DNA of 32,000 nt from Gemmata algarum (GTDB lineage Bacteria > Planctomycetota > Planctomycetia > Gemmatales > Gemmataceae), in NCBI RefSeq assembly GCF_034097035.1, contig NZ_JAXBLV010000001.1:155848-187847 (forward strand), in the 5' to 3' direction. The notes beneath the pieces were generated by a model. That model did no database searches. It saw only the letters and a program-made list of their open reading frames with translations, and was not told the origin of the DNA. The translations under genes were made by a program, and so were the position numbers. Numbering within the stretch: the stretch's first letter is position 1; the number at the start of each line of letters is the position of its first letter. Positions 1-32,000 of the stretch are shown in pieces.

Positions 1-452
1 AGTCGATCAGCACTGTCAGGGTGGTCGTTACTCACCAACACAGGCACGGGGCCACAAGTCAGCCGAATCAGTCTGAGTTGCAAGTCTACAAGTTCGTGCC
101 ACTTGTAAGAGCCGATCGCAACACCAACTGTAGGGTCTCCTTCCCTTGGCTTGGCTGTGTAGTTCGGGCACCGAGCACAGACCATATCCACAGTCTTCTG
201 AGCTTCCACCCGAGTACACTGACCGTGAAGTTCACAGTCCCTAACGTGCCGGAGTTCGGAGTTGCAAGAGTGGCAGGGGGAGAGGACCACACCTTCGTAC
301 TGACAGCCGGTTCGGGGAAGTACAGTGAGAGGAGTTCGACCCTGAGTCCCAGCCGAGTTCGTTCCTGCCTTCCCCCTGTGCTGGGTGTAGATTGGAATGA
401 GCCCGGCCGCTTTCCGCTCTTCTGTTCTCCTAAGAATCGAATCGAAATCCAC
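1..452 (-). CDS. Hypothetical Cys-rich protein, partial (C-terminus outside window); not in the supplied ORF track
   Basis: I checked this minus frame triplet by triplet from 461 down to 3 and found no stop. A GTG start at 452-450 lies 2 nt after the TGA of the upstream collagen-like gene. The translation (VDFDSILRRTEERKAAGLIPIYTQH...CQYEGVVLSPCHSCNSELRHVRDCELHGQC...) has more protein-like composition than overlapping ORFs 21..476(+) and 86..454(-). Confidence 0.4.
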   Translation of the reverse strand, partial: MDFDSILRRTEERKAAGLIPIYTQHRGKAGTNSAGTQGRTPLTVLPRTGCQYEGVVLSPCHSCNSELRHVRDCELHGQCTRVEAQKTVDMVCARCPNYTAKPREGDPTVGVAIGSYKWHELVDLQLRLIRLTCGPVPVLVSNDHPDSADR

Positions 453-454
453 AA

Positions 455-3400
455 TCAACCCTCATCAACAGTATAAGGAGGAGTGAAGTAATCGCAACCG
501 GTTGTGAACTCACAGTAGAACGGGTTGAGAGTTAAAGTTCCGGTATCGCAACCAACAGCGTAGGCCGACCCTTCACTACCGTCAGAACAGCCCATGTTGT
601 CACCACCACCCGCACCGAACGTGTAGAACCCAGCCAGCCGGAAGCCAAGAGCCCCGACACAGCGACCGCCACAAGGGGTCATTCGCACGAACCAAGAGCA
701 AGCACCCAGCGTGAGGGAACCCGCCCAGTATTGATTAACCTCATCCCAAGTCAGGTAAATGGATTGTCCACTGAACTGACTGAGGCACCCGTCACCAGGG
801 GAAGTGGCAGTACCGGCAGTGAACCGCACCACTCGGGGGAGGGGCTCGGAGTAAGTGCAGTTGGCAGGAACCACATCCCGAACCGGAGCCGCACACACCG
901 CGTTAGCTGCTTCAAGAGTGTCGTAAGGCCCGCTGACAATGGTGATGGACGTGCTGTACTGATCCCCTTCCTGAAGCTCGGCAGGAGTGCCCCGACCGGT
1001 AGTTCCACACGCCCTGACGCAGTAGATCCCCTCACCGTCCCAGAGACAGGAGTTGAGCCAGCGAACCTGAACGCGAACGGTGTTGTTGGCCGGTCCCCCG
1101 CACCCACTTTCACCTGTACAGAAAGGCTCTCCGAAGCTGAAAATGGCCGAATTCTCATTACAGAACTCGCGAATCCCGACGTAGGTAGCAGCAGAGTTGC
1201 CACTTCCCACCAGACTGAGACAGGGGCTATAGCAGTTGCCGAGCGTGAAGACGGGGCTAAAGGTGCCGCCACAGATACTCAAGCCACTTGATGGGGGAAC
1301 GGAAAACAATTCGATCGACTGTTCCCCGGCCTCCCCTTCCTCACAGGGTCCGCCCGCACTGGTGATTGTCCCTTGAGCACCGCCGACCGACGTGCCGAAG
1401 TTGGTGAACGAGGTGAACGAAACGCAGCAATCAGAAACGGACGCAGACGATCGCCAAATCGCAACGTATCCCGTATCCGGGCGAGTTAAAATAATCTCGA
1501 CGTAGGCGGGGCTGACGGCGACCTGCAACTGCCATAGCCCTTGGGTCTGCGTCCATACACAAGGAGAATCTTCGGGATTTGATCGCGTTGCCGCCCAACT
1601 CGTCGGTGCAGATGCGAACCCGCCGCTGCCTGCGGTCATTGAAACTGAGAACGTGGCCGGCTGACCGCCTGAGCAAGTTCCGCACGAAGAATCGCCACCT
1701 GGATCGGTTCCCCCGCCCGAAGTCCCCCACGTAACGCCATCTGTGCTGGTGAGTTTTACCCACTGGTCGAGGCTGTCGTCACAGTCACACCGACCGTTCT
1801 CTGAGAGGATGGAGACTTCCAAACAGTCTTCCGCCGTCAGACCAACCACCCAACCACAACCGCCAGCGGGAGAGCCGGGAGTCGTGCTATTGTCAGTCGA
1901 ATTGCGGCGTTCTCGGATGATGTAGATGGTGTTCCCGTCCACACCGTCTTCACCCGGAATGGGATACCCTCTTGGCCCCCGCTCTCCACGTCTGCCCCGC
2001 ACACCCGGCGGACCATACGCACCATCTACACCGTCCTCACCCGGAATCGGAAAGCCTCTTCGGCCCTGAGCCCCGTGTCTCCCTCTCGGGCCTGGAAAAC
2101 CCTGCTCTCCATCAGCACCATCTTCTCCCGGAATGGGCGGACCAGTTGGCCCCCGATCCCCTTTCAACCCATCTCGGCCCCTTCTCCCCGGAACTCCTTG
2201 CTCTCCTTGCTCACCGTCCTCACCAGGAATTGGGGTTCCGGTTCTGCCTCTGACTCCTGCTGCACCATCTCGCCCTCTCCGTCCGGGAATACCCTGTTCC
2301 CCCTGCTCACCATCCTCTCCCGGAATGGACGGTCCGGTTCGACCCCGATCCCCTTTGGCACCAGGACGGCCTCTCGGTCCGGGTGGTCCTTGCTCTCCGT
2401 CCTCACCATCCCGGCCCGGAATCGTCAGCCCGTCTTCACCACGAGCCCCTGAAGCGGCGAATTGATCCACTCCACCGGTTGGGAAGCCTGTCCACGGTCC
2501 CCTCTGAATGCGAGTAGTGAACCGAGGCCCCGGGCCGGTCAGGCTGGAGGTCCACTCTACATGATCCTCAGCCCCTGTGGGTGCCCACGGCACGATTCCG
2601 CCGAAGGTGACATCGACGTTGCAGAGTTGCCAGCCGTAATAGTCCGCAGCAGCCTGAGCCGCGTAAGCCTCACATGCCGAGCCGTTGGTGTCGTCGAAGA
2701 TCAGGTCGGCGTAGACCGTGTGTTGGTTGCCTGAGATGCCTGTATAGCCTGAGTACTCAGGTAAAGCCAAATCGGTCAGCGTCTTCACCACAACGTAACG
2801 GTCCGACTGAAGAACCCCGTCCGTCTTGTGGGAGAAGACTACAGCCACGCTCTCAGGTACTTGCCACTTGATGTCGTCGGCAGAGAGCAGCCCACCCCCA
2901 GTCTTTCTATATTTTCCGTACTGACCCGCTGAAGCCGTCTGAGCCGCACTCCAACCGACCGTCTTGTAACTGCCGTCAAGCGAAGCCACAAACCTCTGAC
3001 CGACTGTAGTAGCAGCCGCGTCGATCAGCACCCCCACGGATTTGCGGCACTGAACCCACCGGTCCGAGGGAGAACCATAACCCCCACCAACCGACCCGAC
3101 CGAAATGGGCTCACCCGCAATCCCCGCCAGCGTGGAAAACAGACCGGTCCAACTGGGCGGCCGTTCTTCGACGTTGCCCGATCGGAGGTGGATCAGGTCG
3201 TAACGCAGGTCCACAAGGGAGAGCAGATAGAGTTGCTCAGATCCTGCAATCTGAAAAAGCGGGCGGGGAGGCAGCATTCGGAGCGAACACTGAACGGCCC
3301 CGTGGGCACTGTCACTAATGTTGAGGGTTTGGTACGGACCGTCAGCACTCACTTTAGTTCGGATCGAGTCCAAGCGGGTCGAGTTCACTACACAGTGGAA

Positions 3401-3619
3401 GGTCGCACACCGGGATCCGCCATTAGGCCAGTACAGAACTCCCACCCGAACGGGGTCAGCGATCCGATACTCAGGTGCAGATAGAGCAGCCAGCCCGGAG
3501 CCCGGAATTCCACCCAGACTTTGCTCAACCAACCGGTCAAGGGAGTGATAAAGCGAAAGGTATGCTTCCACCTCAGCAGTTTGCAGAAGGAGGGGCACTC
3601 CGGCGTAATAGAGAGGCAC
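455..3619 (-). CDS. Collagen-triple-helix-repeat protein, phage tail-fibre-like (1054 aa)
   Basis: Long ORF. Residues about 391-562 are G-X-Y repeats (GEDGEQGEQGIPGRRGRDG...) punctuated by PIPGEDG units. A non-repetitive N-terminal domain and a Cys/Gly/Ser-rich C-terminal region flank them. The tail-fibre assignment is by analogy to collagen-like phage fibres. Confidence 0.8.
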   Translation of the reverse strand: MPLYYAGVPLLLQTAEVEAYLSLYHSLDRLVEQSLGGIPGSGLAALSAPEYRIADPVRVGVLYWPNGGSRCATFHCVVNSTRLDSIRTKVSADGPYQTLNISDSAHGAVQCSLRMLPPRPLFQIAGSEQLYLLSLVDLRYDLIHLRSGNVEERPPSWTGLFSTLAGIAGEPISVGSVGGGYGSPSDRWVQCRKSVGVLIDAAATTVGQRFVASLDGSYKTVGWSAAQTASAGQYGKYRKTGGGLLSADDIKWQVPESVAVVFSHKTDGVLQSDRYVVVKTLTDLALPEYSGYTGISGNQHTVYADLIFDDTNGSACEAYAAQAAADYYGWQLCNVDVTFGGIVPWAPTGAEDHVEWTSSLTGPGPRFTTRIQRGPWTGFPTGGVDQFAASGARGEDGLTIPGRDGEDGEQGPPGPRGRPGAKGDRGRTGPSIPGEDGEQGEQGIPGRRGRDGAAGVRGRTGTPIPGEDGEQGEQGVPGRRGRDGLKGDRGPTGPPIPGEDGADGEQGFPGPRGRHGAQGRRGFPIPGEDGVDGAYGPPGVRGRRGERGPRGYPIPGEDGVDGNTIYIIRERRNSTDNSTTPGSPAGGCGWVVGLTAEDCLEVSILSENGRCDCDDSLDQWVKLTSTDGVTWGTSGGGTDPGGDSSCGTCSGGQPATFSVSMTAGSGGFASAPTSWAATRSNPEDSPCVWTQTQGLWQLQVAVSPAYVEIILTRPDTGYVAIWRSSASVSDCCVSFTSFTNFGTSVGGAQGTITSAGGPCEEGEAGEQSIELFSVPPSSGLSICGGTFSPVFTLGNCYSPCLSLVGSGNSAATYVGIREFCNENSAIFSFGEPFCTGESGCGGPANNTVRVQVRWLNSCLWDGEGIYCVRACGTTGRGTPAELQEGDQYSTSITIVSGPYDTLEAANAVCAAPVRDVVPANCTYSEPLPRVVRFTAGTATSPGDGCLSQFSGQSIYLTWDEVNQYWAGSLTLGACSWFVRMTPCGGRCVGALGFRLAGFYTFGAGGGDNMGCSDGSEGSAYAVGCDTGTLTLNPFYCEFTTGCDYFTPPYTVDEG
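1934..2449 (-). repeat. In-gene tandem repeat encoding collagen G-X-Y blocks, about 32-aa units each starting PIPGEDG
   Basis: Five PIPGEDG-initiated units, each 9-10 G-X-Y triplets, plus an initial degenerate block containing TIPGRDG, are visible in the translation. Coordinates come from residues 391-562 of the 455..3619 ORF. Confidence 0.8.
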
Positions 3620-3692
3620 AGGGCTGGCACCTTAGTGAACAGAAGTGAAAAGTTAAGAATTGACGCGATTAGGTATGAGAGCCGAGAGTCTA

Positions 3693-3721
3693 GATGCAAG
3701 TAGGTCTTGGGAGAAAGGTAG
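3693..3721 (-). promoter_or_regulatory. Element motif copy A (CTACCTTTCTCCCAAGACCTACTTGCATC on minus strand)
   Basis: The plus strand reads GATGCAAGTAGGTCTTGGGAGAAAGGTAG. The copy lies between two minus-strand genes, 73 nt upstream of the start at 3619. Confidence 0.5.
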
Positions 3722-3743
3722 AGAAGAGGTCCGCCTTGAAGAC

Positions 3744-4364
3744 CTACAGCCACTGATCCAAGCCGGTCTCTGGTGGACTGTTTCGGCGGCGGGTAGCTAT
3801 CTTGTGAGCCATTCCCAAACTGGAGATCATTCCTTGGGCAGAGGGCCAGTGCAGAGTGCCACCGTCGAACTGTGGGATGAAGTGGTGTTGAGCCGGGGTC
3901 TCGTGTTCCCAGTTGGCTAAGTAACCTGGAAGATCGGTCACGTCCACACCCCAGGGCAGCACCGGAGGCTCTTGCTCACCGTGATATTCGGCCAGGGGAT
4001 CGTGTTTGATAGACCAAGGGCGGTTGGGGTCGTCGGATCGCTGGGACGGGTACTCGTGCTGGAGCCAGTGGGCGAGCGACTGGTGGAAGTCAGCCATATC
4101 GTGGTGATCCTGTTCCCGCAGGTAGTCGGCGTAGGCATTCCGGGTGTTGTGGTCGAAAGGCGACTTGTCCAGGGCTTTGAGGAAGGCTTTGTTTTCTGGC
4201 CCCAACTTCCGCGGTTGCTGGTCCGGAGTCTTTTTGGCTCGCTTTGGTTTGGTGAATTGGCCTGTGGCGGGGTCTACCATCGGCCCGATCCCAGTGAACG
4301 GCTTTTTGGCGAAGTGGAGTGCCTTGTTATACGATTTGGCGTACTTGCGATCCGAACGATCCAT
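3744..4364 (-). CDS. TIGR02996-like (degenerate) repeat-companion-domain protein, 206 aa
   Basis: Segment FLKALDKSPFDHNTRNAYADYLREQDH resembles the TIGR02996 core (..P.DD..RLVYADWLEE.GD). I prefer the ATG at 4364 (MDRSDRKY), which has GAGG 8 nt upstream. The ORF-track start at 4481 would translate through the pentanucleotide repeat. Confidence 0.6.
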   Translation of the reverse strand: MDRSDRKYAKSYNKALHFAKKPFTGIGPMVDPATGQFTKPKRAKKTPDQQPRKLGPENKAFLKALDKSPFDHNTRNAYADYLREQDHHDMADFHQSLAHWLQHEYPSQRSDDPNRPWSIKHDPLAEYHGEQEPPVLPWGVDVTDLPGYLANWEHETPAQHHFIPQFDGGTLHWPSAQGMISSLGMAHKIATRRRNSPPETGLDQWL

Positions 4365-4375
4365 GTAAAACCTCA

Positions 4376-4428
4376 GAAGTGAAGTGAAGTGAAGTGAAGT
4401 GAAGTGAAGTGAAGTGAAGTGAAGTGAA
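4376..4428. repeat. Pentanucleotide microsatellite (GAAGT)x10 plus a partial unit
   Basis: Ten perfect GAAGT units span 4376-4425, followed by GAA. The array ends 11 nt upstream of the ATG at 4364 on the minus strand. It is in frame with an upstream ATG at 4481, where it would encode HFTSL repeats. Confidence 0.95.
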
Positions 4429-4552
4429 CCAGACGTGCAGAACCGCCCTCCCCTACTCAACCCTAGGCAAGGAGAAGGCATAACGCGAAGTGTTAGGACA
4501 GATGTGAACCAGACGAAATGAGAACAGTACTGGGGTCAGGAAAGAGTGTCGT

Positions 4553-4582
4553 GCTGCAAGTAGGGGATTGGGAGAAAGGTAA
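4553..4582 (-). promoter_or_regulatory. Element motif copy B (TTACCTTTCTCCCAATCCCCTACTTGCAG on minus strand)
   Basis: It forms a perfect 27-bp inverted repeat (4555-4581) with copy C (4619-4645). It points left toward the gene starting at 4364. Confidence 0.5.
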
Positions 4583-4617
4583 AGGTCGAAGTCTAGGGCC
4601 GGTGTAGTTTGAGTCCC

Positions 4618-4647
4618 CTACCTTTCTCCCAATCCCCTACTTGCATC
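4618..4647 (+). promoter_or_regulatory. Element motif copy C (CTACCTTTCTCCCAATCCCCTACTTGCATC)
   Basis: It lies back-to-back with copy B in a divergent intergenic region. It points right toward the LRR operon. Confidence 0.5.
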
Positions 4648-5025
4648 TCTATCCTCGACTCTCTGTGTGGTGTTTACTGGCCTGTGCTCTATTATACACT
4701 CCCTACTCTCTGTCCTATTCCACCAGCCCTTGCCCTTGTCCACCTTTCCTCTTTCTTTCTTAAACACCCTAATATATAAATACGACTCTGCCGCAAAATT
4801 TTCGCAGAAAGAAAACCTTCCAGAAGGATTTTACACCCCTGAAATGCTGGAAATTGCAGGAAATCGATCGAGTTGACAAAAATTCAAAATCCCCCGAAGT
4901 GCGAAGAAAACGGTCCGCAGTCGTATTTATCTATTGTGCCCCGCAAGCGACGACAGATATCAGAGTGAAGGTGGCAAGGCAGACGGGTTGGGTGTTGGTG
5001 CTCGGAGAGCCGGTCGCCGTCGCCA

Positions 5026-6096
5026 ATGTCCAGGAAGGGCCAGCACTTGCGAGCCGACTACGGAGCGAGTAAGCTGCGACCTGTAACGATTCCCCGTGGT
5101 GCCCTCGTCATGATTACGATCGCCTCTTTGTCAGCAATCCAGCTCCTCGTCTGTGCCACCGCGGCGGACCCGCCCAAGCAGGCCGAACTCGATCCGAAGA
5201 CCATCGCCGCTTACGAAAAGCTCGGGGCCGAGTACGGCCGCATGTACGTTTTTGATTTAGGGTTCCTGCGTTACCAGGATGCCAAATCGAAAAGCCCAGC
5301 CTCCGCCAACACAATTCCCGCGTTCCGATTCCGAAAAGCCCCCGCTGGCACACTCCCTCCCGTGGAAGGCTCGTTCGGGCTCTACTTCGCTCAAGTACCA
5401 CTGACCGATGCGGACTTGGCCCGAGTCGCCAAACTCGAAGGTGTGACCATGCTCGGGCTCAGCGGCACGCGGATATCGGACCAAGGGCTGACCAACGTCG
5501 CCAAACTCGGCAAGCTCACCGCTCTCGACCTGACCCGAACAGCGATTACGGATAAGGGCCTGAACAGCCTGGCGAAGCTGAACGCACTGGAGACAATACT
5601 CATCGAAGGGACGAACACGACGGATAAGGGGGTAATCGAGATCGCCAAAGTCGAAAGCCTGAAGCTGATCGAACCCGGCCGAAAAAAGGTCACCGACGAC
5701 ATGGTAAACGGGCTGATCGAAGCGAAACGCTTACACATCCTATCGCAGGTGAGAGGGCAGAAGGGCCGAGTCACAGCCGACAAGGACATCAACCTCCTCA
5801 GTCTGGCGAACACGGCGATCACCGACAAAGGGCTGGAGCAGGTCACTAAACTCGGTGCGTTGACTTCCATCTTCGTGAGCGGCACGGGGGTCACAGACAA
5901 GTGCCTAGAGCACGTCGGCAAAGTCACCACGCTGATCAGCCTGGAACTCAATGAGACCGCGGTCAGCGACAACGGACTAGACCACCTGACGAAGTTGTCC
6001 AAACTGTACTGGCTAGAAGTGAAGAAAACGAAAGTGACAGCACCGGGAGTGGTGAAGATCCGAAAGGCCCTGCCGAAATGCGTTGTGGTACCATGA
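5026..6096 (+). CDS. Leucine-rich-repeat protein with N-terminal hydrophobic signal/anchor
   Basis: Repeated units of about 24 aa, such as LTALDLTRTAITDKGLNSLAKL and LSLANTAITDKGLEQVTKL, match the planctomycete TDxGL-type LRR. The hydrophobic segment ITIASLSAIQLLVCATAA is near the N-terminus. An alternative start is the ATG at 5110. Confidence 0.75.
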   Translation: MSRKGQHLRADYGASKLRPVTIPRGALVMITIASLSAIQLLVCATAADPPKQAELDPKTIAAYEKLGAEYGRMYVFDLGFLRYQDAKSKSPASANTIPAFRFRKAPAGTLPPVEGSFGLYFAQVPLTDADLARVAKLEGVTMLGLSGTRISDQGLTNVAKLGKLTALDLTRTAITDKGLNSLAKLNALETILIEGTNTTDKGVIEIAKVESLKLIEPGRKKVTDDMVNGLIEAKRLHILSQVRGQKGRVTADKDINLLSLANTAITDKGLEQVTKLGALTSIFVSGTGVTDKCLEHVGKVTTLISLELNETAVSDNGLDHLTKLSKLYWLEVKKTKVTAPGVVKIRKALPKCVVVP

Positions 6097-6344
6097 GCAA
6101 GTGCTCGATCGTGAGGATGCTCTACACCCGATCGGACGACCCCGGTATCGTTAGACGCTTTCTGGTCCAGGTCGGTAGCAGAGTCCGCCTCGATCAGCCA
6201 CTGGTCGAGCTGGAGATGTTAAAGAGTACACTCGAACTACCTTCACCAGAAGAAGGAGTGGTCACAGACTTGCTGGCGATAGTTGGCCAGAGCGTTGGGC
6301 ATGGCGACCCGCTGCTGACCCTGGAATCCGTCCCGGAGACTTAA
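6093..6344 (+). CDS. Stand-alone biotinyl/lipoyl-attachment-like domain protein, 83 aa
   Basis: VQVGSRVRLDQPLVELEMLKSTLELPSPEEGVVTDLLAIVGQSVGHGDPLLTLE aligns by eye with the BCCP/lipoyl hybrid-barrel pattern (V.vG..V..G..L...EAMKM...i.a...G.V..i....G..V..g..L..iE). Its ATG overlaps the TGA of the LRR gene (ATGA at 6093-6096). Confidence 0.6.
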   Translation: MSKCSIVRMLYTRSDDPGIVRRFLVQVGSRVRLDQPLVELEMLKSTLELPSPEEGVVTDLLAIVGQSVGHGDPLLTLESVPET

Positions 6345-6383
6345 CACCAAACTGTTGGCCGCAACTACACGACCGGAGGATCG

Positions 6384-7031
6384 ATGTTTAAGCGTCTCTG
6401 GGCAGCAGCCCACATCGGACTCACCTTCGCCTCCCTCGGTTGCTGCCTGTACCTCCTGTGGAAGGAGCGGAGCAGAGACCAAGTGCCTACCCGGCCGTTT
6501 GCGGGTGGAGATCCTATCCTACGGCAATTCCTCAAGGCACGCTGGCTGGGCGGGGATTACGAGTTGCCCCCAGGACGTGACCACTGCGGAATCGCGGTCC
6601 TGACGTTCGAGAACGGGCGATTCACCGGGCGGCGGCGGCCGTGGCCCTGGTCCGTCCCACAAGGCGGTTCCCGAGCGATCCCATATCTCGTCATGTGGGG
6701 TCAAACGCCAACGGGTTCCAGAGTGATGACAGCCTCCGGCGGGATGTGCTCATTTGAAGAGAAGGACGAATTCTTCGCCAAACTGGATGGACCGCTGTTG
6801 CGGTGCTACGGCTCCACGAACAATGGTGAGATCAGGGGCTACCGGGTGATCGGGTACGCCGCGTCGAATGAAGAACGTGTGGATAAGGACCGAAAATCAG
6901 ACGCGAGCGAGGCCATCAACTCGATATTTCGAACTCAGCGGCACGTGGCGATACTCGGAGTGAAGACCTTCGACACTGAGGCGGAAGCCCGGACGTGGGC
7001 GAACGAAACGATCGAGGGGGCCGATCCGTAA
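6384..7031 (+). CDS. Hypothetical membrane-anchored protein, 215 aa
   Basis: GGAGGA lies upstream of the ATG. An N-terminal hydrophobic helix (AAAHIGLTFASLGCCLYLLW) is present. I recognised no family. Confidence 0.55.
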   Translation: MFKRLWAAAHIGLTFASLGCCLYLLWKERSRDQVPTRPFAGGDPILRQFLKARWLGGDYELPPGRDHCGIAVLTFENGRFTGRRRPWPWSVPQGGSRAIPYLVMWGQTPTGSRVMTASGGMCSFEEKDEFFAKLDGPLLRCYGSTNNGEIRGYRVIGYAASNEERVDKDRKSDASEAINSIFRTQRHVAILGVKTFDTEAEARTWANETIEGADP

Positions 7032-7064
7032 CCACCATTCCTCCACGACACAGGACGGACCAGC

Positions 7065-7469
7065 ATGCCGGGACTATTCGTCGTTCGTGACGCTTGGGAG
7101 TACGCATCCACGTCGTCCTCCAAACCTCTTGACCGAAAGTGGTTTCCGCTCGTTGAGGATGTTACGGTAATCGGTCGCGATCCTGCCCGGGACGTGGTCA
7201 TACCTGCCATCTACATTCGTCGGGCGGAAGCGAAGATCGTGCGTGAAAACGGGGCGTACTACCTGGAGAGCCTGCCCCACAGCAACGCAACCGTGTTCGA
7301 GGATCAAGTGCCCTGGTGCCACCGAACGAGGCGTGTGCTGAACTACGGTGACCTTATCAAAATCGGGCAGTATGAGTTCGCCTTCTTGAACGATCCAACC
7401 GACCTCATTGTTACCGCGGAAGCGTCGCACCAACAGAGAGCAGCAGCAGATGGCAGGGGCAGAGGATGA
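7065..7469 (+). CDS. FHA (forkhead-associated) domain protein, 134 aa
   Basis: VTVIGRDPARDVVIPAIYIRRAEAKIVRENGAYYLESLPHSNATVFEDQV...LNYGDLIKIGQYEFAFL fits the FHA pattern (iGR....di.l....vSR.Ha.i......y.l.Dl.S.NGt.vn......L..GD.i.iG...f.f). Confidence 0.7.
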   Translation: MPGLFVVRDAWEYASTSSSKPLDRKWFPLVEDVTVIGRDPARDVVIPAIYIRRAEAKIVRENGAYYLESLPHSNATVFEDQVPWCHRTRRVLNYGDLIKIGQYEFAFLNDPTDLIVTAEASHQQRAAADGRGRG

Positions 7470-7492
7470 AGGGAGAAGGAACATCCGGAAAC

Positions 7493-7858
7493 TCAGTTGT
7501 CCGAAGGGCCGAACCTGCTGAAGCGGCGGGGCGGCTCTATGGGGTGGCACTGGATCTCGTCTGTTGTCGTGGAGGGGCGAAACACCCACTCTTCCGCCAC
7601 AGATACGACCTTGGCGCGAAGCATTCGATACCGCTCGAAGTCGCCGTGCTGTTCAGAGTCCCAAGACTCCTCCAGAGACTGGAGGCCCAACCGAGCAACT
7701 TCAGCCCTCTCGACCACAGGACCACGGATCTGAACCGGGACAACATCTACAACGTGAGCGTTCACCAACTCGCCATCCTGGCCGACAAGCTGCATATCGA
7801 ACAGAACCGCGTAGGCCCGCAACATCTGAGCCGGGTTCGTGGGAGTAACATTACTCAT
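7493..7858 (-). CDS. Hypothetical protein, 121 aa
   Basis: ATG start with GGAG 9 nt upstream. It lies 20 nt downstream of the stop of 7879..8337(-). Its composition is more protein-like than the overlapping plus-strand ORFs. Confidence 0.5.
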   Translation of the reverse strand: MSNVTPTNPAQMLRAYAVLFDMQLVGQDGELVNAHVVDVVPVQIRGPVVERAEVARLGLQSLEESWDSEQHGDFERYRMLRAKVVSVAEEWVFRPSTTTDEIQCHPIEPPRRFSRFGPSDN

Positions 7859-7878
7859 TCAGGTTCTCCAGGAAGGCT

Positions 7879-8337
7879 TTAATTCTCAGACGGGGTGTAT
7901 TTGCGGCGTGATGTGTCGGGCACGTAGCAAGTGTGGCTAACTTTCGCGGGCTCGGAGGCCACCACCCACTCTTTTGCAGACTCCACCAGCATCCAATCCA
8001 CAGTTTGCCACTGGCGGAGCGGCCCCATAGATTCTGTACGCCAGCCGGAACGCAAAGACTCCATCGCCAACTCCACCACCTCCTCTTCTCCGATCTCTCT
8101 AGCGTCTGGCTCCAAGAACGACACGGGAACAGGCTGGACGACAGGAGCTTTGAGGCCCGCACGCCGCAGAGTAAGCAGGACAACGAAGGACTGGAGATAC
8201 TCCACCGGATTCGGGGCCGAGAATCGGGATTGACGAACCAGAACAGCGGCACACATACGAGACACCTTGACGAGTGCAGAGGAGGGAACCTTAACCTGCC
8301 ATACATATAGAGGCAGAAGCAGACCGAATTGTTGCAC
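7879..8337 (-). CDS. Hypothetical protein, 152 aa; first gene leftward of the 8338-8870 control region
   Basis: GTG start at 8337 with no clear SD, so the start is uncertain. It is operonic with 7493..7858. No family recognised. Confidence 0.4.
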   Translation of the reverse strand: MQQFGLLLPLYVWQVKVPSSALVKVSRMCAAVLVRQSRFSAPNPVEYLQSFVVLLTLRRAGLKAPVVQPVPVSFLEPDAREIGEEEVVELAMESLRSGWRTESMGPLRQWQTVDWMLVESAKEWVVASEPAKVSHTCYVPDTSRRKYTPSEN

Positions 8338-8349
8338 TAAACCACACCA

Positions 8350-8367
8350 TTTTGAGAATTCTCAAAA
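8350..8367. promoter_or_regulatory. Perfect 18-bp palindrome TTTTGAGAATTCTCAAAA, operator-like
   Basis: Read directly from the sequence. It lies immediately 5' of motif copy D, and a TTTTGAGA half-site recurs at 8487-8494 just beyond copy E. Confidence 0.6.
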
Positions 8368-8369
8368 TC

Positions 8370-8398
8370 CTACCTTTCTCCCAAGACCTACTTGCATC
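8370..8398 (+). promoter_or_regulatory. Element motif copy D (CTACCTTTCTCCCAAGACCTACTTGCATC)
   Basis: Perfect 29-bp inverted repeat with copy E. It points right toward the replication module starting at 8871. Confidence 0.5.
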
Positions 8399-8455
8399 AA
8401 TACGAACACACTCGACCCCAGAATGACGATTCAGAGAGGCAACTTCGAGGATCGA

Positions 8456-8484
8456 GATGCAAGTAGGTCTTGGGAGAAAGGTAG
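8456..8484 (-). promoter_or_regulatory. Element motif copy E (identical to D, minus strand)
   Basis: The plus strand reads GATGCAAGTAGGTCTTGGGAGAAAGGTAG. It points left toward the gene starting at 8337. D and E face each other across a 57-nt spacer. Confidence 0.5.
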
Positions 8485-8490
8485 TGTTTT

Positions 8491-8613
8491 GAGACGGCAG
8501 AGACGGCAGAGACGGTGATTTTGGGGAACAGCTCCTCTTCTCTCTTCTTTCTTCAAAACATGGTCAAGGAAAGAGTTTTGGGAAAACGCCGTCTCTGCCG
8601 TCTCTGCCGTCTC
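8491..8613. repeat. 25-bp perfect inverted repeat built from tandem 9-mers (GAGACGGCA), arms at 8491-8515 and 8589-8613
   Basis: The left arm is GAGACGGCAGAGACGGCAGAGACGG and the right arm is its exact reverse complement. The spacer is 73 nt and pyrimidine-rich. Confidence 0.9.
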
Positions 8614-8870
8614 GAATTCCCCATCAGACCACGCTCGCTTTCGACCAGTGGACGCCACAAATCAGCCTTTTCTGGGCACCGTCGCCGGCAATGTTGCAGC
8701 AAAATTGAAAATGCCCAAAAATCTTAAACCCTTCGACACCATAGGTTTTTGAACACCTTCAATCCTACCCTGTGCCAAATCTGTCGTCTTACCTGGAATC
8801 GCTGCCTATATATTATTGGGGAGCCCATACTGACTTCCCACGAGTATCCAAACCGATGAGGAAATAAACC

Positions 8871-9092
8871 ATGACCAAGGCCAAGACCGCGACCGACCTC
8901 GTGAACGTGCAACTGCCCCACCTGACTCACCGGGTGATTCGGGAGCGAGCAAAACAATTAATGGCCAACGTGAAGATCGTTACCACCGCAATGGCCCGAG
9001 GATTCGAGCAGCTCAGTCTGGAGGAGCAGACGAAACTAATCGACGAGGCCCGAGCCAAGCTCATTCAGGCCGAGTCTGCAAAGGGTAACTAA
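8871..9092 (+). CDS. Small DNA-binding-like protein, possible ribbon-helix-helix (Arc/CopG-type), 73 aa
   Basis: GAGGA lies upstream of the ATG. The N-terminal segment DLVNVQLPHLTHRVIRERAKQL looks like a beta-strand plus helix as in RHH proteins. It is the first gene after the repeat-rich control region. The fold call is tentative. Confidence 0.45.
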   Translation: MTKAKTATDLVNVQLPHLTHRVIRERAKQLMANVKIVTTAMARGFEQLSLEEQTKLIDEARAKLIQAESAKGN

Positions 9093-9198
9093 TCGCGTGT
9101 GTTCCACCTGCCCCCTTCACTCTAACGGCGTGTTCAATTCTCCGGTCTCGCACCGGTCGCACCTTCACTTCTTCTCTCTCACTTCCCGAGGCATTTCC

Positions 9199-9621
9199 AT
9201 GAGTTACCTTGATTCGATTCCCGCGTCCCACCTCGTCCCGAAGGGCACACTAGTTCAGTGCCGTCTCCTCTCCTGCGTCCGCTCTCGGCATTTCGCTAAC
9301 GGGCAGAAAATCCAATACGAGTGTTCCTGGCAGGTTACAGAGGGGCCATATGCCGGTCACGTGCTAACGCGGAGCTGGTGGACAACCCCGGGCGGACTCC
9401 CGGTGCTGTACGCCGATTGCGAAAAGCTCGACATTGGGCACCCAGAGGAACTTTGCTTCGGCCCGCCTGACCCGATCGTTGTTGAGGGTGTCGCCTCGAT
9501 CAGCGAGTACAACGGCGTGTCGCGAAACGAGCTGTGCAGAATCGATCGCCGAGTGCTCCCGCAGACCTCACGCACCCGCCCCAGAGAAGTCTTCGACGAT
9601 GAGATCAGCACCGCATTTTAG
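9199..9621 (+). CDS. DUF669-like / SSB-like phage protein, 140 aa
   Basis: The pattern VPKGT...W.VTEGPYAGHV......EYNGVSRNEL resembles DUF669 phage proteins. The acidic C-terminal tip FDDEISTAF is reminiscent of SSB tails (DDDIPF). I chose the ATG at 9199, which lies within ORF 9097..9621. Confidence 0.4.
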   Translation: MSYLDSIPASHLVPKGTLVQCRLLSCVRSRHFANGQKIQYECSWQVTEGPYAGHVLTRSWWTTPGGLPVLYADCEKLDIGHPEELCFGPPDPIVVEGVASISEYNGVSRNELCRIDRRVLPQTSRTRPREVFDDEISTAF

Positions 9622-9650
9622 CCCCACCCCACTCACAGAAGGACAGACAT

Positions 9651-11399
9651 ATGGCAAAGAAAAAGGTCACGAAAGCAGACATTCAGGGCCAGTACGAGGT
9701 CTTCCGGTTGCTAGGCATCCGGCTGGTTAGGTCGAAGTCCGGGGAGCTGTTCCTGGCCACCAGCCCGACCGGTAAGCCCGGGGGGAGCGTGGAGCTACAG
9801 CCCTACGACCTAGCTGAGTCGTGTGAAGAGATTAAGTGGGTACTACGAGAGGCGAACAAGTCCGCGGACATGCGATTAGTAGCCGAGGCTGTCAAGGGAC
9901 TCGTCCGAAGCACCAAAAAAAGCCCACCGGAAATGGTGTCGCGTCGCGTCGCCGAGCGGGACGGAAAAATCTTTGTAGACCTGTGCGACGCAAAACGGCA
10001 GGTGGTGGAGATTTCGGCTGACGGGTGGCGAGTCACCACCGACTGCCCGGCTCTCTTTCACCGGCCGCTCCAGGCTCTACCCCTGCCGGTCCCGGTTCAG
10101 GACGGCTCCATTCAGCGATTGCGGGAACTGTTCAGCATTCTGGACGAGCCGAGTTGGATTTTGGTGTTGGGCTGGCTGAGCACCACCCTGAAGGAGCACT
10201 GCGACCACCCGTTCTTGTCGATCCTGGGTCCGCCGGGTTCGGGCAAGAGTGCCCTCACCAAGTTTGCGTACTGCACGATCGATCCTCGCGAGGCGAAGGG
10301 GCTGCAGATGCAGCAGAACGCAGAGGATTTGCAACTCAGTGCTTTCAACCGCTGGGTACTCCCGCTCGATGAGGTCGATAGTCTCCCGCCGGAAAAATCC
10401 CGGATCGTAGCGACCATCTGCACGGGCGGGGCTCTCGAAAAGCGAAAGAAGTACGAGGATACGGAAGTTGTATGTGCTGTAATCAATCGCCCGGCCATCA
10501 TCAACGGGCTAGAGGCAGGGGAGTGGCTGCACGAGGAGCGAATCCGGGACCGTGCGATTCCCGTGACTCTCAGTCGGGTGCGACCCGAAGCCAGTGTTGA
10601 GGACGGAGATCTTATCCGAGCGTTCGAGCGACATCACCCGGAGATACTCGGTGGCCTTTTCACAATCGTTTCCCGGGCACTCAGAGGCGTTCGGGATGGA
10701 GAGGCGTCAGCCCACCACGCTCTGCGAATCAAGGAGGCCATGACGTGGGCGGATCGCTGCGTACACGCTGCGGGATACCCGAAAGGGGAGTTCACCCGGC
10801 TGGTGACGGAAGCACACGCCAGGGTCGTTGAGAGGGTGGCCGAAGAGTGGCCCCTACTCGACCCACTACTGAAAGTGGCTGGATCGGGGTTCCAGGGCAG
10901 TCCTACGGAGCTTCTAGACAAGCTCAACAGCATGGTCGAGCGGAAGGGGCGAGATTGGCCGAAGAGTTCGAGCCAACTGACCCGAGCGATCAATCTACAC
11001 ATCGATTACCTGGAAAAGCGGGGCGTCCGGGCTGAGCACACCAAGGGCCAGCAGCGATTCTGGGTAATTCGGTCGGTCCCGAGTTCCCCTCAAAAGAGTG
11101 CCGACTCAGTGAATGCGGCCAAACCGCTGGCATCATTATCCGAAGGCGAGCAGTCAGACTTGAAGTCGAAGCTCCTTCGGTGGGCCGATTTTGCAGACAA
11201 AATCGATATCTGCTTCACTCACCGGGACTCCAGCAACACGCTGTATGGTCGATTTGCAGAGGCGGCCTCGATCGCCTTGAAGAGAACTTTGGAGCCAGAC
11301 CGCACGCTGCGAATACCTGATGACGAGTTTCTCTCACTCGACACAGCAAGCGAGTTACTACTTGTCGAAATTAATCCAAGAACTGAGGGCAAAAATTGA
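9651..11399 (+). CDS. P-loop NTPase, replicative primase/helicase-like protein of mobile elements, 582 aa
   Basis: Walker A is LGPPGSGKSALTK and a Walker B-like segment is WVLPLDEVDSL. The N-terminal region (RVAERDGKIFVDLCDAKRQVVEISADGWRVTTDCPALFHRP) is typical of P4/D5-type element replication proteins. GAAGGA lies upstream of the ATG. Confidence 0.65.
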   Translation: MAKKKVTKADIQGQYEVFRLLGIRLVRSKSGELFLATSPTGKPGGSVELQPYDLAESCEEIKWVLREANKSADMRLVAEAVKGLVRSTKKSPPEMVSRRVAERDGKIFVDLCDAKRQVVEISADGWRVTTDCPALFHRPLQALPLPVPVQDGSIQRLRELFSILDEPSWILVLGWLSTTLKEHCDHPFLSILGPPGSGKSALTKFAYCTIDPREAKGLQMQQNAEDLQLSAFNRWVLPLDEVDSLPPEKSRIVATICTGGALEKRKKYEDTEVVCAVINRPAIINGLEAGEWLHEERIRDRAIPVTLSRVRPEASVEDGDLIRAFERHHPEILGGLFTIVSRALRGVRDGEASAHHALRIKEAMTWADRCVHAAGYPKGEFTRLVTEAHARVVERVAEEWPLLDPLLKVAGSGFQGSPTELLDKLNSMVERKGRDWPKSSSQLTRAINLHIDYLEKRGVRAEHTKGQQRFWVIRSVPSSPQKSADSVNAAKPLASLSEGEQSDLKSKLLRWADFADKIDICFTHRDSSNTLYGRFAEAASIALKRTLEPDRTLRIPDDEFLSLDTASELLLVEINPRTEGKN

Positions 11400-12343
11400 A
11401 GTGCGGGAACAAAGAAACCACGTGCGGCTGGTGCGAGAAGCTGGAGCAGCTCGATCTCATTTCGGGTTCAAACTACAACTGCCTACCGTGTGACCGAACC
11501 TCTGATGTAATAGAGTGCGAATGCAACAAGTGCAAAAAAACCTATCACGAGAATGTGATCAGAACCAAGAAGTGTGGCTTTAAGGTGGTGGAAGGACGAT
11601 CTTGCTGCCCACACTGCTTCTACAAAGCCAACGACGGCTTCAAGAGTCGCGACCCAAATGGCATCCAAGAGGGTCAACGTAAACTCCGCGACACCCAAGG
11701 AAAACCCGCACTTGGCACTCCACCGACTCCGCGAGAAGCGAGGGCAATTTGTGCTTATGCTTTGGCCGAAACATTTATGAAAGCAAATAAAGAGGACCCT
11801 CTAAGTCAGGATGACCTTCTGAACCGCCTGACTGCCAAGGGCACCGAATGCGTTTTTCGTTTTATCCCTTCGACACCAGACATGGTAATTCCCAAATTTC
11901 GCACAAGTTACAATTGCTGCCTTGAGGTGCCAAGGGGGTTCGTAGGATACTGTTGGAAATGTTACAAGCAGATTCTAACAGATATCTACTCAGAGCGTGA
12001 ACAATCACCTCAGCTCCTTGAGTACAGTGAAGGACCAACCGAAGCTGCAGCTAAGCCCGGTCTTAACCCAGGCCAGATCCTCCTAGACCCTCTCCCTTTA
12101 CTGCTGCCGCCGCTCAACAACCTGACACAGCAGCAACAGGACGTTCTTTTGATGAGTCTAGGACTGCACCAGGAGTATGACGGGGAGCTGTCCGATAACG
12201 AGATCGCCAGCCTCCTCAATATCTCTCCCGGGAACGTCCGCTCTACCAAGAGCAGGGCAAAGACACAATTGAGTGCCGATCCGGAGCTAGCAACCCTTTT
12301 TGCCAAGATATCCAGGCGTCAGACCACTGACGGGTGGCACTAG
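11396..12343 (+). CDS. Zinc-ribbon (multiple CxxC) protein with C-terminal sigma-70 region-4-type HTH, 315 aa
   Basis: The N-terminus has CGWC, CLPC, CECNKC and CCPHC. The C-terminus LTQQQQDVLLMSLGLHQEYDGELSDNEIASLLNISPGNVRSTKSRAKTQL matches the region-4 pattern (L.p.qr.vl.l.y..g.s..EIA..lgis.gtVks...rA...L). No region 2 is evident. The TTG start overlaps the upstream TGA (TTGA at 11396-11399). Confidence 0.6.
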   Translation: MKCGNKETTCGWCEKLEQLDLISGSNYNCLPCDRTSDVIECECNKCKKTYHENVIRTKKCGFKVVEGRSCCPHCFYKANDGFKSRDPNGIQEGQRKLRDTQGKPALGTPPTPREARAICAYALAETFMKANKEDPLSQDDLLNRLTAKGTECVFRFIPSTPDMVIPKFRTSYNCCLEVPRGFVGYCWKCYKQILTDIYSEREQSPQLLEYSEGPTEAAAKPGLNPGQILLDPLPLLLPPLNNLTQQQQDVLLMSLGLHQEYDGELSDNEIASLLNISPGNVRSTKSRAKTQLSADPELATLFAKISRRQTTDGWH

Positions 12344-12379
12344 CAGAGTAGCAGCGTTGGGAGCAGGCAGGACCTAAAT

Positions 12380-12408
12380 CTACCTTTCTCCCAACCCCTA
12401 CTTGCATC
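12380..12408 (+). promoter_or_regulatory. Element motif copy F (CTACCTTTCTCCCAACCCCTACTTGCATC)
   Basis: It lies 25 nt upstream of the TTG start at 12434. Confidence 0.5.
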
Positions 12409-12433
12409 TCGACCCTCTACCCCAAGGACTACA

Positions 12434-12760
12434 TTGACTACAGACGATCACACTTTGCACGCCCTCTCCCACCCTTCCCTTCAGGCCCTTCTTCCTGCCC
12501 GCGACCACGGAAAGCCATACAACCCTAACCGACTAGCCGACTGGTGCAGGCGGGGACGCCGGGGGTTAGATGGGGAGCAGGTCTACTTGAAATCAGAGAA
12601 GCAGGGCGGGCAATACATGACGAGTATCGTAGCTTTGCGGGAATTCCTGGAGAAGACCGGCCTGAGCGTGGAGGATGAGGACGAGGAGTTTCACGAATTC
12701 TACTACCACCCACTACCACCGGTGTCCTTCCCTGCCACTAAGAACCACAGGCGAAATTGA
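12434..12760 (+). CDS. Small HTH-like protein (excisionase/DUF1580-like), 108 aa
   Basis: PYNPNRLADWCRRGRRGLDGEQVYLKSEKQGGQYMTSIVALREFLEKTG resembles the pattern tl.RW...G.rG.kL....vGG....ts.eAl.rFl of excisionase-type or DUF1580 proteins. TTG start. The assignment is tentative. Confidence 0.4.
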   Translation: MTTDDHTLHALSHPSLQALLPARDHGKPYNPNRLADWCRRGRRGLDGEQVYLKSEKQGGQYMTSIVALREFLEKTGLSVEDEDEEFHEFYYHPLPPVSFPATKNHRRN

Positions 12761-12814
12761 CCACAAGGGCGGTCGCGGGGTGGTAGACTTGGTACCTGGC
12801 GAGGAGTAACCGTC

Positions 12815-13462
12815 GTGGACGACAGCCTCGACAGCAAAGTTCGCCTGCCCTTTCAGTGGTCCCACCGCAAGGCACACTTGCTACTCTGTGCATCGTGCGG
12901 CCCGGCACTTCGTTTAGTCGGCAGTCGGGAACTGCAAGTAGCCATCGAAGTGGGCGAGTTGCACAGTGACGGCCAATCGACAGCCGACCAAATTCAGATC
13001 GAAGTGGAGCGAGCACGTGCGGCGGTCACACGGCTGACGAGCGACGAGGTGCTGCGTACCCTTGCCGACATCGTTTGTCGAGCAGCCACTTTTCTCGTCC
13101 CCTCTTGGCTCGATGGCCGCTTGGTTCAGGGAGAGCCGCGAGACGTGCCTAACCTGCTAACCTCCATCTTAGGTTTGGCCGAGTTGGTAGGCGGCGTGGC
13201 GGATGGCCGGACCTTGTTTGACACCCTGTTCGATGACATCGAGGCCCGTGGCGTCCTTTGCTGTCCCGAGTGGCGTACCGAGACTGTTTTGGCCCTCGCA
13301 CGCGAGATGTACGAGTCCCGCGACTTCAGCGCGATGCCGATTCTCGCAGATGCCCTTCAGGACGCCGGGTGTAACAACGAAGACGTGTTGAACCACTGCC
13401 GCGGGCCGGGGCCACACGTTCGAGGCTGTTGGGTGGTGGACCTCCTGCTCGGAAAAGAGTGA
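12815..13462 (+). CDS. Planctomycete paralog-family protein with C-terminal ILADALxDAGC...HCRGPGPHVRGCWVVDLLLG motif, 215 aa
   Basis: GTG start with GAGGAG 9 nt upstream. The C-terminal motif is MPILADALQDAGCNNEDVLNHCRGPGPHVRGCWVVDLLLGKE and is shared with 13954..14625. Confidence 0.65.
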   Translation: MDDSLDSKVRLPFQWSHRKAHLLLCASCGPALRLVGSRELQVAIEVGELHSDGQSTADQIQIEVERARAAVTRLTSDEVLRTLADIVCRAATFLVPSWLDGRLVQGEPRDVPNLLTSILGLAELVGGVADGRTLFDTLFDDIEARGVLCCPEWRTETVLALAREMYESRDFSAMPILADALQDAGCNNEDVLNHCRGPGPHVRGCWVVDLLLGKE

Positions 13463-13575
13463 TAGCGAGCCGTGTCGGGCAAACCCCTATTTCTGGTGCG
13501 GGCGGAACTTTCGCCAGTCTTCGGTCTCGCAGCGGTTCTAGTTTTGAGCCCTGCCCCTTATCCGGAGACGTAATC

Positions 13576-13917
13576 GTGTTAGCTGCACACACGACCGAAC
13601 GCCGCCGATCCGCCCGTTTCCTGCCCGCTTTCGTTACTTACTGCCGTGCCGGAAGTGGTGGCGAAGGACTCGTCTGGAACATTTCGGTTACCGGTCTGGG
13701 GATGCTCATCGGGTTCCCGCCCGAAGAGAGCCAGACGCTGCCGATCGAGCTATCGAACCACACCACGTGCCTCTGCTTGATGGCGAAAGTGGCCCACGTC
13801 CGGCAGTTAGAGGCTGGGGACTTCTTCGTCGGGTTGCGATTCGATAAGCCCCTCGGAAAACACGAGATGGAGCATTTCGTGAAGCTGAAGGAGCCGAAGT
13901 TGGGAACTTGCCGATAG
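13576..13917 (+). CDS. PilZ-domain protein (putative c-di-GMP receptor), 113 aa
   Basis: RRRSAR fits RxxxR, and about 24 aa later NISVTG fits (D/N)xSxxG. GTG start at 13576 with GGAG 8 nt upstream. The longer ORF-track start at 13429 would overlap the previous gene. Confidence 0.6.
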   Translation: MLAAHTTERRRSARFLPAFVTYCRAGSGGEGLVWNISVTGLGMLIGFPPEESQTLPIELSNHTTCLCLMAKVAHVRQLEAGDFFVGLRFDKPLGKHEMEHFVKLKEPKLGTCR

Positions 13918-13953
13918 CGAGAGCCCACGTGCTACCGGTCCGCAGAGGGCACC

Positions 13954-14625
13954 ATGACCGAATCCGAGTGGCTGACCTGCACCGACCCGAGCCCGATGAT
14001 CGACTTTCTGTCCCGAGAGGGGAACGACAGGCCCCTGCTCCTTGCCGAGTCTGCGTTCTGCTCCCGGATCGCCCACCACCTCACCGACCCTCGGAGCCGA
14101 GATGCGGTAGCCGCCCTTCAGCGACTGGCCGAGAGAGGACGTGATTCCGACCCGTTCCCCGAGCTGATGCCCGCCGTCTACGCCGCACAGGATGCATCCA
14201 ACGCTTTCGACGCACTCGGTGAGGCTGCAACCATCGAAGACGCCGCCCGCGTGTCAGCCGCTACGGCCGCAGGATACGTTGGGGTCGGAGGAACGGTCTC
14301 GGTTGCGGTGAGCTGTCAGGCGGCTGCTGACCCCACCGGTGACGGATCTCGCGAACGGGCCGCTCAGGCAGACCTCCTGCGGGAGTTCGCACACCCCTTC
14401 CGTACCTCACCAGACGCCGCGTGGATGACGCCAACCGTGGTCGCCCTGGTCCGGGGTATCATTGCCGACGCGGCCTTCGACCGACTACCGATTCTCGCGG
14501 ACGCCCTGGAGGATGCTGGGTGTGCTGATTCGGTCTTGCTGGCCCACTGTCGAGGTGACTGCCCCCACCTTCCGGGATGCTGGGCTGTTGAGTTACTGAA
14601 CCACTCTCCGGCCACTGGTCGCTAA
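13954..14625 (+). CDS. Second member of the same paralog family, 223 aa
   Basis: The N-terminus is MTESEWLTCTDPSPMIDFL. The C-terminus is LPILADALEDAGCADSVLLAHCRGDCPHLPGCWAVELL. Confidence 0.7.
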   Translation: MTESEWLTCTDPSPMIDFLSREGNDRPLLLAESAFCSRIAHHLTDPRSRDAVAALQRLAERGRDSDPFPELMPAVYAAQDASNAFDALGEAATIEDAARVSAATAAGYVGVGGTVSVAVSCQAAADPTGDGSRERAAQADLLREFAHPFRTSPDAAWMTPTVVALVRGIIADAAFDRLPILADALEDAGCADSVLLAHCRGDCPHLPGCWAVELLNHSPATGR

Positions 14626-14651
14626 GAAACTTCGGCCTGAAGGGAATCGGG

Positions 14652-15011
14652 ATGCGTGAAGCCCTCGCTCCTGTCGTTGCAGCCGTTGTGATCCTGGCCC
14701 TGTGGGTGGTCGCCCGGGGGTTGAGGACGATTCGCGAGCAGCCCAAGAAGGTCGTTCGCACTCCCCCTGCGTGGGTACCCAAAGGTCCAGCCGATTACGA
14801 CACACTTCTGCGGGCCGTTCGAGCAGAACTGGCAAGGAACTTGGTGGGACGAGTGGACTGGACACGCCCGGTCGAGGAGATCAGGCAGAGCATCCGTCCG
14901 GCCGTCGAACACCTGATCGATACCGCGAACCCGCTGCTCAACCGGATCGAACGGGGGAGGCTCATTCAGGAGGTGGTAGACGGAATCAAGTCGCCTTCAC
15001 AATCAGAGTGA
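14652..15011 (+). CDS. Small membrane-anchored hypothetical protein, 119 aa
   Basis: GAAGGGA lies upstream of the ATG. An N-terminal TM helix (APVVAAVVILALWVVA) is present. The soluble part (YDTLLRAVRAELARNL...IRPAVEHLIDTANPLLNRIERGRLIQEVVDGI) is reminiscent of the N-terminal segment of CpaF/TadA-type ATPases, but no ATPase domain follows. Confidence 0.5.
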   Translation: MREALAPVVAAVVILALWVVARGLRTIREQPKKVVRTPPAWVPKGPADYDTLLRAVRAELARNLVGRVDWTRPVEEIRQSIRPAVEHLIDTANPLLNRIERGRLIQEVVDGIKSPSQSE

Positions 15012-15435
15012 CTACCGTTGACAGACCAACGACCTCGACCCCGATCAAACTGCACCAGCTTTAGTTCTCCCCTCTACCACTCTGAATATAGATTCTGATC
15101 GCAGGGTAGAAATGCCTTGATCCGCCCGAGCAGCAGATGCATTGGCCACGGAACCAAATACCATACGGCCCACTTCGACCACACAGCAATCAGTAGAATT
15201 TCAACAAGATCCGCGGTTCTTCAGATTTCCCGGCACGATATTTTCACCATATTCGACCGAGAGCCCATCCAAGGGTTTCTGGAGGTGTATCACTCTTGAT
15301 CGCACCAGACGAGGCCATTGGTGACAAACTGCACGGGTCTCGGACCGGTAGCCGAATGGGATGCGACGCGATCCTATTCCGAACCGCACGCAGGGCACTA
15401 ATCGCAGACAGTTCCCACCCTCACTCGATCGCCCT

Positions 15436-15630
15436 ATGGAGGCCACTTTGCCTAACCCCAAGCGTTACGACTGGTATGCCTTCCCTCCTAAAGGCAGGCT
15501 CACTATAGCGAACCGCGTTCAGCAAAATATAGATCAGCCACTCACGAAGGACGAAATATATGCAATGGCGGAGTATCTATTAGCTTGCGAGACGCCTCCA
15601 GAGGCTCCACAAGAACCCGAATCACGGTAG
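15436..15630 (+). CDS. Small hypothetical protein upstream of the recombinase, 64 aa
   Basis: ATG at 15436 within ORF 15361..15630. No recognisable family. It could be a recombination directionality factor by position only. Confidence 0.3.
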   Translation: MEATLPNPKRYDWYAFPPKGRLTIANRVQQNIDQPLTKDEIYAMAEYLLACETPPEAPQEPESR

Positions 15631-15704
15631 ACCCGCAATTCTTCGGAGTTGGGCACCGTGATCGCTCCACAGTGCTCGTCTCTTTTTCTTTTTTGGTACT
15701 TGTT

Positions 15705-17411
15705 ATGCGAGCCGCTACTTACATTCGGATGTCAACCGCCGATCAAGAGAACAGTCCCGACCGTCAACGCAACCAGATCGAGCCCTACTGCAAGTCGAAG
15801 GGGTACTCTGTAGTTCACCGCTACGAAGACTTAGGGATGCGGGGCACGGACGACTCTAGACCACAGTTCCAGAGGCTCTTGGCTGACGCTCAGAAGGGAC
15901 TGTTTGATGTGATCGTAGTAGACGAACAGTCGAGGCTCACCCGCACCGACCCTGTGGACTTCATTGCTGAGGTTGTCAGTCCGCTGCGGAATGCGAACGT
16001 GGTGATCGACACGGTGGCTAAGGGGGTCATCAACTGGAGTGATCTGGGGCAGTTCATTGTCGGCTCGGTCGCTCAGCACGCTTCCAACAACGAAGTGGCC
16101 ACTCTCAGTAGACGCGTGGTTACGGAACTGGCTCGGAAGGCCCTAAAAGGAGATGTGGTTGCGGGTAAAGCTCCCTACGGATACGAACAAGTGTGGAAGG
16201 ACTCGACGGGCAAGGTGGTTCACAGGGGTAAGAGGAACTGGACTAAGAGACCGTCAGGGTGGGAACCGACTCTGGAAGTGAAAGAGGAAGAGGCGAAGGT
16301 GGTGAGGTGGATCTACGAGGCTTACACGACAGGGGGGCTGACTCTCAAGGGGATCACTAACGACCTACACAACCAAGGCACTCCATCTCCAAAGGGTGGA
16401 AAGTTCTGGAACCGGGCTCAGATCCGCAACATTCTCACTAACCGAGTCTACACGGGGGATTTCGTCTTCAACCGCGTGTCCGTCGGTGGGTTTCACAAGT
16501 TGGGGTGGGCCGGAACTGGAGAAGATCGATCCGGAGTAGCGGTCCCGAAGAAGCAGGTCAAGGGTAAAAAGGCACCGGCTACCAAGAATGCAGAGGAGGA
16601 TTGGGTAATCGTTCCAGACCACCACCCGGCTCTCGTTACCAAGGAACAGTGGGAACAGGCTCAGGTCGCATTGAAGACCAACAGAGACCGGTGCAACCCT
16701 GTGGCTGGTGGCGGGGATTACGCTCTGTCCAACGTACTAGTCTGCTCTCACTGCGGGAGTACCTTTGTTGGGGACCGCGACCGCACGGGAAAGTTCTACC
16801 TCTGTGGCGGGTACGCTCGGAATGGCATTAAGCACTGCAAGCCCTACCGCGTGGCCGAACGGAATGCCGTCGGACTGGTGGAGATGGAGTTGTACAATCA
16901 CTTCGCTTCTCCAGTGGCCCGAGAGTTGTTAAGGCAGCAGGTTGCAGGACGACAACAGAACGCCATCGACACCGATGCAGGTCAGTGTAATCGGGCGAAA
17001 CGGACCATCGCCACTTTGAATCGCAAACTGGCCACGGCTTCTCGCAACATCCTTCTTTTAGACCCAGAACGCGTTCCGGACGCACAGAACCAAATCAGGC
17101 AGTGGGAAAGCGAGAAGGTCCAAGCCTTAGCTACACTCAGTTCTTTAGTCGCACCGAAGCCGATTAAAGACCCGGATGAAGCTCTTGCTCGCCTGGAGTG
17201 CCAACTACACGCTATGCAGGAGGCAAGGACGAAGAGTAGCCCTGAGAATTTCCGAAAGCTTGCCCGTGCCTGCCTTGAGAAAGTCGAACTGAGGTTTCTC
17301 TCAACTCCTCGTGGAAAGTTGAAGAGGCACACTTTGGTCGGTGGGACGACTCACTTTAAGAACGGAGCCATCTGTACCTTCGACATCAGCCCCACAACTA
17401 AGACCAGGTGA
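15705..17411 (+). CDS. Large serine recombinase (phage-type serine integrase), 568 aa
   Basis: The N-terminal resolvase domain is AATYIRMSTADQENSPDRQRNQI...FDVIVVDEQSRLTR, with the catalytic Ser in the YIRMST context. A recombinase domain follows, then a zinc ribbon (CSHCGSTFVG...YLCGGYARNGIKHC) and a C-terminal coiled-coil-like region. I chose the ATG at 15705. Confidence 0.85.
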   Translation: MRAATYIRMSTADQENSPDRQRNQIEPYCKSKGYSVVHRYEDLGMRGTDDSRPQFQRLLADAQKGLFDVIVVDEQSRLTRTDPVDFIAEVVSPLRNANVVIDTVAKGVINWSDLGQFIVGSVAQHASNNEVATLSRRVVTELARKALKGDVVAGKAPYGYEQVWKDSTGKVVHRGKRNWTKRPSGWEPTLEVKEEEAKVVRWIYEAYTTGGLTLKGITNDLHNQGTPSPKGGKFWNRAQIRNILTNRVYTGDFVFNRVSVGGFHKLGWAGTGEDRSGVAVPKKQVKGKKAPATKNAEEDWVIVPDHHPALVTKEQWEQAQVALKTNRDRCNPVAGGGDYALSNVLVCSHCGSTFVGDRDRTGKFYLCGGYARNGIKHCKPYRVAERNAVGLVEMELYNHFASPVARELLRQQVAGRQQNAIDTDAGQCNRAKRTIATLNRKLATASRNILLLDPERVPDAQNQIRQWESEKVQALATLSSLVAPKPIKDPDEALARLECQLHAMQEARTKSSPENFRKLARACLEKVELRFLSTPRGKLKRHTLVGGTTHFKNGAICTFDISPTTKTR

Positions 17412-17455
17412 GACCAGAATTCGCGTTTGTGGGCCATTGGCTCTTTGGTGAAAAT

Positions 17456-17485
17456 CTACCTTTCTCCCAAATTCCTACTTGTATC
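17456..17485 (+). promoter_or_regulatory. Element motif copy G (CTACCTTTCTCCCAAATTCCTACTTGTATC), the most diverged copy
   Basis: It lies 57 nt upstream of the HNH endonuclease start at 17543. Confidence 0.45.
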
Positions 17486-17503
17486 TAGATCCCCTCCCCT
17501 TCA

Positions 17504-17532
17504 CCCCGGCTCCGGCTGGGGCTTTTCTATTT
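17504..17532 (+). terminator. Weak hairpin (CCCCGGC-TCCG-GCTGGGG) followed by a T-rich tract
   Basis: A 7-bp stem including one G-U pair, then CTTTTCTATTT. It could terminate recombinase transcription or act as a leader attenuator. It lies between motif G and the next gene. Confidence 0.3.
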
Positions 17533-17542
17533 ATGGAGACCT

Positions 17543-18034
17543 ATGGAAGAGATTTGGAAACCGATTCCCAATGCCGAGGGTTACGAGGTGAGTGACCTTG
17601 GTAGAGTGCGGACTTACTTTTGGCGAAAGAAGTGGTGGCCCGAGCCCCGAATCCTCTCCCTGACTCTTCACTCCGACGGGTATCTCAAGACCACCATCAA
17701 CGGCCAGACTCGCTACGTCCACCAACTCGTTCTATCAGTTTTTGGTTCAGATCCCCGACCAGGGCAGGTGGTGCGTCACAGAGGGGGAGATCCCCACGAC
17801 AACCGAGCCTGCAACCTGGAGTGGGGGAGTCGAACGGAGAACAATCAGGACACGGCTCGGCACGGAAAAGTAGCGGGGCAGAAGCTGAGCGAGGACGAGG
17901 CTTGGGGAATCAAACTGCTCCTGCACCACCAAGTTCCTGGCCCCGACGTGAAACGGATCTACCCCCACGCCAGCACCGGAATGATCTCCTGCATCAGACT
18001 CGAAAAGACTTGGCCCTATTTGACGATCAACTAA
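17543..18034 (+). CDS. HNH homing-endonuclease-like protein with NUMOD4 motif, 163 aa
   Basis: WKPIPNAEGYEVSDLGRVRT is a NUMOD4 motif. YVHQLVLSVFG...VVRHRGGDPHDNRACNLEWGSRTEN is an HNH_3-type motif. Confidence 0.75.
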   Translation: MEEIWKPIPNAEGYEVSDLGRVRTYFWRKKWWPEPRILSLTLHSDGYLKTTINGQTRYVHQLVLSVFGSDPRPGQVVRHRGGDPHDNRACNLEWGSRTENNQDTARHGKVAGQKLSEDEAWGIKLLLHHQVPGPDVKRIYPHASTGMISCIRLEKTWPYLTIN

Positions 18035-18072
18035 CTCTTCCTCCTCAGCCTTCGGGTTGGGAGTTTCCCCTT

Positions 18073-18738
18073 ATGGAGACTGGCGTGACGGATGGCGACC
18101 TTCTGCTTCGAGCCGTGTTGAACAACCCCGAAGACGACACCGCTCGGTTGGTTTATGCGGACTGGCTGATCGAACACGCGGACCGCAGACGAGGCGAGTT
18201 CATTAGAGGACAGGTCGAGGCTGCGAGTGCCGGAATAGAGTGCCCACGGGAAATTTGGGATTTGCTACCGGCCGGGTTCGAGTGGCTGGGACTGCAACCG
18301 CCGGAAGAGTTCGAGATCGGTTGGGACCGTGGGTTCGTGGACTGGATCGTTTCACCTCGGCGATACATCTGGAACCGGAAGCGGCTTCAGAAACTCTTTA
18401 GTCAGCACCCGATTAAGAGTGTCGAATTGTGTGACGTGTTCCCTGCTTCCACGGACCCCACCGACCCCGAACAGTGTGGCTGGTGGCCGGGAGGGTGGAC
18501 CGTAGATGGAAAAGTGTCCGATCTCCTATTCGCTCGACTACCGGACGGGGAGATGTTCTTCTGCTGTGACGCCGGCCGGTGGACGGGCTGGTTCTTGCAG
18601 TACCCGATGTGGGACTCGGCCCGAGAGGCACTCCGAGCAGCGGTAACTTCCTACGGGCGAAGTCTGGTGGGGTTGCCGTCGAGTGCGTTTCGGCAGAAAG
18701 AAAGCAGTGGAATCCGAAAACGGAAGTCCGTGACCTGA
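18073..18738 (+). CDS. TIGR02996 repeat-companion-domain protein, 221 aa
   Basis: The N-terminus DLLLRAVLNNPEDDTARLVYADWLIEHADRRRGEFIRGQ is a close match to the TIGR02996 signature known from Gemmata. ATG at 18073. The upstream part of ORF 17620..18738 overlaps the HNH gene and is discounted. Confidence 0.75.
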   Translation: METGVTDGDLLLRAVLNNPEDDTARLVYADWLIEHADRRRGEFIRGQVEAASAGIECPREIWDLLPAGFEWLGLQPPEEFEIGWDRGFVDWIVSPRRYIWNRKRLQKLFSQHPIKSVELCDVFPASTDPTDPEQCGWWPGGWTVDGKVSDLLFARLPDGEMFFCCDAGRWTGWFLQYPMWDSAREALRAAVTSYGRSLVGLPSSAFRQKESSGIRKRKSVT

Positions 18739-18885
18739 AATTTTTGCCGATCCGGCACGCTGGGGGTGGTTCCGCGAATAGTATCCGTGGTCACTATTCC
18801 TGCTTGCCGGATCTCTTTCACTCGGGTATCGTTGGTGGTGCTTTCCGGTCCGAAACCGTCACGAAACCCCTGAAAAACAAGGCAA

Positions 18886-18966
18886 TGGCCAAGGTGGGAC
18901 TCGAACCCACACAGGTTGCCCCGCTCGATTTTGAGTCGAGTGCGTCTGCCATTCCGCCACTTGGCC
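18886..18966 (-). tRNA. tRNA-Leu, anticodon CAA, 81 nt, CCA not encoded
   Basis: The reverse complement is GGCCAAGTGGCGGAATGGCAGACGCACTCGACTCAAAATCGAGCGGGGCAACCTGTGTGGGTTCGAGTCCCACCTTGGCCA. It folds with a 7-bp acceptor stem (GGCCAAG/CTTGGCC), anticodon stem CTCGA/TCGAG with loop CTCAAAA, a long variable arm and a GTTCGAGTC T-loop. Confidence 0.9.
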
Positions 18967-19324
18967 TGAGCCCTTAATGTATGGGCTTTTTGCGACGTGA
19001 GCCAGAGCAAAGCAGCGGGAAGGTTTCGGAAGTTGACCGAACGGACTTCACCAACTCCGGCCGCCACTTCCGATCGCCGCCACCGCTTTCGCGGTGCAGG
19101 CACACGTTCGTAACTGACGGGGTTAACGGTTCTTACAGTAACGGGGCCGCGGTCGGGGTGATGACCATCCGGGGCCGAGTGACACGCGACACGGCCGTTC
19201 TTCCGACCGGCTGCGGTTCAAAGCTTCAGGAAGTCGCGGTCGGCGTCGTCGGTGTCATCAGCCGGGAAGGCGACGGGGCCGTCGAGCCGAGTGATACCGA
19301 ATCCGATTGAAGAGTCACTGCTTC

Positions 19325-19395
19325 CTGTAGCCGGCCTCTGTGAGGCGGGTGCGACATGACCGAGGTAGCGCCGGCCTCACAGAGGCCGGCTACAG
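19325..19395. repeat. Perfect 22-bp inverted repeat (arms 19325-19346 and 19374-19395) with a 27-nt loop
   Basis: CTGTAGCCGGCCTCTGTGAGGC and its exact reverse complement, verified base by base. Confidence 0.9.
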
Positions 19396-19431
19396 AATAC
19401 GGCGTGGATACGGATCAATCGGATTCTAGTA

Positions 19432-19639
19432 GTTTCAAGTTCGCGCCGGACTGGGGTTCTGGCCTTTGAGTGTGGTCCGCTCACTCCGTGAGCGGCCGCG
19501 CCGCGCACCAGATTAGCTCCGCGAGCTTGCTGGCCCCGTCGTTGTGCGCAACGCGAATCCGATACCCGGCGCAACCGCTCACGGAGTGAGCGGACCACAC
19601 TCAGAACCAGTGCGCGGGTACTACACGCCAACTTGAAAC
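19432..19639. repeat. MITE-like structure with long imperfect terminal inverted repeats and a perfect 29-bp core
   Basis: The perfect arms are 19467-19495 (TGAGTGTGGTCCGCTCACTCCGTGAGCGG) and 19575-19603. Similarity extends outward to GTTTCAAGTT (19432) and AACTTGAAAC (19639). Each arm contains its own small palindrome (CCGCTCAC-TCC-GTGAGCGG). There is no coding capacity. Confidence 0.5.
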
Positions 19640-20258
19640 GACCGGACACGTATGACCGCTTCACGTAACTCGGTGCCAACGGTGCAACCCCTATCGAGCC
19701 GGCGTGACTGGTATGCGGCGCAACAGGGTTGCGTTTTCCGCGGAAGCTCCGCTCCACAACCAGGCACGAGTAGCAGCGGACGGGCCGTCCACGGTCCCAG
19801 GGAAAACCACCCCTGACCTGTGGTTCGGCGGCTAGAACCGACCCGCGGCGCTGTAACGGGGGTGACAGCGTACCAGTTGCCGCCGACTCCTCTCCCGCTG
19901 GGTCGTCCGCTGCCGATCGACTACCCAATCGCTGGGGTGCCGCTACCACCGAATCCCGGGCTTTTGCACGGGGGCCGAGTCCGCTGAGCCAGACGAGTTC
20001 GGCACGACGGACACAGCGCAATGTATTGCATGGCAATCGCTTGCGGCTATCGAATCGATCCAACAGCAAGACGAAGCCGGCGTAAACGGGGTGTCGGTTC
20101 GGCTGCAAACGGCTGGTGCGGCGGGAGGAAAACTGCCGGAAGCTCCAAATGCGGGGATGAGGGTCCTGAAATGCGCAATGTGCTGACTCGATGGCGCCGG
20201 GGTCAGGCGGGCACGGGGACGCCGCCGGCGGGCTCTGCCATCGGACGAATAGCGGCTC

Positions 20259-21122
20259 CTATGCCTCCGGTATCATCACAACGAAATGGCGTGTGACCCA
20301 TGCCCCGACCGACACGAATAGCACCACGCCAACGGACCAGACGGGCAGCAAAGCCAGGGGTATCAGAATCCCCACGACAGCTACCAGAACCCCGCCGCCC
20401 CAGAGTTGCGCCCGGGGGTAGCGTCGAACGAGTTCCGGCCGAAGTTCACGCACGAGACACAGCAGCGGCACAACCTGCACGACGACCAGCGCCGCCACCG
20501 CCGGGCGAAGCAAGCTCGCCGCAGGGTCGTGACCGATGCCGGCCGCCAGACCCAGTAGCGCCGCGCTGCCGAGCGCCAGGGCCGACGCGACGTGATACGC
20601 ACCGAGCCAGCGGGCGTCACGCCATCCGGGCTGCGAACTCGTGCTGAACAACACGCCCTTGTAAGCCATCGACCCAAACGCGAACGGCAGTGCGAGTACG
20701 GTCATCACCGTCCGCCCGACTGCGAGGACCGAAGAATCGGTCGGGATCGCGCCGAGGAGGCCCAGAACGTCGGTGACGGCGAGTGCCGCGAGCGGGAACG
20801 AATAGAGCGTCAGACACCATGTACCGAGCGACATCGGCGAACTCGGCTTGAACACCCGGAGCATGTGGTGGAAGCGGAGCGGGTCACCCAGGTCGAGCAC
20901 CAGCAGCAGAAGGTCGATGAGCAAAAAGACGAGTGCCAACGGGTACGCCCAGGCCGCGACCGGCGCGAACGCAGCCGGCCGCGTCAGCTCGCCAACCGCA
21001 ACCGTCAGGAAGAGACCCGTGGTCAGCGCGTTGAAGAAGACATCCCAGACGACCAGCCCGTGCCACGGCGGCGCGTGCGTCGGTTCCTCGCTGGCGTACC
21101 CCGGTGCGGCGGACGTGGTCAT
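20259..21122 (-). CDS. NrfD/PsrC-type integral membrane quinone-interacting subunit, 287 aa
   Basis: Polytopic hydrophobic protein. It is the last gene of the molybdopterin oxidoreductase operon and starts 4 nt after the Fe-S subunit stop. Confidence 0.65.
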   Translation of the reverse strand: MTTSAAPGYASEEPTHAPPWHGLVVWDVFFNALTTGLFLTVAVGELTRPAAFAPVAAWAYPLALVFLLIDLLLLVLDLGDPLRFHHMLRVFKPSSPMSLGTWCLTLYSFPLAALAVTDVLGLLGAIPTDSSVLAVGRTVMTVLALPFAFGSMAYKGVLFSTSSQPGWRDARWLGAYHVASALALGSAALLGLAAGIGHDPAASLLRPAVAALVVVQVVPLLCLVRELRPELVRRYPRAQLWGGGVLVAVVGILIPLALLPVWSVGVVLFVSVGAWVTRHFVVMIPEA

Positions 21123-21126
21123 GAAT

Positions 21127-22086
21127 TCACCCGCCCAGAAGGAACGCGAGGAGCAGCGCCACCAGCCCGACCAACCCCGCGAGCGCCGAGCGCAGGTAGT
21201 CGCCGCGCATGTGCAGCCACGGGTTCACCGGGTCGGCCGGCAAGCCGTACACCTCCGGGCGGTCGGTGAGCAGGTAGAAGGAGTGCAGTTCGGTGTAGGT
21301 CTCCGTCGCCTCGGCCCCGTACAGGTACGCCGGCACGCCCTTCGCCTTCAATTGCTCCACGCGATTTTGTGCCCGCTCGCGCAACTCGCTCACCGGCCCG
21401 AACTGGATCGACGCGGTGGGACACGCCTTCGCGCACGCCGGCACCAGGCCGTCGCGCTGCCGGTCGTAGCACAGCGTGCATTTGTGCGAGTGGCCGTCGA
21501 AGTGGCTCCGGGTGATGACCCCGAACGGGCACGCGGCGACGCAGTACGCGCACCCGTTGCAGATGTCCGGCTGGATGTACACGTTGGCGAACTCGGTGTA
21601 CACGATCGAGCCCGTCGGGCACGCCTGCTGGCACGGGGCCGCCGCGCAGTGCTTGCACACGTCGGACATCATCAGCCACCGGCCGAAATCGACCGGCGGT
21701 TGCGAAACGGGGGCGGTGACGACTTCCAGAGGGAACCGCTGCGGCGCCGGCGCGACCGGCTCGGGGGTCGTGAACTGCTCGATGAACTTCACGTGCCGCC
21801 ACGTGTCGCCGGTCAGCGCGCCGGTGTTGTCGTAGCTGTTGCCGGTGAACGTGAACCCGTCGGCCGGGAGCTGGTTCCACTGCTTGCACGCCACCTCGCA
21901 CGCCTTACAGCCGATGCACACCGTCGTATCGGTGTAGAACCCGGTGGGCGGCTGCTGCGCGGGCCGGACGCCGCGGCGGAACGGGTACGTCAGCCGGTGC
22001 AACAGCTTGGCGAAGAGGCCGCGGGGCGCCGGAGTCGCATCGACACCCGCGGGGTGCGCCGGCAGTTCCAGCTCTCTAACCGCCAT
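21127..22086 (-). CDS. Formate dehydrogenase-N-type 4Fe-4S subunit (FdnH/FdoH-like) with C-terminal TM helix, 319 aa
   Basis: Four ferredoxin-type Cys clusters are present (CIGCKACEVAC, CKHCAAAPCQQACP, CNGCAYCVAACP, CTLC...PACAKACP), plus the C-terminal anchor ALAGLVGLVALLLAFLLGG. I prefer the ATG at 22086 (MAVRELELP), which overlaps the alpha-subunit stop by 11 nt. Confidence 0.85.
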   Translation of the reverse strand: MAVRELELPAHPAGVDATPAPRGLFAKLLHRLTYPFRRGVRPAQQPPTGFYTDTTVCIGCKACEVACKQWNQLPADGFTFTGNSYDNTGALTGDTWRHVKFIEQFTTPEPVAPAPQRFPLEVVTAPVSQPPVDFGRWLMMSDVCKHCAAAPCQQACPTGSIVYTEFANVYIQPDICNGCAYCVAACPFGVITRSHFDGHSHKCTLCYDRQRDGLVPACAKACPTASIQFGPVSELRERAQNRVEQLKAKGVPAYLYGAEATETYTELHSFYLLTDRPEVYGLPADPVNPWLHMRGDYLRSALAGLVGLVALLLAFLLGG

Positions 22087-25000
22087 GCGCGAACCCTCCC
22101 TCGGGCTGTGCGGACCGGGGTGTGTCGGGAACCGGGTCGCGGGTCGGCCACGGCACCGCAATCTTGGTCGCCGCCGGCGGGTTCCCCCCGTGCCGCCCGA
22201 CCTCCAACTGGCACGCGAACACCTTGCCCTCGTGCATGCTCACGTTCGCCTCGGCCACGATTGCGGTGAGGTCGTTGGCGTTACCGCCCACCACCTCGCC
22301 CGCGAACCCCCAGTGGAACGGCAGCCCCACCTGATGCACCGCACGACCGTCCACCGTCAGCGCCTTGATCCGCGGCGTCACCAGCGCCCGGCACTCGATC
22401 GCCCCGCGGGCCGAGCGCACCGTCACCCAGTCGCCGTTCGCGACCCCGCGGGCGGCGGCCAGTTCGGGGCCGATCTCTGCGAACATCTCGGGCATCAGCT
22501 CGTTGAGCCACGAGTTGAAGCGGCTCATCGGGCCGCTCAGGTAGTGCTCCGTCAGCCGGAACGTGAACGCCACCAGCGGGAACGCGGCCGTCGGCCCTTG
22601 CACAACGCTGTTCAGCGGCCCGGCAAAGGTGCGGACGGTCGGGCTGCTGGCCTGCTGGGGGTACAGCAGGTTACGCACCGGCGATTCGAGCGGCTCGTAA
22701 TGGCACGGCAGCGGGCCGTCCTTCGCGCCCTTCGGGGCGTACAACCAGCCGAGGCCGTCGGTCTTCATGATGAACGGCTGGTCGCCCCCGATCGCGGCCA
22801 TGCCCCGCGCCCCTTCGGGCGGGCGGTACGAGGGCGCCTTGCCGGGCTCGAAGTCGGGTTCGTCCGGCCCCACCCAACGGGACTGTGCTTCGTCCCACCA
22901 GATGTACCTCTTGCGCTCCGACCACGGGCGCCCCTCCGGATCGGCCGACGCACGGTTGTAGAGCACCCGGCGGTTGTGCGGCCACGCGAACCCCCAGTTC
23001 GGTTCGACCGGGTTGCCCGGGGTGCGCTCGCGCCGGTTCGCGCGGTTCCGCCCCGGCTCGGGGTACACGCCGCTGTACACCCAGCAACCGCACGCGGTGG
23101 AGCCGTCGGCCTTCAGGGCCGAGAACCCGGGGAGCAACTTCGGCCGGCCGCTGCGCGGGTCGGTTTCGGCCGTCTGGTAGCCGTTGATTTCCTGGAGCAC
23201 CTTTTCGACATCCGGCTCACCCGCGATCCGGCTCACCGTGCCATCTGGGAGGGTGTGAGGATGATCGTACTCGTAGTCCCAGGTGAGGTTGAGCAGCGGC
23301 GCGTCTTTGGGGTCGGTCGAACCGGCGTACAGCGCCCGCAGCCGCTTGCCGAGCTGGTACACGAACCACGCGTCCGAGCGCGCTTCGCCGGGCGGGTCGA
23401 GCGCCTTGTTGTGCCACTGGAGCAACCGCTGCGTGTTGGTGAGTGTACCTTCCTTCTCCACGTGACCGGCGGCCGGGATGAAAAACACCTCCGTCTTGAT
23501 GTCTTTGGCGGGCGGGCCGTTCGGGTCGTCCTTCCAAAACACGGCGCTCTCGGTCTCGAACCAGTCCGCCACCACGAGCCAGTCGAGGTTCCGCAAGGCG
23601 GCGCGCTGGAGCCCGGCGTTCATCCCTCCGCCGGCGGGGTTCTGCCCGAACAGGAAGAAGCCGGTGACCCCGCCGCGGCTCATGCGATCGAACGTGACGA
23701 GGTGCGAATGGTCGCCGTCTACCCGCGGCAGCCAGCCGAACCCGAACTCATTGTCCGGCGTCGCGGCCGGGCCGTAATAGGCCTTCAACAATGAAACGAC
23801 GAATTCCGGGAAGTTGGACCAGTAGCCGGTCTTTATGCCCTCCTTGTCAAGATACCTCTGGAGGCTCTCATGGTCGGCGTGCGCCACCGGCTGCGGCAGG
23901 TATCCGGGGAGCGTGTCGTACAGCGTGGAAACGTCGGTGCTGCCCTGGATGCTGGAGTGCCCGCGCATCGCCATAATGCCGCCCCCGGGCCGGCCGACGT
24001 TCCCCAGGAGCAGTTGCAGGATGCCCGCGGTGCGAATAATCTGGACGCCGGTGGTGTGCTGCGTCCAACCGACCGCGTACACGATCGCGCTCGTCCGGTC
24101 GCGCCCCGAGTTCGCGCACAGGAGTTCGGCAACGCGAACCATTTCCTCCGGACGACAACCGCACACCTCCGCCACCACGTCGGGCGTGTATCGCGCGAAG
24201 TGCCGCTTGAGGATCTGGAACACGCACCGCGGGTGCTGGAACGTCGGGTCCGTTCGCGGGGCGTCGCCGGCTTCGGCAACGCCCATCAGGCCATAACCGT
24301 GGGTGCCGTGCTGACCGGGCTCCGATTTCTTCTGCTCCTTGCCGCTGCCGCCCTCGTAAGCCCAGTTTCCCCCCTTCGGGTCGTACGTGCCGCTCTCCGG
24401 CCGGTAGCCGCTGAACAACCCGTCCAGGTCTTCGGCGTCCTCGAAGCCCTGCTCGATAATGGTCGCGGCGTTGGTGTACGCAGTGACGTACTCCTTAAAC
24501 CACTTATCGTGGGTCAGGACGTAGTTCACCACGCCACCCAGAAACGCGACATCGGCCCCCGCACGGATGCCGACGAACATGTCGCACAGCGCCGAGGTAC
24601 GCGAGAAGCGTGGGTCCACGTGGATCAGCGTGGCACCCGCGCCTTTTGCCCGCATCGGCCAGCGGAACCCCACCGGATGGGCCTCCGCCATGTTCGAGCC
24701 CATGATCAGAATGCAGTCACTGTTCGCCAGGTCCTGAGTAAAGTTCGTCGCCGCTCCACGCCCGAACGAAGTGCCCAGACCGGGCACCGAGGCGGAGTGT
24801 CAAATTCTTGCCTGGTTCTCGACCGGCACCACCCCAAGACCGGCGGTGAACAGTTTCTTGATGAGGTAGTTCTCTTCAACGTCAAGCGTCGCGCCGCCGA
24901 GGGTGCCGATCGTATCGAAACCGTTGAGCAACCGGCCGTCGGCCTTGCGCGTCACGAAGTCCAGGTCGCGGGCCGCCTTCACGCGCTCGGCGATCCGGTC

Positions 25001-25321
25001 GAGCGCCCAGTCCATCGACCGCTCCTCCCAGCGGTCCGAGTGCGGAGCGCGATACATTACCCGCGTGACCCGGTGCGCGTTGGTGGCGAGCTGAAAGGCG
25101 TTCGCGCCCTTGGGACAGAGCGTGCCCTCGTTGATCGGGCTGCGCGGGTCGCCTTCGATGTCGATCAGCGTGCCGCCCTTGGTGTAGATCAACTGGCCGC
25201 ACCCGACAGCGCAATAGGGGCACACACCATCGGTAGCCGTCGCGCCCCGAAGACGCGAGCCCTTATCGGCAGTTTGTGGGCTGAACGGCTGCCGTTTCGA
25301 CCAGAGCGGCAAACTGAACAT
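22076..25321 (-). CDS. Formate dehydrogenase catalytic molybdopterin subunit (FdnG/FdhA-like), selenocysteine-containing, 1081 aa with U at codon 174
   Basis: ORFs 24800..25321 and 22076..24787 are in the same frame and separated only by TGA at 24800-24802. The read-through context is NQARI-U-HSASVPGLGTSFGRGAATN, the conserved Sec/Cys-His active-site context of FdhF/FdnG enzymes. An N-terminal CPYCAVGCG...C 4Fe-4S motif is present, and molybdopterin-oxidoreductase sequence runs throughout. Confidence 0.85.
24754..24799 (-). other. SECIS-like hairpin immediately 3' of the UGA
   Basis: The RNA is UGA-CACUCCGCCUCGGUGCCCGGUCUGGGCACUUCGUUCGGGCGUGGAG. The upper stem GGUGCCC/GGGCACU carries a GGUCU apical loop, as in the E. 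coli fdhF SECIS, and starts about 12 nt after the UGA. The lower stem pairs CUCCGC with GCGUGGAG imperfectly. Confidence 0.55.
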
Positions 25322-25442
25322 CGCGCGTCCTTCTTCGGGTGGGAAACGCCGAAACCGTTGATGGCATCGTTGCGTGGTCGCGCTGCCGAAAGCTGGCGAC
25401 GTTCAGCTAGACCACATCGGGGCTTATTACGGTTGGTTGGAA

Positions 25443-25459
25443 CGCAATTCGCGCGCCGG
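25443..25459 (-). promoter_or_regulatory. Candidate sigma-54 promoter for the FDH operon (minus strand CCGGCGCGCGAATTGCG)
   Basis: GG-N10-GC spacing is correct, with -12 TTGC and -24 GGCGC instead of GGCAC. It lies about 120 nt upstream of the ATG at 25321. A sigma-54-dependent activator is encoded divergently. Confidence 0.25.
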
Positions 25460-25696
25460 GCGGTGCGATGGCCACCACGCCCCCTTCTTCCAGCATCATG
25501 CGGTCACGCCAGCCTCAGGCGGCTAAAAAGTCGAGCTTTGAGTAGTGGCACCGACCTGTACATCATGGTACCAAATCGCCCATCTATCGCCGGGCTAATG
25601 GAATCTCGTTCGCGGTTTCGGCCCCGGCACGCTTCTAGTCGTCCCGACGCGGTCATAGAAATGGGAATCGGCAACATCGGCCAAAAAATAAGGGCC

Positions 25697-25713
25697 TGGG
25701 CATCACGATTGCT
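25697..25713 (+). promoter_or_regulatory. Candidate sigma-54 promoter facing the kinase/regulator genes (TGGGCATCACGATTGCT)
   Basis: GG-N10-GC spacing is correct, with -24 GGCAT and -12 TTGCT. A 7-bp inverted repeat GCACTTT-N11-AAAGTGC follows at 25712-25736. Confidence 0.3.
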
Positions 25714-25951
25714 GCACTTTTCAGTTCATTCAAAGTGCGCGAGCGCAGAGTACCACCACTGTTCATTCGCGCAAACGTTTCCGACCTCTCGGTTTAGCGC
25801 AATGCCCGAATGGCGTGTCGGAGCACCAGCGGAATTTGGATAGATAAGGTGTGAAGGCAACACGTGTACAGAACGCACCGACTTGACCAGTTGTTGGTCA
25901 TTGTTGGAGTGTCCATGGCACATTCGCAGCTTGTGCGGAGGCAGAGAGGAC

Positions 25952-27487
25952 ATGCATTCTCGGTTGATCGCGCGGCTGACCGCTCCGGTGGTTGCGGTCA
26001 GTGTTCTCCTCATCGCGGTCGCTGCCGGGGCCGCTTGGTACGCACATAATTCGCAGCGTAACGTCTCAGTGATGCTAGACAGTCACGTGGCCAGCGTCCA
26101 TGCTGCCCAAGAACTGGAAATCAGCCTTCGCGAGATCCATGTCCAGTTCGATCGGTACCTGATCACCGGCCAGCGCAAACACCTCAGCCCAGTGCCGCGC
26201 CTGCGGGAGCACGCCACCGAGGCCCTCCGTGCGGCCGAACGGATGGCGACGACCGAGCCCGAGCAGGTACTCATGCGCAAGGTCCGCACGGGCTACGAAC
26301 ACTTCTTCGACGCGTACGATCGCCTCGAGCAGACCCCGCCCGAACAGGGCGTGTACGCGAAGGTGTTGGAGCTGATCGACACGGTTCTCACCCGCGAGAT
26401 CCTGGAACCAGCGCGCGAGTACCTGCGAGTGAACCGGGACATGCTGGATCACACCGCCAGGGCGAACCACGAGCTGTCGCAACGACTCACCGTCGGGCTC
26501 GTGGGGTTGGGCGTGTGCGGATCGGTCGCCGGGCTTTTGGGTGGGTGGGCGATCGCGGTATCGCTCCGCCGCTCACTGCTCGACACCGACCGCGTGCTGC
26601 GCGACACTGCGGCACTGCTGGGTGAGGCGGTGCCGGCAGCCGACGGGGAAGTCCCCCGACGGGAGCAATCCGAGACGACCGTTCAGCGCGTGACGCAAGC
26701 AGCGGCTGCGGTTCTAAATCGGCTTAAGAAAACCGAGCGGGACGCCCTGCGAGCCGAGCAGCTCGCCTGGGTCGGCCAGATGGCGGCCGGTATCGCGCAC
26801 GAGGTACGAAACCCGCTCACCGTCATCAAACTACTGGTTCAGGCGGCTACTGATCCGCGCCGAGCCAACGGGTTTCGGCCACAGGATTTACGGGTGCTGG
26901 AAGGCGAGATCTTGCGTCTCGAGCAGATCATCCGCACGTTCCTCGATTTCGCCCGCCCGCCGCGCCCAGATAAGAGGAGTGTGGTCCCGGCTGAGTTGAT
27001 CCGAGACTGCGTTGCGGGAGTGACCGCTCGGGCCGAGTTGCAGGGAGTGACTGTAAGGGCGGTTGCGTCGGCGGACTTACCGCCGCTCGACGCAGACCCC
27101 GGACAACTCGGTCAAGTGCTCTACAACCTTCTGTTCAATGCGCTTGACGTCCTCCCGTCCGGTGGAACGGTGCGGGTAACAGCCGCTGTCACGCCCGGTG
27201 ACACTGGCACAGGCACGCCGGGGGGCATGCTTACCGTACTCGTATCGGACACCGGCCCCGGGTTGCCGGTGGGACTGGAGGAGCAAATCTTCGACCCGTT
27301 CATCAGCACGAAAGAGACAGGACTGGGGCTCGGACTGTCCATCTGCCGGCGGATCGTGGAGGCGCACGGCGGATCGATCGGCGCAACCAACGGCCCGGCC
27401 GGAGGGGCGGTGTTTGTGATCCGCCTTCCGTGCCGGGCGCAAACGAACGCCCGACCTGCCCCGCTCAGCCCCGCAGGAGCCACGTGA
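25952..27487 (+). CDS. Sensor histidine kinase (NtrB/AtoS-like), 511 aa
   Basis: Two hydrophobic segments are present. The H-box is AGIAHEVRNPL, the N-box is LYNLLFNALDV, G1 is SDTGPGLP and G2 is GLGLGLSICRRIVEAHGG. ATG at 25952 is preceded by GGAGGCAGAGAGGA. Confidence 0.85.
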   Translation: MHSRLIARLTAPVVAVSVLLIAVAAGAAWYAHNSQRNVSVMLDSHVASVHAAQELEISLREIHVQFDRYLITGQRKHLSPVPRLREHATEALRAAERMATTEPEQVLMRKVRTGYEHFFDAYDRLEQTPPEQGVYAKVLELIDTVLTREILEPAREYLRVNRDMLDHTARANHELSQRLTVGLVGLGVCGSVAGLLGGWAIAVSLRRSLLDTDRVLRDTAALLGEAVPAADGEVPRREQSETTVQRVTQAAAAVLNRLKKTERDALRAEQLAWVGQMAAGIAHEVRNPLTVIKLLVQAATDPRRANGFRPQDLRVLEGEILRLEQIIRTFLDFARPPRPDKRSVVPAELIRDCVAGVTARAELQGVTVRAVASADLPPLDADPGQLGQVLYNLLFNALDVLPSGGTVRVTAAVTPGDTGTGTPGGMLTVLVSDTGPGLPVGLEEQIFDPFISTKETGLGLGLSICRRIVEAHGGSIGATNGPAGGAVFVIRLPCRAQTNARPAPLSPAGAT

Positions 27488-28959
27488 TGCCGAAGGTGCT
27501 CATCATCGACGACGAGCCCGGAATTTTATATTCGCTCAAATCCGCACTCGATCGTGGTAACACCGCGGTGGCGACTGCCGCGACCGCCAAACAGGGGTTA
27601 GCTGCGGTGGCGCGCGAGCGCCCGGACGCGGTAATCCTCGACGTGCGGTTGCCGGACATGTCGGGCCTCGACGCGTTCTTACTCATTCGGGAGGCCGACC
27701 CTCGGTTACCGGTAATCGTAATCACTGCGCACGGCAGCACCGAGACCGCCATTGAGGCCACCAAGCGTGGTGCGTTCGAGTATCTGCTCAAACCGATCGA
27801 CCTGCACCAACTCGACGAGGTGCTCGGGCGCGCCTTCGAGGTGCGCCGGGCGCAGGCCGCACCGGCGGCGTCCGAAGACATTGCGGCGCCCGAGGACGGC
27901 GCCGATACAGATCAGATCGTCGGGCAGTGCCCGGCGATGCTCGAAGTTTATAAGGTTATTGGGCGCATTGCGCCGCAAGACGTGCCCGTTCTCATTCTGG
28001 GCGAGAGTGGCACCGGCAAAGAATTGGTCGCGCGCGCTCTGTACCAACATTCTCTGCGGTCCGGACAGCCGTTCGTAGCAATCAACTGCGCGGCGATCCC
28101 GGACGCGCTCTTAGAGAGCGAGCTGTTCGGACATGAGAAGGGCGCATTCACCGGGGCCGACCGGCGCCGGGTGGGCAAGTTCGAGCAGGCGCAAGGCGGC
28201 ACCGTGTTTCTTGACGAAATCGGCGACATGCCACCGGCGGCACAGGCCAAGATGTTGCGGTTGCTGCAGGACCAGCGGTTCGAGCGGGTAGGCGGAAACG
28301 AGTCGGTGCAGACCGACGTGCGGGTGCTCGCAGCGACCAACCGCGACCTGTCGGTCCTGGTACGGGAGAACAAATTCCGTGAGGACCTGCTTTACCGACT
28401 CAACTCGTTCACGGTCACACTGCCGCCCCTGCGTGACCGTATGGGCGATATCGAACCGCTAGTGAGTCACTTTGTGACGGCCGCTAACCGCAAACTGAAG
28501 AAGAATGTCCGCGGGGTGGACCCTACGGCGCGGGCCGTTCTAGAAGCGCATCGCTGGCCCGGCAACGTCCGTGAGTTGCAGAACGCAATGCGGTACGCGG
28601 TGGTACAGGCCGTGGGTGAGGTGATCACTCCGGACTGCCTGCCGGCATCGTTACGTGGCGCGGCAGCACCGCCAAGCGACGCGCTGGAACTGACCGCGCT
28701 GATTACAAGCCTGCTGCGAGTCGGTGCCACCGACATCTATCGGCAGGTAACCCAAACCGTGGACCGGGCACTGTTAACGGCCGTATTAGGACACGTTCAC
28801 GGAAACCAGAAGCAGGCCGCGGACCGATTAGGCATCTCGCGCACTACTCTCCGTGCGAAGCTCCAGACCCTCGGTTTGGGTATCGAGAAGCATGTTCGGA
28901 GTGTGGACGGCAGCGAAGACCCGGGCGGCGTAAGCCCGGATTCGGTGACCACTGAATGA
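27487..28959 (+). CDS. Sigma-54-dependent response regulator (NtrC family), 490 aa
   Basis: The receiver domain contains VLIIDDE...DAVILDVRLPDMSG. The AAA+ domain has GESGTGKE and the GAFTGA motif (ELFGHEKGAFTGA). A C-terminal Fis-type HTH (GNQKQAADRLGISRTTLRAKL) is present. The ATG shares one base with the kinase TGA. Confidence 0.9.
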   Translation: MPKVLIIDDEPGILYSLKSALDRGNTAVATAATAKQGLAAVARERPDAVILDVRLPDMSGLDAFLLIREADPRLPVIVITAHGSTETAIEATKRGAFEYLLKPIDLHQLDEVLGRAFEVRRAQAAPAASEDIAAPEDGADTDQIVGQCPAMLEVYKVIGRIAPQDVPVLILGESGTGKELVARALYQHSLRSGQPFVAINCAAIPDALLESELFGHEKGAFTGADRRRVGKFEQAQGGTVFLDEIGDMPPAAQAKMLRLLQDQRFERVGGNESVQTDVRVLAATNRDLSVLVRENKFREDLLYRLNSFTVTLPPLRDRMGDIEPLVSHFVTAANRKLKKNVRGVDPTARAVLEAHRWPGNVRELQNAMRYAVVQAVGEVITPDCLPASLRGAAAPPSDALELTALITSLLRVGATDIYRQVTQTVDRALLTAVLGHVHGNQKQAADRLGISRTTLRAKLQTLGLGIEKHVRSVDGSEDPGGVSPDSVTTE

Positions 28960-28996
28960 GCCCGCTCAGCGCCAGGACGGCAAGTCAGCACCGCCG

Positions 28997-29035
28997 ATAC
29001 GGTGTCCGTGAGAAGAGCTCTCCCGGACACCGTAT
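28997..29035. terminator. Bidirectional terminator-like hairpin between convergent genes
   Basis: A 12-bp perfect stem pairs ATACGGTGTCCG with CGGACACCGTAT. The 15-nt loop itself contains the palindrome AGAGCTCT. There is no strong T-tract. Confidence 0.45.
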
Positions 29036-29061
29036 GAGCCATACCCCGAACGGGTGCAACG

Positions 29062-32000
29062 TCACACTGTGACAACCGATTTCACCGGCGCGGCTGTTTG
29101 GACCCACCGCTCCAAAATCTGCCGCAGGTCTGGTGCGGGCTGTCCGTTCGACCCGGCCGCAAAGTGGTGGCGTTCGATCTCGGCAAGATCCTGATCCAGC
29201 GCGGCGCGCTGTGACGAGCTCAGATCCGTGCGCTCACGTACCTCTCGTAGGAGGGCGGCCGCGGTAAACGGGTCGAGGTTCTTGGGCAACCGGCTCTCAA
29301 CCGTTGCGCGCGTCGCTGTTCGTGACACGACCACCGCAACCACCACGGCAGCCAGTACGAACGCTGCGATCAATCCGGCCAACACATACCAAAGCAGCAT
29401 GCTCTTCTTCTTGCCGTAGGTCTGCTCCAGTGGCACCTCCTCACTCACCGAAGCGAGGTCCGCGTCCACATAGCGTTGGTACACGGTCTCCTTGGTCGGC
29501 ACCTTAACCGAAGCGAACTTGAACGTCTTCGGGAGCTGAGCCCGGTCCTCGCGCCCCTTCAGCGTGAGCGTCCACGCTTGCTCCGAAACCACCGCGTTGC
29601 GATCGCCGTCCTCATCGAACTTCTTCACGCCCAACCCGTTCGTTTCCGTCTTGGTTACTTCAAAGCCCTCCGGGACATAGTCGCCCGCAAGTTCCGACCA
29701 CTCCGGCACGAGCCCGACGCCAACCGCTTTCACCTCAAGCAACAGCACGCCCTTATCGGCCTGACGCTCGTCGAGCGTCTGCGTGACCGACAGCTTCTCC
29801 ACCGGACGCGGCTCGCCCAAGGCAGTGCGCGCGCTGATCGGAACGGCCGGCGTCTCGACCGGCATCACGACGTAGCCCGACGTTTCCAGAAAGTCGAGAT
29901 CCAGCCGCAGCGGCGGAATCTTGTCCACCTGGGGGCCACGCGGCTTGAGCAGGACGTATGCGTATGGGGTGTACCGCCACCCGAACTCGCCGGCGGCCGC
30001 CCGCGACGTTACCTTTTCGTCCTGGAACGTCACCGACACCACCTCGAACTGCTCCTTGAGGGCGGTTCGTGCGGCGGACTCGAACCGGTCGCGGTAGTCC
30101 GCGGTCGGGCGGCCGTAGTTGTAGGAGTAGGACATACTGTTCTGGTTCTGGAGGTACCGGCCGAACCCGCCCGACTCGCGTTCGATGTCGCGCGTGTGCT
30201 TGAGGTTCACGAACAGCCCGAACGGGCGCCCGTGGCCCACCTCGCTCGACCCGTCGACCACCGCCTCCAGCTTGATCTCGGTGACGAGGTCCTTGTAGTA
30301 ATCGAACACCTTCTTCGCCTCGGCCGCCTGCTTGTGATCCTCAACGATCTGGAACCCGGCCTTGAGGTAGTTGAACTTCACGTGCGGCTTGGCGCCGCTC
30401 ATCTTGATGAAGAGGTTGTTCGCGAACTTGCCCATGTGCTTCTCGGCAAGATCGCCGGGCAGCGCGAGGATGGCCGCGCGGATGAGCGGCGGCTGGGTCC
30501 AGTCCGGCTGCTTCTCCTCCGAGATCATGCCCAGATCGACGGCCCCGAGCCCCGCCGCGAACCACTGCTCGTGTACAGACGTGGTGTGTTCGTCCTCGGG
30601 CATGGTGCGGACCGCCTTCGCGTACTCCTCCGCGGCTTGGCGGTACGTCTTGAGTGCAGCGGTGCGCTTCGCGGAGAAATCGGACGACTTGTTCAGCTCC
30701 TGGCGGAAGTTGATCTCGTCGTGCATCAGCCCCGCCCGGGCGGCGAGCAGCACCCAGTGGCCCGGGAACTTCTTCAGGCCGTCGGCCACCACTGCCTGCG
30801 CCACCTCGTACCCGCGGAGCACCTCCGCCTCAATGTCCTTCTTTTTGCGTTTGGTCTTGTTCTGCTCCTGGTTCGCTGGCGACTTCCACAAACCAGCAAG
30901 GTTGGTGCGCATCTGATCGGCCAAGCCAGCAAGCGTCTTCGGCTTAAGCCCGCCGAGTGGCCCGAACACGGCCTCGATCGCCTCGGTGCGGTACACCTCG
31001 GCGGAGCTGTGGCACGCGGTAAACGCTCGCACCACGGCCTCGTCGTCGAGGTCGCCGGCGCTCCCGGGCAGCTTCTTGATGCGGGCCACCCAGCCGGCCA
31101 GTTCCTTCAGGTTCCGCTCCTGCTTCGAGCGGGTCAGCGGAATGCTCTCGGCCCGCTGCTCGAAGGCAAAGAAGAACCACGAGTAGCGGTTCTCGTTACG
31201 GCTCGCGTTCGGGTCGTGGTTGCGGGTCCACACCCGTAGAAACTCCTTCACCAGCCCTTTCGCTTCGGTGGGCTGAGCACCGGCGAGTTGCTCGATGAGC
31301 GGAAACGCCTTATCCTCCTCGTTCGCCTTCAAGTGCAGCCGGGCCACCGATTCGGCCAGTTTGGGGCGCAGTGACTCGTCGATCGCCGCGAGCCACGCGG
31401 CGTCGGGAGCGGCCTTGATGATGTCCGCGACCAAGATCGGACGCGGCATGTTCGGCTGTTGCATCATCATCATGCGCGACATCTGGTCGTCCTCGTCCCC
31501 CGACGAAAAGAAGATGTTGCCGTACATGTCGCGGCGGAGCCGCGAGCCCCCGGACGAGCGGTCGAACCGCTGCGAAAAGTCGGCCTCCTTTTGCCACCCG
31601 AGCGCGAGCACCGTGAGTGCCGCCTTCCACTCCCTGACTTTCCCTGGAGCAGCCTTCAGCAGCGCCGTTACGGCCGTCTGCGACAGCTTGAGCGCGTTCA
31701 ACCGTTCCTCAATCGCGTGCGGGCGTGTTGACAACCCACGTGACACCAGCGTGCCGACTGACGCCAGGATCTCTTGGCCCCGCTCGGGGTTCTTGGTGAA
31801 GCTCGCACCGAGCCACTCTTGACCGAGCTCGTCCTTCAGTCGCGGGGCCAACTCAACGGCGCGCACCAGCGCTTCCTCTTTCTCCTCTGCGACACCGTCC
31901 GGAACGCTCATTACGGCCTGTACGGCCGCCCACCCGCGCTCTAAATTACCTGACTTGGACTCCTTCGCGTGCAGCGCCAAAAAGTATCGAGTGAGCAGGT
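29062..32000 (-). CDS. Large hypothetical protein with C-terminal TM helix, partial (N-terminus probably beyond the window)
   Basis: The frame stays open to the window edge, and the track start at 31980 is a TTG. A TM segment (MLLWYVLAGLIAAFVLAAVVVAVVV) lies about 90 aa from the C-terminus. No family is recognised with confidence. Confidence 0.7.
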   Translation of the reverse strand, partial: LLTRYFLALHAKESKSGNLERGWAAVQAVMSVPDGVAEEKEEALVRAVELAPRLKDELGQEWLGASFTKNPERGQEILASVGTLVSRGLSTRPHAIEERLNALKLSQTAVTALLKAAPGKVREWKAALTVLALGWQKEADFSQRFDRSSGGSRLRRDMYGNIFFSSGDEDDQMSRMMMMQQPNMPRPILVADIIKAAPDAAWLAAIDESLRPKLAESVARLHLKANEEDKAFPLIEQLAGAQPTEAKGLVKEFLRVWTRNHDPNASRNENRYSWFFFAFEQRAESIPLTRSKQERNLKELAGWVARIKKLPGSAGDLDDEAVVRAFTACHSSAEVYRTEAIEAVFGPLGGLKPKTLAGLADQMRTNLAGLWKSPANQEQNKTKRKKKDIEAEVLRGYEVAQAVVADGLKKFPGHWVLLAARAGLMHDEINFRQELNKSSDFSAKRTAALKTYRQAAEEYAKAVRTMPEDEHTTSVHEQWFAAGLGAVDLGMISEEKQPDWTQPPLIRAAILALPGDLAEKHMGKFANNLFIKMSGAKPHVKFNYLKAGFQIVEDHKQAAEAKKVFDYYKDLVTEIKLEAVVDGSSEVGHGRPFGLFVNLKHTRDIERESGGFGRYLQNQNSMSYSYNYGRPTADYRDRFESAARTALKEQFEVVSVTFQDEKVTSRAAAGEFGWRYTPYAYVLLKPRGPQVDKIPPLRLDLDFLETSGYVVMPVETPAVPISARTALGEPRPVEKLSVTQTLDERQADKGVLLLEVKAVGVGLVPEWSELAGDYVPEGFEVTKTETNGLGVKKFDEDGDRNAVVSEQAWTLTLKGREDRAQLPKTFKFASVKVPTKETVYQRYVDADLASVSEEVPLEQTYGKKKSMLLWYVLAGLIAAFVLAAVVVAVVVSRTATRATVESRLPKNLDPFTAAALLREVRERTDLSSSQRAALDQDLAEIERHHFAAGSNGQPAPDLRQILERWVQTAAPVKSVVTV

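Follow-up and report, generated by a model that had tools for sequence, protein, structure and literature searches.

T7/SP6-type class II/III promoters and the early promoters of the Streptomyces phage phiC31 form sets of near-identical 20-30-nt sequences at the heads of transcription units. They are co-oriented with the genes, do not resemble the host consensus, occur only in the element and stay conserved into the first transcribed bases, and in phiC31 separate conserved inverted repeats beside the promoters act as operators. To our knowledge, no such promoter set has been described in a planctomycete. Temperate phages of the P2/186 type are switched by two different sigma-70 promoters placed face-to-face, and in T4-type phages a PeSL element consists of a sigma-70 early promoter joined to a stem-loop. 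In cluster A mycobacteriophages (L5, Bxb1, TipsytheTRex), stoperators are asymmetric sites that lie in promoters and short intergenic spaces and follow the direction of transcription; they are 13-14 bp long, number 20-30 or more per genome, occur also within operons, and are bipartite, each being bound by a monomer with two DNA-binding domains (PMC9283540).

The element described here is an integrated, low-GC, phage-like element of ∼19 kb in Gemmata algarum JC673, adjoining tRNA-Leu(CAA). Within the window (the whole 32-kb stretch of DNA analysed), the motif CTACCTTTCTCCCAA-N2/3-CCTACTTGCATC, of 29-30 bases, occurs seven times:

Copy A, 3683..3721 (core 3693-3721), minus strand: core plus ∼10 nt of weaker downstream conservation
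Copy B, 4543..4582 (core 4553-4582), minus strand: TTACC... and ...GCAGC variants
Copy C, 4618..4657 (core 4618-4647), plus strand: leader of ∼378 nt
Copy D, 8370..8404 (core 8370-8398), plus strand: faces copy E
Copy E, 8445..8484 (core 8456-8484), minus strand: faces copy D
Copy F, 12380..12418 (core 12380-12408), plus strand: 36 nt past the stop of the sigma-like gene
Copy G, 17456..17495 (core 17456-17485), plus strand: GTATC variant

Block 1, CTACCTTTCTCCCAA, has seven matches at three or fewer mismatches against 0.58 expected, a count reached by 0 of 100 shuffles, and block 2, CCTACTTGYATC, adjoins it in every copy. With a two-block PWM the seven copies score 43-47 bits (best of 20 shuffles, 16), with no other scoring site in the 32 kb; an nhmmer profile HMM of the window likewise finds exactly seven, at E 7e-13 to 2e-9, and adds none, not even weak ones. 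The coordinates and strands given in the initial annotation all hold, but the spacer it put at 3-4 nt is actually 2-3 nt before CCTAC, and its literal pattern matches only two copies. The weaker conservation that it noted further downstream, with consensus TCGATCCTC, is seen in ∼8 of 12 aligned copies, and the total conserved span is ∼40 nt. The copies differ by a 1-nt indel, so the conservation is not coding. The motif is asymmetric and pyrimidine-rich, is followed by CU-rich leaders and contains no hairpin, with fold z-scores near 0. Its blocks have a promoter-like geometry, CTACCT-N16/17-TTGCAT, in which the hexamers match neither the sigma-70 nor the sigma-54 consensus, nor that of any known sigma. 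The earlier statement that the motif does not fit sigma-70 is right for the hexamers and wrong for the spacing, which is canonical.

The gene map places the copies relative to the following genes and blocks:

GTG at 3619, minus strand: tail-fibre-like gene with collagen repeats (1054 aa), downstream of copy A
3744-4364, minus strand: 206-aa TIGR02996 protein (ATG 4364), downstream of copy B
5026-6096 (LRR gene), 6384-7031 and 7065-7469 (FHA gene), plus strand: block headed by copy C
7882-8256 and 7493-7858, minus strand: two-gene block headed by copy E
8871-9092 (73 aa) and 9199-9621, plus strand: replication block, headed by copy D
9651-11399, plus strand: 582-aa primase/helicase-like ATPase of the same block
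11396-12343, plus strand: sigma-like gene of the same block, encoding a Cys-rich, zinc-ribbon-like protein with a C-terminal sigma-70 region-4 HTH (residues 240-292)
12434-12760 (DUF1580 gene) to 15705-17411 (large serine recombinase), plus strand: block headed by copy F
17543-18034, plus strand: NUMOD4-HNH gene, downstream of copy G

All seven copies are intergenic, an outcome with a chance of ∼1e-6 given that only 14.3% of the element is intergenic on our own gene map. Five of the six gaps of at least 90 nt hold a copy (9093-9198, which probably reflects an uncertain start codon, is not counted among the six), and the short gaps inside gene blocks contain none. Each of the seven is co-oriented with its downstream gene, as is an independent copy ahead of an Abi_C gene in G. 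obscuriglobus, and every co-directional gene block of the element is headed by the motif, so that the gene map bears out the initial annotation on both points. The host flanks are free of copies over 13 kb in JC673, where the PWM and nhmmer agree with the earlier report of none to the right of the tRNA, and over ∼7 kb in G. obscuriglobus; the PWM finds no copy inside genes of the 32-kb window. Copies A, F and G lie 23-45 nt past the stop of a co-directional gene: A is 23 nt past that of 3744-4364 and 73 nt ahead of its GTG, and G is 45 nt past the recombinase stop and 57 nt ahead of ATG 17543. Copies B, C and E have no same-strand gene upstream, which, with the lack of a hairpin, upholds the exclusion of a pure terminator or 3' role. 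B and C stand back-to-back 35 bp apart, B lying 188 nt upstream of its ATG with a (GAAGT)10.6 microsatellite in the leader; a similar pair in G. obscuriglobus, Go_x and Go_g, is 31 bp apart. Distances from motif to start codon range from 25 to 470 nt, and no sigma-70-like promoter was found in the motif-bearing intergenic regions.

D and E converge face-to-face, rather than standing back-to-back, although their genes diverge. They are ∼86 bp apart from start to start and form an inverted repeat that is in fact 39 nt long and flanks 57 bp; their putative leaders would overlap in antisense by ∼115 bp. Further features adjoin this region and copy G:

8350..8367, no strand assigned: TTTTGAGAATTCTCAAAA, a perfect palindrome of 18 bp that adjoins copy D at its upstream edge
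8491-8515 and 8588-8613, no strand assigned: two inverted arrays of the 9-bp iteron GAGACGGCA in the replication-block leader
17504..17531, plus strand: terminator-like hairpin with a T-run, separating copy G from the HNH start codon

A half-site of the palindrome, TCTCAAAA, abuts copy E. A separate dimeric regulator may use the palindrome as its operator, and the iteron arrays (8491..8613) are a candidate origin or regulator-binding region; together they look like the real operator sites at D/E. The hairpin, already noticed in the initial annotation, is strong, begins 19 nt past copy G and is kept in G. obscuriglobus, with the loop changed from UCCG to UUCG.

An orthologous element occupies the same tRNA-Leu site in G. 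obscuriglobus and carries six copies of the motif, of which the one in the Abi_C cassette precedes non-homologous cargo; there, block 2 plus TCTATCCTC is exact and block 1 has four changes. Orthologous copies are ∼92% identical between the species against a background of 93-94%, and so give no cross-species sign of extra constraint on the motif. Two of the five homology breakpoints fall on motif copies, which cover ∼1% of the element. Homology stops exactly at the downstream edge of copy A (3692), beyond which lies the tail-fibre-like gene in JC673 versus three small genes in G. obscuriglobus, and resumes inside copy G (17474), ahead of which lies the recombinase block versus Abi_C.

From its position, we infer that the motif is an element-specific promoter, or a promoter-plus-control consensus, with a probability of roughly 0.55. 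Each of seven transcription units (tail-fibre-like, TIGR02996, LRR/FHA, two-gene minus, replication, DUF1580-to-recombinase and HNH) would open with one copy. Block 1 would serve as the −35-like and block 2 as the −10-like element, the 1-nt length tolerance being typical of two-domain sigma recognition, and transcription would start within the weakly conserved TCGATCCTC just past block 2. Because the hexamers match neither sigma-70 nor sigma-54, a dedicated specificity factor would be needed: a host alternative sigma or a product of the element, possibly the zinc-ribbon plus sigma-4 protein. D and E would form a convergent-promoter switch at which separate regulators would bind the palindrome and iterons, and the identical 30-bp heads would, as a by-product, serve as recombination joints for cassette exchange.

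This promoter reading is supported by a copy number far beyond chance, the intergenic placement, the co-orientation with genes, the asymmetric, unstructured and non-coding sequence, the copy-free host flanks, the lack of sigma-70-like promoters in the same gaps and the separate operator-like repeats at D/E. In addition, separate promoters would not fit upstream of the motif within the 35 and 31 bp of the back-to-back pairs; the ∼40-nt conservation matches the extent of an RNA polymerase holoenzyme footprint between −35 and +1; and the motif is retained in G. obscuriglobus, also ahead of Abi_C. Against it stand hexamers that fit no known sigma, the failure to detect either an RNA polymerase or a complete sigma in as much of the ∼19-kb element as is visible, the absence of extra cross-species constraint on the copies, the long and variable leaders, the strong terminator-like hairpin between copy G and its gene, and a putative −35/−10 spacer that is almost invariant, which is unusual in sigma promoters. 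The 11396-12343 protein is the sole visible candidate for a reader, and its assignment to that role is pure conjecture. Region 4 is the only sigma region detectable in it, it is an orphan with essentially no homologues among 1.84 billion representatives, its gene is frameshifted in G. obscuriglobus, and structure prediction gave an unusable model.

Oriented repressor sites of the stoperator type predict an identical positional pattern, which also counts against the promoter reading. The main rival, possible but doubtful, is an asymmetric operator through which one element-encoded regulator silences or gates every unit, acting at promoters at B, C, D and E and blocking elongation between co-directional genes at A, F and G. 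It matches the positions and orientations of the motif about as well, the pattern being that of the cluster A stoperators (PMC9283540), and the placement of A, F and G shortly past stop codons suits it. The two blocks with a flexible 2-3-nt spacer would suit a two-domain monomer, for which the zinc-ribbon plus HTH protein at 11396-12343, with its two putative DNA-binding modules, is a candidate. However, 29-40 nt are conserved rather than 13-14 nt, an information content far above what a monomeric site needs, and the B/C, D/E and x/g copies have no recognisable promoter next to or beneath them on which such a site could act. The tight spacing of the back-to-back copies and the lack of any copy in short gaps within blocks also speak against it, the palindrome and iterons already provide operator-like sites at D/E, and searches of the element revealed no L5-type repressor homologue.

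The breakpoints at copies A and G, the different cargo behind the same motif in the two species and the inverted pairs B/C, D/E and x/g could also indicate a recombination joint, at which cassettes are exchanged, inverted or deleted. The motif would then be a linker or the target of a site-specific enzyme (the NUMOD4-HNH protein or the large serine recombinase), with any role in transcription secondary. HNH homing endonucleases typically have long, asymmetric, bipartite recognition sites. We consider this reading unlikely: it leaves unexplained the strict co-orientation with genes and the presence at every unit head, serine-recombinase sites have a dyad symmetry that is absent from the motif, and the motif persists in G. 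obscuriglobus, where the recombinase is absent. It is also missing from the 3.2-kb contig that carries the closest recombinase relative and a neighbouring NUMOD4-HNH gene (L016). Of the remaining three breakpoints, one coincides with a microsatellite, one with a short tandem repeat and one with an operon end, and 30 bp of identity suffices for occasional homologous exchange, with no dedicated enzyme needed.

A little less probable still is a function in the transcribed leader, where the motif would either recruit a processive antiterminator (ops/JUMPstart, nut or put type) or be bound, as a pyrimidine-rich stretch of the mRNA, by a translation or stability factor. The pyrimidine-rich, unstructured motif and its CU-rich leaders are consistent with this, read-through transcripts would include A, F and G within their co-directional arrays, and the hairpin directly after G could be passed by an antiterminator loaded there. 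But the back-to-back copies leave no space for the upstream promoters that such a site requires, the variable distance to the start codons speaks against an effect on translation, searches of the element detected neither a NusG paralogue nor an N/Q-like protein, and an Rfam scan matched only the tRNA. A selfish or neutral repeat (REP/BIME-like, or a MITE terminal inverted repeat) with no role in expression is very improbable: the D/E inverted repeat is superficially MITE-like, and a Logan contig of G. obscuriglobus that breaks off precisely where a copy lies suggests that this genome may hold more of them, but the motif has no hairpin potential, D/E has no target-site duplications, A, F and G are single and unpaired, orientation agrees perfectly with the genes, host flanks and gene interiors are free of copies, and scans of 185,579 species representatives and of metagenome and viral contigs, which also missed both known carriers, gave no multi-copy matches.

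Among described systems, stoperators share with the Gemmata motif its asymmetry, bipartite build, multiple copies and orientation tied to transcription, but the latter is 29-40 bp long, is present in seven copies at unit heads only and has no related repressor detected. Like moron or cassette boundaries and PeSL, it is a repeated sequence flanking exchangeable cassettes with coincident breakpoints, its promoter content being putative; unlike PeSL, it has neither a sigma-70 promoter nor a stem-loop. The convergent D/E arrangement, with a short minus unit opposed to a small protein and replication genes and with operator-like repeats adjoining, resembles the P2/186 switch, except that both arms bear one consensus. 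The promoter sets of T7/SP6 and phiC31 differ from the motif in sequence, with no similarity between the consensuses; the internal 1-nt length variation has no counterpart in T7-type promoters, and the Gemmata element has no visible single-subunit RNA polymerase or complete sigma in its 19 kb. Like these sets, the motif is multi-copy, near-identical, co-oriented, at unit heads and unlike the host consensus, with restriction to the element shown for the flanks, and the palindrome beside copy D might play the part of the phiC31 operator repeats.

Seven copies of a two-block motif punctuate the low-GC element, and direct reading of the window bore out each of the positions initially claimed for them:

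3693-3721, minus strand, motif copy A
4553-4582, minus strand, motif copy B
4618-4647, plus strand, motif copy C
8370-8398, plus strand, motif copy D
8456-8484, minus strand, motif copy E
12380-12408, plus strand, motif copy F
17456-17485, plus strand, motif copy G

Block 1 (CTACCTTTCTCCCAA) has seven matches at three or fewer mismatches against 0.58 expected, a number reached by no shuffle, and block 2 (CCTACTTGYATC) is present beside every one. With a two-block PWM the seven copies score 43–47 bits, compared with a shuffle maximum (n = 20) of 16, and a profile HMM (nhmmer) run on the window returns exactly these seven, cleanly separated in score. The motif is a real, non-random feature, bipartite as the initial annotation described, but the spacer before CCTAC is 2–3 nt rather than 3–4 nt, so that the literal N3-4 pattern matches two copies only. 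The weaker conservation reported downstream is also present: TCGATCCTC follows the core in most copies and brings the conserved span to ∼40 nt (29–40 nt conserved overall).

The genes of the window correspond to R5W23_000139-150 of Gemmata algarum JC673. From position 1 to ∼18.9 kb, GC content is 51–61% in most 1-kb bins, with a single bin (14–15 kb) at 64.5%, and it rises to 60–71% in the host DNA to the right of tRNA-Leu(CAA). The low GC and the gene content mark this part as an integrated phage-like element that extends leftward out of the window. Its features and the neighbouring tRNA gene are as follows:

Low-GC part, 1054-aa collagen-repeat, tail-fibre-like protein
Low-GC part, TIGR02996, LRR and FHA proteins
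Low-GC part, 582-aa primase/helicase-like ATPase
11396-12343, plus strand, Cys-rich protein with a sigma region-4 HTH
Low-GC part, DUF1580 protein
15705-17411, large serine recombinase
17543-18034, NUMOD4-HNH endonuclease
18085-18735, TIGR02996-domain protein, matching the NCBI and G. obscuriglobus annotation
18886-18966, tRNA-Leu(CAA)

A 372-aa ORF at 17620-18738 is spurious, as the NCBI and G. obscuriglobus annotations give 17543-18034 and 18085-18735 instead, and an ORF at 7466-7882 (plus strand) is probably spurious, being overlapped by a real minus-strand gene (7493-7858). The collagen-repeat gene contains a tandem repeat at 2081-2422 (96-nt period, 3.6 copies, 67% matches). Comparison of the cargo proteins with PADLOC and PHROG found only the tail-fibre-like collagen repeats and a relative of Abi_C.

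All seven copies are indeed intergenic, though intergenic sequence makes up 14.3% of the element in a gene map refined against G. obscuriglobus, and each is directed at the next gene on its own strand, as first proposed. Five of the six gaps of at least 90 nt hold a copy (9093-9198, which probably reflects an uncertain start codon, was left out); all sites are at unit heads, and the short gaps within blocks hold none. After the sole large gap free of a copy, 15012-15360 (349 nt), come a putative ORF of 89 aa (15361-15630) and the gene for the serine recombinase, and a distinct promoter may serve the latter; a degenerate eighth copy suspected in this gap was rejected by nhmmer. Copies B and C are back-to-back with 35 bp between them, and back-to-back spacings overall are 31–35 bp. 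Copies D and E are face-to-face, so that their presumed leaders would overlap in antisense by ∼115 bp; the inverted repeat that they form is actually 39 nt long. The reported absence of copies to the right of the tRNA is upheld by PWM and nhmmer scans, and ∼20 kb of host flank at the two species' loci contains zero copies.

The presence of one copy per unit head, strict co-orientation, close back-to-back pairs and the lack of other promoter-like sequence are best explained by a private promoter-type signal. The back-to-back pairs are too close to conceal other promoters, and the footprint-sized conservation of ∼40 nt, with two blocks that tolerate a 1-nt change in spacing (CTACCT-N16/17-TTGCAT), points in the same direction. 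We therefore favor, at a probability of roughly 0.55, an element-specific promoter consensus. From their anatomy, D and E would constitute a convergent-promoter switch. A perfect 18-bp palindrome, TTTTGAGAATTCTCAAAA (8350-8367), adjoins copy D, and a 9-bp iteron, GAGACGGCA, forms two inverted arrays (8491-8515 and 8588-8613) within the replication operon's leader. Jointly they are a candidate operator and origin. They resemble the sites of separate regulators, which would leave the long asymmetric motif as a common core and not an operator.

The strongest rival to the promoter reading is a set of oriented repressor sites resembling stoperators. In cluster A mycobacteriophages, stoperators are asymmetric, multi-copy sites, with an orientation correlated with transcription, in promoters and short intergenic spaces (PMC9283540), and the positional pattern of the Gemmata motif matches these published properties (PMC9283540). 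Its length, its copy distribution and the lack of adjacent promoters do not match: cluster A stoperators are 13–14 bp long and number more than 20 sites, some inside operons, whereas here there are 7 sites of 29–40 nt at unit heads only. Searches with Pfam, PHROG and NCBIfam found no homolog of the cognate type of repressor (HTH plus stoperator domain).

A second suggestion, that the motif is primarily a recombination joint or endonuclease target, arises from the homology breakpoints in comparison with G. obscuriglobus. This species carries the one close relative of the sigma-like protein, at the same chromosomal site (locus L004), with the host flank and HNH gene 94% identical. Its element is shorter and decayed; of the six motif copies in it, four are canonical and two have diverged. 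One of the latter stands before an Abi_C gene absent from JC673 and keeps block 2 and TCTATCCTC exactly, with four changes in block 1. The Abi_C-domain gene (L004 11031-11939) stands in place of the 4.7-kb DUF1580-to-recombinase block of JC673, and an IS (DDE_Tnp_1, L004 2267-2989) marks where the GC content shifts on the left side of the shortened element. Homology between the two elements breaks at five points, one falling precisely on the downstream boundary of copy A and another inside copy G; the remaining three coincide with a (GAAGT)n microsatellite, with a short tandem repeat and with the end of an operon. Recombination at the copies leaves their orientation and placement unexplained. 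A serine-recombinase att or invertase site was rejected, because direct reading reveals no dyad symmetry and the motif is kept in G. obscuriglobus without the recombinase block. The microsatellite, a perfect (GAAGT)10.6 at 4376-4428, lies in the 188-nt leader between copy B and its gene (ATG at 4364); homology stops exactly at the repeat, which has ∼8 units in G. obscuriglobus and might act as a hotspot of phase variation or recombination.

Conservation of the orthologous copies does not exceed the 93–94% background, which makes cross-species constraint uninformative. Among ∼15 billion sequences, the element proteins are confined to these two species, and to date only these two closely related genomes are known to carry the motif. 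The final base of a G. obscuriglobus Logan contig (L006; SRR5887367, 7592 bp, present in at least 20 runs) is also the final base of the copy homologous to F, which hints at an identical 30-mer elsewhere in G. obscuriglobus. Neither the elements of distant primase/helicase homologs (L010-L012) nor the contigs of the closest recombinase relatives (L013-L016) contain the motif or a comparable multi-copy intergenic repeat. On the metagenome contig with the closest recombinase relative (L016, 63% identity), a NUMOD4-HNH gene (37% identity) adjoins the recombinase on its upstream side, not downstream as in JC673, and the motif is lacking (gene pair at 77-604 and 843-2378); the recombinase-HNH pairing may be conserved. 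Scans of genomes, metagenomes and viral contigs with the N3-4 and then the N2-3 pattern gave isolated chance matches only, and since they also missed both known carriers they are uninformative on the rest of those genomes. The matches, in low-GC metagenome contigs, one cyanobacterium, an Acidobacteriota MAG and a Latescibacterota MAG, score 14–18 bits against 26–47 for true copies.

A leader or antitermination element (ops/JUMPstart, nut or put) would account for the terminator-like hairpin after copy G. The hairpin and T-tract noted there are present and strong (17504-17531, hairpin 17504-17521), before the NUMOD4-HNH start codon, and the hairpin is kept in G. obscuriglobus (L004 ∼12500-12530), where the loop reads UUCG instead of UCCG and one stem pair is U-G instead of C-G. 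Against such an element, the 31–35-bp back-to-back spacing leaves no space for separate promoters, and domain and family searches of the element proteins found no NusG-like or N/Q-like protein.

The motif is unlikely to be a selfish repeat. It lacks the form of a REP/BIME or MITE unit, having no hairpin, and the D/E flanks are inverted rather than direct. Folds of 42 nt have energies of 0 to −3 kcal/mol, with z near 0 in 8/9 copies; the exception is the diverged Abi_C copy of G. obscuriglobus (−2.7 kcal/mol, z −3.2). Without structure, the motif can be neither a REP-like element nor a terminator nor a hairpin promoter. The motif has no GC-rich hairpin plus U-run of its own, as an intrinsic terminator would; the only one found is the separate site downstream of G. 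Coding sequence is ruled out by the 1-nt indel between copies, and Rfam finds only the tRNA in the window, so the motif is no known RNA family.

The promoter reading was compared with sigma-70 and sigma-54. The sigma-70 −10 hexamer, TATAAT, has A at −11 and T at −7. The motif had been described as not fitting sigma-70 spacing; its geometry does fit the sigma-70 arrangement of two blocks 16–18 nt apart with 1 nt of tolerance (CTACCT-N16-TTGCAT in 29-nt copies, N17 in 30-nt copies), and it is the hexamer sequences that do not match. By direct reading, CTACCT agrees with TTGACA at 2/6 positions and TTGCAT with TATAAT at 3/6, the position-2 A being missing, and scanning the element's intergenic regions with the sigma-70 consensus yielded no site. 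The lack of fit to sigma-54 stands: TTGCAT suits the −12 element, but there is no GG at −24, the sequence 11 nt upstream being CCAAGAC or CAATCCC (sigma-54 form TGGCAC-N5-TTGCW).

The protein encoded at 11396-12343 is no more than a candidate reader: the motif could equally well be read by an alternative sigma of the host or by a factor whose gene lies left of the window. Profile searches, even at E ≤ 10, detect only sigma region 4 (residues 240–292) and no region 2 (core binding, −10 recognition). A PDB sequence search gave no match, and the AF2 model is unusable (pLDDT 35). An exhaustive HMMER search of 1.84 billion representatives gave 4 hits, of which three are short region-4 fragments (61–87 aa) and the fourth is a weak match repeated within a protein of 1855 aa. 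In both G. obscuriglobus assemblies the ortholog carries a frameshift near codon 27 (L004 9620-10000, also L005), and the annotation there covers the C-terminal 186 aa only.

More speculatively, and with considerably less confidence than the promoter reading itself, an orphan element-encoded factor might retarget host RNA polymerase to a 30–40-bp promoter class of this Gemmata element only. It would possibly be the zinc-ribbon and sigma-region-4 protein, alone or with a partner (split-sigma or sigma appropriation). All units, whether structural, replication, recombinase or cargo, would then form one private regulon, with promoter heads doubling as cassette-exchange joints. Two near-identical chromosomal contexts offer examples of swaps: where one species has the Abi_C cassette the other has the recombinase block, and the tail-fibre-like gene likewise has other genes as its counterpart.

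To our knowledge, the promoter architecture of Planctomycetes is little known and genetic tools are scarce; we found no usable TSS or promoter data for Gemmata or Planctomycetes in the literature. A private promoter would give this group its first defined class of element-specific promoter and, if true, would show how a uniform promoter head permits cargo cassette swaps in a mobile element; the portable, compact 30–40-bp sequence and its reader could become an orthogonal expression system. Should the motif rather prove to be a silencing site of the stoperator kind, this mechanism would reach well beyond actinobacteriophages. Either outcome is testable, as G. obscuriglobus and G. algarum JC673 are culturable.

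The promoter sets of T7-like single-subunit RNA polymerases offer a further comparison. No RNA polymerase domain was found among the proteins of the window or L004, and the element continues left of the window. Like the Gemmata motif, these sets comprise many near-identical copies (∼23 nt in T7-like systems), co-oriented with genes and conserved past +1 (a putative +1 in the motif). In contrast, T7-like promoters keep a fixed register without indels, whereas the spacer of the motif is 2 or 3 nt.

Follow-up and report, generated by a model that had tools for sequence, protein, structure and literature searches.

The 614-bp gap between two divergent operons (positions 8257-8870) of a Gemmata genomic island has, in our judgment, about an even chance of being the island's central control and replication region, in which facing promoter-like motifs would be combined with an iteron origin. 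This reading draws on sequence features and on analogy with known origins. The initial annotation of the locus had proposed a control region, an iteron origin, or both. That broad proposal stands, with "both" favored; the RHH protein, transcript hairpin and phage-type lysogeny switch that accompanied it are not supported. Coordinates refer to the window, the whole 32,000-nt stretch of DNA that was analyzed. All inference was computational and used two closely related genomes, the comparison set being two lineages only (the window and G. obscuriglobus), about 6% apart. A third lineage was sought, and runs X6 and X7 share the G. obscuriglobus substitutions.

The island is at least 19 kb long, is integrated in the Gemmata chromosome, and has a GC content of 57% versus 65% in the host. 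Neither phage structural genes nor genes of the CI or Cro/Cox kind were detected in the element, and phage blastn gave zero matches. It looks like a non-phage integrative island, and the lysogeny or immunity function suggested earlier is not supported in its phage sense.

Repeats and constraint between the divergent operons

The first leftward gene lies at 7879-8256 (minus strand) and encodes 125 aa. Read from GTG 8337, an alternative start and the one used in the initial annotation, its product would have 152 aa. ATG 8256 is the annotated start of the ortholog in G. obscuriglobus and is the more likely start, so the intergenic region is taken to be 8257-8870. Differences between this gene and its G. 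obscuriglobus counterpart fall at codon position 3 in 18 of 22 cases.

Every repeat described earlier, namely an 18-bp palindrome, a 29-bp inverted repeat with its extension to about 39 bp and its 57-nt spacer, and two arms (8491-8515 and 8589-8613) around a 73-nt spacer, was located exactly where it had been placed. The perfect 18-bp palindrome TTTTGAGAATTCTCAAAA (8350-8367, no strand) is made up of two TTTTGAGA half-sites, is a candidate dimer operator, and directly adjoins motif copy D, which points right, at its upstream edge. Where 0.71 occurrences of TTTTGAGA would be expected in 32 kb, three were counted, each of them within this region. Copies D and E form a perfect 29-nt inverted repeat (8370-8398 and 8456-8484), whose extended form covers 39 nt with 95% of positions complementary; the arms are separated by 57 nt. 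The stretch from D to E (8399-8442, no strand) has no internal repeats and is identical in G. obscuriglobus.

To the right of copy E, the two arms at 8491-8515 and 8589-8613 are perfectly complementary over 25 nt and stand 73 nt apart. They belong to two tandem arrays of the 9-mer GAGACGGCA, with 2.8-2.9 copies each. The left array (plus strand, 2.8 copies) is fused to the third TTTTGAGA half-site; the fused unit (8487-8515) touches the upstream edge of copy E and has an identical sequence in G. obscuriglobus. The right array (8587-8613) has 2.9 copies on the minus strand. The repeat period is 9 bp and the centers of the arrays are separated by 98 bp. Their six GAGACGG units form the sole such cluster in the 32-kb window, and 30 shuffles yielded one cluster in total. 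The repeats are real and lie far beyond chance.

The 73-nt spacer between the arrays (8516-8588, no strand, 41% GC) is a candidate DNA-unwinding element. It had been called pyrimidine-rich, which is true of a 23-nt all-pyrimidine tract at 8532-8554 and not of the spacer as a whole (52% pyrimidine). One indel and two substitutions separate it from the G. obscuriglobus spacer; because of the indel, spacer length is not fixed. Similarly, the 250 bp of AT-richer sequence reported beyond the arrays proved to be so at 8691-8830 (42% GC), whereas 8617-8690 has 61% GC. An open reading frame at 8431-8658 was considered as a coding candidate and rejected because the indel at 8518 shifts its frame in G. 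obscuriglobus.

A third, outer inverted pair, CTGCCTnTATAT, was absent from the initial annotation. It occupies 8316-8298 (minus strand) and 8802-8820 (plus strand), has exactly two matches in 32 kb (0.00 expected), and precedes each of the two divergent start codons by 40-50 nt. Outer box L, CTGCCTCTATATGTATGGC (8298-8316, minus strand), contains a -10-like TATATG core about 40 nt upstream of ATG 8256, lies within an 81-nt stretch with zero differences from G. obscuriglobus, and may serve as a proximal promoter of sigma-70 type or as an operator. Outer box R, CTGCCTATATATTATTGGG (8802-8820, plus strand), contains a -10-like TATATT about 50 nt upstream of ATG 8871 and is a candidate for the proximal promoter, or an operator, of the replication operon. 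The block around it (8802-8846) has 0/45 differences, against 13/67 in the adjoining, fast-diverging stretch 8735-8801. Both outer boxes probably act as proximal -10 elements of sigma-70 type or as operators.

Comparison with G. obscuriglobus supports constraint on noncoding 8257-8620, where 7 of 364 sites differ against a background of 6.6% (P = 2.7e-5). The first 224 of these sites (8257-8480) have no differences (P = 2e-7), and neither do the 67 nt of the iteron arms (P = 0.01). Sequence change in the region is about 3.5 times slower than in the DNA around it. Recent recombination could account for part of the low divergence.

Replication module and candidate origin

The first rightward gene (8871-9092, plus strand) encodes a 73-aa orphan and has a GAGG Shine-Dalgarno sequence at 8858-8861. 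Its product had been described as RHH-like. That assignment was not borne out: the protein has no Pfam, NCBIfam or PHROG match, its single-sequence AF2 model (pLDDT 78) is a helical hairpin (helices at residues 7-12, 20-46 and 50-71) with zero strands, and a Foldseek search of the model against the PDB gave zero matches. Since the strand of an RHH fold appears only on dimerization, the protein may yet be of this type. On the other side of the gap, the 7879-8256 product and that of the next leftward gene (7493-7858) are paralogs (E = 2e-12) that likewise match nothing in Pfam, NCBIfam or PHROG. The former has its ortholog P0029 as sole homolog, and its AF2 model is unusable (pLDDT 40). All proteins flanking the region are orphans. 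The 174-aa open reading frame of the rightward operon also gave zero matches.

The 582-aa P-loop protein (9651-11399, plus strand), whose gene lies about 1 kb downstream of the 9-mer arrays, belongs to a mobile-element primase-helicase/plasmid replication family. Its relatives are fused to Toprim, DnaG zinc-ribbon, DUF3854, NrS-1 HBD and VapE-like domains, and they adjoin prim-pol genes on small plasmids; the plasmids on which homologs occur are 12-50 kb in size. These fusions and neighbors bear out the rightward replication module that had been proposed. The helicase/primase gp37 of phage Zeta1847 is also a homolog, and sequence and profile searches of the PDB with the 582-aa protein returned Walker-A motif matches only.

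The closest parallels to the arrays are found beside these homologs. On the Streptomyces plasmid pFP11, the homolog (28% identity, E = 2e-27) is located after a prim-pol gene, and about 570 bp beyond its stop codon tandem 11-mers make up a perfect inverted repeat of 25 nt around a 60-nt spacer, embedded in nine copies of GGGACGC; the window has an inverted repeat of the same length, built of 9-mers around 73 nt. Iteron clusters occur within about 1 kb of the homolog at 6 of 10 loci, namely pFP11, pSTS2 (12 repeat-unit copies), the 11-1-2 plasmid (13), L017 (6), pH6Ac (7) and pM44602 (5). Shuffles of the L017, pH6Ac and pM44602 loci gave zero clusters, and none was found near the homolog gene at the other four loci (L016, L020, L021 and L025). 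L017 has the same layout as the window, with small proteins that are not homologous to those of the window.

The replication loci of pFP11 and pWTY27 are reported to consist of a rep gene and iterons bound by Rep (PMC3583192). pFP11 RepA may not be the homolog of the 582-aa protein. Like these two, the Streptomyces plasmid pFP1 has an iteron-type theta origin, at a locus that combines rep, prim-pol and iterons. In pWTY27, units of 7-8 bp on opposite strands form an inverted repeat of about 105 bp that was footprinted with RepA (PMC3583192); pWTY27 was absent from the tblastn matches for the 582-aa protein. The window resembles the Streptomyces plasmid origins in that a nearby noncoding region holds direct arrays of short units, on one strand and on the other, which form long inverted repeats. 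It differs in that its arrays lie about 1 kb upstream of the homolog, ahead of the operon, whereas those of the plasmid relatives are mostly downstream of the gene; it has 6 units versus 9-13 in the plasmids; it has no recognized prim-pol gene beside the helicase; and its element is chromosomally integrated in a planctomycete, with the putative origin inside a predicted face-to-face promoter region.

A second comparison is with the SaPI/PICI islands, whose origins have oppositely pointing iterons flanking an AT-rich center and bound by a self-loading helicase (PMC9371898). Like them, the Gemmata element is an integrated island with opposed short iterons around an AT-rich center and, as proposed here, a self-loading initiator-helicase. 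The SaPI iterons differ in being 5-6 bp long and immediately downstream of rep. Sequence homology of the 582-aa protein to SaPI Rep was not detected, and the island carries no packaging genes or evidence of helper-phage dependence.

The features of iteron origins seen in the window are a replication-family gene nearby, direct arrays on both strands, and recurrence of such arrays beside homologs; the AT-rich segment is seen as the 41% GC spacer, which is only moderately AT-rich in absolute terms. By analogy, the inverted 9-mer arrays and their spacer are probably an iteron-type replication origin, and the 582-aa protein is the proposed initiator that would bind the 9-mer iterons.

A possible but doubtful alternative is that the region is a pure transcriptional switch without an origin, in which the 9-mer arrays would be operators for a small island regulator. 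The 73-aa product, whose gene is placed like that of Cox/Apl, is one example of such a regulator, and the orphan proteins of the leftward unit are another. The regulator would bind cooperatively, might loop the arrays across 98 bp, and would shut a promoter at copy E and so set the left/right balance. Small regulators that oligomerize typically target short repeats in tandem. Moreover, the left array touches the edge of copy E and shares its TTTTGAGA half-site with the palindrome upstream of D, and in P2/186 the product of the first early gene is a small protein whose binding sites are direct repeats at face-to-face promoters (PMC7498355). However, the repeats here are beside the predicted promoters and not between them, their period is 9 bp and not 10-11 bp, and neither the 73-aa protein nor either leftward protein has a detectable DNA-binding fold or family. 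Also against this alternative, homologs of the 582-aa protein recurrently carry inverted iteron clusters on plasmids, a reported type of origin.

The dispersed three-block motif

Copies D and E, described earlier as motif copies that form an inverted repeat, are two members of a seven-copy family with the consensus CTACC-TTTCTCCCAA-N3-4-CCTACTTGCA-TCTnnAYCCTC (about 40 nt in three blocks). Each of the seven in the window lies between genes and points the same way as the gene that follows it downstream. No copy was found in the 12 kb of host DNA within the window, and 0.00 matches are expected from shuffles. Copy E (8443-8484, minus strand, leftward) is the complete three-block CTACCTTTCTCCCAAGACCTACTTGCATCTCGATCCTCGA. 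Copy D (8370-8398, plus strand, rightward) consists of blocks 1 and 2, CTACCTTTCTCCCAA-GAC-CTACTTGCATC, and alone among the copies has no third block, so it may be an incomplete promoter. A back-to-back pair at 4582-4544 (minus strand) and 4618-4656 (plus strand) occupies the other divergent gene junction. The solitary copies are at 3684-3721 (minus strand), upstream of a 1054-aa collagen-repeat gene (455-3619); at 12380-12417 (plus strand), 26 nt upstream of a DUF1580-like gene (12434-12760); and at 17456-17492 (plus strand), upstream of a TIGR02996-domain gene (17543 or 17620 to 18738). The distance from the end of block 2 to the start codon is 26-74 nt at four copies, and the spacer between blocks varies from 3 to 4 nt. 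CCTACTTG is invariant across 10 non-redundant copies.

In the 9-Mb genome of G. obscuriglobus, about 13 contig pieces carry the motif, which makes it a low-copy family, and a second convergent pair, 92 nt apart, occurs elsewhere in that genome. The copy at 3721 of the window and that at 4960 of L001 precede different downstream genes, yet the motif is kept with its third block. Searches with the 19-base core gave 3 matches in GTDB genomes, 0 in IMG/VR and 9 in JGI metagenomes, none extending past the core. The motif was absent from 596 Gb of other genomes, where the core is matched only by chance.

From its placement and architecture, the motif is best read as an island-specific promoter. There is one copy at each module head, both divergent junctions hold exactly two copies, and no copy was found in other internal intergenic gaps, such as the 349-nt gap at 15012-15360. 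A generic promoter scan of 8100-9100 found zero sigma-70-type sites, and by inspection none of the sigma-70, sigma-54, sigma-32, ECF and Bacteroidetes consensus sequences fits the motif. A search for RNA sequencing runs covering this DNA found none.

This lack of a recognizable -35/-10 consensus would also suit an orientation-dependent island silencer site of the kind found in phage L5 (a stoperator), or a composite of promoter and operator, with the facing pair acting as a double roadblock insulator. We consider such a role unlikely. As with mycobacteriophage stoperators, the orientation of the motif is coupled to the direction of transcription; three of the seven copies (3721, 12380 and 17456) separate co-directional genes, copy D has no third block, and the island's orphan sigma-4-type HTH protein could be the binder. 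Unlike stoperators, which are about 13 bp long and number many per genome, the motif is about 40 nt long (roughly three times that length), has seven copies, and is promoter-like in its three blocks and variable spacer. The strict distribution of one copy per module head and two per divergent junction, with none in the other internal gaps, also argues against a silencer.

It is improbable that the repeats act in RNA, where long hairpins formed by D/E or the 9-mer repeat would serve as an attenuator, processing site or small-RNA precursor. The motif itself is unstructured as RNA, and its reading as a structured RNA motif was rejected. A rightward RNA covering 8399-8640 folds at -103 kcal/mol (z = -6.5), mainly through the 9-mer hairpin, but this z-score is not independent evidence because any inverted DNA repeat folds well as RNA. 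Leftward RNA has no excess structure (z = +1.2), a T-run after the hairpin is absent on both strands, and there are zero Rfam family matches. The D/E pairing is not maintained either. In G. obscuriglobus, the 5' end of copy E changes from CACTACC to CGCCAGC, so that one arm carries three substitutions for which copy D shows no compensation. If the copies are promoters, each one's own transcript would miss one arm, since a start downstream of its own copy leaves only the opposite arm. Both points tell against the initial annotation's proposal that either transcript would begin with a long hairpin.

Selfish or neutral repeats of the MITE or REP/BIME type with no island role are largely refuted: the dispersed, intergenic copies and the 39-nt inverted repeat with its 57-nt spacer superficially resemble a 135-bp MITE, but a MITE is ruled out by arm polarity (convergent at 8370/8484, divergent at 4582/4618, with three solitary copies besides) and REP/BIME by copy number and lack of a palindrome, the unit being non-palindromic and unstructured, present in about 13 pieces per 9-Mb genome and nowhere else in public data, and the region evolving about 3.5 times more slowly than its surroundings.

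Proposed mechanism and significance

From the repeats, their family, positions, orientations and constraint, and from the homology-based analogy to iteron origins, we infer promoter activity, transcription start sites, protein-site pairings and origin activity that would fit together in 8257-8870 as three nested, roughly symmetric layers. In the core layer, D (8370, rightward) and E (8484, leftward) would act as promoters that face each other, 57 nt apart, unlike the back-to-back copies of the other divergent junction (4544-4656). The leftward unit would consist of the pair of orphan paralogs, whereas the replication operon on the right would comprise the genes for the 73-aa protein, the 174-aa protein, the 582-aa initiator-helicase and a sigma-4-like protein. 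Because D and E lie face to face, the predicted starts of both units would overlap in antisense, with 8399-8442 as the overlap zone if both copies fire, and the two units would compete through promoter occlusion or polymerase collision in a P2/186-like manner. Each facing copy is bordered on its upstream side by TTTTGAGA, which on the left takes the form of the full palindrome; these half-sites are candidate operators and would serve a switch-specific regulator.

In the origin layer, the inverted GAGACGGCA arrays beside copy E would flank the 41% GC spacer; the 582-aa P-loop protein would bind to both flanking arrays, melt the DNA between them and load itself. Since the left array directly adjoins the upstream edge of promoter-like copy E and rightward transcription would cross the origin, binding of the initiator is probably coupled to transcription. 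The outer layer would consist of the CTGCCTnTATAT boxes ahead of the start codons.

The face-to-face promoters of P2-like phages are 40-60 bp apart (PMC7498355). The Gemmata region resembles the P2/186 switch in having facing promoter-type elements, here predicted promoters, 57 nt apart between divergent operons, with repeat-type protein sites adjoining and a small protein encoded by the first gene of one operon. It differs in that its elements are identical copies of one island-wide motif and not two different sigma-70 promoters. Moreover, the island has no CI, Cox or Apl homologs or phage structural genes, 8399-8455 contains no repeats, and the 9-mer arrays lie outside the pair with a 9-bp and not a 10-11-bp period.

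The last product of the rightward operon (11396-12343, plus strand) is an orphan whose N-terminus is rich in Cys and whose C-terminal part holds a sigma-70 region-4 HTH at residues 240-292 (PF08281, E = 1.4e-6; TIGR02937 matches the C-terminus only). A search of 1.84 billion representatives returned no relative of the N-terminal 230 aa. No sigma region 2 was found in Pfam or NCBIfam, and a bona fide sigma factor is not supported. Speculatively, it is a candidate specificity factor for the dispersed motif. We regard as a tentative and rather unlikely extension the idea that this region-4-only protein is a new specificity factor steering host RNA polymerase to the motif, with the head-on pair beside the origin as a symmetric collision switch by which replication of the island would be coupled to transcription across it. 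Phages and prophage-like elements whose own promoters are governed by a sigma or sigma-like factor that they encode, such as PBSX Xpf or SPO1 gp28/gp34, offer a parallel, in that a long conserved motif heads each transcription module and the island, too, encodes a sigma region-4 HTH protein. Those sigma-type factors differ from the island protein, which has no detectable region 2 and has an orphan Cys-rich N-terminus, and its link to the motif is speculative. If it were the specificity factor, the replication operon would be under positive feedback, because it would encode the specificity factor for its own motif.

To our knowledge, mobile elements of Planctomycetes are almost uncharacterized, and we know of no replicating plasmid for model planctomycetes, which is why an origin candidate matters. 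If the arrays and the genes at 8871-11399 form a working replicon, a fragment of about 3 kb would be a candidate for the first Gemmata shuttle vector, and the motif, if it is a promoter, would supply a native and possibly inducible promoter set. The face-to-face switch of P2/186 would take an unusual form here, with two identical promoter-type elements meeting head-on next to an origin.

Gene map and sequence constraint of the intergenic region

The window derives from a Gemmata genome, as judged by the 94% identity of its sigma-like protein to a G. obscuriglobus protein, one gene matching the Planctomycetes family DUF1580, and two genes with the G. obscuriglobus-specific TIGR02996 domain. An island of 57% GC spans positions 1 to about 19000 and adjoins tRNA-Leu(CAA) (18886-18966); host DNA past it has 65% GC. 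A mosaic relative of the island (L001) occupies the identical chromosomal site in G. obscuriglobus, and background divergence from that genome is about 6%, flanking host genes included. Just past the tRNA, at the island/host GC boundary, are two strong inverted repeats that are also found in G. obscuriglobus and could be terminators or att-related (19323-19397, 30-nt arms, 15-nt spacer; 19465-19605, 39-nt arms, 63-nt spacer).

The local gene map was decided by the codon-position pattern of differences from G. obscuriglobus. In the leftward gene 7879-8256, 18 of 22 differences fall at codon position 3, which marks it as a real gene. Its paralog at 7493-7858 (-) is the next real leftward gene; the long plus-strand ORF 7466-7882 was rejected because differences at its position 1 are those at position 3 of 7493-7858. 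This makes 8257-8870 the most likely extent of the intergenic region. Elsewhere, a perfect (GAAGT) x10.6 microsatellite (4376-4428) lies in the 5' part or leader of the TIGR02996 gene 3744-4481 (-). G. obscuriglobus homology (3692-4428) stops at this repeat and the ortholog is shorter (206 aa vs 245 aa); translation may therefore truly begin downstream of the repeat. A 96-nt unit is repeated 3.6 times (2081-2422) within a 1054-aa collagen-triple-helix-repeat gene (455-3619).

Only 7 of 364 noncoding positions in 8257-8620 differ from G. obscuriglobus, against a 6.6% background (P = 2.7e-5), and none of 224 differ in 8257-8480 (P = 2e-7), a pattern that is evidence of purifying constraint. In contrast, 8621-8870 diverges by 7.6%. 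Within it, 8735-8801 reaches 19% (13/67, P = 4e-4 for excess) and is either hypervariable or relaxed; directly downstream lies an invariant 45-nt block (8802-8846).

Repeat layers and facing copies of a dispersed motif

The repeats described in the initial annotation are all present and correctly placed: an 18-bp palindrome (8350-8367), a 29-nt perfect inverted repeat (8370-8398 / 8456-8484; spacer 57 nt) that can be extended to 39 nt with 95% complementarity, and 25-nt perfectly complementary arms (8491-8515 and 8589-8613) 73 nt apart, each about 2.8 tandem copies of GAGACGGCA. Their origin by chance is not expected. For the dispersed motif, the number of matches expected is 0.00; TTTTGAGA is found three times over 32 kb (0.71 expected), always inside this intergenic region; and the cluster of six GAGACGG copies is the sole one of its kind in the window, with 1 in total from 30 shuffles. 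TTTTGAGA half-sites adjoin the upstream edges of both facing motif copies, D (8370+) and E (8484-), as the full palindrome on the left and as one half-site fused to the 9-mer array on the right, and are candidate operators peculiar to this junction. The outermost inverted pair, the third, is absent from the initial annotation: CTGCCTnTATAT has just two matches in 32 kb, at 8316-8298 (-) and at 8802-8820 (+). These boxes are placed 40-50 nt ahead of the two divergent start codons, with the right box inside the 45-nt invariant block, and are plausible proximal -10 elements or operators.

D and E belong to a family of seven copies in the window (3721-, 4582-, 4618+, 8370+, 8484-, 12380+, 17456+). 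Ten non-redundant copies, drawn from the window and L001, align to a three-block consensus: CTACC-TTTCTCCCAA, a variable spacer of 3-4 nt, CCTACTTGCA, and finally TCTnnAYCCTC, with CCTACTTG invariant throughout; D has no third block. All seven copies are intergenic and directed at the next gene on their own strand. The other divergent junction (4482-5025) carries a back-to-back pair, and neither the convergent junction (7469/7493) nor the 12 kb of host DNA in the window has a copy. The motif, third block included, is kept where downstream genes differ between the window and G. obscuriglobus, and is unstructured as RNA. About 13 contig pieces of the 9-Mb G. obscuriglobus genome match it; scans of other public genomes, of viral contigs and of metagenomes detected no copy. 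A MITE or REP element was rejected, as the polarity of the motif fits neither. Taken together, these properties are the signature expected of a dispersed, island-specific, promoter-type element.

Further copies were also observed. G. obscuriglobus has a second convergent pair, 92 nt apart, outside L001 (run X1, record 2, 3112-3282), and at least three copies whose flanking sequences are absent from both the window and L001. It lacks the 4.7-kb segment 12721-17474 (six ORFs and a large serine recombinase, 15585-17411) and has instead a 1.5-kb segment whose Abi_C gene appears to be driven by its own motif copy; the right-hand blastn match limit falls inside copy 17456. The leader from copy 4618+ to the LRR gene at 5026 contains an AT-rich 20-nt inverted repeat (AATATATAAATACGACTCTG; 4771-4790 / 4916-4935, 125-nt spacer).

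If both D and E fire, the leftward and rightward units would start with overlapping antisense transcription and compete. This face-to-face layout, with promoter activity predicted from sequence, resembles the P2/186 switch, in which 40-60 bp separate the facing promoters (PMC7498355). The long transcript hairpin proposed earlier for D and E is not supported: the 5' end of E has three substitutions in G. obscuriglobus with no compensating change in D, and an RNA starting downstream of its own promoter holds only one arm.

The 9-mer arrays and the 582-aa protein family

The 582-aa P-loop protein (9651-11399, +) lacks a Pfam match of its own. Relatives are found fused to Toprim, DnaG zinc-ribbon, DUF3854, NrS-1 HBD, VapE-like and DUF5906 domains. 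Small plasmids of Streptomyces, Methylobacterium, Stanieria and Methanothrix encode further relatives, as does Microbacterium phage Zeta1847 (gp37, annotated helicase or primase). On plasmid pFP11, a prim-pol gene precedes the homolog. About 570 bp past the homolog's stop, pFP11 carries a perfect 25-nt inverted repeat of tandem 11-mers (CAGGGACGCAC) with a 60-nt spacer, set within nine copies of GGGACGC; this is the architecture of 8491-8613, inverted tandem short units around a spacer. Clusters in both orientations are also found no more than about 1 kb from the homolog on pSTS2 (12 copies), the 11-1-2 plasmid (13), pH6Ac (7), pM44602 (5) and at locus L017 (6). Shuffled controls of part of these loci gave no clusters, and 4 of 10 homolog loci have none near the gene. 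The units of the window and pFP11 (L018 5764-6016) agree at 7/9 positions (CAGAGACGG vs CAGGGACGC) and their cores at 5/7 (GAGACGG vs GGGACGC), a match not significant alone given its freely chosen register.

For pFP11 and pFP1, replication is reported to start at Rep-bound loci that combine rep with iterons, the latter as direct and/or inverted repeats (PMC3583192), although the published pFP11 RepA and the 582-aa homolog may not be the same ORF. In pWTY27, footprinting places the 522-aa RepA on a discontinuous inverted repeat of ~105 bp, whose 7-8-bp units occupy opposite strands, with the loop left free (PMC3583192). In SaPI origins, a self-loading helicase binds iterons that flank an AT-rich centre in opposite orientations (PMC9371898). 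The window's spacer has 41% GC (57%/65% background) and tolerates an indel in G. obscuriglobus, where the arms are identical. The window arrays lie upstream of the 582-aa gene, whereas those of the plasmid relatives mostly lie downstream. By analogy with these systems, the 9-mer arrays resemble an origin of the iteron type.

A putative switch combined with a putative origin

The 73-aa protein (8871-9092), previously called RHH-like, gave no RHH signal. No phage structural or immunity genes were found, so the suggested lysogeny switch is better understood as a bistable control region, of a generic kind, belonging to an integrative island. The "sigma factor" ORF 11396-12343 has a region-4 HTH only, behind an orphan Cys-rich N-terminus whose 230 aa have no relative among 1.84 billion proteins. 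It is the most conserved island part (2.4% differences, P = 3e-9). Yet its few differences show no third-position bias (6/5/6) and, given the lack of N-terminal relatives, the ORF may not be translated over its whole length. In Zeta1847 (L021, genes 37-42), an annotated RNA polymerase sigma factor lies five genes after the 582-aa homolog, echoing the helicase-then-sigma-like order of the island.

The repeats are real, and the initial annotation of a control region and/or origin was largely right. [quoted passage not shown] We infer a face-to-face switch plus an iteron origin, known kinds in combination. Such elements are essentially undescribed in this phylum, where a native replicon would be useful (PMC11958385).
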